A stretch of DNA of 64,000 nt, taken from positions 448,001 through 512,000 of the forward strand of contig CAVOKF010000003.1 of assembly GCA_963696385.1 (NCBI GenBank), in the 5' to 3' direction. The DNA comes from an uncultured delta proteobacterium. Its GTDB lineage: Bacteria; Myxococcota_A; Polyangia; Polyangiales; Polyangiaceae. Under the pieces are notes generated by a model. That model was not told where the DNA came from, did not search any database, and worked only from the letters and a program-made list of their open reading frames with translations. Shown here piece after piece: positions 1-64,000 of the stretch (its first letter is position 1; the number at the start of each line of letters is the position of its first letter). Position numbers and translations under genes: made by a program.

Positions 1-790
1 CTGGACGCGCGGCCATCGCGCGGTGAACCAGCCCGGCGATTTCGCGTGGAGTCTCTGCGGCGGCCTGGACGAGCGGCACGACATCCCCCCGCTCCACCTT
101 GACGGCGATGACGCGCGCGTCGTCGCCGCCCACCGGTCGCACGCCGGCGATCATCTCGTACAGCATGACACCAACCGCGTAGAGATCGGACCGGGCATCG
201 ACCCGGTCCGCGCTTCGCGCTTGCTCCGGCGCCATGTACTCGGCCGTTCCCATCACGACACCGGCAACGGTCAGGTTTCTTTGTTGGAGCTCTGTGCGGC
301 GAACCTTTGCGATGCCAAAGTCGATCAGCTTGAGAATGGGCTTGCCGGCGGCAAACGTCACAAGCACGTTCTCGGGCTTGAGATCCCGGTGGATGACGCC
401 AAGCGCGTGTGCAGCCTCGAGCGCACGGAGGATCTGCCCGGCGTACTCGCACGCGGTCGCTACGGCGAGCCTTCGCTGTCGATCCAGAATGCTCGACAGC
501 GACTCGCCCTCGAGCAGCTCCATGACGATGTACGCATGCCCATCCGGCGTGCGATCGACGTCGGTCACCTGAACGACGTGTGGGCTTCGAATCTGCGCGG
601 CGACGCGCGCCTCTTGCAGGAAACGCTCGACGAGGCCGGTCCGCCGTCCGAGCTCCGGGTGAAGGAGTTTGACCGCCACGCGAGTTCCGAGCATGGCGTG
701 CTGTGCTTCGTAAACGGAACCCATTCCGCCGTCGCCCAGCGGGCGCACGAGCCGGTACTTTCCGTTGATGACGCTACCGACATCGATCAC
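1..790 (-). CDS. Ser/Thr protein kinase (Hanks type), N-terminal part; runs off the window start
   Basis: My minus-strand translation from GTG at 790 gives LGDGGMGSVY, VAVK, HRDLKPEN, DFGIAK, GTAEYMAPEQ, SDLYAVG. The ORF 23..811 (+) is its antisense shadow. Confidence 0.93.
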   Translation of the reverse strand, partial: MIDVGSVINGKYRLVRPLGDGGMGSVYEAQHAMLGTRVAVKLLHPELGRRTGLVERFLQEARVAAQIRSPHVVQVTDVDRTPDGHAYIVMELLEGESLSSILDRQRRLAVATACEYAGQILRALEAAHALGVIHRDLKPENVLVTFAAGKPILKLIDFGIAKVRRTELQQRNLTVAGVVMGTAEYMAPEQARSADRVDARSDLYAVGVMLYEMIAGVRPVGGDDARVIAVKVERGDVVPLVQAAAETPREIAGLVHRAMAARP

Positions 791-833
791 GACAAACTCG
801 CGCCAGCCTAGCACCGCCTCGCCGTCGGCAACG

Positions 834-1961
834 TTACGCCGCTCGCTTGACCCACTCTCGTTCGCCCAAGATGCGGCCGACCGTATCGGCGTCGGCGATG
901 GCCGCGAATACGGGGCGTAATCCCTCGACGGCGGTCTCCTCGCTGCCGAACGCGCCGCTCGGCGCCAGGGCCCTCGCCTGGGGTCCGTCGAGCACGAGAA
1001 ACACGTCGTGCAACTTCTTCGAGGGTGCGTCGATGACGTACGCGATGTGTGAGCGATCGAGCGATAGCTCCTCTTCGCCGCGCCGGATGAGGACGCGGGC
1101 ATCGGTGACGAAGTACCGCGTTTGACGCGCGAGACGCATCGGGCGCAGGAAAGCGGCATCGGCAACGCCCGCTGCGACCGTCAGCAGCAGCAGCATACCG
1201 AGCCCCACACCAGCGACCAAGACTACGGCCATTGCCGGGCTCAATGTGTGCAGACGAAGCACGCGGGCCAACGAAGGGACGCCGCGGAGCATCGAGCGGA
1301 CGAACATGAGAAGCAAGAAGGCGCCGATTGCCCCCGTGGCCGCCCGCCGACCGGTCCACGGCGACGCGAGAGGGGCGGCCGACCAAAGGACTCGCTCCCC
1401 GGGATCCAGGCGCTGCGCGAGGGGTCGCTCGCCACTTCCGAGCGGGGCGCTCGGCTCGACGCCTCGGATCAATGCCCACAGCCGGTCGGGGGCGGAAACG
1501 TCGTGGAGCGTCAACGACAGCGTTCGACGCAGTGCCCCGGTCGGAACGGCGCGGACGAGCACGAGGTCGCCGAGTGAAGGATCCCCCGTGTTCCAGCGCG
1601 TCAGAGCATAACTGATTTGCCGGCTCTCGATCGATCGGCGGATGCGGCCGCGCTGCCAAATTACGTGGCGCTCGGTCACTACGTACTCCACTTGGGATCG
1701 CCACCATACGGGGACGCGCCAGATCGCGAGCCCGATTCCGGCGCACCAAGCGGCAAAAACCACCATTCCCCCTACCGGTAGCTCGAGCGACTTCGAGACC
1801 ACGACGGCGTAGCAAAGAGTGACCGCCGCGACGACCGCAGATCCGGCCGCCATCGCTTTCTGTGCAAAAGGGACCGATAGCCCCTGGCAGCGCCCTTGCC
1901 AGAGGATGCGCTCGCCGTAGAGCGAGTCTCGAGACATCAAGAGAAACCTTGCGCTTCGCAC
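834..1961 (-). CDS. Membrane protein with two bacterial PH-like (bPH_2) repeats
   Basis: Two repeats of GERILW/GERVLW, TM helices, then YVVTERH/YFVTDAR. Start may be at about 1937. Confidence 0.65.
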   Translation of the reverse strand: MRSARFLLMSRDSLYGERILWQGRCQGLSVPFAQKAMAAGSAVVAAVTLCYAVVVSKSLELPVGGMVVFAAWCAGIGLAIWRVPVWWRSQVEYVVTERHVIWQRGRIRRSIESRQISYALTRWNTGDPSLGDLVLVRAVPTGALRRTLSLTLHDVSAPDRLWALIRGVEPSAPLGSGERPLAQRLDPGERVLWSAAPLASPWTGRRAATGAIGAFLLLMFVRSMLRGVPSLARVLRLHTLSPAMAVVLVAGVGLGMLLLLTVAAGVADAAFLRPMRLARQTRYFVTDARVLIRRGEEELSLDRSHIAYVIDAPSKKLHDVFLVLDGPQARALAPSGAFGSEETAVEGLRPVFAAIADADTVGRILGEREWVKRAA

Positions 1962-1994
1962 CGCCGCCTGTCCAGGGGACGCGTGCAGTTCCAG

Positions 1995-2984
1995 TCAGCT
2001 TGGAAGAGGGCGGGCCGGGAACCGCTCTCTCGCGCCCCGGGCATAGGCCCGTTTGACCAGCGCGTCGCATAGCCGCGGCATGGCCCAGCCTGCGGCCGCA
2101 CCGGCTTCAGGGAACAGGCTCGTAGGTGTCATTCCTGGCAGGGTGTTGACCTCCAGGAGGGTGACCGCAGCGGATGCACCATCGTCGCCGACGATGAAAT
2201 CGACCCGCGATAGGTCCCTGCAGCCGAGCTCGCGATGGGCCTCGATGGCGACCTGGCGAACGGCCTCGAGAACGTCGGGCGGCAGTTGCGCCGGGCAGAC
2301 ATGCACGCTTCGCCCCGGCGCGTAGCGCGCCTCGTACGTGTAGAACGCCTCGCCGGGAGAGAGGATCTCCGTCGGCGGCAAGGCCATTGGCTCGCCCAGG
2401 TCGAGAACCCCGCAGGTCACTTCTCGGCCGCGCGCGAAGTGCTCGACCACGGCAACATCGTCGATGGCCCACGCTTGCTCGATCGCGCTGGCGAGATCCT
2501 CGAGCGGGGACGCAGCCTCGAGCCGCGTGACGCCAATCGCTGATCCGTGCGACGACGGTTTGACGACCAGCCGCGCACCGACCTCACGACGGGCCCGCGC
2601 GGCTGCGGCACGCGCGTCGCCCCGCGATACGGCAATTCCCCGCGCGGCGGGAAGGCCCGCCCGCTCGAACAGGACTCGCGCCACGTGCTTGTGCATGGCG
2701 AGCGCGCTCGCAAGGACACCCGATCCGACGTAGGGCAGGTCGAGCACCTCGATGAGTCCTTGAACGGCGCCATCCTCGCCGACATGGCCATGAGCGACCG
2801 GGAAGACGACGTCATAGCCACCCGTGCGGAGCGATTCACCGAGAAATGCGTCCAGCTCCAGTCGCACCGCTCGATGTCCGGCCTCCACGAGCGCCCGCGC
2901 GACCCCGGTCGCAGACGCACGGCTGACTTCGGCCTCCGTGGACGGCCCGCCTTGAATGACGGCGACGGTCAGACTCTTGGGCAC
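1995..2984 (-). CDS. ddl: D-alanine--D-alanine ligase
   Basis: GGPSTEAEVS, HGHVGEDG, KPSSHGSAIGV, EVNTLPGMTPTSLFP; GTG start at 2984. Confidence 0.95.
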   Translation of the reverse strand: MPKSLTVAVIQGGPSTEAEVSRASATGVARALVEAGHRAVRLELDAFLGESLRTGGYDVVFPVAHGHVGEDGAVQGLIEVLDLPYVGSGVLASALAMHKHVARVLFERAGLPAARGIAVSRGDARAAAARARREVGARLVVKPSSHGSAIGVTRLEAASPLEDLASAIEQAWAIDDVAVVEHFARGREVTCGVLDLGEPMALPPTEILSPGEAFYTYEARYAPGRSVHVCPAQLPPDVLEAVRQVAIEAHRELGCRDLSRVDFIVGDDGASAAVTLLEVNTLPGMTPTSLFPEAGAAAGWAMPRLCDALVKRAYARGARERFPARPLPS

Positions 2985-3019
2985 GCGCGGCTCCTCGTGG
3001 TGGCTTGGTGGCCGACCGC

Positions 3020-3487
3020 TCACTGCGGCCGACTGCCGCCCGACGTCGTCCTGGGCTTCAGCGCGGCCGACATGTCCACGAGCTCGATGCCCAGCTGCTT
3101 GCTGAAGTCGAAGATCCTCGGATCGCGATAAAACTCTCCGAAGTGCACGCGGACAATCCCCGCGTTGGCGATGAGCCGAAAGCATCCCCAACACGGGCTC
3201 GCCGTGACGTACATCGAAGCCCCCTCAATGCGCACTCCATGGCGCGCAGCCTGGACGATCGCGTTCGCCTCGGCGTGCACCGTGCGAACGCAATGCCCGT
3301 CCTCCATCAGGTGGCCGTCGTCGTCGCAGTGGGCAAGACCCCGGATGCTGCCGTTGTAGCCCGTCGCGAGAATGCTCTTGTCGCGGACGATGACAGCCCC
3401 GACAAACTTGCGATCGCAGGTCGAGCGGGTGGACACCTCGTGCGCGATGTTCATGAAATACTCGTTCCACGAGGCGCGCTCGCGCAT
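3020..3487 (-). CDS. dCMP deaminase / ComEB family zinc deaminase
   Basis: RSTC, GYNG, HAEANA and PCWGC zinc motifs; ATG at 3487. Confidence 0.92.
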   Translation of the reverse strand: MRERASWNEYFMNIAHEVSTRSTCDRKFVGAVIVRDKSILATGYNGSIRGLAHCDDDGHLMEDGHCVRTVHAEANAIVQAARHGVRIEGASMYVTASPCWGCFRLIANAGIVRVHFGEFYRDPRIFDFSKQLGIELVDMSAALKPRTTSGGSRPQ

Positions 3488-3748
3488 GGCCAACGGTACC
3501 ACGAAAGACGCCTGCTTGGACCGCTCCGAGGAACGCGAAGTCGCGCCCCCCTGGCGCGGTTCCGACCCGGATCTCTCATCCCCCAGCCAACATGGCGTCC
3601 AGCAAGTCATGCACTCGACTCCGGGCGCGCTCCTCGCGTCGCGACGCGACGCGGTTGCGGCCCGAGCCGATCCCTCGTCCGCCGACACCGCGCACTGCGC
3701 TCCCCGAAGTAGATCCCTCCCTGAGCCTGGCGTAAAGAGCGGGACGCG

Positions 3749-4270
3749 ATGTCTCGGAAGCCTCTCCATGCCGCCGTCGTTGCGTTCGTCATCTCGCTAG
3801 CCCTCGTGATTTCGCTTCCTCTTCGAGCCGACGGAGATCCCCAAGCCCTTATCCACGGGCTCGAACACGATGTCGCGCATCGTTGCGTCACGGCCGAAGC
3901 CCTTTCGAACGCGCGCGACGCGCTCGAGCGGGCGCGTCGCTTCCGCGACCTCCACGACGACCCGCGCGCGCGGAACGCCGAGGCCCTGGCCCGCGAATGG
4001 GCCGAGGTTGGCCGAGACCTGGCTCGCGCCGTCGACGCTGAGGGACACGCCGCGCAAATACGGCGCCGAGCGATGGAGAGCCAAGCTCGACTCGAGCGTA
4101 CCCGAGCGCTCGTCGATGAAGCCGTGGCGCGCATCGGACGGCTGCAGGCCGAGATCGCGGAAACTCAGGGACCCAACGACCGTGCGATCGCTGCCGCAGG
4201 GGCCGACGGCGGCGTCGCGTCCCCGCCGCCCCCGATCCCCCAGCCAACCCCGGAGATCAAGAAGCCGTGA
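3749..4270 (+). CDS. Secreted coiled-coil hypothetical protein
   Basis: Signal-like N-terminus, helical Ala/Glu/Arg body; overlaps the next gene (GTGA). Confidence 0.65.
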   Translation: MSRKPLHAAVVAFVISLALVISLPLRADGDPQALIHGLEHDVAHRCVTAEALSNARDALERARRFRDLHDDPRARNAEALAREWAEVGRDLARAVDAEGHAAQIRRRAMESQARLERTRALVDEAVARIGRLQAEIAETQGPNDRAIAAAGADGGVASPPPPIPQPTPEIKKP

Positions 4271-5361
4271 GGGGCCTCGTCGCGGTGGCGATCGCGGCGA
4301 GCGGCGCAGTCGCCTGCGGCGCGCCGGCGATACGCGTCCCCTCGGTCGACGACCTCGATCGCGTGCGCACGACGGAAACGATGCGGGAGGCGGCAGCGCT
4401 CGCCCCGGACCTCTACGCCCGCGCCGAATTCGAGCGCCAGTTGGCCCGGCACGCCCACGCGACCGGGGACGACATCGACGCGAACCTGCACGCCGAGGAT
4501 GCGCTGGCCGCTTACACGCACGCCTTCGCGGTCGCTCGCATTTCGCGGGCTGCCGCCGAGCTGGCGGACGCCCAGAAGGCGCTCGACGCGGCAACCGGAG
4601 AGGAGCCCTCGCTCGACGCCGCGCGCGCGAAGCTCGAGAGCGACGCCGAGCAGCTCGAGAAACGGGTCCAAGCGATCCGCGACCGTCCCCTCGGGACGCC
4701 CAACGGCAAAGATTCCGCCGAGCGCGAGGCCGCGCGATGGGCGCAAGCCCGATCGCTGGTCGTCGAAGCGCGGCTCATCTGCGACGCCGCGCGCCTGATC
4801 GCATCCGGGCAAGACGATGTCGTCGGCGCACAGCGCGACGTGGCCGCGCAGGCCAAGCGGATTGCCGAAGCGCCGCGATCGGTGCCGATCGACCTTGCCG
4901 CGCATCTCCGCGCCCGATGTCTCGACGTTCTCACTCGCGTGCGCCGAACGACCGTCGACGCCGTCGGGCGAACCGACACTCTTCTGTCCGACCTTTCCGC
5001 GAGCGGAGGCTGGGATCCCGCACGAGACGAGCGCGGCGTCATCATCACGTTGCGCGACGCTTACCGTGGGCTGCAGTTGAACGAGGCCGCCGCCGGAAGA
5101 CTACACGAGCTGGGGCGGATCGCAGCGGCTCACCCTGCGTTCGCGATCCAGGTCGTCGTTCACGACGCTTCGGCGCCGCGCACGGACGCGGGCGACTTGC
5201 GGCGCGGCCAAGCGGCGGTTCAGGCCCTGCTGTCGGGCGGAGCCGTCCCGTCGAGAGTGCAAACCGAGCTCGCACACGCCGACGACCCCATCGCCGATCC
5301 CGGCGATCCGCGTCAGCGGGGGTATAATGAACGGCTCGACGTCGTTTTCGTGGGCCCGTGA
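4267..5361 (+). CDS. Lipoprotein, coiled coil plus OmpA-like C-terminal domain
   Basis: Lipobox AVAC; DERGVIITL and terminal NERLDVVFV resemble OmpA/MotB C-domains. Confidence 0.65.
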   Translation: MRGLVAVAIAASGAVACGAPAIRVPSVDDLDRVRTTETMREAAALAPDLYARAEFERQLARHAHATGDDIDANLHAEDALAAYTHAFAVARISRAAAELADAQKALDAATGEEPSLDAARAKLESDAEQLEKRVQAIRDRPLGTPNGKDSAEREAARWAQARSLVVEARLICDAARLIASGQDDVVGAQRDVAAQAKRIAEAPRSVPIDLAAHLRARCLDVLTRVRRTTVDAVGRTDTLLSDLSASGGWDPARDERGVIITLRDAYRGLQLNEAAAGRLHELGRIAAAHPAFAIQVVVHDASAPRTDAGDLRRGQAAVQALLSGGAVPSRVQTELAHADDPIADPGDPRQRGYNERLDVVFVGP

Positions 5362-5474
5362 CACGCGATCTCTTGGTCCTACCTTGAGACAGGGCCGAGC
5401 CGACGAAATCCGGGGGTCGATGAGTCTTGGTCCGATCGTCCACCGGCGCCGGTGGGACGGCGGACCGACACGGC

Positions 5475-6191
5475 CTAAAGGCTCGACGTCGCGGGCTCCA
5501 TCACGAGCTTGTAGCCCAAACCGTAGACGGTCAGAATGTGCTGCGGCTTATCCGGGCTTGTTTCGATCTTCTTTCGGAGTTTCACGATGAAGTTATCGAC
5601 CGTCCGATTGGTCGACGACGTCTCGAGGCCCCAGATCTTCGAGAGCATTTCGTCGCGGCTCACGGGCTGTCCCGCACGCTCCGCGAGCATGCGGAGCAGT
5701 TCGACTTCGTAGAACGACAGCGTGTGCTCGCGGCCGCGCGACGTGAGGGTCTGCGACGCGAGGTGGACGAGCGAATGGCCGATCGTGAGCGTCTCGGGCA
5801 CGTTCGCCGCAGCGCGAGAAGCGCGGCGGAAGATGGCCCGCATCCGCGCGATGAGCTCGTTCACGCTGAACGGCTTGGTGACGTAGTCGTCGGCGCCCGA
5901 GTCGAGGCCGCGAATCTTATCCATTTCCTGCGACCGAGCGGTCAGCATGACGATGGGCACGTGCGGGCGAATGCGCCGGAGCTGCTCGCAGACCGCGTAC
6001 CCGTTCAAGTCGGGGAGCATCAAATCCAAAATCACGGCATCCGGCGCTTCCGTGCGCGCGAGCGATACCCCCTCGTGCCCCTTGCCTGCCGAGATGACCC
6101 GAAAGCCCTCGAACTCGAGGGCGTCACGCAGCCCCAGAACGATGTGCGGCTCGTCGTCGACGACGAGGATGGTCTTCTTCGCCGTCGTCAT
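5475..6191 (-). CDS. OmpR/PhoB-family response regulator
   Basis: ILVVDDE, LDLMLP, GADDYVTKPF, TVYGLGYK. Confidence 0.95.
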   Translation of the reverse strand: MTTAKKTILVVDDEPHIVLGLRDALEFEGFRVISAGKGHEGVSLARTEAPDAVILDLMLPDLNGYAVCEQLRRIRPHVPIVMLTARSQEMDKIRGLDSGADDYVTKPFSVNELIARMRAIFRRASRAAANVPETLTIGHSLVHLASQTLTSRGREHTLSFYEVELLRMLAERAGQPVSRDEMLSKIWGLETSSTNRTVDNFIVKLRKKIETSPDKPQHILTVYGLGYKLVMEPATSSL

Positions 6192-6262
6192 CCGTTGGGA
6201 GCTTACCTATACCTCACCCGGACAGCGGACGTGACGTCCAGCCACGGCCGTTCGGTGCAGCG

Positions 6263-8881
6263 TCAGTGTCCCGCGCCGGCCGTGGTGATGCTCTGCTCGA
6301 TGCACTGCAAGCTCGCCGTCGCACCCTGGGGCGGCGATCCGGTCGGGAAAATAATGGCCTGCGCACACCCTTTGACGCCGGTGACGTAGCACCAGCCCGG
6401 ATCGGTCGTCTCCGACTCGCAGGACCCGTTCGTGAAGTCGGCGCCGCTCGCCAAGACGCCGGGCGACGACGTGCCGGTCGGGATGAGTTGCTGAAGAACA
6501 CAGACCGACTGTGCGGCCGGATCCTGCACCCCGGACTTTTTGCCGCCGTTGGCCATGTACGTGGCCTCGGCCGTTGCGCAGAACTTGGTGAGAACGGCGG
6601 ACTCCGGCACGCTCAGGCCGCCGGCCGTGCACGTCGGATTCAGACACGTGCCGTCGTTGTTCGAGGGCATCTGGACGAGAATCAAGCACGGAACGGCCGC
6701 CGATCCCCCAGTCCCGGCGGCGAGCGGCTCGGGCAAGCACTGATTCGTCAGGGCATTCTTCAGCCGGTTGATGATCGTCGCGACCGCGGGCCGATAGCCG
6801 TAGTTGGGATCATCGCCCGTCATGTTGTCCGCCACGTCGATGGGGCAGAGCGACGAGACGATCCCTTGATTGCCCAGCAGGCGCGCCACCTGAAGCTCGC
6901 GGATCGTAGGATAGGCCTTCGCCGACACTTGCTGGGTCGGAGTCTGCGCGTTGCATAGCGGAGGAACTTCATCGGGGGTGAGACCGGTGGCAACACCCGG
7001 ACAGTCGCACTGGTAGTTGTTCTGGGTCTGCGTGCAGTCGCGTGGGGTCGCGAGCGGGAAGATGCACGCGTATTCCCGGTCGACCGCCAACACGTGCGGC
7101 GCGTAGGGCGTCATGCTCGTCGCGACGTACGGCATATTGGTCGTCCATTCGCGGCCATTCGTCGCGTCCGTTCCGTTCGCCGAGTTCGCCGCCGCAAGAG
7201 GATTGGTGCCCCCGGAATCGAAGGTCACGCCCGTGATGGTGGTTCGATCCACGTACGATTCGTACATGTGCGGATCGATCCCGTTGTAGTCGAAATTCGA
7301 CGGATCGTTGGACGGCGTGCTGATGGTGACAGTCGCGGGGCCTTGGCCGAGAATCCTCACCCAGTCGTTCTGGTTCAGCTGGCTATTTTGCGCGCTGTTC
7401 GGATCAAAATGCAGGAGTTTGTTCGGAACACCGCCGATGATCGCGTAGAAGATGAGGTCCGACGTGCGCGTCCCGACCTGGAGATTGCACAGGGTGGACG
7501 CCGAGATGTTCCCCGTGAGGGTCGCGCCGCTCGGAAGACTCGCCGCGAAGAGCGGGTTGGTGCAGTCGTTGGTGCCCACGTAGTAGTTCGCTCCTGCCGG
7601 ATACTCCCCCGCGCGATCCGGAACGACCGGCGACGACAGCCCGATGACGTACCGCTGCCACGGATACTGCGGGTCGATGCCGTACTTCGCCCGCATGTGC
7701 ACGTGCCGAAGGTTCGGGTCGTAGCCCCAATCGTTGAGCGCCGTGTACCGGGTCCCGGTATTTCCTTGCGTCGTGCATTTCGGATCGGACGGGCCGGTTC
7801 CCCCGTTGCCCCCCGTGCACTCGGGCGTGCCCATCGGCGGGTCGAAGCCCGCCCCCATGAAGAGGTAGCCGGCCCCGCCGAGCGACCGAACGTCAATCTC
7901 CGAGTCGTTCTCGTCGCTGAGGACAATCACGGCCACAAGCGAGTCCGGACGCAGAAAGTCGGCCCGCTCTTGCAAAATCGTCGTGTCGACCCCGCTCCAC
8001 TGGGCTTGATCGTTGCCCGTGCCGCCGACGACTAGGCTCGCATACGGGTCCGGCTGAACGAGGAAGCGATACCAGCTCTCGAGCTGCGATTCGATGCCGC
8101 AGCCGTAGATGCCGGCGCCCTGCACCATCTCCGTGAAGTCGCCGACCAAGGTGCCAGGCATGCCCGGCATGCCCTGCGAGGGCTCCGGCATCAATCCGGT
8201 AGGAAGGGGGTTGGCCACTCCCATGTTCGCGGCGGTCTGCGGAAACCAGTCGAGAAACCCGCTCGGCGAAGGCATGTACGACGCCACGACCGCGTTGGCG
8301 ACACTGCCTTCGGTGGCCGTGGCCATCCCGGCACCGTAGGTCAGTGAACGCGCGATGAGGTGCCCTTGGTCGTCGTTGTGGGCGGAGAGGTTTTGAAAGG
8401 GCGCCGATGCCATGAGGCTCGCCTGGCAGATGATCTCACCGCCTTGGCCCGGCTGCTGGTCGCTCAGCCGCTGGCCCAACGACGATGTCACAATGCCGAG
8501 GTGCAGGTTATGCACCGCCGGAAATTCGGGCTGGGTGTTCGGGTACATCGCGCAACTCGCCACGCCGTTGGCAATCGTCGAAGGCCCGGAGGAGATCGTC
8601 CCGGTCGCGTTATCGACGCAATTGGGCGTCAACAGGCGACTGATGAGGTCGGGAATGGCTTGAGCCAGATAGGTCTGCTTGTCGCCCATCGACGCCGAAT
8701 TATCGATGTCGAAGAGGATGTCGATCTTGTCGACGCTCTGATTGCGAACCGTGCTCGTGAAGTTGGTGCTCGTCTGCGGCTCGGACGTCGCCACCGGCCG
8801 CGACAGACAGCCCCCGGCCACGATGCCGAAGCCGGCGACAAACAACGCGGCGAGCGCACCATGCCTGATCATTGCATTCAT
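6263..8881 (-). CDS. Large Cys-rich myxobacterial lipoprotein with vWA/MIDAS-like motif
   Basis: Lipobox VAGGC; DILFDIDNSASM (DxSxS), GCGIESQLES, FLRPDSLVAVIVLSDEND; many Cys. Confidence 0.8.
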   Translation of the reverse strand: MNAMIRHGALAALFVAGFGIVAGGCLSRPVATSEPQTSTNFTSTVRNQSVDKIDILFDIDNSASMGDKQTYLAQAIPDLISRLLTPNCVDNATGTISSGPSTIANGVASCAMYPNTQPEFPAVHNLHLGIVTSSLGQRLSDQQPGQGGEIICQASLMASAPFQNLSAHNDDQGHLIARSLTYGAGMATATEGSVANAVVASYMPSPSGFLDWFPQTAANMGVANPLPTGLMPEPSQGMPGMPGTLVGDFTEMVQGAGIYGCGIESQLESWYRFLVQPDPYASLVVGGTGNDQAQWSGVDTTILQERADFLRPDSLVAVIVLSDENDSEIDVRSLGGAGYLFMGAGFDPPMGTPECTGGNGGTGPSDPKCTTQGNTGTRYTALNDWGYDPNLRHVHMRAKYGIDPQYPWQRYVIGLSSPVVPDRAGEYPAGANYYVGTNDCTNPLFAASLPSGATLTGNISASTLCNLQVGTRTSDLIFYAIIGGVPNKLLHFDPNSAQNSQLNQNDWVRILGQGPATVTISTPSNDPSNFDYNGIDPHMYESYVDRTTITGVTFDSGGTNPLAAANSANGTDATNGREWTTNMPYVATSMTPYAPHVLAVDREYACIFPLATPRDCTQTQNNYQCDCPGVATGLTPDEVPPLCNAQTPTQQVSAKAYPTIRELQVARLLGNQGIVSSLCPIDVADNMTGDDPNYGYRPAVATIINRLKNALTNQCLPEPLAAGTGGSAAVPCLILVQMPSNNDGTCLNPTCTAGGLSVPESAVLTKFCATAEATYMANGGKKSGVQDPAAQSVCVLQQLIPTGTSSPGVLASGADFTNGSCESETTDPGWCYVTGVKGCAQAIIFPTGSPPQGATASLQCIEQSITTAGAGH

Positions 8882-9147
8882 GAATCGTTGCTCCTCACAA
8901 GACGACGTTCGCGCGACGACCCGTCGCCGCGCCACTCACTCAATCGCACACGAACCCGCACGCGACGGCTCGGGACAAGCGCGATGCGGTCCGTAAACTA
9001 CCACAGAACCACGCCCGCTTGGGACGAACACCACACCCGTATGAGCCGCAAGCCGACCGCTCGTTGCGACCGCGCGGCCGATCGGGAAGCATGGTTCGTG
9101 CCTCTCTCGGAAGGGCCTCTAAATGAGAGAGAGGCCGCCCCGTGTAG

Positions 9148-11181
9148 TCAACTTCGTTGGCGATTTGGTTCCAGTGTTGGCACGGCTGCGGCGAGCGGCT
9201 CCGGCTTGGGCCATGCCGCCCGGAGGGCCTTCACGTGACGGGCACCGACTCCCGGTACCGCCAGAAGCGTCGCGTCATCGGCCGCGCGGATGGCGGCGAG
9301 GTTGCCGACATGCCGCTGAAGCGACTTTTTCGCTTTGGGGCCCAGGCCTTTCACGTCGTCGAGCGGCGAATGCAGGCGCCGCGCTTTGCCGGCCCGCATC
9401 CGCGCGCGATTCGAGAAGCGGTGGGCTTCGTCGCGCAACCGCGCGAGCAGAAAAAGTGAGGTGGTCGTGCTCTTGAGCGCGATGGGGTTTCGCTGACCGG
9501 GGACGTATACGCGATCGACCAACGTCTCGCCGGCGAGACTCTCCCGCTCTTTGGCGAGCGCAACCATCGCAAGATCGTGAAGGCCGAGGTCGTGCGCCGC
9601 GGCCAGCGCGACCGCCAGATGGCCCCGTCCCCCATCGACGACGAACAGATCCGGCGCGTCCCATCCGGAATCCGACGATCGACGGGTCGGGGCGCCGTTC
9701 GGCTCAAGAATGCGCCGGAAGCGCCGCGCCAGCACTTCGTACATCGAGCCGTAATCGTCGTTCAGATCGGCGGCGCTCTCGCGGCGCGCAACCCCGCGGA
9801 CGTTGAACGAACGGTAGTGCTTCTTGTCGAGTTGCCCGTCGGTCATCGTGACGATCGCTCCCACTGTGTCGCTGCCGCCGAGATGCGAGATGTCGCAGCA
9901 CTCGATTCGCCGCGGAAGGACCGGCAGCCTCAGGCGCTGCTGCAGATCGCGAAGGCGGTCCTGGATGTCATCGGCCTGCCGTTGCTTCTCACCGAACGAA
10001 TGGCGCGCGTTGTCGTTGGCCATCGCGAGTAGGTCGACACGATGGCCCCGCTTCGGCAAGAGAAGCGCGACGCGGTGACCGGCCCTGTCGGCAAGCCATT
10101 CGGCGATGCCCGCCAGGGCTTCGGGCTCGCAGGGTAGGATCACCTCGTCGGGCAGAAGAGCCACCGGAGTGTCGGCCTCACCCTCGTGGCGTGGGCCAAC
10201 GAGCGCGGCCCCGTAATGCTGGGCCAGGAAGGCCGCGATGATCTCGTCGTCCGGGATTTCGGCCTGTTTGATCGAGTAGGTCCCGACGTCGGCAAGCTTG
10301 CCCGCGCGAACGTGCAAAAGCGCGATCTCGACGAGTTCCCCTTCGCGATAGAAGCCGACCACGTCGCGGTCCACGTCGTCGACCGTCACCACGCGCTGCT
10401 CCTCGCGCACCTTCTCGATGGCACGAAGTTGATCTCGATACACGGCGGCCAGCTCGAACCGCATCTCGCGTGCTGCGGCCTTCATCTTCGCGTCGAGCTC
10501 ACGCGATAGCTCGTCGTGCCGGCCCTCGAGAAACTTGGCGACGGCATCCGCCTGCTCCGCATACCAGGCGGAATCGACCGGTAAGACGCATGGAGCCGGG
10601 CACCGCTTGATCTGAAACTGCAGGCAAGGGCGCTTTCGGCTCGCGAACTCGACGTCGCTGCACGTCCGAAGCTGGAAGTGCTTGTTCACGAGATGCAAGG
10701 TGCGCCGCGCCGATGTTGCCGAGTGGTACGGGCCGAAATACCGTGCCCCGTCGGGGGTCGGCCTCCGGACCACCTGGAGCCGCGGCCATTCGTCGGCGCG
10801 ACCGACCCCCATCGATTCGGCAGGCGATTTGCGGGGCGCAGAGCCCAGCCGGATGGTGATGAAGTCCTTGTCGTCCCGGAGCTTCACGTTGTAGCGAGGG
10901 CGGTGCTCCTTGATGAGGTTGTTCTCGAGGATCGTGGCTTCTTTTTCGTTGGCCGCAACGATGGTTTCAACGTCGCCGAGCAGGTGATGCAAGAGCGGGA
11001 TGAAGGCGCGGCGATCCCCGGTCGCGTCTTGAAAATAGCTGCGTACGCGCGCCCGCAGGCTCTTGGCCTTCCCGACATAGAGGACGACGCCCTTCTTGTC
11101 CTTGAAGAGGTACACGCCCGGTTGAGCCGGAAGACCGTCGAGTTTTTGAACGACCGCGTCGGGGATCATCGTCCGCCCCAC
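9148..11181 (-). CDS. uvrC: Excinuclease ABC subunit C
   Basis: GIY-YIG (PGVYLF..YVGKAKSLRARVRSYF), RIECCDISH, VDGGRG, RDEAHRF, HhH tail. Confidence 0.97.
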   Translation of the reverse strand: MGRTMIPDAVVQKLDGLPAQPGVYLFKDKKGVVLYVGKAKSLRARVRSYFQDATGDRRAFIPLLHHLLGDVETIVAANEKEATILENNLIKEHRPRYNVKLRDDKDFITIRLGSAPRKSPAESMGVGRADEWPRLQVVRRPTPDGARYFGPYHSATSARRTLHLVNKHFQLRTCSDVEFASRKRPCLQFQIKRCPAPCVLPVDSAWYAEQADAVAKFLEGRHDELSRELDAKMKAAAREMRFELAAVYRDQLRAIEKVREEQRVVTVDDVDRDVVGFYREGELVEIALLHVRAGKLADVGTYSIKQAEIPDDEIIAAFLAQHYGAALVGPRHEGEADTPVALLPDEVILPCEPEALAGIAEWLADRAGHRVALLLPKRGHRVDLLAMANDNARHSFGEKQRQADDIQDRLRDLQQRLRLPVLPRRIECCDISHLGGSDTVGAIVTMTDGQLDKKHYRSFNVRGVARRESAADLNDDYGSMYEVLARRFRRILEPNGAPTRRSSDSGWDAPDLFVVDGGRGHLAVALAAAHDLGLHDLAMVALAKERESLAGETLVDRVYVPGQRNPIALKSTTTSLFLLARLRDEAHRFSNRARMRAGKARRLHSPLDDVKGLGPKAKKSLQRHVGNLAAIRAADDATLLAVPGVGARHVKALRAAWPKPEPLAAAVPTLEPNRQRS

Positions 11182-11680
11182 AAACGTTAAGACCGTACCG
11201 GCTTTCCACGAGCATCGCGGAACCCGGCTTTGGCGAACTCACCGGCTCCGCCCTTAGCCCCATACGGATTGGCAGCCGCGCCGAGAGCCCATTCGAGGTC
11301 GCTATGCAAATCGACATCGACGATCCGGGGTAGCGCTGCTCGCCGCAGCGGGGGGGCTTTCGGCGGCTTCATCCAACGCCCGACCCCGACCCGCTTTGAG
11401 GTTACGTTCGGATCCACCGACGCCCGGAGCTGCTCGAACTGGCGAACCACGAACGCGAGCGGCGCTCGCTGCGGGTAACGGATGCACCCGCCCAACGCGC
11501 ACTGCTCGCTCCGGGATGCGACGGGCAACGCCGTTCTCGAACACTCCCTTTCGATCGGCACCCCGGGGCGCGCACACTGCTGGCCTGCAAGCGCCGAATC
11601 CAAGGGGGCCCCGAATCGCATGGCCTGGCTATTGGGTAAGCGCCGGAGGGCGGGGTCGTCAAACGGTCGTCACGACCGCC

Positions 11681-12334
11681 CTAGGGCGCGACCGGTTGGG
11701 TCCGAAAGGTCAGCGTCTTGTCGCTCGTCGCGATTTGTCGCACAAATAGTTGCGCAAAGCTTCCGAAGAGCGCGTCACCCGGCCCGATCCCCGTGCTGCC
11801 GGTGGGTCGTGACATCCAACGTCCGATCTGATCGATCATCTCGGGCGAGACCGGGTTGACGTCGACGACCACCGCCAGAAAGTACGGCTCCCCGGGCGCG
11901 AGAAGACCGCGCCTGGCGACGGCAAGGTCTCTCGCCTCCGTGCACACGCGCAGCACCCCGTCGAGCACAGCAGCCTGGTCGCGCTCACGCTCCGGCTCGC
12001 TCACGTGGACCCTGAATACTTCATCCCAAAGGTCGTAGACGACACGGCACACGCGCGGAGCGAGGGCCACCGGCGCATCCTGCCCTTCGCGGTAGACGTA
12101 CGCTCGCATCGCGATCACCATGGGAAGGCCGCTCGAGAGCTTCTTGGCGAGCGCCGGATCGGCGAGCACGTCTCGATACGAAAAGCTGGCGCGCAGCAAA
12201 TCACGATCCCAGGCGTAATTCGCCAGCCGCAGCGCGAGCGCCGCCGGATGCGGGGGGCGCTGCTGCGCGTCCGCGTCGACAGGTGCCATGACGGCAATGG
12301 CACTGGCCAACGCGAGAGCGCGCAGCCCCCTCAT
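11681..12334 (-). CDS. DUF4390-like exported protein
   Basis: Signal peptide; LSSGLP and CRVVYDLWDEVF motifs; coupled to the Omp85 gene. Confidence 0.65.
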   Translation of the reverse strand: MRGLRALALASAIAVMAPVDADAQQRPPHPAALALRLANYAWDRDLLRASFSYRDVLADPALAKKLSSGLPMVIAMRAYVYREGQDAPVALAPRVCRVVYDLWDEVFRVHVSEPERERDQAAVLDGVLRVCTEARDLAVARRGLLAPGEPYFLAVVVDVNPVSPEMIDQIGRWMSRPTGSTGIGPGDALFGSFAQLFVRQIATSDKTLTFRTQPVAP

Positions 12335-13977
12335 GGCCCGACCGCCCCTTGAGCTTGACCACGAACGGGAATGAGGCCCACCAGGTTGGCGACGCCGACG
12401 ACGAAACCACCGACCTGGGTATCGATCCGCAAACCCGCATTGAACGTGAGATCGATCGGAACGGTCGCGAACCCCCGATACCCACGCGCAGGCGCGACGA
12501 AGTCCTCTTCGTTCGCGATTCCGTAGACGCCCAAACTCGCGAAGAAGTCGACCCCGTAGATCGAACGGGTGCCTCGATAGATAGGAATGCGGTACTCCGC
12601 ATTGAGCTTGGCGGCGTAGTTGCCGTAGCGGATCTCGACCACGTCCGTCCCGAAGAAGTTCGGCGCCGGCCTTCGATCAAAGTTCAGGTCGAGCACCCGA
12701 TCAGGCAAGAGATCGCTCAAGTCGCCGACGTAAAAGCGCTCGAAGAGCGGTGCGTCGCCGAAAATGGCCCCGGCAAACCCCTGGAGCTCGAGGACGTGCC
12801 CCCACGGCAGCGCCACCCATTGCGACGCGCGAAGGACGATCTTCGTGTAAGGGTAATCGCTGCCGAACGGTGTCAGCGACGCGTCGACGCTCGACAGGAT
12901 GTATCGTCCGCTCGTCGTCAGAAAGGGCTCGTCGCGCGTATCGTTGACGATGGTCGCGCCCAACGTAGACAAGACGCTCGCCCCCGACGGGAGCATGAAG
13001 TCGATGGGCTCGACGTCGAGGCCCCGGTAGTCGCTCGCGGCCAGCGGCAATGTCGCGTTGATTTTTTCGAGGCGATAATCGAAAAATATCTGGGAAGAGA
13101 TGCCGAGGTCGTGACCGAAACCCACGCGTCCACCGAACCGCTTGTATTGCGCGACGGCATAGTCCTGAGTTGACTTCTGGGTCGGATCGTCGACGAGCAC
13201 ATCGCCGTTGCCGAAGAAGTCACGAGCGTTGTTGTAGAGGAGCTCCCCCTCGGCGATCCAGTTCGAGCGCAAAAACAGCGGGTCGGTGACTCGAACGCGC
13301 AGGGCGAGTTGGCCGTCGGCCGACTGCGCATAGCCACCGCCGAGGGCGATCCCCGTGCCCGCCAAGTTCGTCTCGGTGATCTTGATGCCGCCGTACGCCG
13401 TGAGCGGCTTCTTGTTGCCGTTCGCCTCGAAGTCCTCGGACAAGCCGAGCCACACGTCGTCGATGATCAGCGTGTTGCGCTCGATGACATCGACGACCAG
13501 GACGACCGCACCGCGGCGCGTTCCCCGACGCAGCGACAGCTGCACGTCGCGGAAGAAGCCAGTGCCTAGCAAACGAAACCGGGTGAACTCGAGCTCGCGG
13601 TCATTGACGTCGAGCACGTCGCCGGCACGAAAGGGAACGTAACGGAGCACAACCCGAGCGAGCGTCGTCCGATTGCCGCGCACCTCGACGCCCTCGAGTG
13701 TGTACTTCAGGCCGACCGCCCCCGGGGGTCGTACCGCCTCGATTCCGATCGCCGACGCTTCGGCGACCCGCGGGGCCGCCGAGCGCGGCGCCGAACCGGC
13801 CACTGGCGTCCCCAAAGTCGGCGGCGGCGGCGAAGGGCCAGAAGGAACCGTCGACAGCGCATCCGGCGACGCGCCGCCGCCCCACGTACGAACTGCCTGC
13901 GCGCGACCGAGAGAAGGCGCACCCATCCCGTGAACCGCGAGGACCGCGAACGCGAAAGAGAGCGGGCCCCGTCGCAC
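12331..13977 (-). CDS. Omp85/BamA-TamA family outer membrane protein (POTRA plus barrel)
   Basis: VEVRGNRTT..LLGTGFFRDV POTRA, ETNLAGTG, FERFYVG, amphipathic beta strands. Confidence 0.85.
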   Translation of the reverse strand: MRRGPLSFAFAVLAVHGMGAPSLGRAQAVRTWGGGASPDALSTVPSGPSPPPPTLGTPVAGSAPRSAAPRVAEASAIGIEAVRPPGAVGLKYTLEGVEVRGNRTTLARVVLRYVPFRAGDVLDVNDRELEFTRFRLLGTGFFRDVQLSLRRGTRRGAVVLVVDVIERNTLIIDDVWLGLSEDFEANGNKKPLTAYGGIKITETNLAGTGIALGGGYAQSADGQLALRVRVTDPLFLRSNWIAEGELLYNNARDFFGNGDVLVDDPTQKSTQDYAVAQYKRFGGRVGFGHDLGISSQIFFDYRLEKINATLPLAASDYRGLDVEPIDFMLPSGASVLSTLGATIVNDTRDEPFLTTSGRYILSSVDASLTPFGSDYPYTKIVLRASQWVALPWGHVLELQGFAGAIFGDAPLFERFYVGDLSDLLPDRVLDLNFDRRPAPNFFGTDVVEIRYGNYAAKLNAEYRIPIYRGTRSIYGVDFFASLGVYGIANEEDFVAPARGYRGFATVPIDLTFNAGLRIDTQVGGFVVGVANLVGLIPVRGQAQGAVGP

Positions 13978-14334
13978 GCGGGCCGCATCCTATCCGGTCC
14001 GTCTCCACCTTGCTGGCTGACGCTCGAGTGCAACCAGCCGTTTTCAGCGAACGCGATACCCCGATCGCGTCTGCCATCGAAGTCGAATCCGAACAGGCGA
14101 ACGCGGATGCGGCGACGTCTCGCTTCCAACGACGCAAATGTTGTGCCGACTCAGGTGATCGGCGCGCAGACGTCACCCCTCTTGCAGCAGCGCGAATCGC
14201 CGCCCGTACACAGGTGCGTGGCGGATCGAGGTCTGCGCCACCGGCAGGTGTCAACAGGGGCCAACCGCTCCGATGCGGAGTGGGTCGACGGTTGAATGAC
14301 CGGCCCTGGTGCGATACGGATGGTCGCGCTGTCG

Positions 14335-14390
14335 GGCTGTGGAGTCGGCCGTAATCGCGGCGCAGTGCATGCGTTGCCAGTGACTGCTGC
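14335..14390 (+). promoter_or_regulatory. Variant fluoride riboswitch (crcB motif)-like element
   Basis: GGCTG-TGGAGT-CGGCC P1, GTAATC linker, GCGGCGCA/TGCGTTGC stem, CAGTGACTGCTGC tail; about 235 nt upstream of crcB. Confidence 0.5.
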
Positions 14391-14625
14391 GGGGCGCGTG
14401 CGCCGCCGGACCCCTATTCCTGCGGATCGATAAGGAGGCAGGCGATGCGGGCAAGGGCGTTCTCACGGCAGTCGGCCACGTTACGAGCGAGATCGCACAG
14501 TTGCGCATTCCAAAGCATGCGTCCGATCGCGGTGAGCACGGCCAGATGGCATACACGGGCACACCGAGCACGCGCCCGCGCCGTACGACAGAATCGGCGG
14601 CGCCTCGGGGAAATCCGAGGCGGAA

Positions 14626-15009
14626 ATGACTCGAGTATTTCTCATCGGTCTCGCGGGCGCGCTGGGTACGCTCTCGCGCTACTTCGTGGGCATTTTTGCT
14701 GGTCGCGCTCTGGGCGCGGACTTCCCTTACGGCACGCTCATCGTCAACGTGCTTGGCTGCTTTCTCATTGCCGTGGTCTCGCAGCTCGCACTATCGACGA
14801 CGCTCATTTCGCCGACGCTGCGCATGACCCTGACGACGGGGTTCATGGGAGGGTTCACGACCTACTCGAGCTTCAACTACGAGACGACGAATCTGCTCCG
14901 CGAGCGCGCCTGGGCGACCGGCTTGCTGAACGTCGGGATTACCATGGTGGGCTGCTTCGTCGCGGGACTGCTCGGGCTCGCTGTCGCGCGCCGCATCGCT
15001 GGTTCCTGA
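14626..15009 (+). CDS. crcB: Fluoride channel Fluc/CrcB
   Basis: GALGTLSRY, FPYGTLIVNVLGC, GFMGGFTTYSSF. Confidence 0.95.
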   Translation: MTRVFLIGLAGALGTLSRYFVGIFAGRALGADFPYGTLIVNVLGCFLIAVVSQLALSTTLISPTLRMTLTTGFMGGFTTYSSFNYETTNLLRERAWATGLLNVGITMVGCFVAGLLGLAVARRIAGS

Positions 15010-15026
15010 AGCCTTTGGAGGGCATC

Positions 15027-15407
15027 ATGCGCGTTCTCGATGGCGAACAGTTTCTGGTCCGCATCTTCATCGGCGACTCGGAGCGGTGGCATCATATGCC
15101 GCTCGACCGCGCGCTCCTCGAGCGGCTGCGTCGCGAGGGGTTCGCCGGCGCGACCGTATTCCACGGCGTCGCTGGGTTCGGCGCAGCCAGCGTGATTCAC
15201 ACGGCGCACCTGGTCGATCTGTCGGGCGACCTGCCCGTCGTCATCGAGGTGGTCGATGATCGAGCACACGTGGACAAGCTCATCGCGATCCTCGACGAGA
15301 TGCTCGTCGGCGGCGCGCTCGTCACGATGGAGAAGGTCCGTGTTCTCAAGTACGCGGCAGGCAATCACGGGACACCGCCCCCCGCTGCGCCCTCTTCGCC
15401 CGGATAA
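15027..15407 (+). CDS. DUF190 (PII-like) protein
   Basis: RIFIGDSERW, GATVFHGVAGFG, DLPVVIEVVD; usual crcB neighbour; RBS GGAGG. Confidence 0.9.
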   Translation: MRVLDGEQFLVRIFIGDSERWHHMPLDRALLERLRREGFAGATVFHGVAGFGAASVIHTAHLVDLSGDLPVVIEVVDDRAHVDKLIAILDEMLVGGALVTMEKVRVLKYAAGNHGTPPPAAPSSPG

Positions 15408-15500
15408 GCGCCCAAAGCCGAGCGATGGCCATGAAATGGGCTCAAGCCAGTTGCGCACGGGATGACAGGCCCAACGCGTTCGCAGACTCTCGTACGACCG

Positions 15501-16563
15501 TCATGCGCGACGCACGAAACGGTCCTTGTCGGCGAGCCGCGCGAGCAGACGCTCGATGCGAAGCATCCAGGCAAGGTTCGATTGCGCGTGCGCGTAATCC
15601 ATTGCGGCGTAGAGGTGCGTTTGTTCGAGGTCCAACCGTTCGGGCGATCGCTCGAGGAGCGGGATATAGTGCTTCAGGAAGCGTGCTTGCGGAAACCGGG
15701 TGCGCTTCGCCACGGCGCAGCGAACAACCGCGTGCAGAGCATATCGATCGGCGAAAGGCGTTTGAACCATATGCCAAGCCCGAAGCCGCGCAAGGGCATG
15801 CTCAGCCTGCAGTTCGGATCGCACGCCCGCGAGCTTCGCGAGCGACCTGGCGTCGACGTGGTCGCCCGCGGTCTCGGCTAGAACGGTCAGCATTCGGCGC
15901 TCGATTCGTTCCATTCGCTTCCACGCCCACTCGACCAATGAAGAAACCTCAGGCAAGTCGTCTTCGTGATCGATGACTCGAACGTCGGCGACGCCGCGGT
16001 CGCACAGCCAGCCGCGCAGCTCGTTGACGGTCGTCGCTCCGGATCGTACGAGCGCTTCGGCGATGTCGAGCGCCAGCGGGTTCTGACGCAGCCACGGCGT
16101 CAGCGCACGGACGCGTGAAAACGCGGTTTTTCCCGCTATTGCTTGGGGCGCGACAACGGGAAAGATGGTCACTCCCGAAAGCAGGCAGCGCCGCGCCGTG
16201 AGGACCCACGTAACCGGCGCGGACCCGAGTTCGTTGAGAAGCCTTGCGACAGCGGCGTCGTTTTCGTGATTGTCGAGGACGATGAGTCGCGCCTCTTGCG
16301 TAGCGAGCCACCGGCAGAGCGAGCTAAACAGAATCGCGGGATCGCCGCGCGGCACCCGGAAGCGAATCGCCAACATTTCCGCAAGCGTTCTCGCGTCCCA
16401 GGGCCCGGAACGAAACCAATGTGCTCCGCCGGCGAAGCGTGCCTTAACGCGATGGCCGACCGCGCACGCGAGCATCGACTTGCCGCTGCCGCCTGAGCCG
16501 ATGAGCGCGATTCGCGCAGGCTTCCCCGGGCGGAGCGATGCCGAGAGGGTCGCTAGCTCCATG
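15501..16563 (-). CDS. Stand-alone NB-ARC/STAND-like P-loop NTPase
   Basis: GSGGSGKS, LIVLDNHE, LTARR, NPLAL, RYALHAVVR. Confidence 0.75.
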
Positions 16564-16952
16564 ACCCGCCCTTTGAGGCCGATCGGTCGGGGCGGAAACA
16601 GGCCGGTGTCCGATTCGTGCACGACCGCTCCTCATACCGCCCGGAAAGCGGCAGAAGCAACCGCTTCTGGGGTTTCGAGGGTTGGCGCTCGCCGCCCTCT
16701 GGATCGGGTTCCTGGGCTTGCTCGACCTGCTGCCCCCAGCGCGAGGTGGGCACGCGGTCGGCGGGCGCCAAATCCTGTTCAGCGGCTCTGCGAGGATCGC
16801 CGGCAGCAGGTCGCAGCCGAATGATCACCGGGGGTGCGCCGAGGGGTGATCGGCGGTACAGGGGGTGCCCGCAACGCGTGCCGCGCCTCTTGGTAGGCGA
16901 GCGAAGAGCACACGCGCAAAGTATACGTCGCAGTTATCGAGACTACAGATTT

Positions 16953-16992
16953 TTGCCCCCGTAGCTCAGAGGATAGAGCAGCGGTTTCCTAA
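16953..16992 (+). repeat. attL: 40-bp direct repeat containing the 5' half of tRNA-Arg(CCT)
   Basis: TTGCCCCCGTAGCTCAGAGGATAGAGCAGCGGTTTCCTAA is identical to 33094-33133; identity stops at the end of the anticodon loop. Confidence 0.97.
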
Positions 16993-17185
16993 TTCGGGGC
17001 ATCCGGCGCCCGTCGGGACGCACGAAAGCCTGGGAAAAAAGGCAAATGGTGCGTGTTTGACGGGCGATCAGACAGTGGCGAATAGTGGCGAAACGCGCGA
17101 GATGGGACCGCTTGGTTTGCAGGGCGGGACACTAAAGGACGTTTCGCTGGACGCGCTCTTGGCCGAGCTCGCACGGCGTCGGTGA
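16993..17185 (+). other. Displaced 3' coding segment of the integrase (C-terminus of the excised form)
   Basis: Same frame through att (APVAQRIEQRFP) as the integrase; open to ...LKDVSLDALLAELARRR-stop. Confidence 0.7.
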
Positions 17186-17585
17186 GGTCCCTCGTGGGGA
17201 CTTCACGAAGTGAGGCAATAATGAAGTCCGTCTGAGGGACATCATTCGGCTGGCCGCGTCGTCACGCAAGCGACCATGAAGCTCGCGGAGCTCTACGCCG
17301 AGGAGACGAGCGCCAGTCCTGGGGTCAAAGCGCAATTATTTGATCGCGAACAAGCAATTCGTCCCGGCAAGGCGGCCGTAGCGGAGGTGCACGAGAAAAA
17401 GATGCTGGCTTGTACCGCCAATTGGCTCTCATGATGCCCCCCATCAATTGCGGAGCCATACGCAATGATTCCCGCATGTTAGCGACGATCTGGTCTAGCT
17501 AAGAATTGTAACCGTCGCTGCGCAAAACGGGTGGGAGATTCGAGCTCTTTCGGGGTCGTCCGATTCGGTGCCACTAGGTTCGGTC

Positions 17586-17840
17586 ATGCCCGAACCCGCA
17601 TTACTTCCGTTGCGTGACGCCCTCGTCAGGTATCCAGGCATCTCGCTGGAGACCGCCCGCCGCCTCATACGCGACGGGAAATTACCAGCCGTCCTCATTG
17701 GCCGAATCTATCTGGTCAGTCCGGCCGACGTCGCGAAACTGTTCGCGCCCAAGCTGCGCAATGGACCGGCGCCCCGCAAGCCGCGAGAGAGCGAGACCGC
17801 CAGGGCCGAGCGGCAGTTGACGGAGGCGGGTCTCCGCTGA
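17586..17840 (+). CDS. Excisionase-like helix-turn-helix protein (HTH_17)
   Basis: GISLETARRLIRDGKLPAVLIGRIYLV winged-HTH pattern next to attL. Confidence 0.85.
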   Translation: MPEPALLPLRDALVRYPGISLETARRLIRDGKLPAVLIGRIYLVSPADVAKLFAPKLRNGPAPRKPRESETARAERQLTEAGLR

Positions 17841-17845
17841 CGCAC

Positions 17846-18301
17846 ATGAGTACTCCGCCATCGTTCGTAATCTATTGCGACTCGCGCGAGCAAACTCCGC
17901 CTCCGTTTCCTGATGGTGTCGTACTCGAGCGGGTCACTATGTCCGAGGCGGATTACACGTCGCCGAAGCTACAGGGGATCGGAGTCGTCGAACGCAAATC
18001 CACATCCGACTTCGCGAGCTCGATCACGCACTCGAGAGAGAGATTCGACGACGAGGTCCGGCGACTGAAGGCGTATCGCTGGAAGTGCATCATCGTCGAG
18101 GGGAGCCTCCACGACGTCTATCGATGCACGACCGCGCACCCGCATTCGATCATCGGCTCTATTGCATCGTTCTATGCGCGGGCTGATATCCCGACGATTT
18201 TCGCGGGCAATGCCGCAGGTGCGGGCCGACTCATCGCTGGCATTCTCCGTCGCTGGGAGGAGCGCATATTGGCAGAGCGCGCCGAGAGGGGGGCCGCATG
18301 A
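17846..18301 (+). CDS. ERCC4/XPF-domain nuclease
   Basis: DSREQ, ADY, VVERKSTSDFASSI, IIVEG. Confidence 0.88.
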   Translation: MSTPPSFVIYCDSREQTPPPFPDGVVLERVTMSEADYTSPKLQGIGVVERKSTSDFASSITHSRERFDDEVRRLKAYRWKCIIVEGSLHDVYRCTTAHPHSIIGSIASFYARADIPTIFAGNAAGAGRLIAGILRRWEERILAERAERGAA

Positions 18302-18510
18302 CTCGAATGCTTGGCTCGCCTGAAAATCAAGCGCGCGTATACGCCAGACGCGCCGCTGGCAAACCGCTCGACGATAACGATCTCGCGGTGATCGGCGAGC
18401 TGCCGGACGACCCTTCAGACGGTTGCATATCAGCACTCGAGCTCGGCGACCAGACTCCCGAGGACATCGCCGAAATCGAACGCCTCGTCAAAGAAAAGAT
18501 GGGCGCGTAA
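18298..18510 (+). CDS. Small hypothetical protein
   Basis: ATGA and TAATG overlaps with both neighbours. Confidence 0.6.
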   Translation: MTRMLGSPENQARVYARRAAGKPLDDNDLAVIGELPDDPSDGCISALELGDQTPEDIAEIERLVKEKMGA

Positions 18511-20078
18511 TGGCCAGCATAACGCCGATCGAGAGCAGGCGCATATTGGAATTGGTCGACGGATTTCCGAAGACGGATTCTGGCAATGCCGAAAGGCTTA
18601 TCGCGCTCAGCGGTCGAGAGCTCCGATACGTGCGTACGTGGTCGAAGTGGATCGCCTGGAATGGCAAACATTGGACGCTGGACGAAGGCGCTCCGCACCG
18701 CGCAGCGAAGGCCATGGCCCGCGCGCTCATGAAGCAGGCGCAGCGAATCGATGATCCAGACGCGAGAAGCGCGGCCGTCCGATATTCACTCAAGTGCGAG
18801 GGCAAGGCGTCGATTGAGGCAATGGTGTCCTTGGCTCGTTACGAGCTGGCGGTTGCCATTGGCCACGAAGAGCTCGACGCCGATCCGTGGCTGCTCTGCG
18901 TTCGCAACGGCACAATCGACCTCAAAACGGGTGAGCTTCGGCCGCATCGGCGTGAGGACCTCATCACCAAGATTGCGCCCATTGACTACGACCCGGCCGC
19001 GACATGCAATCGGTTCGAGCGATTCGTATCCGAGATCATGGCGGGCGACGCTGCGCTCGTCACATTCATTCACCGGTTTCTCGGCTACTGCATGACCGGC
19101 GACGTTCGCGAGCACATTCTCGCCTTCTGGCACGGCGAGGGCGGCAACGGCAAAAGCATGCTCGCCGATCTCGTTCTCTTCGTTATGGGCGATTACGCCT
19201 GCAAAGCAGCGCCGGACCTTCTTTTCAAGGGTGAACACTCGGAGCGTCACCCGACCGAGCTTTGCGACTTGTACGGGCGGCGACTCGTCGTTTGCAACGA
19301 GACGACGAGCGGGCGCTCGTGGGACGAGGCGACGGTGAAGGACATCACCGGCGGCGACCGCATTCGAGCGCGGCGCATGCGCGAGGATTTTCGGGAGTTC
19401 AGTCCGAGCCATAAGCTGCTCGTTTTCGGGAACCATCGACCGCGTATCCGATGCGTAGACAAGGCGATGGAGCGACGGCTCCGACTCGTGCCGTTCGCCG
19501 TCAGCTTCATCGGACGTGAGGACAAGGACCTCAAGCAAGCGCTCAAGGCCGAGGGCCCTGGCGTGCTGGCATGGCTCGTCCGTGGATGCCTTCAGTGGCA
19601 GGCCGAGGGCCTTCCCGACGTCGCCGCGGTCCGCGACGCGACGCAAGCCTATCTCCGCGACGAAGACACACTCGGTCAATTTTTCGACGGCGAGTGCGTC
19701 TTCGACCCGACGGCCAAGATCAGCCGCAAGGAGCTCCGAGACCGCTATGTGGCGTGGTGCGACGACCGCGACGAGCGTCCTGTCAGTCCAAAAACGATCG
19801 CGGATGCCATCACAAGGCGCGCCGTCGTCCCGCGCAAGGTTTGGACAGCGAAGGGGCCTCGTGACGGATGGGCGGGAATTCGGCTCGCAAATGAGGCCGA
19901 ACGAACGACCGCTAGCGACATAGTGACGCCTAACGAGGAAATCCCGGTTCAACGCGATCAGAACGTTTCTCGTGAGATAACCCGGGAATTGCCGACTATG
20001 CCCACTAGCTCGCTAGACGGCGACCAAGAGGACTTCGGCGACTACCTCGAGCGCGAAGGAATTGGGGGTGAGGAGTGA
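18510..20078 (+). CDS. P4-family D5-like SF3 helicase with no N-terminal primase domain
   Basis: TDSGNAERL (D5_N), NGTIDLKTGEL, GEGGNGKS, VKDITGGDRIRARRM, RRLRLVPF. Confidence 0.92.
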   Translation: MASITPIESRRILELVDGFPKTDSGNAERLIALSGRELRYVRTWSKWIAWNGKHWTLDEGAPHRAAKAMARALMKQAQRIDDPDARSAAVRYSLKCEGKASIEAMVSLARYELAVAIGHEELDADPWLLCVRNGTIDLKTGELRPHRREDLITKIAPIDYDPAATCNRFERFVSEIMAGDAALVTFIHRFLGYCMTGDVREHILAFWHGEGGNGKSMLADLVLFVMGDYACKAAPDLLFKGEHSERHPTELCDLYGRRLVVCNETTSGRSWDEATVKDITGGDRIRARRMREDFREFSPSHKLLVFGNHRPRIRCVDKAMERRLRLVPFAVSFIGREDKDLKQALKAEGPGVLAWLVRGCLQWQAEGLPDVAAVRDATQAYLRDEDTLGQFFDGECVFDPTAKISRKELRDRYVAWCDDRDERPVSPKTIADAITRRAVVPRKVWTAKGPRDGWAGIRLANEAERTTASDIVTPNEEIPVQRDQNVSREITRELPTMPTSSLDGDQEDFGDYLEREGIGGEE

Positions 20079-20635
20079 CCGCCCCGACCTGCCTTTGGCC
20101 TAGTCCCGGAATGGCAGGCCCCTTCGCTGTTCTCGATATCCCCTGCAAGGACATCGATGCCACAACGGTTCAGCAAACCGTTGCAGACGCTTGTTTTCAG
20201 CGCCTTTCCTCGTCAAAGGACGATATAGCGAATCGTCCTGCGAAACAGCCCGCGGAATCATTGATGATTTTGGCGCTGGCCAACGTACTCGAGCCTGCCC
20301 CGTATCCGCGGCTCAGCGGACCCCTCGGCGGGCGGAAGCGCCGCATGGTGCGGCGACTCGCGACGGCGACCGGCGTGGTGCCGGAGGAAGTCTCCGGTCC
20401 GGACAAGGCTGTTTCACACCGCATGAATCACGGCCGTCGCCGCTTGAGGATTACGCGTTTCCCGATTGGAGGATTACCCCATGAGACGTCGCAAACGACA
20501 TAAGGCCTCTCAGGTGCGCCCTGGCGAGCGCGCGAACAGGGTGCCGCCGCCAATCGAGGTGCCGCTCCGGTTGCCGCCATTGCCCCGCGAGTTTGTCGCC
20601 CTCCGCGCCGACGAGCGCGTTGCAGGCAAGGTCAA

Positions 20636-21181
20636 ATGACACCCGAACAGAGGGTCGACCCGCGGCGGTTTATTCTAACGCCGGAGCGCCGAGCGATCGT
20701 GCTCGCCTCAGCGACTATTCGGGCCGCTGCCGAGTCGATCGGGGTCACACGGGCCACCCTGAGCTCAGCCGTCAACCGCGACGCCGCGCTGGTCGCAGAG
20801 CTCGCGCGCAAGCGCCAGGCCGAGCGCGATGCAGTCCGCGAAGCCGCGCCGCCGAAGCCGCGCAAGCAGCGCGATGCCGACTCGTTCGACAGCCGTCCGG
20901 TCATTCGAGCCGAGCAGATCGAGGGTGCTGTCCTCGCCGCCGCGACGGCCGTTACGGGCGCGCTGCCGGCCGTCGACAGCCGAGGTCCGCGCTGGGCCGG
21001 TGGAGAGCATTGGTCGCGGCTTAGGGCCGCGTTCCACTGCTTGCCGGAGATGGCCCGGCGCGAGGCAATCACTCGCCTCGTCCTCGAGGAAGCCGAGCGC
21101 ATCGAGGCGGATCGCGGCCTCGAGTGGCGCCCCGCCGAACGACACCAGGGCCAAGTGAGGGCGGGGTCACATGATCACTGA
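20636..21181 (+). CDS. HTH-containing hypothetical protein (possible late-gene regulator)
   Basis: IRAAAESIGVTRATLSSAV HTH pattern. Confidence 0.6.
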   Translation: MTPEQRVDPRRFILTPERRAIVLASATIRAAAESIGVTRATLSSAVNRDAALVAELARKRQAERDAVREAAPPKPRKQRDADSFDSRPVIRAEQIEGAVLAAATAVTGALPAVDSRGPRWAGGEHWSRLRAAFHCLPEMARREAITRLVLEEAERIEADRGLEWRPAERHQGQVRAGSHDH

Positions 21182-21668
21182 CCTCTTGACGGACGAGCTG
21201 ACGCAAGCGCACCTCGCGCTGCTTTTGCACCAGCTTTGGGATGAGTACTTCGAGCCCAGGCCGCGGCCTTTGCTGTTGCCGGTGATCGATGAGGGACTTG
21301 TGGAGTGCGCCAACATCCAGCGCAAGGGCACGATCTTCGTGATCACGTTCGACCGGACGACGCTGGATCTCGGTGTGGGCCGGCGGTGGCTGGTCGACGT
21401 TGCTCTGCATGAGCTCACGCATGTGCCGAGCTATCCCGAGCGCGCCTCGCACGGGCCGGGCTTTTACGCCGAGTGCTGCCGTCTTTCGCCGCTCATAGGC
21501 CTCGAGTTTTTGCCGTGCGAGGACACGGTCCACGAGTGGCCCCACAACATGCGACCCGATGGCTTTTACGAGGGGACTTATTTCGACGCGGACAGGATCG
21601 GATCGGCGTGGCTTGTCGACGTTCGCGATGCGTTCGCGTCGGTGGCCGCGCTCGAGGTGGACCCATGA
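21171..21668 (+). CDS. SprT-like zinc metalloprotease
   Basis: LHELTH followed by SHGPGFYAEC. Confidence 0.75.
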   Translation: MITDLLTDELTQAHLALLLHQLWDEYFEPRPRPLLLPVIDEGLVECANIQRKGTIFVITFDRTTLDLGVGRRWLVDVALHELTHVPSYPERASHGPGFYAECCRLSPLIGLEFLPCEDTVHEWPHNMRPDGFYEGTYFDADRIGSAWLVDVRDAFASVAALEVDP

Positions 21669-21757
21669 CTGCGCTCGATCATGGCAGCAATCATCCCGAC
21701 CGTGAACACGGCCAGACCCATGATGGCAAGGCCAACGATGTAGGTGTACTCGCCCAT
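21578..21757 (-). CDS. 59-aa single-TM membrane peptide (not in ORF track)
   Basis: RBS AGGAG; MGEYTYIVGLAIMGLAVFTVGMIAAMIERS...; TAA at 21580-21578. Confidence 0.5.
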   Translation of the reverse strand: MGEYTYIVGLAIMGLAVFTVGMIAAMIERSHGSTSSAATDANASRTSTSHADPILSASK

Positions 21758-21759
21758 GT

Positions 21760-21969
21760 TCAGCTCCTGCTCCTGGTTCGCTCAATGATGGCGCCGAAAC
21801 CGGCAAAAAACAACCCCAAACCAAGAACGACCACGGTCCACCTCCACGACGGTAAGCCGGCCGCGATTGTCTTTTCTAGCACGCCCAGGGCCGCGACGAG
21901 CACACCAGCCTCCCGCAGAAAGTCGCCCGACATCTCTGCCAAGCCTTTAGGCGCCCCCATCGGGGCCAT
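21760..21969 (-). CDS. Small 2-TM membrane protein
   Basis: FLREAGVLVAALGVLE...WTVVVLGLGLFFAGFGAIIER; start uncertain. Confidence 0.55.
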   Translation of the reverse strand: MAPMGAPKGLAEMSGDFLREAGVLVAALGVLEKTIAAGLPSWRWTVVVLGLGLFFAGFGAIIERTRSRS

Positions 21970-21993
21970 TCCTAGCACATCCGTGGGGACTCC

Positions 21994-22566
21994 ATGGCAA
22001 TAAGGAGTGGACACGGCAACGGCGCCGGCGTGCCCCGGATCGAGGTCCTGCCTCCCGACGAGCTGCCGGATCCGGCTCCGATACCGGACGAGAGCGGTCC
22101 GATTGTGCGCCGCTCGAACGGCACGTTCGCCGATGGGGAGTCCGCCAGGCGGGCCGGTCGCAAAGGTGGCCAGCGCACGCAGCTATTCAGCCGCATCCTT
22201 CGTTCGTTGGGTTTGGCCGAGCTCTCGGCTGACCACGCGTTCTACGCCTACGAGGTGGCCGGCAAAGACTTTGCCGATGCCTACATTTCCCGCCTCACGA
22301 CCATGTTTGGCGAGTGCGGCGAGGGACCCGCCAGCATCGTGAAGACCGCCGGGATTCAGCTCGCATCGAGTCGTTACCTCTACGACCAGGGCAAGCTGAC
22401 GGGCGACGCCGAGCTCCTGGGCCAAGCGTCCAAGATGGGCAACGACCATCGCCAGAACATGCTTGCGAGTTACGAGCTCGCCGCACGGGAAGCTCAGGCG
22501 CGCGAGGCCTCCGTTCCAGACGGCGTCGATGCCCACTGGTGGTCGGACAAGAAGGGCAAGCGATGA
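21994..22566 (+). CDS. Putative terminase small subunit
   Basis: Directly upstream of TerL with ATGA overlap; RRSNGTF..ARRAGRKGG basic motif, then helical body. Call is mainly positional. Confidence 0.5.
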   Translation: MAIRSGHGNGAGVPRIEVLPPDELPDPAPIPDESGPIVRRSNGTFADGESARRAGRKGGQRTQLFSRILRSLGLAELSADHAFYAYEVAGKDFADAYISRLTTMFGECGEGPASIVKTAGIQLASSRYLYDQGKLTGDAELLGQASKMGNDHRQNMLASYELAAREAQAREASVPDGVDAHWWSDKKGKR

Positions 22567-24323
22567 AGTTCACCGAATTCACCGACGACATCGGCCTGAG
22601 CCTCACGCCGGCACAACGTGTACTCTGCAAGGTTTCGTTTGATGGGACCGACCCTTGTGCGCTTGAGGGCGCGGAGCGGGAGCTTGCGCGAGTTCTGTTC
22701 GGCGAAGTCGATACGGTGCCCGCGTTGGCCCGGCGCACGATCGTGCTGACCCTTGGCCGAGGAAGCGGAAAGACGACCATCGCAGCGGCGTACGGTCTCT
22801 ATCGAATGGTGACCGCGGACCTCTCGAGGTGCGGGCCCGGTGACATTCCGCACATGATCGCGGTCGCCCCGACGACGCGAACGGCAAAGCTCGTCGTTGG
22901 CATGGCCCAGGAGCTCACGCAGTGGTCGAAGGCATTGCGTCGGCGCGTCGAATCGGAGACAAAAGAAGGATTCATTCTTCGACGTCCCGACGGCAAGCGC
23001 GTTGCTTTCTCGGCGTTCGCGGCGAGCCGTGGCGGCGCATCCGCCCGCGGGCTCTCGGTCCTCTCGTTCGTGCTCGACGAGAGTGAATTTTTTCAGAGCG
23101 ATGCGGAGTTCGTGGTCACGGACCGTGACGTCTACGGCGCGATCGTCCCCCGTCTGATGGCGGCCGGCGCGGGCGTACTGATCTCGACGCCGTGGCCCGT
23201 GCCCACCATGACGGCCGAACTGCGCGAGAAGAATTTCGGCGCCCCCTCGACGGCTCTGTGCGCAGTGGGTCCGACGCTCGTCATGCGCCCCGGCGACGAA
23301 ACTATCGAGTCGCTGGTCGCCGCCGAGCGAGAGCGCGACCCAGACAACGCGGCGCGCGAGTTCGATTGCGACGCGTCCGCGACCAGCGGCTCGAGCACTC
23401 TCTTTACCGCCGAGATGATCCGCGCATGCGTCGACATGAACCTGGCGCAGCCGTCGCCACGCGTCGGAAGCTATCACCCGAGTTTCGGTTGCGACGTCGC
23501 GTTCGTGCGCGACTCGAGCACCCTCGTCGGGTCGGTCGACAAGGAAGGCGTCGTCGAGGTGCAAACGATTCTTGAAAAGAGGCCAGAGAAAGGCCAGCCA
23601 CTTCGCCCAAAAGAGGTCGTCGACGACTTCGCGAAAGTGATTACTGATTATGGCGCGGTGAGTGTTTGGGGTGATATTCACTATAAGGAATCGGTCCGCG
23701 AACATCTCGAACCGTATCAGATCGAGTTTTGCGACGTGCCCGCTGGCGCAAACGGCAAACAGGAGACGTACCTGCACGCCCGCAAGATGCTAAGCGAGGG
23801 CCGCGTCCGCCTCCCGAACAATCCGCGCTTTCTTGCTCAGTTGAGAAGCATCGTCAGCAAGCCGATGTCCGGCGGAGGTTTGCAGATCAGCGCACCGCGC
23901 CGCGCTGGACTCGCACACGGCGACATCGTCTCGGCGTTCGTGGCGTCGCTCTGGGCTGTCAAACAGGGAGAGCAGCCGGACTGGTTGCGAGCGATGGTCG
24001 CCCTGGATCAGCGGAACGGCGTGTTGTTCGACGGCGGCAATTCTAAGATGTGCAATGAGCGATACGTGAATGCGTTGGCCGCGATTATCGGGTGGCGGAA
24101 GCGCCATGGCAATCTGCGAAAGGATACGCACACGCTCGACGTGGGCAACGACGGTACATATACATTGGTACACGCCAATTATCTGAACGGTGTAGCGCGG
24201 TGGCGTTCCAAGGACCGTTTCGGCAACGTGGTCTTCGATCCGCATTGCGAGCCGGGCTTCAAACATCAGATGGCTTGGATCTGGACAGAACTTTACTCGA
24301 ATCGTGGAGGCGAAGCGCCATGA
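22563..24323 (+). CDS. Terminase large subunit with C-terminal extension
   Basis: LTPAQ, Walker A LGRGSGKTT, RGLS..Walker B FVLDESEF, ISTP, RNase-H-like GCDVAFVRD and HGDIVSA. Confidence 0.9.
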   Translation: MKFTEFTDDIGLSLTPAQRVLCKVSFDGTDPCALEGAERELARVLFGEVDTVPALARRTIVLTLGRGSGKTTIAAAYGLYRMVTADLSRCGPGDIPHMIAVAPTTRTAKLVVGMAQELTQWSKALRRRVESETKEGFILRRPDGKRVAFSAFAASRGGASARGLSVLSFVLDESEFFQSDAEFVVTDRDVYGAIVPRLMAAGAGVLISTPWPVPTMTAELREKNFGAPSTALCAVGPTLVMRPGDETIESLVAAERERDPDNAAREFDCDASATSGSSTLFTAEMIRACVDMNLAQPSPRVGSYHPSFGCDVAFVRDSSTLVGSVDKEGVVEVQTILEKRPEKGQPLRPKEVVDDFAKVITDYGAVSVWGDIHYKESVREHLEPYQIEFCDVPAGANGKQETYLHARKMLSEGRVRLPNNPRFLAQLRSIVSKPMSGGGLQISAPRRAGLAHGDIVSAFVASLWAVKQGEQPDWLRAMVALDQRNGVLFDGGNSKMCNERYVNALAAIIGWRKRHGNLRKDTHTLDVGNDGTYTLVHANYLNGVARWRSKDRFGNVVFDPHCEPGFKHQMAWIWTELYSNRGGEAP

Positions 24324-24655
24324 GAACTCGTATCGGAAGGCGCCAACCGTACATCCCCGCGCGACGGCCGATCGGGGCGGACCGCTTCGACGGTCTCATT
24401 CCGGAATTGATCCAGAACGTGATGCAAACGGACCTCGCCGAGGTACGGGGGATCCGTGGTGAGCTCGAAGAATCGGAGGAGCACAACTTCCACTTCGAAT
24501 CGTGGCCGGACGGTCGAATGGCGGTCAGCACGATGGCCAAGAACCCCGAGGTCGCCAAGTGGCATACAAAGCTCAAGGGCGACATCGAGTTCACCGACAA
24601 CGCAAGCAACTTTTTTAGGGCTTGTGCATACAGAATACGGGCGCGCAACTCATAG
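24320..24655 (+). CDS. Hypothetical protein resembling the TerL C-terminal extension
   Basis: ATGA overlap with TerL; shared DG..VAxWxxK..GxxxF pattern. Confidence 0.6.
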   Translation: MRTRIGRRQPYIPARRPIGADRFDGLIPELIQNVMQTDLAEVRGIRGELEESEEHNFHFESWPDGRMAVSTMAKNPEVAKWHTKLKGDIEFTDNASNFFRACAYRIRARNS

Positions 24656-24681
24656 GCGATTTACCATTATCGAGGGTTCAC

Positions 24682-26097
24682 ATGACGACCAATGTCCAGC
24701 TACCCAGGATCCCAACCCGCACCGTCGGCGGCATGTTGGTGCACAGCCAAGAAGAGGGCATACGCCGGATCCGTGAGGCAGCCGCGGCTCATCGGCCCGC
24801 CTTACCCAAGGTGGCGAAGCTCGTCACGTTGGACGAGAAAATACTCCGCGACATCAATCCAATGATCGACCCCGAATCGGTGGTTCCGTTTTGGGGACCG
24901 CTCCCGACGATCATCCGACAGGGCGACGTCGAGATCGCACGGCTCGAACACATCGGCGACGCGCGACCGACGCACGATCTGTGTGCCGAGCTGCGAGGGC
25001 TCGCGGCGGACTCCGGTGTCGAAGACGACCTCAGCGAAACGTCCGAGGACCATGTTACCGAAGGTGAGGCAGCGGTCCGGGCGATCTTGCGATTCCGGCC
25101 CGAGCTGACCGGCATTCGCCGCTTCTCACGGCCCGATCTGGCGGTCGATATGTGCGCCGTGGACGAGGGTCGCGCGTGGGGACTCAGTGCAGAGCGGATC
25201 GCGGCCCTGGTCGGGCACGCGGTCACGTCGGGGCGTCGATTGAAGGCGCCGTGCTCTCGTGCTCGCGAGCTCGAGGCCGCGGCACGGATCGCGAACGAGA
25301 AGATCGAACAAGAGGCGCAGGCGGCGCAGCGCGCGTACGCCGAGGCGAACCGCGTCGAGTCCCGAACGATTAAGTCGCTTGGGTTGCAAGGCTTGCAGAT
25401 CGATTTTGGGTTGCCCGGGGTGTCGCGCCCCGCGGAACTCGGTGCGGCTACTTGGATCGATAACCTCGCCGTGTGGCGTTCGATCCCTGGGATCTCGATC
25501 CCTCAGGTCAAATTCGCGGTGGGGTCCACGCTCGATCCCAATACGATCGTCACGGCCAACGCTGCGATGCTCGCGTCTGTCGGATTTCCAGACATTGAGA
25601 CATACGGTCTCGTCGTCCGCATCCTTCAAAAATACCTACCGGACAGACGCACTGGCCCGGTCGACACGTTTTCGAAAGTACATCTCGAGGCCGCGCGCGA
25701 ATGCGTACGCCCGCTCATGCCGTATGTGTACTCTACACGTACAGGACTCGGGTACATGCCTCGACTTGTCACGGAGATCGCGGTCAGGGGCTTCATGGTC
25801 TCTCCACCCGCCGCGGTCGCGTTGATCTGGTCCGAGCTCTTGGATCAAGAGAGCATGTCGGCACATCGTCAGATTCCGGTGCAGGCGGGCGCAATCGGGA
25901 CAACGCATCCGCCGATCCGGATCTTGCAGGATCCCAATATGCAGCAGATCGACAAGATCGACCTGCGAGTGACTAGGCCTGTTGAGCGGACGTACGCCGG
26001 GGCGACGAGCAAAGATCAGTTGGCCTCCTGGGCCGCGGAGGCCGCAAGCGGCGGCATCGTCGAAGTCGGATCTCTACTTTCGAAGAAAGGTAAGTGA
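24682..26097 (+). CDS. 471-aa hypothetical protein
   Basis: Long ORF in the operon with RBS GAGGG; no family recognised. Confidence 0.7.
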   Translation: MTTNVQLPRIPTRTVGGMLVHSQEEGIRRIREAAAAHRPALPKVAKLVTLDEKILRDINPMIDPESVVPFWGPLPTIIRQGDVEIARLEHIGDARPTHDLCAELRGLAADSGVEDDLSETSEDHVTEGEAAVRAILRFRPELTGIRRFSRPDLAVDMCAVDEGRAWGLSAERIAALVGHAVTSGRRLKAPCSRARELEAAARIANEKIEQEAQAAQRAYAEANRVESRTIKSLGLQGLQIDFGLPGVSRPAELGAATWIDNLAVWRSIPGISIPQVKFAVGSTLDPNTIVTANAAMLASVGFPDIETYGLVVRILQKYLPDRRTGPVDTFSKVHLEAARECVRPLMPYVYSTRTGLGYMPRLVTEIAVRGFMVSPPAAVALIWSELLDQESMSAHRQIPVQAGAIGTTHPPIRILQDPNMQQIDKIDLRVTRPVERTYAGATSKDQLASWAAEAASGGIVEVGSLLSKKGK

Positions 26098-26102
26098 ACG
26101 CC

Positions 26103-26837
26103 ATGGGACAAAATATGAGATACGAATCGACCTCGCGAGACCCCGCACCCAACCCCGAATACGAGAGGGGCGTCGCAGACGTTCGTCGCAAAGAGCTTGC
26201 GCGGATCGGTTACGAGATCCCCGCGAACGCGTCGCCAGCCTACGTCGACGGGGTCTACGGGGTCGCCGTCAAGAAGGGGCAGGTTCGCTCGGACGCCGCG
26301 CCGCGATTTTTGGATCCGCTCGATCTCGTCTTCGCTGGAGGCGTCGAGGCGCGCTCGGACGCGATGCTGACCGAGAGCGGAGTAGAGACGAACACCGCTA
26401 CTCAAGAGGAGACGCTCGCCTCAGCCGACGAACAGCGACAGGCCGGATTCGCCCAAATGCAGGCAAAGTTCGAACGCGGCCTCGAAAATGCGACCTATGG
26501 GTATCGTCCGGCACGGGGGCACGACGGCTCGTTTCCCGGGGGGTCAAGGGGCAATAACGCGAGCACGCCACCGGGCGATCCGGAGTGGGGTCAGCGCGCT
26601 CGGGAGTCGGCTCCGCGAGTTCCGCGCGAGCAAACAGAGCACGGGCGCTCTGCCTTCGGTGGAGGCAACGAGGGCTCTTTCGAGGGATCGTTCGGCGGGG
26701 GGATGGCCACGCCTGACGTCTTCGGCGAGGGCGACTCGACGACGGCCGACGCTCGCGACGCCATGATCGCGCGCGCGCGCGACGCGTGGCGAACCCCGCA
26801 AGGCCCGCGGGCGATGGGTCGCACGCGAGGTGCATGA
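26103..26837 (+). CDS. Hypothetical protein, phage scaffold (DUF2213 C-terminus)-like
   Basis: SPAYVDGVY, RSDA twice, ADARDAMIARARDAWR. Confidence 0.55.
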   Translation: MGQNMRYESTSRDPAPNPEYERGVADVRRKELARIGYEIPANASPAYVDGVYGVAVKKGQVRSDAAPRFLDPLDLVFAGGVEARSDAMLTESGVETNTATQEETLASADEQRQAGFAQMQAKFERGLENATYGYRPARGHDGSFPGGSRGNNASTPPGDPEWGQRARESAPRVPREQTEHGRSAFGGGNEGSFEGSFGGGMATPDVFGEGDSTTADARDAMIARARDAWRTPQGPRAMGRTRGA

Positions 26838-26840
26838 GCC

Positions 26841-27164
26841 ATGACGTCAGCCGTGTTTGACCGTCGTGACGCCTTGACCGGGACACCAGTTGTGCCGGAG
26901 CCGACGGCGCCGATGCAAACCGACGATGAATTTCGCGCGACCGCGGAGACCAAGCGGGATTCCCTCACGTTTCGCAAGGACGCCGCCGACGTCCTCCGAT
27001 CGCTCAAGGCGCTGCGCCCAGGCGACAGGCGAAATCTGTACGCATGGCTATTTTGGAATGAGGTTGCAGACCTAGGACCCAATGCCGAAATCACGTTCGG
27101 CGGAATGCGTATCCGAACCGGCGCCAACACGCTCGCCGGGGCACCTGTGGAGAAAAACAAATGA
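26841..27164 (+). CDS. Hypothetical protein
   Basis: RBS GAGG; in operon. Confidence 0.6.
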   Translation: MTSAVFDRRDALTGTPVVPEPTAPMQTDDEFRATAETKRDSLTFRKDAADVLRSLKALRPGDRRNLYAWLFWNEVADLGPNAEITFGGMRIRTGANTLAGAPVEKNK

Positions 27165-27337
27165 GCCAAGAATTCGTATGTTCAATCGACGCGACCGTGC
27201 CAGCCCCTACCGCGGAAGCCCAGGTCAAACTCGAGGTCGCCGCGTCCGTTGACGCCTCGGTGGATCTCGCTCCGGCCACACCGGCCGGGTTACGATGGAA
27301 CGAATCAAATTGGGATGAAGCGACGTGGGGGGTCTAG
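27161..27337 (+). CDS. 58-aa protein with W-x4-W-x4-W tail (not in ORF track)
   Basis: MSQEFVCSIDATV...LRWNESNWDEATWGV-stop; ATGA overlap; fills the gap between neighbours. Confidence 0.6.
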   Translation: MSQEFVCSIDATVPAPTAEAQVKLEVAASVDASVDLAPATPAGLRWNESNWDEATWGV

Positions 27338-27339
27338 CC

Positions 27340-28605
27340 ATGTCCGGCCAACCCCCAATCGGGACCTGGGCGACGACGACCGACTACCCTCCGGGTTCGA
27401 GCCCGTGGAGCGGTAATCCCACGAAGATCCAGCCAACCCAAACGTATTGGATTCCGGCGACCGGCGTGAGCGCCCCCGAACACAATTACATCATCAACCA
27501 GCTCTACGCGGAACTTGCCGCCGTCGAAGCCGCGGGCGGATCGGCGCTCGTTGCGCAGAACTGGCAATCTGTCATCGCCGCGGGGCCGGCGAACGCGAAC
27601 GCCCTCGCGTGGAATCCAATATTGAGCAGCGGCGGCGCGTTCATCACCGTCGAAAAGAACTCTGGGCCGCTCTACCAGTTCGTATACAACAGCGGCGCGG
27701 ACCTCGTTTGGACGACGCTTGGCTCGACATTCAACGTGAACTCGAGCTCGCCGAACGTTACGGCACTCGCGTGCGGTCCCGCGCAAGGCGTAACATGGGC
27801 GAGTTTTATCAATTCGAGCAACGTCGGATATCTATGGTCGTGCACCGTCGGCGGTTCTACGGACGCGCTGCTAGGTACAGGTAATGTATCCAACATGTAT
27901 CTAGCCGCTGCCGCAACGTCCGGCGTCGACTGGGGCGTTCTCGCTATCGCATCCGGCACGTCCGGCGATTCAGCGCTGTACTTCCTGACCGCCACCGGCG
28001 CGACGGGCTTGTCGACCGGCCTCACCGAAGCGCAATGGGCCGTTGCGTCGAACGGGTCGCTCGTCGTCGCAGTTGGCACCGACCGGATCGTGTATTCCAT
28101 ATCGTCCTCCAGCGGAACGTCCGGCACCGTCTCAACAGCGAATATCGCCTCCGTGCTCGGTACCGATCTGCCAATCTCCATGGCGTACGGCACGAGTACC
28201 ACGTTCCCCTCCGGCGCGTTCATCCTTTGCTGCTCCACAACGACAAGCGGACAGCGTCGCTATTACGCGAGTCAAACCGGTACCGGCGCGACTTGGGTTT
28301 CGCTCGGCGTCGCGACGACCTCGGCGGCGGCTGAAGTCTCGCAAATCGTCGCGTGCGGAAGCCTTTGGCTCGGACTCGTATCGCTGGCCGGCGGGGTCGC
28401 TGGAGTGATCATGGCCCCGAACGGCATCGACTTCGGTGGATCGGCCACGGGCAACTGGCAATCGACCCAGACTCGCGTGGTCCCGAGCGGATCCGCGGAA
28501 CCGATGATCGCCGCTGGGCCCACCCAGGCCGCGATTGCGATGGCAGATGGCGGCCCAACGTTCCGGTTCAGCCAGATCAGCGGGCCCGGCACGGCGTTGA
28601 CGTGA
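27340..28605 (+). CDS. Tail-fibre/receptor-binding-like structural protein
   Basis: N-terminal W..PTKIQP..W.P..SAPEHNYIINQL anchor-like segment; Ser/Thr/Gly-rich beta-strand body. Confidence 0.55.
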   Translation: MSGQPPIGTWATTTDYPPGSSPWSGNPTKIQPTQTYWIPATGVSAPEHNYIINQLYAELAAVEAAGGSALVAQNWQSVIAAGPANANALAWNPILSSGGAFITVEKNSGPLYQFVYNSGADLVWTTLGSTFNVNSSSPNVTALACGPAQGVTWASFINSSNVGYLWSCTVGGSTDALLGTGNVSNMYLAAAATSGVDWGVLAIASGTSGDSALYFLTATGATGLSTGLTEAQWAVASNGSLVVAVGTDRIVYSISSSSGTSGTVSTANIASVLGTDLPISMAYGTSTTFPSGAFILCCSTTTSGQRRYYASQTGTGATWVSLGVATTSAAAEVSQIVACGSLWLGLVSLAGGVAGVIMAPNGIDFGGSATGNWQSTQTRVVPSGSAEPMIAAGPTQAAIAMADGGPTFRFSQISGPGTALT

Positions 28606-28637
28606 CCATGGCGTCGCACCACCAGCAGGAGTACGCA

Positions 28638-29087
28638 ATGCGCAGCAGCAGGTTTTTTCCTCTCCTCATCCTCAGCGCTCTCGTCATCACGGCGGCCGTC
28701 GCGCGAATCGCAAGCGCGCAAGTCGTCCTACTCAACAATTTCCAGGGCCCGGAGGTCGTCGGACCCTTCACCACTGTTGGCTCCGGCAACTACCAGGTTG
28801 CCCAATTCACCGTCCTCCCGAATCACAATGTATACGTGAGTATCGGGTGCGACGCCATCGACACCGTAAACACCGCGGCCAATTCCTGGCGCCGAGACGT
28901 CTACGTGTTCGATAATAGCGGCGGCATTGCGCCAGCCGTCTTCCAGACACCCGAAAACTACACGACGAGCATCGCCATATCTAGCAATTACGGAACCCCG
29001 GGGGGCAATGCGCTAACGCTCGATTTTGAGACGACGGCATCGGACGCGCTTCGCGTCATATGTGTACTGTACTCGTTCTCGAATTGA
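28638..29087 (+). CDS. Secreted beta-rich protein
   Basis: RBS AGGAG; signal peptide ending ASA-Q. Confidence 0.7.
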   Translation: MRSSRFFPLLILSALVITAAVARIASAQVVLLNNFQGPEVVGPFTTVGSGNYQVAQFTVLPNHNVYVSIGCDAIDTVNTAANSWRRDVYVFDNSGGIAPAVFQTPENYTTSIAISSNYGTPGGNALTLDFETTASDALRVICVLYSFSN

Positions 29088-29452
29088 CATGGCCTCGCAC
29101 CGTCCAATTGGCCTTTCGCGTTGGGAGCTTGAGCACGGCGCTCAGCCCGAGGCTTGCCCGATTCCTGAGAGGGTCGAGGGATTTTGGCTCGGACCTGCGG
29201 GAGCGTGGCGCGATAGGGCGATAGCGGCGGAAGCGAAGTTGCTAGAGTTACTTCGCAGTCTTCGCAGCGCGTAAACAGGCCACTGCGAAAAATCGTATAT
29301 CGGTCACTTGACGGGATTGTCGATAGGCAGTATATCTATTCACGTCGACGGGACGCTAAGCCGAGGACGACGCAAGGCCTGCCAAAGTGGCCACGGAGCG
29401 AGAGCAGTCACGGCTCAGAAAGTGACGGTCCAGCTGGGCGACAGCCGAGCCA

Positions 29453-29496
29453 GAAACCCCGAGCGGCGAAAGCTCCCGGGGTTTCGCCCATTTTCT
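29453..29496. terminator. Hairpin terminator, possibly bidirectional
   Basis: GAAACCCCG/CGGGGTTTC stem followed by CCCATTTTCT, between convergent units. Confidence 0.55.
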
Positions 29497-29968
29497 ACTG
29501 TTCTCCTGGCCCCCTTTTCGGAGCGCTGAGCGCCTGATTCTTGGCCGCGACAATAAGGCCGGCGAGCTCGGCCAGGCCGTCATTGCCTGCTTGGCCTGAG
29601 AATTTGACTCCACTCCACTCGATGTTCGGCGTCATATTTTTTGTGAACCCCTCGCGATGAGGGCGCCCACCGACCACGATAGTTCCGTCGCTTCCGTGAC
29701 GCGCGAAAGATACCTCGACCTGATACCAGCGCGTGCTGTCCGCGTCGCGCGCCGCGTCTTGGTTGAGCGTTACCGATAGCACGATACCGGCGGATGGCTG
29801 CTTGCTGATCTCGTATGTATGAGACCCGGCGACGGCTTCTTCGAGAGCCGTGATTAGGTCTTTGATGCCATTTACTGGCCATCGTACGTCCAGATTTAGT
29901 TCGCCTTGGACGTTCACACTTTCAGTTCCGTCTAGGATTTTTACTGCGCGCTCGATGTCGTACGCCAC
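29495..29968 (-). CDS. Hypothetical accessory protein
   Basis: 157-aa ORF with RBS GGAGG and protein-like composition. Confidence 0.7.
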   Translation of the reverse strand: MAYDIERAVKILDGTESVNVQGELNLDVRWPVNGIKDLITALEEAVAGSHTYEISKQPSAGIVLSVTLNQDAARDADSTRWYQVEVSFARHGSDGTIVVGGRPHREGFTKNMTPNIEWSGVKFSGQAGNDGLAELAGLIVAAKNQALSAPKRGPGEQ

Positions 29969-29983
29969 CTGCCCCTCCGTTCG

Positions 29984-30259
29984 CTAAGTCGCTTCCCCAG
30001 CGTGTTGCTTCCTGCACGGCCCCATGGAGAACGATAGGCATTTGTCGCAATACTGCGGCCCGTTCGTTGGCTGCCGAGATCCGGTGCTCTTGGCTTCTGC
30101 GCGCTCCGCAGACTCCGCCTCTTGCACGAGTGCACCGACCACGGCATCGGCGATCTTGATCGCCCTCCGCGCGATTCCCGTTGCGTCGCCGTTCGGGTCT
30201 AACGCGGATCCGGACACGGCGCGGAGAATCAATTCTGTACGAAGTTGATGTTCGTTCAT
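29984..30259 (-). CDS. Small hypothetical protein with CxxC..C..H tail
   Basis: RBS GGAGG; YCDKCLSFSMGPCRKQH. Confidence 0.6.
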   Translation of the reverse strand: MNEHQLRTELILRAVSGSALDPNGDATGIARRAIKIADAVVGALVQEAESAERAEAKSTGSRQPTNGPQYCDKCLSFSMGPCRKQHAGEAT

Positions 30260-30287
30260 GCTTCCCCTCCGTTCTGACCCCGTATCT

Positions 30288-30494
30288 TTACGGTTTTGGG
30301 TTCATATCGTCCCATTTTTTGATGAGTGGTTTGACTGTTTTCGTAGCTCTGCGTCGGAGCCAGTCGGCAACTTCAACGTCATCGATGCCGGCGACCCGCG
30401 CGAGCGCACCCAGTCTCTCCACGATCCATTGCAGGTCGGCCTTCGTAAGCTTCACTTCGTCATCCACCATGGCTGGCCCCTCCGTTCGCGCCAT
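30288..30494 (-). CDS. Small hypothetical protein (possible regulator)
   Basis: First gene of the leftward unit at the divergence point. Confidence 0.5.
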   Translation of the reverse strand: MARTEGPAMVDDEVKLTKADLQWIVERLGALARVAGIDDVEVADWLRRRATKTVKPLIKKWDDMNPKP

Positions 30495-30539
30495 GGTCTC
30501 ACCGCCTGACGGGTGGTCAACGAAAAGTTTGCGAGTGGC

Positions 30540-30568
30540 TTGCGCTCACGCGCTCACGCGCTTATGCT
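30540..30568 (+). promoter_or_regulatory. Sigma70-type promoter with GCGCTCAC tandem repeats
   Basis: TTGCGC-17 bp-TATGCT; GTG start follows the -10 after a 6-nt gap. Confidence 0.55.
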
Positions 30569-30574
30569 CTCATC

Positions 30575-30859
30575 GTGGCTGCAAAGAAGAAGGAGATCAA
30601 AGTGCAAATCACCGAACGCGCGCTGGTTCAACGCATCAACCGCAAGCTCGCGCCGAAGGCCGAAGACCCCCGTTCCCATAAACGATTGTGCAAGTCGAAG
30701 GGCTTTTACGACGGGCCCTTGAAGCACTTCAACGAGCTCGGGGAATTCTACGTCCTCGACCTAGGCACGAACACGGTCGAGCGCACCGACGTCGACATCG
30801 TGGAGCTCGCGAAGGAGCTCAACGCACTCGCCCCGTGGGAAGCGCTCGCAAGCAACTGA
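30575..30859 (+). CDS. Hypothetical phage-type protein
   Basis: ITERALVQRINRKLA...LAKELNALAPWE; follows the promoter. Confidence 0.7.
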   Translation: MAAKKKEIKVQITERALVQRINRKLAPKAEDPRSHKRLCKSKGFYDGPLKHFNELGEFYVLDLGTNTVERTDVDIVELAKELNALAPWEALASN

Positions 30860-30931
30860 CACGATAGCGCCCCCCGCGCCGCGCTAACGGCCGGGAGGCA
30901 TGGCCCAACCCCGAACGAACCGGAGTCGAAC

Positions 30932-31144
30932 ATGCAACCATTAGCCCATTTTCAAGCAGACGAACCGCCTACGCGCCCGACGGCGCATATCCCCGCATCC
31001 GCCCTCATCGCCTTCCGCCGCATCGGTCGGCTTGCGGAGCTGGCCAGCGAGCGGCTTTCGACCGACCCCGATGCGGACGCGATCCTCGAGGCCATCGGCG
31101 AAATGGAACGCATCCGCGAGATTTGCGCGGAGGTGGGCCGATGA
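30932..31144 (+). CDS. Small hypothetical protein
   Basis: RBS GGAG; in operon. Confidence 0.5.
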   Translation: MQPLAHFQADEPPTRPTAHIPASALIAFRRIGRLAELASERLSTDPDADAILEAIGEMERIREICAEVGR

Positions 31145-31443
31145 CGACCCGCCTAGCCCTCATCTTCGCCGCTGCCCTCGTTGGCTGCGGCGGCGCCGCC
31201 GAGTCCGAGCCGTCGCCCCCCGCGGTCGACTGCACGCTGTTTCCTGACGAGACGACCGAAGCGGAAACGAACCTGCCTCTATACATTACCGACGCCGGCG
31301 TGAACCTCGATGGGGCAGCATTGCCCGACGGGTGGGCGTTCGTACCGCCATTCGCCGAACCGGGTAACCTCGATAACTGCGGGTGCGGAGTATACGGGCC
31401 CGCGCCGTATTTTCTCGTCCTCGGCCTCTGCGGGAGCCACTGA
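31141..31443 (+). CDS. Small lipoprotein
   Basis: MTTRLALIFAAALVGC lipobox; RBS GGAGG. Confidence 0.65.
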   Translation: MTTRLALIFAAALVGCGGAAESEPSPPAVDCTLFPDETTEAETNLPLYITDAGVNLDGAALPDGWAFVPPFAEPGNLDNCGCGVYGPAPYFLVLGLCGSH

Positions 31444-31445
31444 CA

Positions 31446-31672
31446 TGAGCGCCCGACCGAACCACCATCGCGACGCTGCCGTCATGGCGACCATGCAGGC
31501 GAGATTCCGCGTCGACAACGCCGTCAAAATCTACGGCGCCCGCGTCGCCAAAGACGCAAACGCACGCGTCGCGATGACGCTGCTAGACATTCTCGATCCC
31601 ATGTTGCGCGCCATCGAGGGGCTATTGCACGAGCCTCTCGATCTCAGCGCCGCGCCCACCGAAGAGCCGTAA
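31446..31672 (+). CDS. Small hypothetical protein
   Basis: MSARPNHH... directly follows the lipoprotein stop. Confidence 0.45.
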
Positions 31673-31718
31673 CCGTAACCGAAAGGCCGAAACCGGGGCT
31701 TGCCCCGGTCCACGCGTT

Positions 31719-33527
31719 ATGCGCGTGCTGACGAGGCCGAACATGGGACGAGCGCTTTCCGGCACGGTCGAATGGCGAGGCACCCCGCCGCGGTGGTGGG
31801 CCCGCATCACGGTCCGCACCGAAGACGGCGGAACACGCCGAGTTTGGGTCGACCTCGAACGGCCGGACCTACGCGACACGCCCGACGACAAGCGGACGGC
31901 GAAACGGCTGGCCCTCAAGCGCGCCAAGCTCGCCGCACGCAAAACGTACGTCGGGGTCGAGCGGGCCGCGGCGCCCAGGGTCACGCTGGCCGAGCTCGAA
32001 GAACGGTGGTTCGCGTTGCTCGACAACGATCCGGACCTCAAGCCTGCGACCGTCGGCCGATACAAGGCGAGTTGGACCGGCATCCTTGCAAAGCTGGGCA
32101 AGCGCCCCGTGGCCGACCTGACGCCACCGATTCTGCGCACGTGGGTCCTAGAGCAACGCGCGGAGCGGTCCGTGTCGACTGTCCGCAACGACGTCAACGC
32201 TCTGACGCGGTGCTTCAAGGACGCGATCTCGCAGCGATGGGTCGCGCTGACGTCCAACCCAATGAAGGACGACTATCTCCGTAGCGCCGTCCCTTCGATG
32301 CAAATTCCCGAGGCCGACGAGATCGTACAGTGGTCGCGCGCCGAGCTCGAACGTCTACTCGCTTCGCCGCTCTCCGATCTGCACTTCGGGATGCTGCTCG
32401 TCAGTGTGACGACCGGCCTACGCGACGGCGAGCTTCACGGCTTGCGGTTCGCGGACGACGGCGCCGACGCGAAGTACCCCGACGTGCGCCGCCTGTACGT
32501 GCTCCGGCAAGCGCTCATGCCGCGCGACGCGAAGACCGAGGCATTCGGACCACCGAAAAGTAAATGGGGGAAACGCAAGGTGCCACTGCATTCCGCCGCT
32601 GCGGCATGGATCGATTGGTGGAAGGCCGAGGGGTGGGGGGCGTATGTCGGGCGCCAGCCCGAGGGCAGCGATTTCGTGTTCCCCAACGAGGCCGGCGCCG
32701 TTTGGCGCCCGCGCGCCGCGGAGCTCGTTCGCGACCTTCTCGCGGCGGCGGGCCTGCCCACCGCGTTCAAACTGACCGACGGCGAGACGGCGGATTTCAC
32801 TTGGCATGCGACACGGCGCACGTTCGCCTCCCTGCTCGCGGATGCCGGCGTGTCGGGCGAGACTTTGGACTACCTGCTCGGGCAGGCGCCGCACACCACG
32901 CGCGGCCGCCACTACCAAGCGCCCCCCATGACCGAGCTAGCGCGTGCCGTGGCCCTGCTCACCGTCGCTTTGCCATCGCGCCCAGGCGTGCCATCTTGCC
33001 ACCCTTCACGCCCGCCCCAATCGTCCCGTGAATCGTCCCAAGCCACCGAGGACCCACCCGCGACACACAAGAAAGCGCAATCATTCAGCACACTTGCCCC
33101 CGTAGCTCAGAGGATAGAGCAGCGGTTTCCTAAACCGTTGGCCGGACGTTCGAATCGTCTCGGGGGCGCCTTAGAAATCATTGGTGATTTTGCCTCCTGC
33201 ATAGTGCGACCCGCACTAAGACCCGCACCAAAATCCGCACTAAGACCAGCGGTTATGGTCCCCCCCGGAAATCGCGGTGGTTTGCAGGGTGATCCCGTCG
33301 ACCAAACTGTCCTCCAAACCGATGGTCGCGACCGCCGCTTGAAGTGTGGCGAGCGTCTGCGCTGTGTAGTGTTGCTGGGTTACGCCCGATCCCGCGTGCC
33401 CCATCAGGCGCTTGATGGTGCTCTCGGCAACACCCGCCTCGTTGAGCCACGTGGCGAAGCTGCGACGCGTCGCGTGCGCGGTGTACGGATGCCCCTCGTA
33501 GACGTCCGGCAGGCCCGCTGCGCGTAG
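31719..33527 (+). CDS. int: Tyrosine integrase; integrated form reads through attR and the tRNA
   Basis: Arm-binding-like N-terminus, GLRDGEL, PKS, WHATRR, LLGQ, RGRHY; no stop before att. Confidence 0.92.
   Translation: MRVLTRPNMGRALSGTVEWRGTPPRWWARITVRTEDGGTRRVWVDLERPDLRDTPDDKRTAKRLALKRAKLAARKTYVGVERAAAPRVTLAELEERWFALLDNDPDLKPATVGRYKASWTGILAKLGKRPVADLTPPILRTWVLEQRAERSVSTVRNDVNALTRCFKDAISQRWVALTSNPMKDDYLRSAVPSMQIPEADEIVQWSRAELERLLASPLSDLHFGMLLVSVTTGLRDGELHGLRFADDGADAKYPDVRRLYVLRQALMPRDAKTEAFGPPKSKWGKRKVPLHSAAAAWIDWWKAEGWGAYVGRQPEGSDFVFPNEAGAVWRPRAAELVRDLLAAAGLPTAFKLTDGETADFTWHATRRTFASLLADAGVSGETLDYLLGQAPHTTRGRHYQAPPMTELARAVALLTVALPSRPGVPSCHPSRPPQSSRESSQATEDPPATHKKAQSFSTLAPVAQRIEQRFPKPLAGRSNRLGGALEIIGDFASCIVRPALRPAPKSALRPAVMVPPGNRGGLQGDPVDQTVLQTDGRDRRLKCGERLRCVVLLGYARSRVPHQALDGALGNTRLVEPRGEAATRRVRGVRMPLVDVRQARCA
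33096..33168 (+). tRNA. tRNA-Arg (anticodon CCT); CCA not encoded
   Basis: Acceptor GCCCCCG/CGGGGGC, D-arm GCTC/GAGC, anticodon arm GCGGT-TTCCTAA-ACCGT, T-arm GGACG-TTCGAAT-CGTCT. Confidence 0.97.
33208..33243 (+). repeat. Three 12-bp tandem repeats (putative integrase arm sites)
   Basis: GACCCGCACTAA, GACCCGCACCAA, AATCCGCACTAA just 3' of the tRNA. Confidence 0.7.
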
Positions 33528-33620
33528 GTCCGCGCGCAGCATCAGGGCCATGTCCGGGCGCCACGGTTCGCCCTTGTCGTTGGGAAACAGGCAGCGCCAC
33601 CCACTCCTCGGCCACCGCAT
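33240..33620 (-). pseudogene. Tyrosine integrase C-terminal fragment (second element)
   Basis: LFPNDKGEPWRP, AHATRRSFAT, LMGHA, QQHY; N-terminal portion missing. Confidence 0.88.
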
Positions 33621-33883
33621 CGGCGAAGAACGCCGTCACGGTGCCGACGATATTGGGGCCCCACCCGCGACGAGCGCCCCAGGGGCTCCGTCTTTCAGTG
33701 ACGTTCATTGTCCAAACACGCGCTGCAATCGATCTGCACCGCGGCACATGGACCGCGCAATCGGAAATGCATCCCTGACGGCCGTGCCGGTACTGGCACA
33801 CTGTGGCACGGACCAAAGCAAGAAAATAGCAGGTTCCGGGCCTGATTCGGCAGGTTACGGTTTTGCACAGAGTCGATGATGCC

Positions 33884-34990
33884 ATGCAGCCGTTTCGCGT
33901 CTTTGTCGTCCTAGGTGCCTTCGCCGCGCTCGAGCCTGCGTGTTCCAGCCGTCCGAACGGTTCGACAGCGTCGACCCACCAAGCCGGGACAGGCACGACC
34001 ACGGGTTCCGCCGGCGCGGAGCCAACCACGACGCAGGGGGGAGGCAACCAAAACCAAGGCAACAGCTGCTCGGGCGGAGCTTGCTGCCCATTGCCCACTC
34101 AGGAAAGCGCGTGTCCCGGCGCCGATGAGGGTCAGGGCTGTCCGACGTTCATACAATGCCCAGGTGGCCTCAGCTTTGCGGCCGCGCTCACCTGCACGAG
34201 CGGCAGCTGGCAGATCCTCAGCGAGCCTTGCCCCGCCCTGGACGGGGGTCTGACGGCCGAGGGTTGTCCGGCCCAACAACCGTCACCAGGCGCCCCATGT
34301 TTTACATCGGACGCCTCTGGAGTGTGCGGGTACGCAGTCACGTGCACACCGTCCTGCGATGCCGCGCCCGCCGCGGTTCAGAACGCGAACCAGGGCAATA
34401 CGTCGACCGCGTCCGGCAGCGCCTGCGCGACTGTGTCTGAGATAGCCGAAGCGATATGCACAGGCGGACATTGGGCGACGGAACCGCTCGCGCCATGTCC
34501 AGGGCCCAGTGAGCCAACGGACGCGGCAGCGGCGAGTGTTGGCCCGAGCGTGGGCGGTGGCGGTTGCCCCGGAAAAGCCGACGCGGCGGCATGTCCGGCC
34601 CTCCCGTCGGGCTTTTCCGATCCAGGACCGTACTGGGTCGGATGCGAGTTTACGAACTGCTCGTCCGCAACGGCGTGCACCACTTGCTCTTGCGTCGATG
34701 CCGACGGCGGGGCCAACTGGGAATGCGCGAGCAATGACGGATTTCAGCCAGAGACGGATGCTCAGCCCACTCCGTATTGTGGGTTGAATTCGGGCCCCCT
34801 CGACGGCGGCGACCTGGCCGAAGCGAGCCCGTTCGAACAATGCACGCCGCAGTACCCCACGTGCACGCGTCCATCCCCCGAGTCACCGGGCTGGCAATGC
34901 TGCATCGTCTCCGGTGTAGGAGGCATCACCGAGATCTCTTGCATGCCCAATGATGCCGGGGCGTACCGCGGCAATTTCGGCGTTCCGTAG
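33884..34990 (+). CDS. Cys-rich putative lipoprotein
   Basis: Signal ending EPAC; repeated CP..P..G..C modules. Confidence 0.75.
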   Translation: MQPFRVFVVLGAFAALEPACSSRPNGSTASTHQAGTGTTTGSAGAEPTTTQGGGNQNQGNSCSGGACCPLPTQESACPGADEGQGCPTFIQCPGGLSFAAALTCTSGSWQILSEPCPALDGGLTAEGCPAQQPSPGAPCFTSDASGVCGYAVTCTPSCDAAPAAVQNANQGNTSTASGSACATVSEIAEAICTGGHWATEPLAPCPGPSEPTDAAAASVGPSVGGGGCPGKADAAACPALPSGFSDPGPYWVGCEFTNCSSATACTTCSCVDADGGANWECASNDGFQPETDAQPTPYCGLNSGPLDGGDLAEASPFEQCTPQYPTCTRPSPESPGWQCCIVSGVGGITEISCMPNDAGAYRGNFGVP

Positions 34991-35599
34991 CCCGCCGCCA
35001 TCATGGCGGCCGCACCATCCTCACGCTACGAACGGTCGTCCTCTCAAAATCGTTTCGAGAGTTCGACGCAGCGGTGCCGTCAAGTGAAGGTTTGGCCGAT
35101 CGAGATCGGGTCACAGGAAAGGCCACCTACGCGCTGCCGGTCGCCGCGGTGACCGCCCGTTCCGGATACCGGCCCGCGGGGAAGGCTCGCACTGTTTCGT
35201 CCGAATCGCGGGCGAGTAGGCGCTCCAAAGCTTGTCGGCCGACGAAGAGACGCGGAAACCGCCGCGGTCACATAAAATCCCTTATGGGCATTCGTCGTCC
35301 ATGCAACGTCGAACCGATTTGGCGAAGCCATACGGCGACAGATTGGAGTCCATTGGATCGATATCGCATTTGACAGATTCGAATACCGGATTCAGATTGC
35401 CCGTCGCTTCCGAGCATCATCGCCTCCGTGCGAGTGGCGCTCGGACTCGGGGCGAGTGTTCTCAGGCTGCGCGGAAGACCCATTCGTGCGTTGGCGCTTT
35501 TTGTCGCTGCTCGTGCTGTCTCTGGCTAGACTCTGGGCCTCGACCGAGTACGTCGCCGCCGAGCTTCACTACCCTCCCTAGATCGGCGTGCCTTGGGTC

Positions 35600-36480
35600 C
35601 TCGTCGGATCGTGGCCCGCTTATCCGTCCTGGGGTTGGCTTCTCTGGAGCCCGATCGCCGAGTCGCGTGCGCCAACCCTCATTCGCGACGCCAGCGGCAT
35701 CACGACGATCGGCGCGATCGCCGGCTGCTCGGCTGCCGCAATTGCGGCCGTGCACCGCAGGCGTTCGGGCCCAAGCCGCTCCCACGGCAGCGCGCGGTGG
35801 GCCACGACGACCGAGATGCGACGCGCGGGACTCTTGCGCGAGGCCGGGGGGACGCCCTGTTTCGACACACGATCAACGCCGCCGGCCGGACGAAGACCGT
35901 GTTCCGCAAGTCCGGCCGACTCCGCCATGACGGGCCCGAGCACGTCTTCTGCTTCGCCCCCACCCGATCGGGTAAGGGCGTCGGCCTGGTCGTCCCGACG
36001 CTTCTAAGCTGGCCGCACTCGGTTCTCGTCTACGACATAAAAAAGGAAAACTGGGCGCTCACCGCGGGCTGGCGCCGCCAATTCAGTCGGGTCTGGCGCT
36101 TCGAGCCCACGGCCCTCGATTCGCTCCGCTTCAATCCGCTCCTGGAAATCCGCAGAGAATGGAACGAGGTGCGCGACGCCCAGAACGTCGGCGATCTGCT
36201 CGTCGACCGCGCCGGCGAGAAGGACACTCGTGACCACTGGCAAACGACGGCTCACACCCTGCTCACCGGGGCCATCCTGCACGTCCTCTACGCGGAGAGC
36301 GACAAGACCCTGTCCGGCGTCGCCCGGTTCCTCTCCAACCCGGACGCCACCCAGACGCAAACGCTCGAGCGGATGCTAGAGACCCCGCACCTGGGCGATG
36401 CGCCCCATCGCGCCGTGGCCCAAGCCGCGCGCGAGATGCTCAGCAAGAGCGGTGCGATCCGCGGCGAATCGCCTGAATAA
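35600..36480 (+). pseudogene. VirD4/TraG coupling protein, frameshifted and truncated
   Basis: SHGSARWA..AGLL in one frame; APTRSGKGVGLVVPTLL, DIKKENW, FNPL, DHW in another; ends early. Confidence 0.88.
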
Positions 36481-36599
36481 GACGCGTCCACGAGATTTCG
36501 AGCCACGGAGGGGTGGATCCGACTTTGTTGAATAATATCATTGGTATCGTAACATTGTGACCCACTTGAGACGACTCCCAGGACGATTCGAGGCCTGGC

Positions 36600-36791
36600 G
36601 AGCTCATCGCCGCGAAGCAAGCCAAGGCGGCGCGGCCCCTATCGACGGCGGGCGGACAGCACGCCACGGGGCGGTCCGACCCGAAGCCCGCGCCGACGGC
36701 CAGGTCCGCTCCCGGAAAGCCGGCCCCAGCGACGAAGCGGTCGCGCGCGCGCGACGTCGAGGTCATCGTACGCCGAAAGCCGAACCCGTAA
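36600..36791 (+). pseudogene. 3' fragment paralogous to the HTH gene at 48270-48803
   Basis: [11 protein letters not shown]...[24 protein letters not shown]. Confidence 0.75.
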
Positions 36792-36936
36792 GACGGTGGC
36801 CCGAGTGCCGTTGAATGCGGCAGGGCCTTTGCCGAAACACGTGACCTCGAGCGAATCCGGCGCGAGAACGTCAACGATTCATCGCGAGCCGCGAGGCCGA
36901 GATCCCGGGCACGGCGGGCGGGATACGATTCGATCA

Positions 36937-37310
36937 TGCACGCTCGTCACCGCCGATGTCTTCACGGATCGTGCGTTCGGAGGCAATCCCCTTGCCGTCT
37001 TTCCCGACGCCACCGCCATTGCCGAAGCCCAGCTCGTGCCCATTACTCGCGAGTTCAACTATTCGGAGACCACGTTCGTCTTCCCTCCAACCGATCCGCA
37101 CCATATGCGGCGCGTTCGAATCTTCACTCCGGCGGCGAAACGACTCGAATCACGTTCGAGGAGAACGTCGGGGTCGTGCCGGTCGTCATTCGGACCCGCG
37201 GCGGCGTCCCGGTCTTCGAGCGGCTCTCGGTCGCGAAGTTGCCCGAAGTCGGTCCTTTTGCCGGTCACCCGACGCTGGGGACCGCGCACGTCTTGGCGAC
37301 CCTGGGCACG
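36937..37310 (+). pseudogene. PhzF-family isomerase fragments, rearranged
   Basis: [36 protein letters not shown] spread over two frames. Confidence 0.85.
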
Positions 37311-37369
37311 ACGCCGCCAAGGAGCCGGTCCCCGGCTGTGTTTGCCCTCTGCGATGGCCCACCATCGTC

Positions 37370-37840
37370 ATCCGGACGGCGCGACAGATTCTGCTGGAAC
37401 AAGGACCCTGCGATGCCCACGACATTTTCGCGCTCAGCGCGGATCTCGAGGTCACGCGCTACACCGGCGGCGACTCGTTCGAGTCCGTGGAATCCGCCCG
37501 ACGCTTCTTCGAGAGCTATCGGCACATTCACCGCCGTGAAGGGATGGCGCGTTGGACGGCACTCGACTCACGGACGGGCGAGTTTCTCGGCTGGTGCGGA
37601 CGGCGGCGTCAATCCGACGGAGACGTCGACCTGGGCTGTCGATACCGTCGATCCGTTTGGGGACGTGGGCTCGCGACCGAAGTGGGGCAGGCTTGCCTTC
37701 GGGTCGCATTCGAGCGCTTGCGGCTCTCGAGTGTCATCGCAAGAGCCCACCCCGAGAACGTGGCCTCTCTGGCGTGATTCAAAAGCTGGACTTCGAGTTC
37801 GAGGCGACTCGTGGTTCGAGGGCTTGCCGGCTGTCGTTCA
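37370..37840 (+). pseudogene. RimJ/RimL GNAT acetyltransferase, frameshifted
   Basis: GEFLGWCG, WGRGLATE, HPENVAS, then a frame change to VIQKLDF. Confidence 0.75.
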
Positions 37841-38030
37841 TCGGCTGCGCGTCGACGCTTGCGGTCGCTAGACGCCACCGAGACCCGAACCAGCTGACCA
37901 CGACCCCTCGAGGCGCTCGCGCCTGCGCCGCACGGTCGTCCTTCCGCTCGTGAAGTCTTGCAGGCTCCCGCCCACTTGCACGGCCTTCTTGCCGGAGCTC
38001 GCGCCTCCCGACAGCGGACCCGGCTCCCCA

Positions 38031-38447
38031 TTAGGCCACGAACGGATTAACCACAAGCATGGCCCCGAAGCGCTGCCCTGCGTTCAGATCCTCGGAATAC
38101 AGCCGGTCGCACCCCGCGGTGATCGCGGCTTGCACGACGAGGGCGTCCCAGAAGGAGAGCTTGGCGTGTCGCTGGAGGTCGATCGCGCCGAGCAGGATAG
38201 GCCCGGTGTTGTCGACGACGGTCCAGGTCAAATACTCATCGACGATGTCTCTCGCCTTGCCGACCGCAAGGGGCTTCTTCAGCTTGCGTGTCACCGTCAC
38301 GTAGAACTCCTGGAGGATCTGCACGCTCAGGACTCCGTCGCGAAGGTCCCACAATTGCAGGACGAGGTCGCGTGCCAAGCGCTGCTTGTCCTTCGCGTCG
38401 GAGTCCTCCGCGTAGACGAGGACGTTCGTGTCAACGAAGCTTGGCAC
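38031..38447 (-). CDS. PIN-domain (VapC-like) toxin
   Basis: FVDTNVLVY, QILQEFY, SFWDALVV, LYSEDL, NPF. Confidence 0.93.
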   Translation of the reverse strand: MPSFVDTNVLVYAEDSDAKDKQRLARDLVLQLWDLRDGVLSVQILQEFYVTVTRKLKKPLAVGKARDIVDEYLTWTVVDNTGPILLGAIDLQRHAKLSFWDALVVQAAITAGCDRLYSEDLNAGQRFGAMLVVNPFVA

Positions 38448-38679
38448 GGTCGTGGATCTCGTCGCGAGACGGAAGCTTGCCTCCGCCAAGGGGCTGCCCG
38501 CGACGGAGGCGATTCAGCGCAGCCGCCCTGGCCTTGGCATACTTCTGCTGTCGCCCCACGAGACCAGCAAGCTCGAGCCGAAGAAACGCCGACACGGACA
38601 GGCCGCGTTGCGCCGCGAGAACGCGCGCTTCGCGCAGCGTCTCCTCGTCCAATGTGAGAGTGATGTTCCTCGCGGACAC
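38431..38679 (-). CDS. Ribbon-helix-helix antitoxin
   Basis: NITLTLDEETL..GLSVS; overlaps the toxin start. Confidence 0.85.
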   Translation of the reverse strand: MSARNITLTLDEETLREARVLAAQRGLSVSAFLRLELAGLVGRQQKYAKARAAALNRLRRGQPLGGGKLPSRDEIHDRAKLR

Positions 38680-38777
38680 GCAATATACGCGTAACACGTG
38701 TTTTACGTGCGAGCAAGCCGTCGCCCGATGTCACCCGGTGGGGCCGCCCTGACGCCGCCGCTCGCGACGACCTCGCA

Positions 38778-38845
38778 CCGCTCCCACGGCAGCGCGCGGT
38801 GAGCGACCAGGTTGCATCTGCGACGCGCGGGACTTTTGCGCGATA
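38778..38845 (+). pseudogene. Second tiny VirD4 remnant
   Basis: SHGSAR-stop-ATRLHLRRAGLLR resembles 35777-35840. Confidence 0.6.
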
Positions 38846-39067
38846 GCCAACGCCTTGTTTCGCGGCCAGAACGGCGCGGGAAAGACGACGTTCGCGTTTC
38901 GATGAGGCCCTCGACAGTCTCTACGCCCACCGGCATGAGACGCCCGACAGGCGAGCAAAAGCGACAAGATGGTCGCGCTTGCCGGCTAGAATGGGGCCGA
39001 GCGGGTGGCAGGTGATTCCAGGCGAGGTAATGTCGAGGCGACGATGACCGACGGCCCGAGCGGACTG

Positions 39068-39374
39068 CCGCCGCTTACGCTCGGAACCGTCATCAACGAC
39101 CGCTACGGAATTCGGCAGCGCCTCGGCAGGGGCGAGATGGGTGAAGTCTTTCTCGCGTAGCACACGTCTGCGGTTCGAACACGAGACTCGCAACACCCGC
39201 GTCGACGTCTCGGATGTCGATCGCACGGTCGTCGAAGGTGTGCGCGCCCGGTTCGACCCCTTCCACGGACGCATCGCCCCACACGCTACGCTCGTCTTCG
39301 CCGTCGACCGCCTCGACGCCGACAGGCTCGGAGCGCACGTCGTCGAGCGTGTCTTGGGTGACGGGGTAGAGTGA
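39068..39374 (+). pseudogene. Adjacent remnants of a Ser/Thr kinase N-terminus and a 2H phosphoesterase
   Basis: GTVINDRY..LGRGEMGEVFLA-stop; then RARFDP..IAPHATLVF. Confidence 0.6.
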
Positions 39375-39380
39375 GCGCCG

Positions 39381-40169
39381 ATGAGCGCATCCATCAACGC
39401 CCCTCTGGGCCACGAGCTCGTCGGCTCCGGCCCGTCGCACGTCGTGATCCTGAATGATTGGCTGTGCGACACGTCGACCTGGGACAGCGCCCGGTCGTAC
39501 CTCGACTCTTCGCGATTCACATTCGCCTTCGCCAATCTCCGCGGCTACGGCCGCTCGCGCGGACGTGTTGGCGCTTTCACGGTCGTCGAAGCCGCAAGCG
39601 ATGTCCTCGCTCTCGCGGAGGCGCTGGCTTGGCCTCGGTTCGCGATCGTCGGCCACTCCATGAGCACGCTCGTTGCGCTCCACCTCGCGCAGAATCACAC
39701 AGACCGGATCTCGCACGTCGTCGTGCTCACGCCACCGCCGCTCGCAGGCTTCGGTGCAGACGATGCCGCCCTGGCGCGGGCCGCAGCCTCGCGAGAGCTC
39801 GCGTTCGCCGACGACGCGACGCGATTGGCCGTGCTCTCGCAGCGATTCGCCGCACGCTTGTCGCCGGGTTGGACGCGCTTCAAGGTATCGCGATGGCGTG
39901 CGGGCGCCGATCCGGCCGCGGCAGCCGCCTACGTCGCGATGTTCGCGCTCGACGGTCTGCCGAATCCGAACGCTCGCATCGCCGTCCCCGTGCTCGCGAT
40001 CACCGGCGAGCAGGACCTGCTCCCCATGCGAAGCGGCGCCGTCGCGCACGCGTTGGGGCCTCTTTGCGATCGGCTCGTCGTCTCGCCGCTCGCAGATTCC
40101 GGTCATTATCCTATGCAGGAGATGCCGCCGTTGACCGTGGCGCTCGTGGAGCGATTTCTCGCGAGCTGA
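39381..40169 (+). CDS. Alpha/beta hydrolase
   Basis: LRGYGRS, VGHSMS, GEQD, SGHYPMQE. Confidence 0.9.
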   Translation: MSASINAPLGHELVGSGPSHVVILNDWLCDTSTWDSARSYLDSSRFTFAFANLRGYGRSRGRVGAFTVVEAASDVLALAEALAWPRFAIVGHSMSTLVALHLAQNHTDRISHVVVLTPPPLAGFGADDAALARAAASRELAFADDATRLAVLSQRFAARLSPGWTRFKVSRWRAGADPAAAAAYVAMFALDGLPNPNARIAVPVLAITGEQDLLPMRSGAVAHALGPLCDRLVVSPLADSGHYPMQEMPPLTVALVERFLAS

Positions 40170-40607
40170 CGCGCGCCGCAGATCGGCGCAGGGCTCGCAC
40201 TGAGTCGGGGACCCAACCGGGCGCCGACCGGCCCGAAGACCGCGCCGCCGGCCTCCGCTGTGGGACAGTCGGCACCGGTGACGAAGCGGTCGCGCGTGCA
40301 CGACGTCGAGATCATCGTACGGGCGTCCCGTTTGCACGACGGCCAGGCCGCGATCGTGCCAATGCTTGCCGGCCCTCGAGGAGGAGCGCGCGCCGCGCGC
40401 CCAGCGCGAGGCGAAGCGGCCGCAAACGCGTTTCGGCGGGGGGGGACGAAGGCACCCCTCCGAGGCCCTGGGGTACATTCTCCCGCGATGGTCGACCTCG
40501 CCCCTCAGCAGCTTGCATCGCGTCCCACTTGCCGCGTCCGCTGAACTGCGGAGGAGAACCTTCGGCGACGGCATTCACGATGACCAACAGCCGGTCGACC
40601 GCTCTTT

Positions 40608-41018
40608 TCAAACTCGTTCGATCACGACCTTCCCGAACTCCATTGCGCCGGCCTGAAGCGCGCGGAAATCATCGACATCCGACGTGTAGATCACGTCCCC
40701 TCGTAGCCACGCCGACGTCAGAACAATGGCGTCGATCGTACCCTTGTCCGGCTTCACTCCGTGGACCCGCCCCAGGAACTCGCCCGCCAAGCTGGCCACC
40801 CTCTTGGTCAGGTCTTCCACCAGGACGGAAGCCAGAACGATCTCGCGAAATCGTCGGCCCGCCCCAGCTCGCCACCACTCCGCGATGACCACGGTTGGAA
40901 CGGTGATCGGCACATTGTGACGCTGCGCTGTTGCGTAGACGCGGTCCATCTCCGTGCGCTTGCGTTCCAGTGCAATCAGCGCGCCCGTATCGAACGTGAT
41001 GCCCCTCTGTCGGTTCAT
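40608..41018 (-). CDS. PIN-domain toxin
   Basis: FDTGALIAL, VIAEWWR, IDAIV, TSDVDD. Confidence 0.88.
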   Translation of the reverse strand: MNRQRGITFDTGALIALERKRTEMDRVYATAQRHNVPITVPTVVIAEWWRAGAGRRFREIVLASVLVEDLTKRVASLAGEFLGRVHGVKPDKGTIDAIVLTSAWLRGDVIYTSDVDDFRALQAGAMEFGKVVIERV

Positions 41019-41368
41019 CTCCGACGCGCCATCGGGCGACTGCCGCGTGCCGGTCGCTGGGCTCTTTTGGCCGGACCATCGAAGGCCGAAACGACCTCGG
41101 CTTCGGTGGGTGGAGGTGGCGCCCGGCCCCACAGCTCGAGGAGCTCCCGCTGCTCCTGTGCCGAGGGCAACTGGTCCGACGGAAACGTCGCCATCACTTC
41201 TTCGGCGGCGCGACGCCGTTCGAGCTCCGCGATGACGTCCGCCAAGTGACGCTCAAGCGCGATGCTGACGAGCGACGACAAGCTGACACCTGTGCGCTCC
41301 GCGGCCGTCTTGGCCAGTCCCAAAGCGTGACGCTCCACGGTCAGGCTCACTTTCGCGGTCGACGCCAT
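41015..41368 (-). CDS. Ribbon-helix-helix antitoxin
   Basis: KVSLTVE..GVSLSSLVS; ATGA overlap with the toxin. Confidence 0.8.
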   Translation of the reverse strand: MASTAKVSLTVERHALGLAKTAAERTGVSLSSLVSIALERHLADVIAELERRRAAEEVMATFPSDQLPSAQEQRELLELWGRAPPPPTEAEVVSAFDGPAKRAQRPARGSRPMARRR

Positions 41369-41662
41369 GCTGCCCACGGTACCATGGTGCGATCACAATC
41401 GCACCAAGACGACTATGCTCCTGTCGGCATGGGTCGCAGGAGGCCGCCTCTTGCCTCGTGCACTTCTTGTTCCGTTGCGCGATCGGGCAGCCGTAGCCGG
41501 AGCACGCATTACGCCGGCGCGAACCGCTCGGAGGAGATCCGGCCGACGGCTGGCGCGATCACCGTTCCTACAGAAGGTGCGGCCTGCGCGCGACGCGCGA
41601 CGCGTGCGCAAGGACATCGAGCGGCAAGCTCGGAGCCGTTCAGGAAGTCGACGATCGCGTCC

Positions 41663-42598
41663 TCACGCCGCCGAAGCGCGCGAAAGGCGCTCGTGCTCCT
41701 CGGACGACAGCACGAGTGTCGCCATGGGCAGGAGCTCCTCGAGCTGCTCGCGCGTGCGCGCGCTCGCGAGCACTGACGTCACGCTTGGCCGCGCCGCAAG
41801 CCAGCTGAGCGCGACAGCGGACACGGTGGTCCCCTTCTGGGCGGCGATCGCGTCCAGCGCCCCGAGCACGCGCAGCCCACGCTCGTTCAGGTATGAGCTC
41901 GCTCCCGGCGCGCGAGCACTCTCGACCTTGTTTCCCCACCTATACTTGCCCGTTAAGAACCCCTTCGCGAGCGAATAATAGGGCAAGCACGCGATCTCTT
42001 GCTTCGCGCACAGGGGGGCGAGATCGCGCTCGTACTCGACGCGGTCCATCAGGTTGTAGTGAGGCTGGAGCGCGACGTAAGGCGACAGCCCCTTGCCCTT
42101 CGCGATCGACAGTGCCTCCGCCAGTCGGGGTGCCGTGTAGTTCGATGCAGCGACGTGACGGACCTTTCCTTCCTTCACGAGTGCATCGAACGCGCGCAGC
42201 GTCTCCTCGATCGGCGCCGACTCATCGTCGCGGTGGGCATAGTACAGATCGATGACTTCGGTGCCGAGGCGCTTCAGCGAGGCCTCGGCGGCGGCCCGCA
42301 CGTTCTTGCCGGACAGTCCCTTGAACGAGGGATGCAGCCCAACCTTCGTCGCCACGATGATCCGGGAGCGGTTCTTCCGCGACCCCATCCAGCGGCCGAT
42401 GATCGTCTCGGATTCCCCGCCGGGGTGACCGGCCACCCACGACGAGTACGTGTCCGCGGTGTCGACGAAGTTGCCGCCCGCCGCGGCGTAGGCGTCTAGC
42501 ACCTCGAACGAGACGGCCTCGTCCGCGGTCCAACCGAAGACGTTGCCGCCGAGGCAGAGGGGGAAGACTTGGAGCGAGGTGGAACCAAGGGTTCGCAT
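41663..42598 (-). CDS. Aldo/keto reductase
   Basis: LGGNVFG, DTADTY, IDLYYAH, QPHYNL, GFLTGKY. Confidence 0.93.
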   Translation of the reverse strand: MRTLGSTSLQVFPLCLGGNVFGWTADEAVSFEVLDAYAAAGGNFVDTADTYSSWVAGHPGGESETIIGRWMGSRKNRSRIIVATKVGLHPSFKGLSGKNVRAAAEASLKRLGTEVIDLYYAHRDDESAPIEETLRAFDALVKEGKVRHVAASNYTAPRLAEALSIAKGKGLSPYVALQPHYNLMDRVEYERDLAPLCAKQEIACLPYYSLAKGFLTGKYRWGNKVESARAPGASSYLNERGLRVLGALDAIAAQKGTTVSAVALSWLAARPSVTSVLASARTREQLEELLPMATLVLSSEEHERLSRASAA

Positions 42599-42875
42599 CG
42601 GCACCTTAGGATGACCCAAAGCATGCTCCGGATGCGGAGCGGTGGCTGCATGGACCGGGAACCCGCCCCGTTCGGGAGGGAGCGCGGCCGGAACCGAACC
42701 CCGGTCTCCCCAAGCAATGGCTCGAGCGCGCCCCATGAACCGGAACGCATGCCCGCGACGCGTTCGGTCTCCGGAAGCCGGGCTGTGCTGCAGGCAGGGC
42801 AATGCGTCACGTGGAAGCAAGTGCCTTGCGGCGCCGAACGCGGCCGCACCCAGATGATGGTTTCGGGGACGGCGT

Positions 42876-43539
42876 CCGGACGTACCTCGACTCTTCGCGA
42901 TTCACATTTGCTTTCGCCGATCTCCGCGGCTACGGCCGCTCGCGCGGACGCGCTGGCGCCTTCACGGTCGTCGAAGCCGCAAAGCGATGTCCTCGCTCTC
43001 GCCGATGGGCTGAATTGGCTCCGGTTCGCAATCGTCGGCCACTCCACGAGCGCGCTCGTTGCGCTCCACCCCGCGCAGAATCACGCAGACCGGATCTCGC
43101 ACGTCGTCGCGCTCACGCCCCCACCACTCGCGGGCTTCGGTGCAGACGATTCCGCCCTAGCGCGGGCCGCAGCCTCGCGAGAGCTCGCCTTCGCCGACGA
43201 CGCGACGCGGCTGGCCGTACTCTCGCAGCGATTCGCCGCGCGCTTGTCGCCAGGTTGGACGCGCTTCAACGTATCGCGATTGCGTGCCGGCACCGACCCC
43301 GCCGCGGCAGCCGCCTATGTCGCGATGTTCCCGCGCGACGGTCTGCCGAACCCGACCGATCGCATCACCGCACCGGCGAGCAGGACGTGCCCCCCGTGCG
43401 AAGCGACGCCGTCGCGCGCAGACCGGGGCCTCTTTGCGGTCGCCTCGTCGTCTCGCCGCTCGCAGAGTCCGGTCATTATCCCATGCAGGAGATGCCCCCG
43501 CTGACCGTGGCGCTCGTGGAGCGATTTCTCACGACCTGA
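42876..43539 (+). pseudogene. Degraded duplicate of the hydrolase at 39381-40169
   Basis: Closely similar DNA; 5' truncated, extra A near 42983, short deletion near 43370. Confidence 0.9.
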
Positions 43540-43696
43540 GCGGACCCGGGCCAAGCCCACGTCTTTCGCGAATCTCCGTCGGGGGGGACGATTGGGCGAA
43601 GGCAAGACGCGTCAAGCCGAGCGGCGCGAACTCATCTTCGGCTGAGCACCCGCCGCGCGCTGCCGTGCGCCGCGTCGAGATCGCGGGCGACCCTGC

Positions 43697-44641
43697 TCAG
43701 GCAGCCGGCTGCAATGCGCGTCGCAGCTCCGCCGCGCACAACGCGAGCGCGGTCTCGGCCTCGTCGATCAGCCGGCTCATCGACACGAAGCCGTGCATCT
43801 GGCGCGCGAACAGCACGTAGCTCGCGCGGTTGCCTGCCGCGGTGAGCCGTTTCGCGTACGCCGCCGCTTCGTCGCGCAGCGGATCGAAGCCCGCGGTCAG
43901 CACCAGCGCCGGCGGTAGCCTCGACAGGTCCGGGTGCAGCAGCGGCGAGGCGCGCCAGTCACTGTACTGCGCCGGGTCGGCGACGTAGTGGCGGATGAAC
44001 CAGGCGAGCGTCTCGCGCGGCAGCATGTAGCCCCGGCCGTTCTCGGCGTGCGACGGGGCAGTACAGTGCATGTCGGTGGCCGGGTAGATCAGCAGCTGGA
44101 ACGCGATCGGCAGTTCGCCCCCGTCGCGCGCCGCGATCGAGACAACGGCGGCGAGATTGCCGCCGGCGCTGTCGCCCCCGACCGCGAGCCGCGACCCGTC
44201 GAGGCCGAGCTCGGTGGCGTGCTCGTGCACCCAGCGCGCTGCGGCTATGCCGTCGATCACGGCGGCCGGAAACCGGTGCTCGGGACCTCGGCGGTAGTCG
44301 ACCGCGATCACCGCGCAGCCGGCGCGGTTCGCGAGCTCGCGGCACATGGCGTCGTGCGTGTCGAGATCGCCGAGGACCCAGCCACCGCCGTGGTAGTAGA
44401 CGAGGACTGGCAACGCCCCGCCGGACGCACCGATCGGCCGGTAGTAGCGCAGCCGGATCGCCCCGTCCGGTCCATCCACCGCCAGGTCCCGGACTTCGGC
44501 GACCGCCGGCGGCGGCGATTGCACGGCGCCAACGCGTTCGCGGAAGAATGCACGCGCCTCTGGGACGCTCAGCTCGTGTGCCGGTGGAACTCCGCTCTGC
44601 TCCATCCGATCGAGCAGCGTGCGTGCCTGAGGGTGCAACAT
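43697..44641 (-). CDS. HSL-family esterase/lipase
   Basis: HGGGW, GDSAGG, DPLRDE, HGF. Confidence 0.93.
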   Translation of the reverse strand: MLHPQARTLLDRMEQSGVPPAHELSVPEARAFFRERVGAVQSPPPAVAEVRDLAVDGPDGAIRLRYYRPIGASGGALPVLVYYHGGGWVLGDLDTHDAMCRELANRAGCAVIAVDYRRGPEHRFPAAVIDGIAAARWVHEHATELGLDGSRLAVGGDSAGGNLAAVVSIAARDGGELPIAFQLLIYPATDMHCTAPSHAENGRGYMLPRETLAWFIRHYVADPAQYSDWRASPLLHPDLSRLPPALVLTAGFDPLRDEAAAYAKRLTAAGNRASYVLFARQMHGFVSMSRLIDEAETALALCAAELRRALQPAA

Positions 44642-44767
44642 CGGTGGCCCTGCCCGGCGCCGAATAGCCGAGGCCCTTACCGTACCCGAATATCCGCCGG
44701 TGCCCAAGCGGCCGACGGGTGCTTCCGCGCAGACTTCGGCGTTCGCACTGCGCCGTGCCGCCGGCGA

Positions 44768-45954
44768 CTAGTTCCGCTGGACAGAAATTTGGCCAGATTC
44801 CGCGTTTCACGATAGCGGAGCGGCATGATCAATTACGCGGCGTTGGCGCACCGTCGGCACGGCGGGCGCCCGACGGTGCCGCTTGTGCTCTCGGCCGAAG
44901 AGCGGGCGAGGGTGGAGGCGGCCATGCGCCCTGCGACGGCCGAGCAACGGATCGTACGTCGGGCGACGGCCCTACTGATGATGGCGGACGCGGTGCCGGG
45001 GACGGACATCGCCCGCGCGGTGGGGGTGCACATTCGCACGGTGCAGGAGTGGCGTCGGCGCTTTGATGCCGAGCATCCGGCCGACACGCTTGCGGACGCC
45101 CCGCGCTCGGGACGCCCGCCCTCTCTCTCTCGGACGCCGACGCCGCGCGCATCGAGGCCGAGGCGTGCCGTCCACCCGAAGATGTAGGCGTGCCGGTCAC
45201 GCACTGGTCGGAATCGTTGCTCGGCGAGCACGTTCGCCAGCAGGGGATCGAGGTCAGCGACCGCACCGTGGGGCGCATCCTGCACGACGCCGACCTTCAA
45301 CCTCATCGCCAGAAGATGTACCTGACGTCGCACGACGAGGAGTTTCGCGAGAAGCGCGATGACGTGTTGCGCCTCTACTACGAGACGCCCACCGACGAGC
45401 ACATTATCTGCCTCGATGAGAGGACGGGCATCCAGGCGATCGAGCGCCGCTACGCGGACATCCCCATGCAGTCCGGGCAGCCGGTGCGCCGCGAGTTCGA
45501 ATACATCCGTCACGGCACGCTCTGCTGGATGGGTGCATTCGACGTGCGTCGCGGTCGCCCCTTCGGCTTCGCCTCCTGCGACCACAACAGCGATACCTTC
45601 ATCGACCTGCTCGATCTCGTGAACCTCTGCTACCCGGCCGGGCGCGGGCACTTCGTGATGGACAACCTGTCCGCCCACGACACGCCCGACGTCAACGAGT
45701 GGCTCGACGAGCACCCGCGTTGGACCCGACACTTCACGCCCAAGCACGCATCGTGGCTCAACCAGATCGAGTGCTGGTTCTCCATCCTTCAGCGACGCGT
45801 GATCGCTCGAGGTTCCTTCTCCTCGACCGAGCAACTCGCCGAGCGGCTCAACGCCTACGTCCTCTGGCACCTGCGCACTGACCAGCCCTTCCACTGGTCC
45901 TACCGCCCCAAGTCGTGGGGCGAATCCGGTGGGACTTCCGCCGAGCGGAACCAG
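44768..45954 (+). mobile_element. IS630-family insertion sequence; transposase split by a -1 frame change
   Basis: HTH ORF (DAPRSGRP) plus DDE ORF (CLDE, EFEYIRHGT, MDNLSAH, SWLNQIECWF); imperfect IRs CTAGTTCCGCT / AGCGGAACCAG. Confidence 0.92.
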
Positions 45955-46279
45955 AGCGACGCTCGTGCAAGAGCGCGAGCGCCGAGCGCTCGTCGGCATG
46001 GAGCGCGAGCATCGCAAAGACAAAGGCCCGCTGCGTCGCCGGATCGGTCGCGGCCGCCCGAATATCCGCTGCGACACTGCAGAACAGCACGCCGTCCATG
46101 CGCTCGGCGCCGGACTGTCCCGGGTTCGTGAGGAGGGCGTCGAAGCGCGCCAAGTGCCGCGTGATGAACGAGGCCTTAAGCATCGCTCGAGAATATCGCA
46201 AGCGACCGCGCGACCGAGCGCGACTTTCGGGGGCCCGGCGGAGGGCTCGTGGCGCTCGCGACCGGGCCGACGTGTCCAT

Positions 46280-46615
46280 GGGGGCATGGCCATCGATGCA
46301 ACGAGCGTCTACTGGACCCATCGCGGAGACCCGACCGGTGGCTACGTGCTGAGCGTGCCCAAAGCGGGTGGCGAGGTCGTCACTCTGGCGGCGGGTGATC
46401 GCCTGTCCGGCATCGCGGTCGACAGCACCCGTGGCTATTGGGTGGCCGGCACCTCTGATGCCTCGAGCGGCGCGGTCATGACGTTGCCCGTCGGCGGGCG
46501 GGACACCGACGACGCTCGCCTCGCGCCCCGGACCGCCTGCCCATCTCGCGGTGGATGCGTCGTACGTCTACTGGACCGAACTCATGGCCGGCACGGTCAT
46601 GAAGGTACCACCCTG
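46280..46615 (+). pseudogene. Beta-propeller repeat protein fragment
   Basis: MAIDATSVYWT, IAVDSTRGYW, LAVDASYVYWT repeats across frames; no start. Confidence 0.6.
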
Positions 46616-46971
46616 ACCCGAAGCGATCCGGAGCCTTTGCGCGGGGCCGGGACGCTCTCGAGAGGGTCGGACGCAGCGTGCCGCTCAGGGCTCGGCGACG
46701 CGCGCTCGTCGAATCGGCAACAATATCCAGACCGCGGCACCTGGAAGGACCACTGCCCCGACCCGTCGGAGCGGAATAACGAGGACTGAAGGTCCTCGTC
46801 GACGAGCGCGAGCCGCGCCTGCCTCTCCTCGACGTCATTGCCAGCATCCAACGCATGGGGCGTCCCGTGCGATGCGGCGAGCCGACCTCGTTTCCATCCC
46901 TACGACGCGCAGAACGACGCCGCGTCGCAGGCTCACGTCTGGCCGTGTAAATCCGATTGTCCTGATCGATC

Positions 46972-47478
46972 ATGAACGCCCCCGCCGATCTCTCCGCCTG
47001 GACGAACTTCTTGGTGACCTCCGCGGGCGCGTCGGCGGCCCTCGTTGGCCTGCTCTTCGTCGCCGTGTCCATCAACCTGGCGACCATTCTGGAGCACGCG
47101 TGGCTGCCCGCCCGTGCAGCCCTGGTGGTCATCATTCTGGTGGGCGCACTCGCGTGCGGCCTCGTCGGCCTCGTCCCCGGCCTGTCGATCCCGACGTCGG
47201 GCGTCCTCTTTTTCGTGATTGGCCTGATCGCGTCGGCTCTCACCGCATTCGTGCAGACAAGGGCGCGCGCGCCCGCGCACTCCTACGTCTCGCCGACGAC
47301 CCTCACGGTGTTGCAGATCGCTGCGGTCCAGGCCGGCCCTCTGTCGTTCGGGATCGCCGGTGCGTCGCTCGTCTGGGGACGAGGTGGCGGACTCTATTGG
47401 GTCGTCCCAGGGATGCTGTTCACGTTCATCGGGGCAATGTTCGTCTCGTGGGTGCTGCTCATCGAGATCCGTCGGTGA
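46972..47478 (+). CDS. Multi-TM membrane protein
   Basis: AGASAALVGLLFVAVSIN...SWVLLIEIRR. Confidence 0.8.
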   Translation: MNAPADLSAWTNFLVTSAGASAALVGLLFVAVSINLATILEHAWLPARAALVVIILVGALACGLVGLVPGLSIPTSGVLFFVIGLIASALTAFVQTRARAPAHSYVSPTTLTVLQIAAVQAGPLSFGIAGASLVWGRGGGLYWVVPGMLFTFIGAMFVSWVLLIEIRR

Positions 47479-47536
47479 CGGGCTCGGAGACCACGCTCGT
47501 CTTCCCTGCCATCGACGGCGCCTTCGCCGATCGGCC

Positions 47537-47887
47537 CTACGCGGGACGATCGACCCCTTCTTCGCTGCGCTCACCCGTTCCGTTTCGAACGGCTTCGACG
47601 ACGTCGGATATGAACACGGTATTGTCATGCCCGTCGCCGATTCCTGGCATCGTCTCCAATACCTCAAGGATACCGGGGACAACATCATCCTGAACCATCA
47701 TCACGACCTCGACCTTGGACGTGAAGTCCACGACGTACGACGATCCCCGGTAAACTTCGCGCCGGCCAGTTCCTCGGTCAAAGACCTTGGCCTCGCGTAC
47801 GGTCATGCCCAGGATGCCGGCTTCCGCGAGGGCGTCCCTAAGCTCATCAAGCTTCTCGGGAGGCATGATCACCTCGACGCGCTTCAT
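47537..47887 (-). CDS. P-II family regulator, divergent
   Basis: MKRVEVI, GMTV, EVYRGSSYVVDF, VRNGTGERSE. Confidence 0.85.
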   Translation of the reverse strand: MKRVEVIMPPEKLDELRDALAEAGILGMTVREAKVFDRGTGRREVYRGSSYVVDFTSKVEVVMMVQDDVVPGILEVLETMPGIGDGHDNTVFISDVVEAVRNGTGERSEEGVDRPA

Positions 47888-48269
47888 GGCGTTTCCGCGG
47901 TGCGTCCAAGATGCCGTAGCGCGTCCAGCGGCCTGCGGCCTTTCGGCCTTGGATGCATAGGGCAATCGATGCAACGGCAACATGGTGGCCTCGCTCTCGG
48001 CGAGAATTGTAACCGGCGCAAACTAAATATTCGCTAAACGCCTTTCGAATGCGTTCCGTCTGCGACGATCCTCCAGCGAGCGTCGCTGGGCGGCGGGTCC
48101 CCTCCCCCGAGCGCTCGTCCCCGCCGATCCGCTCCAGCGCCGACCGCAGACGGGATCGCCGGCCGACCGTTTGCGAGGCGCTTCGCGTCATCCGCGACCC
48201 CAGACCCCTGGAACCTGCCATCCTAAGGGTTCCGGCCGTCGGCGTACGATGCGGGCTCAGGCCATCCTG

Positions 48270-48803
48270 CTAAGGGTTCGGCCGTCGGCGTACGATGACC
48301 TCGACGTCGCGCGCCCTCGACCGCTTCGTCGCCGCGGCCTGCCTCTGCGGGGTGAGCTTGGACTGCGACGCGGGCTTCGGGGCGGGCGCAGTCGGATGCC
48401 TTGCCGTCATCGACGGGGGCACTCCCTTGCGCGCCGCCTTGGCTTGCTTCGCTGCAATGAGGGCGGCATGCGCGAGTTGCCGATCGGCCCTGCGCTGCGC
48501 GGCCGCGGCCACCTGTGCGGCTTCGCGCTGGGCGTGTTGCGCGCGCTCCTCCGCGAGGCGCGGCAGCATCGGGACGATCGCGGCCGTCGCATCCTCGATC
48601 GAGTAGAGCCGCGGCGACGTCCGGACGAACCGCACTCGTTCGGCGAGCTCGTGGCGCAACAGGGTGTTCAACGTGTTTCTCGAAATGCCCAGGATCTTGG
48701 CGATCTCGGCTTCGGTCGCGAGCTCGGCGCCAGCGGCGATGAGTCCATGAGGGTCGCGATCGCGCGGGGGGACGTTCGTCGTCGTCATGGCTTCGGCTCC
48801 CAT
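48270..48803 (-). CDS. HTH plus coiled-coil plus basic-tail protein
   Basis: TEAEIAKILGISRNTL..RLYSIED; Ala/Gln helix; tail [12 protein letters not shown]. Confidence 0.7.
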   Translation of the reverse strand: MGAEAMTTTNVPPRDRDPHGLIAAGAELATEAEIAKILGISRNTLNTLLRHELAERVRFVRTSPRLYSIEDATAAIVPMLPRLAEERAQHAQREAAQVAAAAQRRADRQLAHAALIAAKQAKAARKGVPPSMTARHPTAPAPKPASQSKLTPQRQAAATKRSRARDVEVIVRRRPNP

Positions 48804-49013
48804 AGTGGCATGAGAGATTCGATCCTCGGTACGTCTACGGGCGGTAGCGCGAATTCGACGCACCACGTTGCGATACGAATCTTTTCGTCAAAGGACGACA
48901 CACTCTCACGCTTTCTGGCCGGTGGCCCCAAGCGTAGTCGCGACCGACCGCGGCGGCGACCTCGATCCGCACAATCGCGGGCCGGGATGCGGATTCTCTG
49001 CGCGGAGGCACAT

Positions 49014-49087
49014 TTTTCTCGGAGTAGGCGACTTGAACGGGGCGAGTGCCTTTTCTCGGAGTAGGCGACTTGAACGGGGCGAGTGCC
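49014..49087. repeat. Perfect 37-bp tandem duplication
   Basis: TTTTCTCGGAGTAGGCGACTTGAACGGGGCGAGTGCC twice. Confidence 0.95.
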
Positions 49088-49139
49088 CCCGCGGGGACGA
49101 TGGATCTCGACGCCGCCTCGCCTCGACCGTTCGGGGGCT

Positions 49140-49445
49140 CGCGCGAACCCGCTCGTCGACGCTGAACTCACCGCGATGGCGACTGCCGCACTGAAGATCT
49201 GCATGACGCGCTTGACGAGTTCGTGCAGTCGGCCGACGAGGTCGCCGACCCGGTCCTTGGCTGCGACGACGGAGTCGACCAGGGTTGCGCGGCCATCCTC
49301 TACGCCGTGACGGTGCCCATGTCCAAGCACCTGGGCCAGATGCTGACCGGACTGCGGGTATCTCGAGCGCATTGCCGACCATGCGACCAACATCGCGGAG
49401 CAGGTCATTTTCATGATCCGAGCGGACGACGTTCGCCACGGGCAG
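49140..49445 (+). pseudogene. PhoU C-terminal remnant
   Basis: DALDEFV..DDGVD; IADHATNIAEQVIFMIRADDVRH across frameshifts. Confidence 0.75.
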
Positions 49446-49559
49446 TGGCAATCTTTGGCGGGGCCGAGGTCTCGCTGATTGGAAACGATCGATCGGATCG
49501 CTATCGATGCCGAGCGGGGGGCGACGTGTGCGGGCCGTCGGAGCTCGATTCGTCATTCA

Positions 49560-52001
49560 TTACGGGATCGGCGGTCGCCGCGCTCCGGCTCCGCCCGGAA
49601 AAGGCGGTGGTGGCGCGGCGTGACGAACGACGTAAATCGGGTTCGTGAACGCAAGGGGGGCAATGGGGACGAACGGAAGCACGTCGGTCATCGGCCGCAG
49701 GCCGCGGGCGATCACCATCGCCCATCCGTTGCCCGGTCCCACGACCACGTCCAGGTCGCGGTCGAACCGGATCGTGCGTGCTCGTGCCTCGTCAAGTGTC
49801 CCGGCCTCGGGTCCGATGACGGTCGGCCGAGTCGGCACATCGAAGGTTTGCGCGATGGTCCATCCCCCGCCGATCTGTCCCACCACGACCTGCACGCTCG
49901 TCACATCGACCCACGGCGCGGCGCGCACGCGCAGATGACCGTGGATCGGATCTTCCGGGGTCGCGATCTCGTCGCCGGGGCTTGCACTTTGGAGTACAAA
50001 CTCGATGAGGGGTCCACTGGTGACGGTCGCGTGACCTTTTTTCAAGCTGGTCACCACGTCGAGCGGATCGGCGGGTAGCGCGTCGGACGCTGGCAGCGAG
50101 TCGACCGCGACCATCGTTCTTGGGTATCCTGCCCACTGATATTGAATTCGGTGCGAGTCGCTGCTGCCCGTTGCCGTATACCGCCAGCCGAAGTCGAGCA
50201 GGGCCCAATAATCGCGCAATACCTGATCCACTCGGTCGGGCTCCGCGCTGTCAAATCCATTGTACACTTCGATTCCGTCGAAGTCGACCCGACTTCGGAT
50301 GAGCGACCGCGGTCCGTGAGGGTCGAATCCGATGTTGTCGAAGTAACCAATGCCGCCAGGGAGCCTTGGATGGTTGAGCTGAAAATAGCGACGGTTGTCG
50401 CTTCGCACCGCGCGAAAAATTGCGGACATCGTAGTGTGCTTGAAGGGCGGAACGCGCGCGGCCGGCGAGAACGGAAATACCCCGAAGTGACCAAAACCAA
50501 CATTGTACGTCGTCACTTCAACCCCGGGAACAGACATGAACTCGTGGCCGAGATCGAGTGTATCAATGGCCGATGAGTAATCGCCGACGCGATTGTGCTC
50601 GGTGGGAACTGCGAAATCGATCCCGGCGGCGGCCAACGACAGTACGCGGTCCTCCGGGGTCACGGGAGCGTCGAAGCTGGGACGAGCGTGCACATGCAGG
50701 TCGCAGCCCAGCGTGCCTGGGGTCGGAACGACATGACGGGGCGCCAGAATCACCTCGGCTAGGCGACCCGGGACTACGTCGACAACCTTGGCGTCCATGC
50801 TCCACTCGATTCCCTTGGTCGCCGCAATGCGATACCTGCCCGCCGGCAACGAAGTCGTGACGTCGCCGCGAAGCGAGTCGATGAGCGGCCCGGCTCCGGA
50901 AGCGCGATAGTCCGGGCCGAAATTGGGGTCGACGCTGCCGTCCAGGCCATGAAAGAGAAGACGCGCGGTGAGAGGAGCACCCGTGTCGGCATCCACCACG
51001 GCAACATGGATGTCGCCCGCGCGAGCTACGTCGAGAACGAGGTCGCCCCCGCCTTCCGAGGGAAATACGGTCAGCGCGCTCGCCCTTCCGGGGCCCGTCT
51101 CTGCGTACCACTGAACGACCGAGGCGGGCACCTCGAGATCGAACACGCCCCCGCTCGTGGTCAGTGCGCGGACTTGAGGGCTTCCTTGGGCGTCGCGACC
51201 CACGACGTGCGGTCGGTCGTCGGTTCCTATCACTCGCCCGCGCACGGACACGGTAGGCAGACCGCCCAACGCCGCCAGACTGCGCCAAATCCCCGCGCTC
51301 GACGCGCCGACCACCAAGTGCAATTCGGCCGAGGGATGATCGGCAGCGGTAGCCGCCGGGCTGCGGACCGCCACCCGCATGGGCTCGCCCGGACCCAAGC
51401 TTTCCTCGGAAATGGTCTCGACCCCCACAGGGCCTACGGACGAGGCAATCGCGAGCGGATGAGGCTCGAGCTCGACCAGCAGGGCGTTTCCTGAAACCGT
51501 CGCGCGCTCGGAGACTCGGCCGACCCCCGAGACAAAGATGCCCGCGGCGTCACTCGCCATCTCTGCCCGGAGGGCGAACCGGTGCGTCCGGGCTTCGGGC
51601 CCTTGGGGCAGAGCGAGCTGAATCCGCACGGCATCATTGGCGGCATCGGTCATAATCTCCAGATCGGCGTCTGCCGTCGAACGTCCCAGCGCGATCGGAA
51701 TGCGTGCACGGACGCCGCCGGACTCCGGATGCAATGCGGCATGCTCAAGAAGAATCGGCTGCACCGCTTCGTCCACCACCACGGTCACGTCTACATCCTG
51801 GCTCAGGGCACCATCCACGCTCGCGAAGGTCAGGAGCGGGGCGTGCAAGTGCAGTGCGAATGTCGCGTTGCGGGTCGCGAATACGCGGGGCGTCCGCAGC
51901 GACGTCGTCGCTCGAGGTTGCGTCCAGCTCATCAGGCCAAACGCGACCGCTCCCGCGATGACTCCCATGGCGGCGCGTTCGACTGCGACGCGAGGTTTCA
52001 T
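49560..52001 (-). CDS. CehA/McbA-family PHP-domain metallohydrolase
   Basis: CDLHVH, TEHN, GVEVT, GHFG, NHPR, IEVYNG, GSSDSH, FTNPI. Confidence 0.88.
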   Translation of the reverse strand: MKPRVAVERAAMGVIAGAVAFGLMSWTQPRATTSLRTPRVFATRNATFALHLHAPLLTFASVDGALSQDVDVTVVVDEAVQPILLEHAALHPESGGVRARIPIALGRSTADADLEIMTDAANDAVRIQLALPQGPEARTHRFALRAEMASDAAGIFVSGVGRVSERATVSGNALLVELEPHPLAIASSVGPVGVETISEESLGPGEPMRVAVRSPAATAADHPSAELHLVVGASSAGIWRSLAALGGLPTVSVRGRVIGTDDRPHVVGRDAQGSPQVRALTTSGGVFDLEVPASVVQWYAETGPGRASALTVFPSEGGGDLVLDVARAGDIHVAVVDADTGAPLTARLLFHGLDGSVDPNFGPDYRASGAGPLIDSLRGDVTTSLPAGRYRIAATKGIEWSMDAKVVDVVPGRLAEVILAPRHVVPTPGTLGCDLHVHARPSFDAPVTPEDRVLSLAAAGIDFAVPTEHNRVGDYSSAIDTLDLGHEFMSVPGVEVTTYNVGFGHFGVFPFSPAARVPPFKHTTMSAIFRAVRSDNRRYFQLNHPRLPGGIGYFDNIGFDPHGPRSLIRSRVDFDGIEVYNGFDSAEPDRVDQVLRDYWALLDFGWRYTATGSSDSHRIQYQWAGYPRTMVAVDSLPASDALPADPLDVVTSLKKGHATVTSGPLIEFVLQSASPGDEIATPEDPIHGHLRVRAAPWVDVTSVQVVVGQIGGGWTIAQTFDVPTRPTVIGPEAGTLDEARARTIRFDRDLDVVVGPGNGWAMVIARGLRPMTDVLPFVPIAPLAFTNPIYVVRHAAPPPPFPGGAGARRPPIP

Positions 52002-52095
52002 TCGTCGAAAAACCTAATCACCGCAGGCGTTCCTCGCTCTCGGTTGGTTTTCCTTTGTGCATCGGGTCGCGCTCGTCCGGCGTCGGAAGTCCGAC

Positions 52096-53139
52096 TCAGT
52101 GGTCGTGGTGCGGGTCCGGCGTGTGGGCGTGATCGTGCTCGATTGGTTCGTGCGTGTGCTCGTGCGAGTGCGCGCCCTCTACCCGCGGATCATGGATGTG
52201 ATCGTGGTGCAGGTCATCGTGACGGTGGGCGTGCTCGTGCGTCAGCGGGCGGTGGCGATGCGGATGCGCGTGCCGTTCGGTCAGGTGGAGACCGAGACCG
52301 ACCAGCATCGGGACGAGGGCCACGCCGGTCGACCATCCACCCCATGGCTCGCCGAAGCCGATGGCGACGCCGGCGGCGATGAACGGCGCGATCGCGAAGA
52401 TCGACGCCGTACGCGCGGCCCCGACGCGGCGTTGGGCGAGCAAATACAGGCGAAGGCTCAGACCGTAGCCGGTGGCACCGCACATGAGGAGCCCGATGAC
52501 CGACGCCCTCGTCGGCGGTCGTTCGTCGAACGCGAATGCGAGGGTGGCGGACCCCAGCGCACCGAGCGACGCCTTGACGAGGACGACTTTCGCCGTGTCC
52601 AGCAAGGCGACCGCGTTCGACAAGGCGTTGTCGAGGCCCCACGCAAGCGTGGCTGCGGTGACGGCCACGAGTCCTGCGAGTTGCGCCGTTCCTTCCTGAG
52701 CGCGGCCCAGCACGAGCAGGATGCCGCCGATCGTCATCAGCCCGAGCGCCAGCGCGATGCGGCGGCCCACGTGCTCCCGGTAGAGGAGCCAGCCGAACGC
52801 GGCGGTAAACACCGCTTCGAGATTGAGCGCGAGACTCGCGCTCAAGCCACTGGTCCGCTGAAGCCCCCACGCCAGCGCTGCGGGAGCCACCACGGCTCCG
52901 GCGAACGCCATGGCCAGGAGCCGCGGCGCGTGCGATGCGCGGAGCGGTGCCTCTTCGCTGGCGCGCCGGCGCGTCACGAGAGCGACCAAGGCCGCACCGG
53001 CGTACAGGAGCGCCGCGGTCGCGAACGGACCCACGCCCCGGCCGGAGCGCTGCACGAGCGGAGTGGTCACACCGAAGCTCGCGGCCGCGAGCAGCGCCCA
53101 TCCCAAGCCGCTCCGAATGGCTCGATTGGAGGGGAACAT
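52096..53139 (-). CDS. EamA/DMT transporter with His-rich C-terminus
   Basis: About 10 TMs, LNLEAVFT, WGLDN; tail HAHPHRH..HHDH. Confidence 0.88.
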   Translation of the reverse strand: MFPSNRAIRSGLGWALLAAASFGVTTPLVQRSGRGVGPFATAALLYAGAALVALVTRRRASEEAPLRASHAPRLLAMAFAGAVVAPAALAWGLQRTSGLSASLALNLEAVFTAAFGWLLYREHVGRRIALALGLMTIGGILLVLGRAQEGTAQLAGLVAVTAATLAWGLDNALSNAVALLDTAKVVLVKASLGALGSATLAFAFDERPPTRASVIGLLMCGATGYGLSLRLYLLAQRRVGAARTASIFAIAPFIAAGVAIGFGEPWGGWSTGVALVPMLVGLGLHLTERHAHPHRHRPLTHEHAHRHDDLHHDHIHDPRVEGAHSHEHTHEPIEHDHAHTPDPHHDH

Positions 53140-53228
53140 CCTGGCTCGACCTCCGTTGCGAGCAGCGTACACCGCATCGCGTCGAGCTCCGATTCGAGGC
53201 CCTGCCCTGGTGGATTGGCGCCCTCTGT

Positions 53229-53292
53229 CACAATCGCACAATCGCACAATCGCACAATCGCACAATCGCACAATCGCACAATCGCACAATCG
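53229..53292. repeat. Simple sequence repeat (CACAATCG)8
   Basis: Eight perfect 8-bp units between the divergent EamA and MFS genes. Confidence 0.97.
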
Positions 53293-53333
53293 CGCGGACA
53301 CGTCGGCCGGTATGCCATGATGATCCATCGCGC

Positions 53334-54617
53334 GTGAGCGAGCAAGAGCGCCGAAACCGACAGGGCCCGACCGAGGTCGTCCGACCGGCACGACGGCCGT
53401 ACGCGGCCGATTGGCTGCCGACCGCCACGATGACGTTGCTGTCGCTGCTCAGCTACGTCGACCGGAACGCGCTCGCACTTCTCGCGAACACCATCCGTGA
53501 CGAGACGGGACTGAACGCTGAGCAATACGGGTGGATCATCAGCGCGTTCTCGGCGGGATACCTTATCGGGAATCCCTTCTGGGGGCGGGTGCTCGATCGA
53601 TTCGGCGTACGCGCGGGGCTCGTTGCCGCGGTCGCCCTCTGGACTCTCGCGTCGGCGTCGCACGCTTTCGCCACGACCCTGCTCGCGTTCGCGATGGCCC
53701 GCGCCATCTTGGGATTCGGCGAAGGGGCCACCTTCCCCGCTGGACTGCTCACGGCCACGAAGACTCTTGCTCTGCACTCGCGCGGTCGGGGCATCGCTCT
53801 CGCGTACAGCGGCGCCTCTCTCGGAGCCCTTGTCACGCCCATCCTGGTCACGCCCATCGCGCTTCGCTGGGGATGGCGCGGTGGGTTCCTCTTCACCGGC
53901 ATGCTCGGCGTCGCTTGGATCGTACTCTGGACCTTCGTCGCACGCGATCCGCGGCTGCACGGGCCCCGCGCGGCCCAAGCCGCCACGGTGACTGGACCAC
54001 GATTGAACCTCGGGCCTGCCGTAGGGGGCTTCATGGCCGCCTATGCGTTCGGCGGTCTGCCCATTGGCTTCGTGACGTACGGCGCCCCGATTCATCTGGG
54101 GCGGGCGCTCGGCTGCGACCAAGCGACGCTTGGGCGGGTGTTGTGGATTCCTCCGCTGGGTTGGGAGATCGGCTACCTGTTCTGGGGCTGGGTCGTCGAC
54201 CGAACCGCCCGGCGCCGTACACTCGGTGCCCACACCTTCGCCCGCCTCTTCGGGCTGCTTGCGCTGCTCGCGCTGCCGCTCGCTGCCGCACCGCTGTTTC
54301 ACGCTCGCGCGGTGGTCCTCGCCCTCCTCTTTTTCGCCATGTTCATTTCGGCCGGATTCGTCATCGCCTCGCTGGCGGAAACGACAGGCCGACACGCGGG
54401 CAAGCATGGCGCCTACATCGCAGGCCTGGGGGCCGGTGCGTGGTCGGGCCTGATGGCGCTCGCGATGCCCGTGTTTGGTCGACTCTTCAATCGGGGCGCG
54501 TACGGCGCCGCCTATGCCATTGCCGCCGTTTCGCCCCTTGTCGGGTACTTCGTCTGGAGCGCCTTCGGACGCCGTCTCGCGGTCGAATGCGGCGGACCGC
54601 AAGAAGGTCGCCGCTGA
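53334..54617 (+). CDS. MFS transporter (ExuT/ACS-like)
   Basis: LSYVDRNAL, GRVLDRFGVR, RAILGFGEGATFP. Confidence 0.9.
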   Translation: MSEQERRNRQGPTEVVRPARRPYAADWLPTATMTLLSLLSYVDRNALALLANTIRDETGLNAEQYGWIISAFSAGYLIGNPFWGRVLDRFGVRAGLVAAVALWTLASASHAFATTLLAFAMARAILGFGEGATFPAGLLTATKTLALHSRGRGIALAYSGASLGALVTPILVTPIALRWGWRGGFLFTGMLGVAWIVLWTFVARDPRLHGPRAAQAATVTGPRLNLGPAVGGFMAAYAFGGLPIGFVTYGAPIHLGRALGCDQATLGRVLWIPPLGWEIGYLFWGWVVDRTARRRTLGAHTFARLFGLLALLALPLAAAPLFHARAVVLALLFFAMFISAGFVIASLAETTGRHAGKHGAYIAGLGAGAWSGLMALAMPVFGRLFNRGAYGAAYAIAAVSPLVGYFVWSAFGRRLAVECGGPQEGRR

Positions 54618-54887
54618 CCAAGGGGCCGACGGGCGTGCCTGCGTCGGCCTTGCTTCTCAGCGCCCGACCCGTAGGCGCCCATTCGAGGGCTCAGGCGCCG
54701 TCCGCGTCTGGCTGGTGCTCCGCGTGCGCTCGCACGAACGAGGAAAGCGCGGAGCATGCTCGGTCGACTGCGCACAGCGTCGCGAACGGCTCGAGATCAA
54801 TCCCGAAGCGTCGTGCGAAGTGCATCTGCCCGTACGCCCGCGACGGCTCCTGTGAGTCCCGGACGCTTCTGCCATGTGGGTTGGAAT

Positions 54888-56678
54888 CTATCGAATGGCA
54901 AGGAAGTACGGCAGGGCACACGCCAGGCTCTCGCGTTCGGTCAGCAAGCCCAAGCTCTCGATGAACGGCGCCGCGTCGGCAAGCGGCCCAGCGAGCCTGG
55001 AGAGACCCGTCGGACCGCGCACCGCCGGCGCGCGCGATTCGCTGTCGCCGAGGAGGCGCATAATCCCGCTCGATTCCCCAGCGACGCCCACTCGGGCATC
55101 GCGACCGAGGCCGGCGGCCGAGCGGGCGCGTGCGACGGCGTCGCGCAGGCCTCCGATCTCATCGACCAGTCCCCTCCTCTGGCCTTCACGGCCGCTGAAA
55201 ATTCGTCCCTCGGCCGAAGCGGCGACCCGCTCCACCGGAATTCCCCTGCCCTCGGATACCCGAGTAAGAAATAATTGATAGATCCCCGTCATCGTATCCA
55301 GCATGCGAGCGCGCGTTTCCCGATCCCACGGCACGAAAAGCGAGTCCGACGCGGCGCGAGACGCGGCATGGGGATCGTCACGCTTCGCAGCAAAGGTCTC
55401 GGCATGCATGCCGATTTTTTCCAGTGCGCGATCTGCGGCGATTTTACCGCCGACGACTCCAATGGACCCGACAATGCTCGTTTCGTCCGCGAAGACGACC
55501 GCGCCCGTCGACGCAAGGTAGTAACCACCGCTCGCCGCCATATCCCCGATGCTCACGACGAGCGTCTTTCTGGCCCGGAGCCGCATCAGAGCGTGCCACA
55601 GCAAGTCACTCGCGAGGGCGCTACCGCCCGGAGAATCGATGCGAAGCACGATCGCTCTGACGTCTTCGTCGCGCTCGAGTCGGGCCAAGGTCCCGAGCAA
55701 CCGCCGCCCTACGATCCCATCGCCTCCACCGAGAATTCCGCCGCCGTCCATAGAAATGGCACCTGTGGCTCGCACCACAACGACCGGCGCAGACGTCATC
55801 GACTCTCCCGCGAAGGCGCGAAGCGTCTCGATCCACTCGTCCGCGCCACCCGACGTGGCGCCGTCGCCCAAGCGCACTTCGGCACGCACCGCGCCGGTTG
55901 ACTTCTCGAGTGCCGTGCGAGCGTCGTCGAAGTAGCCGACATCGTCGATGAGCCCCCGGTCCTTCGCCTCCTGAGCGGTGTAGGGGCCCGATTCGGCGAC
56001 CGACTCCACCAGCGCCGGGCGCGCGCTCCGAATCCCCTCGAGCCACGCCGCTCGCAAGTCCGCGAGCGTCGAGACAAGCGATTCTCGCGCCTCGTCGCTC
56101 GGGCCATCTCGCGTGAATGGCTCCTCCGCCCCCTTGAATTTCCCGACCTGCAGAAAGTCGACTTCGAGCCCCAGTTCGTCGGTAAGCAGCTTGTGAAAAT
56201 ACAGCGTCTGCGCGGCTAGGCCAATCGCGTCGACGCTGCTCGCTGGGGGAGCCCAAATGCGCGTGCATCCGCGCGCGGCCAGAAGGAGGGAGCCGTTGCC
56301 GTAGTCGTCGGCGTAGCACCAGACGGGGTGCTTCGTGCCCACGGCGGCAAGCGCGGCGCCGACTTCCGCTGCGCGACCGAGACCCACGCCCGCTGTGCCC
56401 AACCGAACCAGAACGCCGCGGACGTCCTTTTGGCCCTCGACAAGCTCCGCTTGCCGCACGAAGTCTTCCAACGAGGTGCCTCGCGGCGACAGGCCCAGCC
56501 ACCCGCCCGGACCCTGCTCAGGAACGCCATCAGCCAGATCGAAAACGGCAATGGCCGGACCGAACGACGGCTCGTCGCCCGCCGTCACGGACCGACCGCT
56601 CGACCGGGGCCTCCCGTCGCAAGCGGCTAGAGCCAACAGGGCCCCGAGCCGAGCGGCGCGACGAATCTCCGGTCTCAT
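54888..56678 (-). CDS. sppA: Signal peptide peptidase SppA (S49)
   Basis: GKFKGAEEP, LRIDSPGGSA, AASGGYY, VGSIGV, GLVDEIGG. Confidence 0.9.
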   Translation of the reverse strand: MRPEIRRAARLGALLALAACDGRPRSSGRSVTAGDEPSFGPAIAVFDLADGVPEQGPGGWLGLSPRGTSLEDFVRQAELVEGQKDVRGVLVRLGTAGVGLGRAAEVGAALAAVGTKHPVWCYADDYGNGSLLLAARGCTRIWAPPASSVDAIGLAAQTLYFHKLLTDELGLEVDFLQVGKFKGAEEPFTRDGPSDEARESLVSTLADLRAAWLEGIRSARPALVESVAESGPYTAQEAKDRGLIDDVGYFDDARTALEKSTGAVRAEVRLGDGATSGGADEWIETLRAFAGESMTSAPVVVVRATGAISMDGGGILGGGDGIVGRRLLGTLARLERDEDVRAIVLRIDSPGGSALASDLLWHALMRLRARKTLVVSIGDMAASGGYYLASTGAVVFADETSIVGSIGVVGGKIAADRALEKIGMHAETFAAKRDDPHAASRAASDSLFVPWDRETRARMLDTMTGIYQLFLTRVSEGRGIPVERVAASAEGRIFSGREGQRRGLVDEIGGLRDAVARARSAAGLGRDARVGVAGESSGIMRLLGDSESRAPAVRGPTGLSRLAGPLADAAPFIESLGLLTERESLACALPYFLAIR

Positions 56679-58834
56679 TCGAGGCGCCCATCGGAAGCGG
56701 ACGGCGGCGCTGCACTCGTACCGCCCGATTCGGGCACCCCATTGGGGGCGGGCGCGGGCGCGACCGCTGCGGCGTTGCGCTGGGATACATAGGCGGGGTA
56801 CGTCCCCTCGGGGAAGCGATCGATCACGTCCGTGTACGTGCGGACCGCGAGCGACCGATTTCCGTTTGCCCATTCCGTATCTGCCAGCCCGAGAAGCGCC
56901 GGGAGATAGGACGGATTGACAGCGATCGCACGCTTGTATGCCACGATTGCGGAGACCGGATCACCCTGCAAACGCGCTACGTCGCCGAGACCTGCGATGG
57001 CCTCCGAATCCGCAGGGTTGCGGTCCACAATCGCCTGATAAATCTGACGCGCGCGCACGAAATCGGCTCTCTTGATGGCAAGCGCCGCGGCCTGCATCGC
57101 CACCCGTGGATCCGCGCTCAAGGCGTCGGGGCCGGTGGGCACGGGCGCCGGACCCGGGACCCCCGGTGTCGCGCGAAGGACAGGCCCCTTCGCCGCATCG
57201 GAACGAGGCCCACTCGACGACGCGTCCGCCGACGGCGCAGCGGACCGGTCGACGAACGCGTGCAAGCTTGGCAAGAGCGGATACGGACGAGCACGGGCGT
57301 CAATCTTGGCCAGCTCGGCTCTCGCCGCCGAGACGTTTCCGGATTTCGCGAGCGCGTAAGTGAGCGCGGCCTGCGCCCGCCCGGCGTTGCCCTCGGCGGC
57401 CGCCGCAAACCGCAAGCGCTCTATCACGGTCGTCCAAAGGGGCGTGGGCTCGGCCAGATCGAGCGCCGCCAGAACGTAGGCCGTCTCCGGCTGAGAAGCC
57501 TGACCGCTCACTCGCGACACGTATGCGCGTGCCGCGTCCAGGTCGTTTTCCAGGCGAAGCGCGTCGATTTTAGAGCGTACGGCGGCTACATCGTCGGGCG
57601 TTGCGGCGAGCGCATCGTCGGCCGAATGGCGAACGCGGACCATCAGCTCGTCGAATTGAGCCTTTGTCGTCCGAACGTCATCCGAAGCCTCGGGTGGCAG
57701 CAGTCGAAGCCGCAACCACGGAATATCGGCCTTTGCTGCCGCGATGCGGGCCTCGTCCAAGAGCACGCGCGAGTCTTTCTCCGATAGGGCGCTCGCCTTG
57801 TCGAAGTCTTCCTGGGCGACGTCGAGGCTCCCATCCGCCATCGCCTTCTCGCCCTCGGCCAGAAACGATCGCGCGCGGGGATCGACTTGCGCGGCCGTAC
57901 CCGCCTCGTGCGCAACGAGGTACGGCTTTGCGACGGCCCAGCCGACCACTCCCACCGCGAGCAGCAGGACCAGGGTGACCACCCAGCCCCCAACGCCACG
58001 TCGGCGGGGAACGGGGTACGAGTCGTCGCTTGACGAAGGGGGCCCGAGCCGCGGGCTCGCGAAATCGTCCTCGCGGTAGGGCACCGATCGTCGGACTGGA
58101 CGCGTTGGGGGCGGCAGCCGAGAGTCGGCGTTGGAAACAAGCGGCTCGGTCGCATTCCCCGACGGCCATCCGGTGTCGTCGTAAACCACCGGCACCGATT
58201 CCTCCGGCGAGGCCAACGCGACGGGCTGAGCCGCGACGACGGATGCGGGCGGAGGGACCGGGGCCGCAGTCGGCGGCGGACGCAGCGTGTCGACCTTGCC
58301 GCGCAACGCGGTTGCATGCGGCAGCGTTGAAGGAGAAGAAGGAGAAACCGAGGGGGAGCGATAGAACTCCTTGGGTCTTTCGGGTGCGGCCGTCGAGGGA
58401 TTCGGGTCCACCGCGAACGCCGCGGCGGCCCCGTGCCGTCCGCTCGACGGCTCCGGAAGGACGCTAGGCGTCGACCGCTCCGGGGACGCCCCGGTGGCCT
58501 TTGGGCGATTGGACGCGCGTCCCTCGAAGAACGGCTCAAGCTCGGTGATCGAGCCGAGAGATCTCGGCGGACCGCCTCCCCGCATGAGCAGATCCGAGCG
58601 TCGGACCTGTTTCGACAGAATCGCCTGTTGCAGTTGCCGGAGCGTCAGAAACTCGATTTCCGGGCCGCCGTCCGCGCGAACGATCCACGGATGCTCGGCC
58701 ATTCCGCTGCCCTGGGCAGGGCGCACCTTGAATTGGTGGCCGCAGTGAGTGCACCGAACGGTCGTCCCGCGCCCGCTGACGAGAGCGTCGTCAAATTCGT
58801 ATTCGGTCCTGCAACGTTCGCACTGAACATCCAT
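56675..58834 (-). CDS. Zinc-ribbon (MJ0042-type) / Pro-rich / TM / TPR protein
   Basis: CERC..CTHCGHQF, Pro-rich linker, TM helix, TPRs. Confidence 0.85.
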   Translation of the reverse strand: MDVQCERCRTEYEFDDALVSGRGTTVRCTHCGHQFKVRPAQGSGMAEHPWIVRADGGPEIEFLTLRQLQQAILSKQVRRSDLLMRGGGPPRSLGSITELEPFFEGRASNRPKATGASPERSTPSVLPEPSSGRHGAAAAFAVDPNPSTAAPERPKEFYRSPSVSPSSPSTLPHATALRGKVDTLRPPPTAAPVPPPASVVAAQPVALASPEESVPVVYDDTGWPSGNATEPLVSNADSRLPPPTRPVRRSVPYREDDFASPRLGPPSSSDDSYPVPRRRGVGGWVVTLVLLLAVGVVGWAVAKPYLVAHEAGTAAQVDPRARSFLAEGEKAMADGSLDVAQEDFDKASALSEKDSRVLLDEARIAAAKADIPWLRLRLLPPEASDDVRTTKAQFDELMVRVRHSADDALAATPDDVAAVRSKIDALRLENDLDAARAYVSRVSGQASQPETAYVLAALDLAEPTPLWTTVIERLRFAAAAEGNAGRAQAALTYALAKSGNVSAARAELAKIDARARPYPLLPSLHAFVDRSAAPSADASSSGPRSDAAKGPVLRATPGVPGPAPVPTGPDALSADPRVAMQAAALAIKRADFVRARQIYQAIVDRNPADSEAIAGLGDVARLQGDPVSAIVAYKRAIAVNPSYLPALLGLADTEWANGNRSLAVRTYTDVIDRFPEGTYPAYVSQRNAAAVAPAPAPNGVPESGGTSAAPPSASDGRLE

Positions 58835-59272
58835 CGTCTATTTTCCACGCCTGCTGCGCGCGGCGCGCACACCTACCGAGCCGCTCGTGTCGTTTGGGCA
58901 TCCGCTAGCTCGTGCGCTTTGGAGGCGGAGGTGAGATCGATCGCGCGCTTCGGGGTGGCGCCAACTTACACGGGGCGTTCCAGCCTGTCGATTCAACGCG
59001 GCAAGCTCGCTCGAGTTCGCGCTCACTCGATTTTTCGCAATCGCCGAATTTAGGGCGGCCCGGAACTGACAGTCGATCCGTGAACGCCCGTATACACCTG
59101 CTGCCGAGCCGAACGAAATGTGCCGATAGGGACCCCGGGCGAGCCGATTCGTCAAGAGGCATGTGCGTTGCTAGCATGCGTCCCGTATGGGGAAGCGGAC
59201 GGCTTCGCGCGTGGACGGCGAACGACCCTGCTTTCCCCGTCGAGGGTGCGAACCCAAAACCACGGTGAAGTC

Positions 59273-60550
59273 ATGAAGCGTCTTTGGCTTGGCGTCACGA
59301 TCCTTGGTGCGATCGCCGTGCTTGCAGGCTGTCCGATCTATTCGGACTCGAGCAACTACCGCGTTTGCACGTCGACGGCTTGCTACGACTGCCCCGACCC
59401 CACTCTGTCGAACGCGTGCATCGAGTGGCAATGTGGCACGTCCGCGGATTGTGGGGCTGGGTACGTTTGCAACGGCAATGCGTGTGCGCCCGAGACAGCC
59501 GCCGCGACCGACGCTGCCAGCGCCTCGCCGGAGCCTTGTCGGACCCCCATGCAGTGCCCGATCGGATCGGTGTGCGGACAAGATGAAACGTGCCATGGCG
59601 GCGACTGCGCGTACTGGGGCTGCCCCCCTGGGTTCGGGTGCTTCAGGGGCGCCTATGGCGAGGCCTCGTGCATCGAGGATGTCGACACGATCGACGCGAC
59701 GGGCGGGTCGTCAAGCTCGGACGCATCCGTCGAGGCGGCTCGGGACGCGGCCACAACGGCAACCGGCGACGGGGCCGCCGAAGCGTCATGGGATGCTTCA
59801 TCGAATGCTTTGACCGACGCGCCCCCGGCGGTTTCCGCGGAGGCGTCGTTGGATGCCGCGGACGCGGCATGGGTCGATGCCGCAGGCGATGCTCAGGGTC
59901 CCTTGGCTGCCGCGCTGACACCTTGCAATTTCGACGGACAGTGCGGTGGCGGCGGAAGTCGGTGCGTGAACGGCAATTGCACGCCACAAAGCGGACTTTG
60001 CTCCGACGGGACGCAGTGCTCCGCTGGGGAATCATGCGTCGACGGCGAATGCACGCCGCACTGCTCGGCGGCATTGCCGTGCGCGATTGGCTTCGAATGC
60101 GATCTCAACCGGGGCGTGTGCAGCCTCAATTCGACCGTGTGCGCGAGTACCGCCGACTGCCTTGGCGGCACAGTGTGCGTGCAAGCCCATTGCGTGGCCC
60201 CCTGCTCGTCCCCTGATGCAGGAGCCATCTGCCCCGCCACCGAAGTCTGCGCCAACGGCGGCTGCATTCCGAACCAGGCTGCATCGTTCGCTTGCACGAA
60301 CGACGGGTACACCGGTCCGGTCGCCAACAGCTGCGAACTCGGGGCCATTTGCCTGCACGACGATTGCTATGTCGAGTGCAGCCTGGATGGCGGTGTCTGC
60401 ACGGCGGGGCAGGTTTGCAAGGAGGTCACCACCCTTCAGGGCACATTTGCCGTCTGCGGTCCGCCTTCCGAGCTCGGGAGTGAGTGCGACTCCGCTGCCG
60501 GGTTGTACTGCCCGCCAGGCGAGCTCTGCATCGACGGATATTGCAAATGA
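59273..60550 (+). CDS. Cys-rich repeat lipoprotein
   Basis: Lipobox LAGC; many C..DC..G..C..C repeats. Confidence 0.82.
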   Translation: MKRLWLGVTILGAIAVLAGCPIYSDSSNYRVCTSTACYDCPDPTLSNACIEWQCGTSADCGAGYVCNGNACAPETAAATDAASASPEPCRTPMQCPIGSVCGQDETCHGGDCAYWGCPPGFGCFRGAYGEASCIEDVDTIDATGGSSSSDASVEAARDAATTATGDGAAEASWDASSNALTDAPPAVSAEASLDAADAAWVDAAGDAQGPLAAALTPCNFDGQCGGGGSRCVNGNCTPQSGLCSDGTQCSAGESCVDGECTPHCSAALPCAIGFECDLNRGVCSLNSTVCASTADCLGGTVCVQAHCVAPCSSPDAGAICPATEVCANGGCIPNQAASFACTNDGYTGPVANSCELGAICLHDDCYVECSLDGGVCTAGQVCKEVTTLQGTFAVCGPPSELGSECDSAAGLYCPPGELCIDGYCK

Positions 60551-60687
60551 TCTGCGCATTTCGGCGCAATTTATTCCGCCGACTCGCAGGCGCGGTCGGC
60601 GCGCCAGCGGCCCGGAAATCCCGGTTCGTGAGCCGTCGCGAGCCCGCTCTCTTGAGCGGCCGGAAATCCCGGTTGGCGAGCCCGCTT

Positions 60688-61551
60688 TCAAGGTTGCAGC
60701 CGCCCGGTAACACAGCCAACGTTGACGGTTAGTTCGAAGCTCCCGTCGCTCCAGTATTTGTCGATGGCCTCGTGCACATACGACAGCGGCACGTCGGCGT
60801 GCTCGATTCCAAGTTCGGACCGAACTTCCGGCAAAATGAGCAATCTCGCGATCGGATCCTCGAAAAAGTCGCGGCCGTTACGGAACGTCAGCACGGTCGG
60901 TCGCAGCGAGACGTCGACGAAGTCGAACCCGGCATTTTCAAGCTCTGCCGCCAAGACCTCGACCGTTGGCCGTTCCGTCGCCGCACGTTCGATCGCGCGA
61001 CCCACCGCTGCGTCGTCGTATTTGAGAGAATACTCACGCAGCAGGTCCGCGAGTTCTTGGAAGCTCCCGCGCATCGGCATGGCGAGAACCGCCTGCCCGT
61101 GCACCGCCAGCAGACGAGTGCATTCCCCAATCACGCACGCGCGTTCGGCCGCGTCGCCCAAGCCGTGCAGTTCGAGAGCGTGAGAGAAGGCGGACTCGGG
61201 CAGTGGCGTAGGAAAACCATCCGCCAAGTGGTACTCGAGGACTGCGTCTGGCATCGTTGCTGCTTTCGCGCGGGCCAGCGCCAGTGCAGCGTCCGAATCG
61301 TCGACTCCGACGACATAGGCACCACGCAACCGCGCGGCGACTTCGTGATCGGGGTATCCCGTTCGACAATTCAGGTGAACGACCTGAGCATCCTCGCAGT
61401 CGGCGATCATCTCGAGGGCGAGTTCGGCAAACAGCGATAAATAGCGGGGGACGACGAACGTCTCGAAGATGGCGGCTTCGGTAGACGCCAAGCGCAGCCG
61501 AGCAAGCGGTCCCGACGGGCGCTCCCGCTCCGCGTCGGATGCGCCGCTCAT
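60688..61551 (-). CDS. Class I SAM-methyltransferase-like protein
   Basis: HLNCRTG (degenerate motif I), GVDDS..LALAR, RLLAVHGQ. Confidence 0.75.
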   Translation of the reverse strand: MSGASDAERERPSGPLARLRLASTEAAIFETFVVPRYLSLFAELALEMIADCEDAQVVHLNCRTGYPDHEVAARLRGAYVVGVDDSDAALALARAKAATMPDAVLEYHLADGFPTPLPESAFSHALELHGLGDAAERACVIGECTRLLAVHGQAVLAMPMRGSFQELADLLREYSLKYDDAAVGRAIERAATERPTVEVLAAELENAGFDFVDVSLRPTVLTFRNGRDFFEDPIARLLILPEVRSELGIEHADVPLSYVHEAIDKYWSDGSFELTVNVGCVTGRLQP

Positions 61552-62210
61552 TACGCGGGCGCCCTCTTCGAGATCAATGTGCGCGCCTCAGCCACCAGCT
61601 CGCCGAGAGTCGCCTCGGCTTCGGTTCCGCCCTCATCCTCAAGCTGCACCCGCCGCATGTCGCCCTCGAGTGGATCGAGCAAGGCGAGCGCACCGAGATC
61701 GCCTCGCTCGACGACCGCCTCGATCGCGGACGCGACGGCATCGACGTCCGATGATGCCAGGAACCGGGCGAGCAGCCGGGCCACGCCGGGCTCGGGCACT
61801 TCGGCGAGAAGATACGGCAGTTCCGCGAGCGCCGGGCTGCCTTCCGGAAGGCGATCGAGCGCGCGCTCCACACCGACCGCGACCTCCTTGAATCGGTCGA
61901 ACGCGAGTTCCGACAAGGCTTCGCCCGCGGCACGGCGAACCTCCGCGTCCTCCGAACCGAGTATGTCGATGAGCAGGTCGACGACCCGCGACCCGTGCAG
62001 CTCCCCTAAGACCCCGGCAATTCGCACCAATCGCAACGATGCTTCGTCGTCGTCGGACGGCTCCAGTTCGCGAGCCTTGCTGGCGGCTCGCTCAAGCGCA
62101 GAAACGATCTGTGCCAAATCGGCATCGACGAGTTCGTCGTGAGCGATCCTCGCCGCACGCTCCGCGTCGAACAGCGCACTCAGCGTGGCGTCGAGATCGG
62201 CACGGGGCAT
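61551..62210 (-). CDS. HEAT-repeat protein
   Basis: LIDILGSEDAEVRRAAGEAL-type repeats. Confidence 0.8.
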   Translation of the reverse strand: MPRADLDATLSALFDAERAARIAHDELVDADLAQIVSALERAASKARELEPSDDDEASLRLVRIAGVLGELHGSRVVDLLIDILGSEDAEVRRAAGEALSELAFDRFKEVAVGVERALDRLPEGSPALAELPYLLAEVPEPGVARLLARFLASSDVDAVASAIEAVVERGDLGALALLDPLEGDMRRVQLEDEGGTEAEATLGELVAEARTLISKRAPA

Positions 62211-62421
62211 GTCGGGACCGATACCCGGCGGCGAGAAAGCTTGCAACCGAGACCGCGATCGGACGCGCATCCAGATCCACGGCGACGCGATCCGACCCCC
62301 GGATTTTCCAGGTTCCGCGCCGCAGTCCTTCGGTGGATCCAAGCCGTGGGGCCGGACGCGGTGGCCGCGGTCTATTTTCGTTCGGGAACAAACGCGCTGA
62401 TCACGGCATCATCACCGGAAC

Positions 62422-63243
62422 GTGCCGACTTCGATCCGCGTTTCTGCCGCTATGAGCATCGGCTTGCTGTGGGTCCTGTCGACCGGCGCAGGCTCCCCCC
62501 GGAGGTTTCCCACGGCGCGGGGACCGCATCCGCCGTTGGGCATGGCCCCTCTCGCAAGCTTGCCTTGCCCGCCTGGCAGCCTTCCGGACGGAAGCATTTG
62601 CGTGCGCGTGTCGACCGACGAGAGCGCACCCGTTGCCGAGAGCGTCGCCCTTGCCCATCACGATCCCGCCGACAATTGGGTCCTTTATGATCCAATTCCT
62701 CGACGTCCGGATCGGCCGGCCGATTACGCCGCCTACCGGTATCCCATCGCGTGCGACGCCTGCGTCGTGAGCGGCTACGATCTGGATCGTCCTGACGAGC
62801 AGCAACGCCGCGTGCGGCATCTGACGCAAGTCGGTCCGGGAGCGATTGATCTGTCTGCGCACAGAGGTGCCGCAGTCTCGCTCGTGGCTCTGGAACACCA
62901 GCAGGGACCTGCCGTCCTCATCCTCGTGGGGCCGCTTTTCGGTACGACCGTCGTGACCCTTCACCACGTCCGCGAGGGGGGCGAGCTGCGCGAATACCTC
63001 GTATTCTTCGGGCACCTCGATGCTGCGGCGCCGGCCTTGCCGGAGCACTCCGGCGCTCCGCTGGGCGATGGGCAGCTGCTGGGCTTCGTGGGCGACAGCG
63101 GTTCGCCCGGATTCGTTCACCTGCACCTCGAGGTGCGACGCGTCCGCGGCGGCGTCGATGCGAACAAGCTCACCCCAGCCGCGCTGGTCGACAATGCAAA
63201 CACGATCGTCTGCGATCCCCGCAACGTGCTACCGCTGAAATAA
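62422..63243 (+). CDS. M23-family peptidase domain protein
   Basis: AIDLS, FGHL, GFVGDSGS..HLHLEVR, DPR. Confidence 0.82.
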   Translation: MPTSIRVSAAMSIGLLWVLSTGAGSPRRFPTARGPHPPLGMAPLASLPCPPGSLPDGSICVRVSTDESAPVAESVALAHHDPADNWVLYDPIPRRPDRPADYAAYRYPIACDACVVSGYDLDRPDEQQRRVRHLTQVGPGAIDLSAHRGAAVSLVALEHQQGPAVLILVGPLFGTTVVTLHHVREGGELREYLVFFGHLDAAAPALPEHSGAPLGDGQLLGFVGDSGSPGFVHLHLEVRRVRGGVDANKLTPAALVDNANTIVCDPRNVLPLK

Positions 63244-63355
63244 TCCAGGTCAACAATACAATCGCTTGGCTTTTTCCGTTGCCGGCGATGCGCACCTTCG
63301 AGGTGCACCGTGCAATTGCTGACAAAATCAGGAAGGTGGTAGCCTCCGCGGCGCG

Positions 63356-64000
63356 ATGGATGGGAGTCAGATCGACGCGCTCGTGCACCGGCTCGTTGCC
63401 AACCCGCACGACGAGCAAGCGCTCGCGGCAGCACATCAGGCCGGGACGGCGGATCCAAAATCGTACGCCATGTTCCTGGAGCGCGTGGGAACGCAATCCC
63501 AGGATCCGGCTTACGCTTCCCACTGGCTGAGTGAGGCCGCAAACGTCTGGTCGACGACCCTCGGCGATGCGCACCGCGCGGCGCGTGCGCTGATGCAAGC
63601 GATCGATCGCGATCCGACCCAACGGACGGCCGCAGAGCGACTTGCCGAACTCTACCGTCAAAAGGGAGACATCAAAGCGCTCGTTGCCTTGCTCGAGGTG
63701 CGTGCCAAGGCCTTGACGCCGCTCGCCGGACAGAGCGACGAAGTTCGCGGAGAGCTCGGAGCCATTCACGAAGAGCTCGGTCGGCTGTGGGGCGAGAGTC
63801 TGCAGCAGCCGAAGAAGGCGCTCGACCACTTCCGTCGCGCGGTCGAGTGCGATTCGAGAAACGCTTACGCCGTTTACGGCGCGAGAGAGATCCACAAGTC
63901 GCTCGGGCAATGGCGCGAGGCTTTCGACTTGTACGAGGCCGAGCTTGCATTCGAGCGGGATCCAGCCCGGAGAGTGGCGTTGTTGCGCGACGAAGCGGCC
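63356..64000 (+). CDS. Large TPR-repeat protein, partial
   Basis: ATG 63356 MDGSQIDALVHRL...AIDRDP..LAELY; open to the window end. Confidence 0.8.
   Translation, partial: MDGSQIDALVHRLVANPHDEQALAAAHQAGTADPKSYAMFLERVGTQSQDPAYASHWLSEAANVWSTTLGDAHRAARALMQAIDRDPTQRTAAERLAELYRQKGDIKALVALLEVRAKALTPLAGQSDEVRGELGAIHEELGRLWGESLQQPKKALDHFRRAVECDSRNAYAVYGAREIHKSLGQWREAFDLYEAELAFERDPARRVALLRDEAA

Follow-up and report, generated by a model that had tools for sequence, protein, structure and literature searches.

Phage satellites of the PICI/SaPI and P4-like types share tRNA or site-specific integration and dependence on a helper, and scaffold-type capsid redirection is exerted by CpmB in SaPIs and by Sid in P4. 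Capsid-forming PICIs (cfPICIs) have also been described (Alqurainy et al., 10.1101/2022.09.08.507074; de Sousa et al. 2023, PMC10085698). According to the text of the latter study, TerL is a core component that separates cfPICI from PICI, the cfPICI model demands a capsid, a portal and a head-tail adaptor, the median cfPICI size is 14 kb, and cfPICIs of Firmicutes are reported to fuse capsid and protease; the string "Myxococc" is absent from its main text (PMC10085698). Here we analyze a 64,000-nt stretch of DNA (the window) from an uncultured delta proteobacterium of the Polyangiaceae, which harbors a discrete 16,181-bp insertion at tRNA-Arg(CCT) (window 16953-33133; E1). The same genome holds a sibling, E2, of 16,299 bp at tRNA-Gly(CCC), bounded by 44-bp repeats and mosaic relative to E1, with 74-96% nucleotide identity in segments. 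The features of the insertion are as follows.

16953..16992, plus strand: attL, a perfect direct repeat of 40 nt formed by the displaced tRNA-Arg(CCT) 5' part
17568..17840, plus strand: AlpA/excisionase-like HTH protein, 90 aa (Pfam HTH_17, 2.8e-6)
17846..18301, plus strand: ERCC4/XPF-type nuclease, 151 aa (Pfam ERCC4, 8.6e-13; phrog_3490, 4.2e-13)
18298..18510, plus strand: 70-aa ORF with an ATGA overlap and a homologue in E2
18423..20078, plus strand: P4/D5-type replicative helicase, 551 aa (D5_N, 2.8e-35; DUF5906, 7.7e-11; TIGR01613, 4e-86)
20075..22003, plus strand: three to four ORFs of unassigned function (142, 181, 165/176 aa, overlapping frames)
21994..22566, plus strand: o190, TerS-position protein, 190 aa, without profile match
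22563..24323, plus strand: TerL, 586 aa, apparently intact (phrog_2, 1.1e-16; phrog_9, 1.1e-8)
24682..26097, plus strand: o491, 471 aa, in portal position, founder of an unannotated family
26094..26837, plus strand: o247, 247 aa, rich in A, G, R and E, in scaffold position
26841..27164, plus strand: o107, 107 aa, function unassigned, 89% amino acid identity to E2
27340..28605, plus strand: o426, 421 aa, A+S+G+T = 50%
28611..29087, plus strand: ~150-aa protein with an N-terminal signal-peptide-like segment (by eye) and a weakly similar counterpart in E2
29026..31672, both strands: lower-GC accessory or regulatory region with small ORFs, none with a family
29495-29968, 29984-30259 and 30288-30494, minus strand: small ORFs of this region
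30575-30859 and 30932-31144, plus strand: small ORFs of this region
31123-31443: lipoprotein-like ORF of this region, without a family
31719..33527, plus strand: tyrosine integrase (phrog_1, 3.6e-43; Pfam Phage_integrase, 4.7e-7)
33094..33133, plus strand: attR core, inside the intact tRNA-Arg(CCT) at 33096-33170

An earlier note on this DNA had described a ~16-kb element, intact and sharply delimited, that brings its own TerL and falls outside the PICI model, and our analysis bears this out. Since the element has its own TerL, it departs from PICIs, and since no capsid, portal or head-tail adaptor is detectable, it lies outside the cfPICI definition on present evidence, both as worded in the text of PMC10085698. 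The further claim that it fits none of the PICI, cfPICI and P4 types stands as regards the PICI misfit and the undetected cfPICI core, but its novelty becomes softer, because relatives carry head genes.

The boundaries are well defined. The 40-nt repeats correspond to the 5' part of tRNA-Arg(CCT), through the anticodon loop, and in a second genome of the same genus (G003) the left flank (window 14094-16992, 86.6% identity) is joined directly to the right flank (33089-33589, 95.9%), one intact tRNA-Arg(CCT) spanning the junction. This is an empty site, and therefore the insertion and its ends are real, in agreement with the intact att repeats and integrase that had been read from the sequence. 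The end of the integrase has to be corrected, however: its catalytic part stops before attR, and the frame continues through attR and the tRNA to 33527, giving 602 aa when integrated and a predicted 535 aa in the circular form, whose junction was computed. In myxophage Mx8, attP lies within the integrase coding sequence and integration alters the 3' end of int, as described in the texts of PMC6070905 and PMC4383910; the predicted change from 535 to 602 aa resembles this in arrangement only, with no homology implied. Among 20 phage records matching the integrase at E<=1e-5, none bears a Myxococcus phage name. In the low-depth contigs of four soil runs, all of one study, neither a circular form nor an excision joint nor RNA was seen.

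The excisionase-like HTH, the ERCC4 nuclease and the D5 helicase named in the earlier note are each supported by profile matches. The HTH protein scores 27.9 bits against HTH_17, for which the cut-off is 27, and also matches phrog_66 (1.5e-4) and, under the family's cut-off, TIGR01764 (5.6e-6). The helicase matches phrog_2478 at 2.7e-120 with the alignment confined to profile positions 405-845 of 854; it is thus of the P4-family primase C-terminal helicase type without the N-terminal primase domain, resembling P4 in its P4-alpha-type helicase and differing from P4-like satellites in the missing primase domain. The adjoining segment 20075..22003 is common to E2 (74-96% nucleotide identity). ATGA or GTGA overlaps were checked at 5 gene junctions and the large genes show no frameshift, consistent with the tight coupling noted before. 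Compared with the sibling copy, dN/dS is 0.21-0.43 in six genes (o190, o181, o491, o247, o107 and o426), a sign that the late genes are under purifying selection.

TerL, which sets the element apart from PICIs and P4, had been called full-length, and it does appear intact, but its start moves from 22314 to 22563, where it forms an ATGA overlap with o190. In seven TerL relatives, the Gly, Arg and Lys of Walker A (GRxSGKT), the Glu of Walker B, and D311, D371, H452 and D454, the four nuclease-domain residues, are invariant, and a weak match to the nuclease domain of a Thermus-phage TerL (5m1f/5tge) was obtained at E 0.02. Judging from these motifs, the packaging motor is intact. The ORF upstream, o190 (dN/dS 0.38), is present as claimed and has homologues upstream of TerL in nine related loci (E2/L029, L012, L014, L016, L018, L031, L032, L034 and Rctr16k, the last at 30% identity; tblastn, adjacency read from coordinates), but no significant profile match, so that we infer its TerS role.

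The gene after TerL, o491, belongs to an unannotated family of 109 clusters, whose members lie directly 3' of TerL in 8/8 loci with context, and in 4 of those 8 a DUF2213/phrog_530 head-maturation protease follows next. Its AlphaFold model is fair (pLDDT 79, pTM 0.50), and fold searches with this one model detected no portal or HK97 fold: Foldseek against PDB gave 0 matches at E<=0.001, the best VIA-wide hit, at Z 5.4 and an rmsd of 3.2 A over 78 residues, was to a designed helical repeat protein, the best in pdb_via, at Z 6.0 and an rmsd of 3.8 A over 96 residues, was to the KaiA C-terminal domain, and the best E in BFVD was 0.026. A 55-sequence o491 profile aligned to three recognisable portals by hhalign at a probability <1%, PDB sequence-profile searches returned nothing relevant, and o491 has no similarity to the portal or the head-morphogenesis protein of Escherichia phage haarsle.

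Downstream, o247 (82% amino acid identity to the E2 copy, dN/dS 0.21) is similar, in the proteins of relatives, solely to the stretch that follows the DUF2213 protease domain on its C-terminal side (phmmer 1.1e-7, 1.5e-7; blastp). In o426, conservation is limited to the N-terminal ~75 aa, the C-terminal part varies, homologues range from 237 to 429 aa, and one of them (G016:C578) shows a sub-threshold BNR/Asp-box match (2.2e-4). Together with its composition, this pattern suits fibres and not coat proteins; Atlas feature leads scored 0.75-0.86, and the AF2 model has a pLDDT of 31. We consider o426 probably a fibre or receptor-binding-like protein, to be taken as a lead. The "scaffold-like" and "tail-fibre-like" ORFs of the earlier note are thus both present, the labels remaining putative as neither has a significant profile match. 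Since the o491 model has no known fold and o426 no usable model, either of the two may be a structural protein that has diverged.

Profile scans of 24 window proteins (Pfam, PHROGs), of 24 (NCBIfam) and, repeated in Pfam at E up to 0.5, of 20 turned up no capsid, portal, adaptor, tube, sheath, holin or endolysin family, and PDB profile searches and fold searches with one AlphaFold model gave no capsid, portal, tail-tube or lysis gene. The statement that capsid, portal and lysis genes are not recognisable is hence true of every library tried, as a non-detection that divergent proteins could escape. Sid, Psu, Delta and Cpm homologues were likewise not detected in the element, which may use scaffold-type capsid redirection like that of SaPIs and P4. 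The host genome gave zero matches to Phage_capsid, Phage_portal and DUF2213, and no candidate helper in those searches; its only TerL-like matches are E1 and E2.

Elements of the same kind and similar size do occur elsewhere in one myxobacterial genus. A second genome holds two elements of 16,243 and 15,582 bp between repeats, so that four repeat-bounded elements span 15.6-16.3 kb despite very different gene content; these four sizes, few and not independent as two genomes contribute two each, suggest a capsid-capacity limit. Relatives with the TerS/TerL/o491 backbone carry head-maturation proteases (DUF2213/phrog_530, phrog_328), among them a 443-aa protein in L016 and a 466-aa protein in L018, and some also carry genes for head decoration or genes of Dit-like and tape-measure-like type; the latter two types, along with baseplate-hub-like genes, are found among L035, L014, L034, L044 and Rctr16k. 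The DUF2213/phrog_530 protease, which has homologues in 1,372 phage records, is missing from both E1 and E2, and late-gene content varies widely among equal-sized relatives.

Compared with cfPICIs as described in the text of PMC10085698, the element has the same order of integrase, AlpA-type regulator, primase/helicase, TerS-position gene and TerL, a similar size class (16.2 kb versus a median of 14 kb), no tail or holin genes, and relatives with head proteases. It differs in that capsid, portal, head-tail adaptor/connector and protease are undetected, the post-TerL gene is a new family, a fibre-like gene is present and the integrase frame runs across att. Of 50,697 phage records, one alone has a TerL relative, "Virus Rctr16k" (GenBank KX853514.1; 16,739 bp; 37.8% identity, 3e-77), from an enrichment-culture metagenome, for which a literature search found no paper. 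Rctr16k has the TerS-position protein in common with the element, as well as an RHH protein and the size class, and its integrase shows 49% identity to the L011 and L014 integrases. Homologues of o491, o247 and o426 are absent from it, and its TerL is followed instead by a 197-aa protein, a head protease (phrog_328) and a tail protein of tape-measure-like type. In the T1-like phage haarsle (NC_049828.1), TerS and TerL are followed by portal, head-morphogenesis, protease and coat genes in that order; unlike such head modules, the element has neither protease domain nor coat homologue.

We tentatively interpret the element, at slightly less than an even chance, as a helper-dependent phage satellite of an undescribed family. 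Upon induction by a helper phage it would excise and replicate, its own TerS/TerL would recognise and package its DNA, and the block after TerL would serve virion assembly, with o491 acting at the portal or core position beside the motor, o247 as a scaffold remnant and o426 as a fibre or receptor-binding-like protein; the helper would supply the coat protein, the tail and the functions for lysis. The integrase/AlpA-like/primase-helicase/TerS/TerL layout is that of PICI/cfPICI in the text of PMC10085698, while the lack of a known helper and of profile support for TerS counts against this satellite reading. It is less likely, though still a serious alternative, that the element is a myxobacterial cfPICI analogue that makes small heads itself, stealing no more than tails and lysis functions, o491 being a very divergent portal, o247 the scaffold and o426 or another unassigned ORF a coat protein diverged past recognition. 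The order and sizes TerS(190)-TerL(586)-471-247-107-421 match a portal-scaffold-coat head module, and because relatives carry head genes, a divergent capsid or portal in the window is possible; o491-like genes sit between TerL and the head-maturation protease in the 4 loci, the same protease in T1-like phages follows portal and head-morphogenesis genes and precedes the coat gene, and the L016 and L018 proteins match head-protease families, the former also a major-head family, recalling the capsid/protease fusion reported for cfPICIs of Firmicutes; the cfPICI size median is 14 kb, both according to the text of PMC10085698. Against this, neither the model nor the profile of o491 matched a portal or HK97 chain, the composition, variable length and Asp-box homologue of o426 are fibre-like, and the searches brought up neither a head-tail adaptor nor a connector.

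Tailed phages of 11-19 kb exist, and with complete integration, replication and packaging modules, tail genes in some relatives and Rctr16k deposited as a virus, the element could be a minimal temperate phage of ~16 kb that is autonomous, with structural and lysis proteins that have all diverged past recognition. We regard this as improbable, as only ~5 kb of candidate structural coding follows TerL, genes for tube, sheath, tape measure, Dit and lysis went undetected although several are recognisable in relatives, E1 and E2 lack even the protease, and variable late genes at equal size suit accessory hijack modules over an essential virion set. A dead or decaying prophage or satellite remnant, or an integrative element using a terminase-like gene for a non-encapsidation role, would account for the unseen excision, the missing helper, the TerL broken into three pieces in L018 (G005) and the many ORFs without family. 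The perfect repeats, intact integrase and TerL motifs, translational coupling and low dN/dS against a diverged sibling make this equally improbable, as do the presence/absence polymorphism among congeners, the occurrence of two to five TerL matches in each of several genomes and the tandem copies in G014.

The o491-like gene after TerL, the protease next in 4 loci and the similarity of o247 to the protease tail relate the family to head assembly and place it nearer to capsid-forming PICIs than the first reading held; its closest likeness is to a cfPICI analogue that is very divergent and reduced to varying degrees. The major-head match of L016 suggests that some members make their own capsids. 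These elements, alike in size, make up a small family not described before and so far known from soil myxobacteria of one genus, and with its own packaging motor and no recognisable shell, tail or lysis genes, the element described here probably spreads by borrowing helper-virus parts.

E1, the element at window 16953-33133, measures 16,181 bp from repeat to repeat and is bounded by two perfect direct repeats of 40 nt, the right copy of which lies inside a tRNA-Arg(CCT) gene identified by ARAGORN (Rfam 64.7 bits; the sole match in an Rfam search of the window); the repeat corresponds to the 5′ part of the tRNA through the anticodon loop. A search with the left flank against 31 genomes of the same genus (a tally that, like that of the TerL relatives below, includes the unpublished genomes G010 and G320, on which no individual statement here depends) gave a match of 87% identity in the congener G003, in which a single tRNA-Arg(CCT) directly joins the left flank (window 14094-16992, 86.6%) to the right flank (33089-33589, 95.9%). 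G003 therefore has an empty site and E1 is a precise insertion, and the att repeats are intact, as the earlier note had described them. E1 has the tyrosine integrase, the displaced tDNA fragment as direct repeat and the intact regenerated tRNA of an Islander-type island, and its GC content per 1-kb window (0.59-0.68) lies mostly under that of the remainder of the window (0.62-0.72). The integrase frame crosses attR and the tRNA and ends at 33527 (602 aa), and circular joining is computed to give a protein of 535 aa. According to PMC6070905 and PMC4383910, myxophage Mx8 carries its attP within int; Mx8 and E1 share this arrangement, but the E1 integrase is not demonstrably related to that of Mx8, and the 20 phage records matching it include no Myxococcus phage by organism name. 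The features of E1 are as follows.

16953-16992, attL, left copy of the perfect 40-nt direct repeat
17568-17840, excisionase/AlpA-like HTH protein (HTH_17 2.8e-6, 27.9 bits against a cut-off of 27; phrog_66 excisionase/regulator 1.5e-4)
17846-18301, ERCC4 nuclease (8.6e-13)
18423-20078, P4/D5-type helicase (D5_N 2.8e-35; TIGR01613, P4-family primase C-terminal, 4e-86)
22563-24323, large terminase TerL (phrog_2 1.1e-16)
24682-26097, o491, family-less
27340-28605, o426, family-less
28611-29087, protein of ~150 aa, family-less
29495-30494, minus strand, three family-less ORFs (157, 91 and 68 aa)
31123-31443, small protein
31719 onward, tyrosine integrase (phrog_1 3.6e-43; Pfam 4.7e-7)
33094-33133, attR, right copy of the repeat
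33096-33170, tRNA-Arg(CCT)

Five E1 genes are clearly assigned by Pfam and PHROGs, in which 24 candidate window proteins were scanned, and by NCBIfam, in which 24 window proteins and five of relatives were scanned; the integrase, excisionase-like HTH protein, ERCC4 nuclease, D5 helicase and TerL first recognized from the sequence alone each have profile support. The PHROG alignments of the helicase span only the C-terminal half of primase-helicase profiles, indicating that this protein lacks the primase domain. The start codon of TerL, ATG 22563, overlaps the end of the preceding 190-aa gene as ATGA, and an alignment of seven TerLs keeps invariant the Walker A Gly/Arg/Lys, the Walker B Glu and, in the nuclease half, D311, D371, H452 and D454, in agreement with a weak match to the solved nuclease domain of a Thermus-phage TerL (E 0.02). 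The tight gene coupling reported earlier is borne out by ATGA or GTGA overlaps joining five gene pairs.

The remaining genes, namely o190 at the TerS position, o491, o247, o107, o426, the ~150-aa protein and a dozen small ORFs, gave no match in Pfam, PHROGs or NCBIfam, in Pfam even at E 0.5. A putative TerS by its conserved position upstream of TerL, o190 has no profile match. Pfam, PHROGs and NCBIfam found no major head protein in E1; no E1 ORF, small o107, o82 and o73 included, matched a head-tail adaptor or connector profile; prohead protease and head decoration were undetected in E1, whereas relatives do carry proteases; and no window protein matched a tail or holin profile of Pfam or PHROGs. 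The statement that E1 has no recognizable capsid, portal or lysis genes thus stands in these three scans, as a statement about detection. PADLOC found no defence cargo (0 of 19 window proteins). By eye, the 28611-29087 protein has a signal-peptide-like N-terminus and the 31123-31443 protein a lipoprotein-like one with Cys after "LVG"; both are possible surface-exclusion or moron genes. In the place of the former, E2, the sibling element of the same genome, encodes a secreted protein of weak similarity. The minus-strand ORFs at 29495-30494 run opposite to all other E1 genes in the lowest-GC part of the element and could form an immunity or regulatory unit.

E2 (G000:C3:64601-80899, loci L029/L030) lies outside the window on the same contig, about 383 kb from E1. 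Its length is 16,299 bp, and the 44-bp repeats at its ends correspond to the 3′ portion of tRNA-Gly(CCC). It is a mosaic relative to E1, with segments of 74-96% nucleotide identity. Protein identity is 27% for TerL, 58-59% for o491, 81-82% for o247, 88-89% for o107 (the E2 copies of these last two being about 80% identical at the nucleotide level) and 36-40% for o426, and dN/dS is 0.37 for o491, 0.21 for o247, 0.22 for o107, 0.43 for o426, 0.33 for o181, 0.38 for o190 and 0.71 for o176, the frame of which is uncertain. These identities and ratios indicate that the family-less genes are real genes. The replication module of E2 differs, carrying a homologue of phrog_906-type helicase-primases, its TerL is of another lineage, and the sequence pattern points clearly to modular recombination between the two co-resident elements.

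The gene that follows TerL, o491 (471 aa), is the portal equivalent by position, yet no test run recognized a portal in it. Its AlphaFold2 model (11-sequence alignment; pLDDT 79, pTM 0.50) had no match in the PDB by Foldseek at E<=0.001, and neither that search nor those of BFVD and VIA-align produced a portal or HK97 match. The best VIA-align hit over 48,161 chains was a designed helical repeat protein (Z 5.4, rmsd 3.2 Å over 78 residues), and a second structural search gave the KaiA C-terminal domain (Z 6.0, 3.8 Å over 96 residues). Prim_Pol proteins in BFVD (best E 0.026) and the NrS-1 helix bundle (Z 4.5, 3.5 Å over 80 residues) raised an enzyme (primase) as a candidate; these rows shrink to a C-terminal helix bundle, and the primase reading was rejected because no acidic position reaches 90% conservation in 55 sequences of the family. 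At the sequence level, o491 has no Pfam or PHROG match, PDB profile searches returned nothing relevant, and hhalign gave probabilities below 1% against three portals and no similarity to one head-morphogenesis protein. A word-index search found just three proteins, o491 itself among them, pattern scans of metagenome, genome and viral contigs found no relative, tblastn against 50,697 phage records had zero matches, and the ESM Atlas held no usable match.

Among 1.84 billion cluster representatives, an exhaustive search by profile nevertheless collected 109 o491-like clusters. When 46 of the 109 representatives were compared with Pfam, none reached a family cut-off and no portal family appeared, the two sub-threshold rows (NikA-like 0.0072, DUF6255 0.0012) being at chance level. 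In about half of the family the C-terminus is formed by a disordered linker, then the conserved motif AAxxGxVxxGxLL and last a Lys-rich tail, an ending that presumably recalls the docking peptides of scaffold or cargo proteins. The distant half (P0075-P0111) is without this ending and closes with G-x-R-x-R-x-(W/Y/F), resembling the winged-helix ends of primase-associated domains; judged from these sequences, the family may comprise two functional subtypes. With 109 clusters, no known fold and a place beside the packaging motor in the loci read, it is a target for structural work.

In o426 (421 aa), previously called a tail-fibre-like ORF, half of the residues (50%) are Ala, Ser, Gly or Thr, and the first ~75 residues are kept in five relatives, the remainder varying from 237 to 429 aa. 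The homologue in G016:C578 has Asp-box-like motifs, with a Pfam BNR match (2.2e-4) under the cut-off, and the nearest Atlas clusters (0.75-0.86, leads only) are viral hypothetical, WD40/BNR-like, long-tail-fibre and receptor-binding-propeller proteins. Its AlphaFold model is unusable (pLDDT 31), the homologue search returned o426 alone, and phage records gave zero matches. Composition, variable C-terminal part and weak Atlas leads speak for the fibre-like label, which lacks a significant profile match; the pattern suggests a fibre or receptor-binding protein and not a coat, an assignment that is not secure.

Related genomes, in which a search for the same synteny at similar size had been proposed earlier, contain same-genus TerL/o491 loci and repeat-bounded relatives of 15,582-16,299 bp. 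Of 41 related genomes searched, 11 have TerL relatives, and all but one of these belong to the same genus; within the taxonomic family, the o491 profile matches eight out of 383 genomes, seven of them in the genus. In all eight loci readable on both sides (E1, E2, G006:C6, G016:C273, G016:C560, G016:C470, G019:C12 and G021:C22) an o491-like gene directly follows TerL, with a small ORF between them in one. Next comes a DUF2213/phrog_530 head-maturation protease in G006:C6, G016:C470, G016:C578 and G021:C22 (E 2e-47 to 7e-65), a family present in 1,372 phage records, and then an o426-like gene in G016:C470 and G016:C578; o247 of E1 aligns solely with the part of these proteases after the DUF2213 domain (phmmer 1e-7). 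In T1-like phages the gene of this protease is preceded by those for the portal and a head-morphogenesis protein and followed by that for the coat. The 341-aa protein that follows the protease in L034 (G021:C22) was tried as a coat and rejected, having no PDB match and no similarity to the T1-like coat.

Pieces of virion modules are scattered over the relatives. Dit-like genes, assigned to phrog_817/PF21821, are found in L014 (G016:C560), L034, L035 (G019:C12) and L044 (G016:C578), to which L014 adds a baseplate-hub-like gene (phrog_196 2e-53) and L035 a tape-measure-like protein (phrog_8462 6.5e-41); despite these partial tail-tip modules, no tail tube or coat is recognizable in these four 16-kb elements. 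A 443-aa protein of L016 matches both major-head and head-maturation-protease families, L018 has a phrog_328 protease and head decoration, and two loci with related TerLs, L056 (an IMG/VR contig) and L017 (G019:C4), have a weakly recognizable portal after TerL (phrog_156). The TerL matches of L018 (G005:C2:335039-338917 region) fall in three pieces in different frames, a decaying copy as against the intact E1. L014 also encodes, at 10253-10996, a 247-aa protein with sub-threshold Pfam metallopeptidase rows (ATLF 1.7e-4, Peptidase_M90 9e-3), by sequence possibly a zinc peptidase cargo gene. A subtype without o491 is seen in L012 (G014:C267, 1-16835; 16.8 kb), where proteins of 169 and 245 aa come after TerL. 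This contig has two distinct TerL genes (80% aa identity), separated by 15.4 kb and an intervening integrase, and seems to hold related elements in tandem at a single att site. Besides E1 and E2, repeats bound the relatives in G019:C12 (16,243 bp; 24-bp repeat of the tRNA-Glu 3′ end) and G019:C23 (15,582 bp; 20-bp repeat inside the int 3′ end). That size is nearly constant when gene content differs so much suggests a limit set by packaging capacity, as read from a small sample of four measured elements from two genomes.

The layout of E1 agrees with the SatelliteFinder satellite layout, and the earlier note held that it fits none of PICI, cfPICI and P4. TerL is not a PICI core component and is among the components that separate the capsid-forming cfPICI from PICI, as the models are set out by de Sousa (2023; PMC10085698); carrying an intact TerL, E1 departs from the PICI model. 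Of the cfPICI components, E1 has the integrase, an AlpA/MerR-type regulator next to replication genes and the large terminase; for the primase-replicase it has the P4-family primase C-terminal helicase with the primase domain itself absent; for the small terminase it has the putative TerS o190; and capsid, adaptor, connector and protease are undetected on present evidence (PMC10085698). Tail and holin genes are forbidden in the cfPICI model; weak leads make o426 fibre-like, and Dit-like, hub-like and tape-measure-like genes occur in relatives. The claim holds for PICI and, at the level of detection, for the cfPICI head components, and is weakened by the proteases of relatives. P4-like satellites carry Sid, Psu and Delta, which are capsid-size and regulatory genes. 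With these satellites E1 has the alpha-type helicase alone in common, none of the 24 window proteins matching a Sid-, Psu- or Delta-type Pfam or PHROG family.

The sole TerL relative among 50,697 phage records is Virus Rctr16k (KX853514.1; 16,739 bp), which carries an integrase, replication genes, a TerS-like gene, TerL, a head protease and a tape-measure-like tail protein; no paper mentioning it was found in the literature. Phage satellites are known chiefly from Proteobacteria and Firmicutes according to PMC10085698, the main text of which leaves Myxococcota unmentioned; a 2026 preprint on myxobacterial viruses confines the word "satellite" to its references, and our literature search found no described satellite in Myxococcota. 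The Mx alpha unit of M. xanthus is reported to yield tail-less particles of ~35 nm, too small for the 80-kb unit (PMC6070905, section 4.5). Small-capsid transducing particles are thus on record in myxobacteria, and a comparison with the E1 family is perhaps worthwhile.

Our preferred reading, held tentatively and at somewhat less than an even chance, is that E1 is a helper-dependent satellite. It would be excised by Int and Xis, replicate with its own nuclease and helicase and have its DNA packaged by its own TerS and TerL; the late module would influence head assembly, perhaps adsorption, and coat, tail and lysis functions would come from a helper. Searches of the host genome for a helper prophage with PF05065 and PF04860 had zero matches, which counts against any virion reading; PF09979 had none either, a result that carries no information because its control was silent as well. 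Public sequencing data, consisting of low-depth contigs of four DNA runs from one study, likewise contained no excision or circle junction. The main rival, which we consider rather unlikely, is a cfPICI-like element with cryptic head genes, in which o491 and o426 or others would be portal and coat: gene order and sizes after TerL and the head proteases of relatives speak for it, but the fold and profile tests of o491 and the nature of o426 do not. An autonomous mini-phage is very improbable, and to an inert remnant or non-virion element we give equally little credence.

The helper-dependent satellite can be drawn more boldly, though in that form it is doubtful: a new class locked at ~16 kb that supplies its own terminase, a novel protein unlike a portal but working at the motor/portal position, a fragment of a scaffold and its own receptor-binding fibre, and that takes coat, tail shaft and lysis from an unspecified myxophage, with relatives exchanging incomplete head and tail-tip modules on a shared backbone. 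If this were true, E1 would re-programme the packaging specificity, capsid size and host range of the helper virion. We describe E1 as a member of a satellite-like family that carries a terminase, a novel protein next to the motor and a virion module that is modular and in part reduced. A family combining TerL and a fixed size with an absent (or cryptic) capsid would widen the known ways in which satellites exploit helper virions, and its late regions, in which parts of head and tail-tip modules are mixed and matched, would show how elements of this kind are put together. Myxobacteria are social predators with few known phages, and such elements may therefore matter for their gene flow.

Follow-up and report, generated by a model that had tools for sequence, protein, structure and literature searches.

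Does recombination at this locus alter the enzyme that carries it out? That an integrase can be changed by its own recombination has been known since work on Mx8 in the 1990s, and the case is usually seen as a curiosity. The window analyzed here, a stretch of 64,000 nucleotides from a soil myxobacterium of the Polyangiaceae type, contains a 16.1 kb phage-like element inserted on the forward strand in a tRNA-Arg(CCT) gene. The original prediction for this locus was that the att site lies inside the integrase (int) open reading frame, such that recombination swaps the C-terminus of the protein. The open reading frames, a 40-nt repeat, and an in-silico join across that repeat agree on this point. 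The features of the element are collected in Table 1.

Table 1. Positions of the integrated element, its att cores, and its genes within the window
Feature	Coordinates	Strand	Basis
Integrated element including both att core copies	16953..33133	+	Exact repeat at ends; uninterrupted site in same-genus genome; phage-like genes
attL core, the tRNA-Arg(CCT) 5' half in a displaced copy; to its left, the region natively upstream of the tRNA	16953..16992	+	40-nt repeat
ORF of the tail (64 codons and a stop), continuing the frame of the att peptide; Int C-terminus only in the excised (attP) form	16991..17185	+	ORF; in-silico join
HTH_17/excisionase-like, first gene past the tail	17568..17840	+	PF12728, E 2.8e-6; PHROG 66 (excisionase and regulator); 56% identity to L116 gene
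ERCC4-type nuclease	17846..18301	+	Pfam/PHROG matches; homologue at same L116 place
D5_N/DUF5906 primase-helicase	18423..20078	+	Pfam/PHROG matches; 67% identity to L116 gene
Terminase large subunit-like ORF	22314..24323	+	PHROG 2, E 1.1e-16
Integrase N-terminal and catalytic domains (to Tyr399), post-Tyr helix, low-complexity linker to att	31719..33093	+	Pfam; alignment; distant Mx8 Int homology
attR core, int codons 459-472 (…LAPVAQRIEQRFP…) and 5' half of the functional tRNA	33094..33133	+	40-nt repeat; in-silico join
tRNA-Arg(CCT), only genomic copy; upstream DNA now the int 3' end	33096..33170	+	ARAGORN
Read-through extension of the integrated-form ORF: tRNA 3' half, spacer, antisense of an integrase remnant	33134..33527	+	ORF; alignments

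The element and its tRNA target

The tRNA-Arg(CCT) gene is the sole tRNA that ARAGORN identified in the window and is present as a single copy in the whole genome. The direct repeat that bounds the element is exact over its 40 nt, which consist of a 2-nt leader and tRNA positions 1-38, and it ends in the anticodon loop. A genome of the same genus (G214, locus L122) carries the intact tRNA without the 16.1 kb; identity to the window is 86% in the left flank, 100% over the 40-nt core, and 95% in the right flank. Finding an uninterrupted tRNA between matching flanks argues that the insertion is more than a chance arrangement. It is site-specific, lies in a tRNA gene, and regenerates the tRNA, with the native tRNA upstream region now located 16 kb from the gene that it preceded.

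Excision was checked with Logan contigs from four soil runs of one study, which were compared against positions 16300-33700. Contigs in the integrated form crossed both junctions, X4 spanning attL (16369-17260) and X2 spanning attR (32862-33349). No attP or attB joint was detected among the contigs of these four runs, a type of data that is blind to rare forms. Loose contig ends at 33094-33099 probably derive from tRNA genes of other organisms, and the left flank of the window was not matched there. The genome also contains an integrase paralogue on contig C5, for which a second att end was looked for and not found.

The integrase frame across the att core

In the integrated form the int ORF (31719-33527) is open through attR, as predicted; it has no stop codon before the repeat, reads ...STLAPVAQRIEQRFPKPLAG... 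through the tRNA, and encodes 602 aa. At the level of the ORF, the tRNA 5' half is therefore contained in sense within the int frame. The part of the read-through that lies past the tRNA is unconserved in relatives. The Phage_integrase domain (PF00589, Pfam E 4.7e-7) spans aa 224-399, and the invariant residues R235, K280, R366, G388, and Y399 are all upstream of the att core, which occupies codons 459-472 downstream of the catalytic Tyr399. Since the catalytic residues all precede att, the core remains whole in the integrated gene, in line with the prediction. R235, K280, R366, and Y399 are invariant across 30 aligned sequences. The second His position had been reported to be Q, within the motif LLGQ, and this is what the sequence reads; the position is Q in 9 of the 30 aligned sequences and H in the other 21, which makes it a lineage variant rather than a defect.

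At attL the same frame continues to the expected stop at 17185, within an ORF (16865-17185) that reads ...FAPVAQRIEQRFPNSGHP...LKDVSLDALLAELARRR-stop. Joining int across the repeat in silico reconstructed attP and yielded a protein of 535 aa ending in ...LLAELARRR, the length that had been anticipated for the excised form. In this tail only the last ~14 residues display, by eye, an i, i+3/4 hydrophobic pattern.

Relatives of the integrase and the common tail module

We surveyed int at 30 loci in 26 genomes of one myxobacterial family. At 20 of the 30 loci a tRNA lies no more than 600 nt from the 3' end of int (5 sense, 15 antisense), and in 18 of the 20 cases the int frame extends into or across this tRNA (4 sense, 14 antisense), so that homologues do not generally stop before att. 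Other relatives have a convergent class II RNR-like gene, and int there ends in antisense sequence from the 3' end of that gene. The proposal that the stop codon was simply lost in this copy was rejected, as 28 of 29 aligned homologues extend, by eye, into an att-like peptide, with the DNA checked only where loci existed. The exception, P0004 (447 aa), ends earlier than the other aligned homologues. Within one myxobacterial family, an att core inside the int frame is a design shared across the integrase clade, in which both sense and antisense geometries occur. These data suggest that self-alteration is the norm in a large integrase clade of this family, and that the in-frame att ‘cassette’ is exchangeable, its source being a tRNA read in sense or in antisense or a ribonucleotide reductase-like gene at its 3' end.

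A metagenome contig (L116) provides a natural attP form, in which int (P0022, 559 aa) leads into the att peptide, the tail, and then the HTH_17, ERCC4, and primase genes. The gene order past this tail is the same as that past attL in the window, with identities of 56% for HTH_17, 34% for ERCC4, and 67% for the primase, and DNA homology between the two begins directly 3' of att. In natural long forms the frame stays open for 90-120 codons; those of the sense class (P0060, P0062, P0095, P0102) have ...RFPN/KS... where the in-silico attP form of the window has ...RFPNS.... Seven representatives of long-form clusters match a common tail module (E <= 1.6e-18) with the pattern …ALAxAL..A..AGRWDVVAQLARELEARR…, and the tail profile has matches in 108 of 201 family genomes. 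Twenty loci were examined, giving 19 tail-profile matches in short frames; a tRNA-like stretch is located within 400 nt upstream of the module at 15 of the 20, compared with 1 of 20 in the downstream control. One locus (L164) repeats the geometry of the window, with tRNA-Leu positions 1-38 in sense followed by the tail. Among 19 distinct module copies the pairwise differences at codon positions 1, 2, and 3 are 0.29, 0.27, and 0.60. As read from this substitution pattern, the common module is under selection as a protein. A widely conserved tail module would be physically apart from its enzyme in every lysogen.

The tail region of P0013 retrieved only itself at E <= 0.01 from a set of 5.8 billion proteins, and viral contigs yielded a single distant match when searched with the family alignment; the sense-class alignment matched none of them. 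When metagenome contigs were scanned with the tail alone, 0 of 598 candidate stretches were confirmed as relatives, and the tails matched no named domain in Pfam and PDB sequence searches. A second tail type (profile A4) produced weak matches alone, in 17 of 201 genomes with a best E of 2.3e-4, and was set aside as evidence.

The tail of the window's own integrase was compared with those of its relatives, the att peptide being left out of the shuffle tests. Two natural attP-form integrases, P0022 and P0013, served as references. Against the P0022 tail the Smith-Waterman score was 51, with shuffles at 27.4 +/- 5.4 and 4 of 2000 reaching the score; against the P0013 tail it was 50, with shuffles at 24.5 +/- 4.6 and 0 of 2000 reaching it. 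In both cases the alignment takes in only a middle stretch and the final ~14 residues. The canonical tail profile gave no significant match to the window tail (E 0.54, rank 3 of 1430 six-frame pieces), nor did a larger canonical profile (E 7.3, rank 19), and the second tail type did not match. The expectation that the tail is conserved beyond a tRNA-derived peptide is thus borne out for the tails of the relatives and for the likeness of the window tail to P0022 and P0013, but does not extend to a match between the window tail and the canonical module. By sequence, the window tail looks like a deletion variant that is ~29 codons short and lacks the first helix, suggesting that the tail in this element may be impaired. 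In the tail frame GC3 is 0.66, between the values of the int core (0.82) and of adjacent intergenic DNA (0.56), and so only weakly coding-like.

A proposed state-dependent switch and its relation to known systems

The Mx8 precedent cited in the original prediction is real. A passage in PMC6070905 describes that integration of Mx8 makes a new int 3' end and alters Int specificity, and refers to ‘a similar principle’ for the Mx9 Int. The Mx8 int sequence itself contains the att peptide, the tRNA-derived residues being aa 411-421, followed by 112 residues. Mx8 Int aligns with the window int at 24% identity over 333 aa (pairwise BLASTP E 5e-8), through the post-Tyr helix. Mx8 Int was not recovered in the phage collection by tblastn at 1e-5, so the homology is distant. 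Like Mx8, the window has a tyrosine integrase in a myxobacterial element, with attP towards the 3' end of int, past the catalytic Tyr, and a tRNA as target, and integration replaces the C-terminal segment (in silico for the window, 535 aa in attP and 602 aa when integrated). The lengths are also alike, at 533 aa for Mx8 Int and 535 aa for the window. In Mx8, however, the int frame runs antisense through the tRNA 3' end (T-arm, acceptor, CCA), whereas the window reads the 5' half (positions 1-38) in sense, which implies that the element and not the chromosome supplies the tRNA 5' half and the upstream DNA. The Mx8 tail matched neither tail profile. The principle is known from Mx8 and the element of the window shows it in mirror-image geometry; the element is a well-documented example and not a new principle.

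We consider the probable explanation to be a phage-like element residing in the single tRNA-Arg(CCT), with att in the int frame and an Mx8-like exchange of the tail. In the free circular form, Int would carry its own tail; in the integrated form the same core would be fused to the chromosomal sequence past att, that is, the tRNA 3' half and unconserved sequence. The crossover would take place at the anticodon loop, with the tRNA 5' half in sense as the core, and the element would contribute the tRNA 5' half as the native upstream region is pushed away. By analogy with Mx8, the tail would be of importance to integrative recombination, and losing it upon integration would change Int activity, in which case the enzyme would be reversibly modified by its own reaction. 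On this analogy we infer a functional state-dependent switch in the element of the window. How a short C-terminal module biases a tyrosine recombinase towards integration is a general question that can now be tested.

It is unlikely, in our estimation, that the overlap is real and yet functionally neutral here, with the core (to ~aa 425) being sufficient, the linker, att peptide, and tail disordered, and the tail a decaying remnant. Such a reading would account for the failure of the window tail against both tail profiles, its appearance as a deletion derivative, and the lack of conservation past the tRNA part in the read-through extensions of relatives, and the title of Tojo and Komano 2003 describes the Mx8 C-terminal segment as dispensable for excision. 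It fits less well with the 64 open codons past att, with the alignment of the helix-like ...LLAELARRR to the ends of the P0022 and P0013 tails, with protein-level selection on the ancestral module across the family, or with perfect att repeats and an intact int, which make the element look young and active.

The sense 5'-half geometry raises a separate question that can be tested, that of how a single-copy tRNA is expressed after displacement of its promoter. A second switch, at the level of RNA and impossible for antisense Mx8-type elements, could be added by the sense orientation, although we regard this as distinctly improbable. In the integrated state the int transcript would run into a complete, foldable tRNA-Arg(CCT); a scan of int upstream of the tRNA found no terminator-like or promoter-like site between the two. 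RNase P and 3' processing would cut the sole tRNA-Arg(CCT) of the cell out of the int mRNA, and the product of the left-over, stop-less int message would be tmRNA-tagged and degraded. In the excised state the tRNA 5' half alone would form no tRNA fold and the full 535-aa Int would be made. If true, the host tRNA supply would hang on transcription of the element, and Int would be silenced post-transcriptionally in the prophage only.

We hold it highly improbable that the conservation right of att reflects a DNA function (arm-type sites, early promoter) with the open frame a by-product of high G+C, for although the P' arm of a lambda-type attP lies right of the core, where an arm would be expected here as well, and a promoter-like site (17057-17086) falls within the tail ORF, whose GC3 is just 0.66, differences among the 19 module copies are twice as frequent at the third codon position as at the first two, 2233 of 4969 differing codon pairs in the common module are synonymous, and the natural long forms are kept open. 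In the divergent tail of the window itself, the sequence right of att may still serve such a DNA function.

Other systems share parts of the arrangement of the window. The SSV-type ‘suicidal’ integrases are described in a passage of PMC7253208 as having attP in the gene, with att translated and att sequences at the same place differing between related integrases; on integration the gene is divided into two parts that are both inactive, and the type is there called restricted to archaea. The window int is like these in that attP lies within the integrase gene and att is translated, but its catalytic residues are all upstream of att, rather than on both sides of it as in the SSV type, and the core stays whole. 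The ICEKp1 switch, as presented in PMC13023037, is transcriptional and acts through promoters, the int expression context differing between the integrated and excised states, whereas in the window the coding sequence itself changes. In the pelagiphage HTVC028P, according to a passage in PMC8477408, a 40 bp core corresponds to the 5' end of a tRNA-Asn gene; the window core is likewise a tRNA 5' part, but lies inside the int frame, whereas the core of HTVC028P is intergenic and downstream of int. The Islander configuration filter, as a passage of PMC4383910 states it, rejects only a 5' fragment downstream of the tDNA, a rule that implies that upstream 5' fragments are expected.

The insertion in tRNA-Arg(CCT) and the two forms of the integrase

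Recombination at the 40-nt core shared by the two ends of the element must exchange everything in the integrase (Int) beyond codon 472. The excised form carries its own 64-residue tail, and the integrated form carries the translated 3' half of the tRNA followed by a sequence that is unconserved in relatives. The int ORF has no stop ahead of the repeat and reads …STLAPVAQRIEQRFPKPLAG… through the tRNA. In the same frame the left copy reads …FAPVAQRIEQRFPNSGHP…LKDVSLDALLAELARRR-stop, and an integrase joined across the repeat by script has 535 aa, with the repeat as codons 459–472. The original prediction had described this 602-aa read-through, the left frame running on to the stop at 17185, and the 535-aa product of excision, and all three readings hold. 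The Pfam Phage_integrase match spans aa 224–399, and an alignment of 30 sequences shows no variation at R235, K280, R366, G388, and Y399. Every catalytic residue thus lies upstream of att, as had been stated. The second His position is indeed Q (LLGQ), a residue found in 9 of the 30 aligned sequences, with H in 21; on this alignment the Q is a lineage variant.

Features at and within the element (window positions)
Feature	Position	Strand	Remark
tRNA-Arg(CCT)	33096–33170	+	ARAGORN; sole tRNA in window
att core copies	16953–16992 and 33094–33133		exact 40-nt direct repeat
Tail frame at attL	stop at 17185	+	same frame as int
Promoter match	17057–17086	+	sigma-70-like, TTGACG-18-AATAGT
HTH_17/excisionase-like gene	17568–17840	+	element gene
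ERCC4 nuclease		+	element gene
D5_N/DUF5906 primase-helicase		+	element gene
Terminase-large-subunit-like ORF		+	element gene
int	31719–33527	+	602 aa; far right end of element
Second integrase, C-terminal part	33240–33620	-	126 aa; Pfam E 2e-9

The 16.1-kb element is an insertion with exact ends. In a same-genus genome (G214), the left flank (86% identity to the window), the 40-nt core (100%), and the right flank (95%) enclose an intact tRNA-Arg(CCT), and the element is absent. Genomes G204 and G205, flagged as unpublished, support none of the conclusions here. The tRNA is single-copy among the 50 tRNAs of the 6.9-Mb genome that holds the window, and the repeat consists of two leader bases and tRNA positions 1–38, ending in the anticodon loop (…TTTCCTAA). 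The seven bases 5' of the G214 tRNA (locus L122), CACACTT, are identical to those 5' of the tRNA at attR (33087–33095) but not at attL, so the element brings a 5' half of the tRNA together with a few bases of leader, as though picked up from a host like G214. The identity of the element with a G214-type site would then be about 47 nt. All recognisable element genes are on the + strand.

att sites across the integrase clade

The related loci come from Myxococcales and Polyangiaceae MAGs. The 35 homologues matched in the protein collection mostly have 460–470 residues and end within a few recurrent kinds of short peptide: …APVAQRIEQRFPKP… (tRNA-Arg, sense), …GGVAEWSKAAVLKTADG… (tRNA-Ser, sense), …HPSSGVEQRFRKP-stop, …GIRTPG…FKTAALNHSATPP (a tRNA, antisense), and …QEHPIELPQFRHL-stop, which is antisense to the 3' end of a convergent gene encoding 1064 aa. 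The last of these terminates a large sub-group of the clade (L007, 2952–4385 (+) and 4343–7537 (-); also L005 and L006/L086). The convergent gene of L007 ends …CLNCGNSMGCS-stop, the antisense of its last codons giving the integrase end, and from its translation it looks like a putative class II ribonucleotide reductase. Such a match implies that these elements integrate in the 3' end of that gene.

In a family sample of 201 genomes, 26 matched int at E <= 1e-40 and returned 30 loci, 20 of which show a tRNA no more than 600 nt from the 3' end of int. The int frame enters or crosses the adjacent tRNA in 18 of the 20, including 4 of the 5 sense and 14 of the 15 antisense tRNAs, so the alternative that homologues stop before att does not describe the clade. 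The paralogue on contig C5 of the window's own genome reads antisense through tRNA-Arg(TCT). Two integrases of one genome (L095 and L111, G172) read …HFRKP, like an anticodon loop, and about 30 residues on …RIPKPKVAGPIPAGGAN, resembling the 3' half of a tRNA in sense; neither has a called tRNA nearby, and their att region may be composite or tandem.

Natural attP forms and the conserved tail

Two long homologues, P0013 (557 aa) and P0022 (559 aa), run on for ~95 residues beyond the att peptide. The metagenome contig encoding P0022 (L116) has no tRNA and contains the last codons and stop of the ribonucleotide reductase-like gene. Upstream of att lies an int with 49% identity to that of the window, and beyond the tail are homologues of the window HTH_17 gene (56% identity), ERCC4 nuclease (34%), and primase (67%), in the order seen right of attL in the window. 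On this gene order, the junction matches what a related element should show when unintegrated or in tandem. The attL tail DNA of the window aligns with the L116 tail from directly after the differing att cores (68% column identity), so the core acts like a cassette that can be exchanged while the flanks on either side are homologous.

A first tail module, …ALAxAL..A..AG(R/Q)(W/F)D.V..L..EL.ARR…, was defined by iterative profile search of 180 family proteins and is present in 7 long forms (E <= 1.6e-18). Six long forms with a tRNA 5' half in sense as their att peptide, …APVAQWIEQRFP(K/N)(S/T)…, carry a second type of tail. By six-frame search, 108 of the 201 family genomes match the first module at E <= 0.01. 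Among the best 20 loci, 19 matches lie in short open frames (80–267 aa) and the other in a frame of 529 aa; a tRNA-like stretch lies within 400 nt upstream in 15, compared with 1 in the downstream control. At L164, tRNA-Leu(CAA) positions 1–38 are read in sense and the tail follows in frame, which is the geometry of the window. Pairwise differences among 19 distinct copies are 0.29, 0.27, and 0.60 at codon positions 1, 2, and 3, a signature of selection on protein. Judged from these comparisons, the clade has kept a tail that becomes part of Int in the excised state alone.

The proposed check that homologues conserve the tail beyond att therefore succeeds for the clade, but the tail of the window fails both profiles, with no significant match to the first module (E 0.54, and 7.3 in a second search) and none to the second type. 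We aligned its 64 aa, without the att peptide, locally to the natural tails and scored 2000 shuffles of it. The score with the P0022 tail was 51 (shuffles 27.4 ± 5.4; reached by 4 of 2000) and with the P0013 tail 50 (24.5 ± 4.6; 0 of 2000); when long gaps were made cheap, the score was reached by 0 and 1 of the 2000 shuffles, respectively. The likeness lies in a middle stretch (…VANSGETREMGPLGLQGGTLKD… against …LANRDGSQRTATLANKGGTLRD…) and in the last 14 residues (VSLDALLAELARRR against DLVDRILAEIERRR), between which the window tail lacks ~29 residues found in P0022 and P0013. The window tail is most plausibly a deletion variant that retains the last helix.

In the long-form integrase P0142 (591 aa), the att peptide and the conserved tail are separated by an inserted recombination endonuclease VII domain (PF02945, E 1e-21; residues 426–502). 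In the window's own genome, outside the window, further module copies at C7 1407059–1407538 (E 1.5e-15) and C5 1238063–1238503 (E 1.3e-7) occupy short frames preceded by tRNA-derived peptides. The 75 kb around the former (C7:1395001–1470000) gave no tblastn match to the window Int and no tRNA by ARAGORN. Both copies probably mark attL ends orphaned when their elements were lost or rearranged.

Relation to Mx8 and the consequences of sense geometry

The design principle is already known from a distant homologue in the same bacterial group. Int of Myxococcus phage Mx8 (533 aa) shares 24% identity over 333 aa with the window Int (pairwise E 5e-8), through the helix after the catalytic Tyr. As the original prediction stated, the Mx8 attP lies within int; a review describes integration as giving a new 3' end and an enzyme modified rather than inactivated, and the principle in Mx9 as similar (PMC6070905). 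Mx8 Int aa 411–421 (GVARSTGLEPV) are encoded by the reverse complement of the tRNA T-arm, acceptor end, and CCA, with 112 residues after them. In the window, unlike Mx8, the tRNA 5' half is read in sense and the identity block ends at the anticodon loop. Integration at a tRNA 5' end has precedents, among them pelagiphage HTVC028P, but there the core is reported downstream of int (PMC8477408). Archaeal SSV-type integrases share an attP within the gene, which is described as split and inactivated on integration (PMC7253208), unlike the window int. In geometry the element mirrors the Mx8 design, of which it is a variant; it is less novel than first proposed, and the added value comes from the clade-wide picture.

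For the proposed state-dependent C-terminal switch, the anatomy stands, as does conservation of the clade tail; the functional switch itself is extrapolated from Mx8. By that analogy, the tail would support integrative recombination, and its removal on integration would alter Int in the prophage. In the window element, any such effect may be impaired, because most of the conserved module is absent from its tail.

The sense 5'-half geometry leaves the regenerated tRNA preceded by int and not by its native upstream region, which has come to face the tail ORF and the gene for the excisionase-like protein. Between int and the tRNA, neither a promoter-like nor a terminator-like site was found. On a bolder and less likely reading, specific to the sense geometry, the whole tRNA would be present only in the int transcript of the integrated form, so RNase P processing could both supply the tRNA and turn the int mRNA into a stop-less message. 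The sigma-70-like sequence within the tail ORF, 5' of the excisionase-like gene, is the only such match in 16600–17300.

The tRNA is also flanked by the remnant of a second tyrosine integrase, located just 3' of it in antisense and reading towards it, whose counterpart in G214 is a 524-aa open frame adjoining the same tRNA. With an integrase on either side, this one tRNA gene therefore serves two sub-lineages of the clade from opposite sides.
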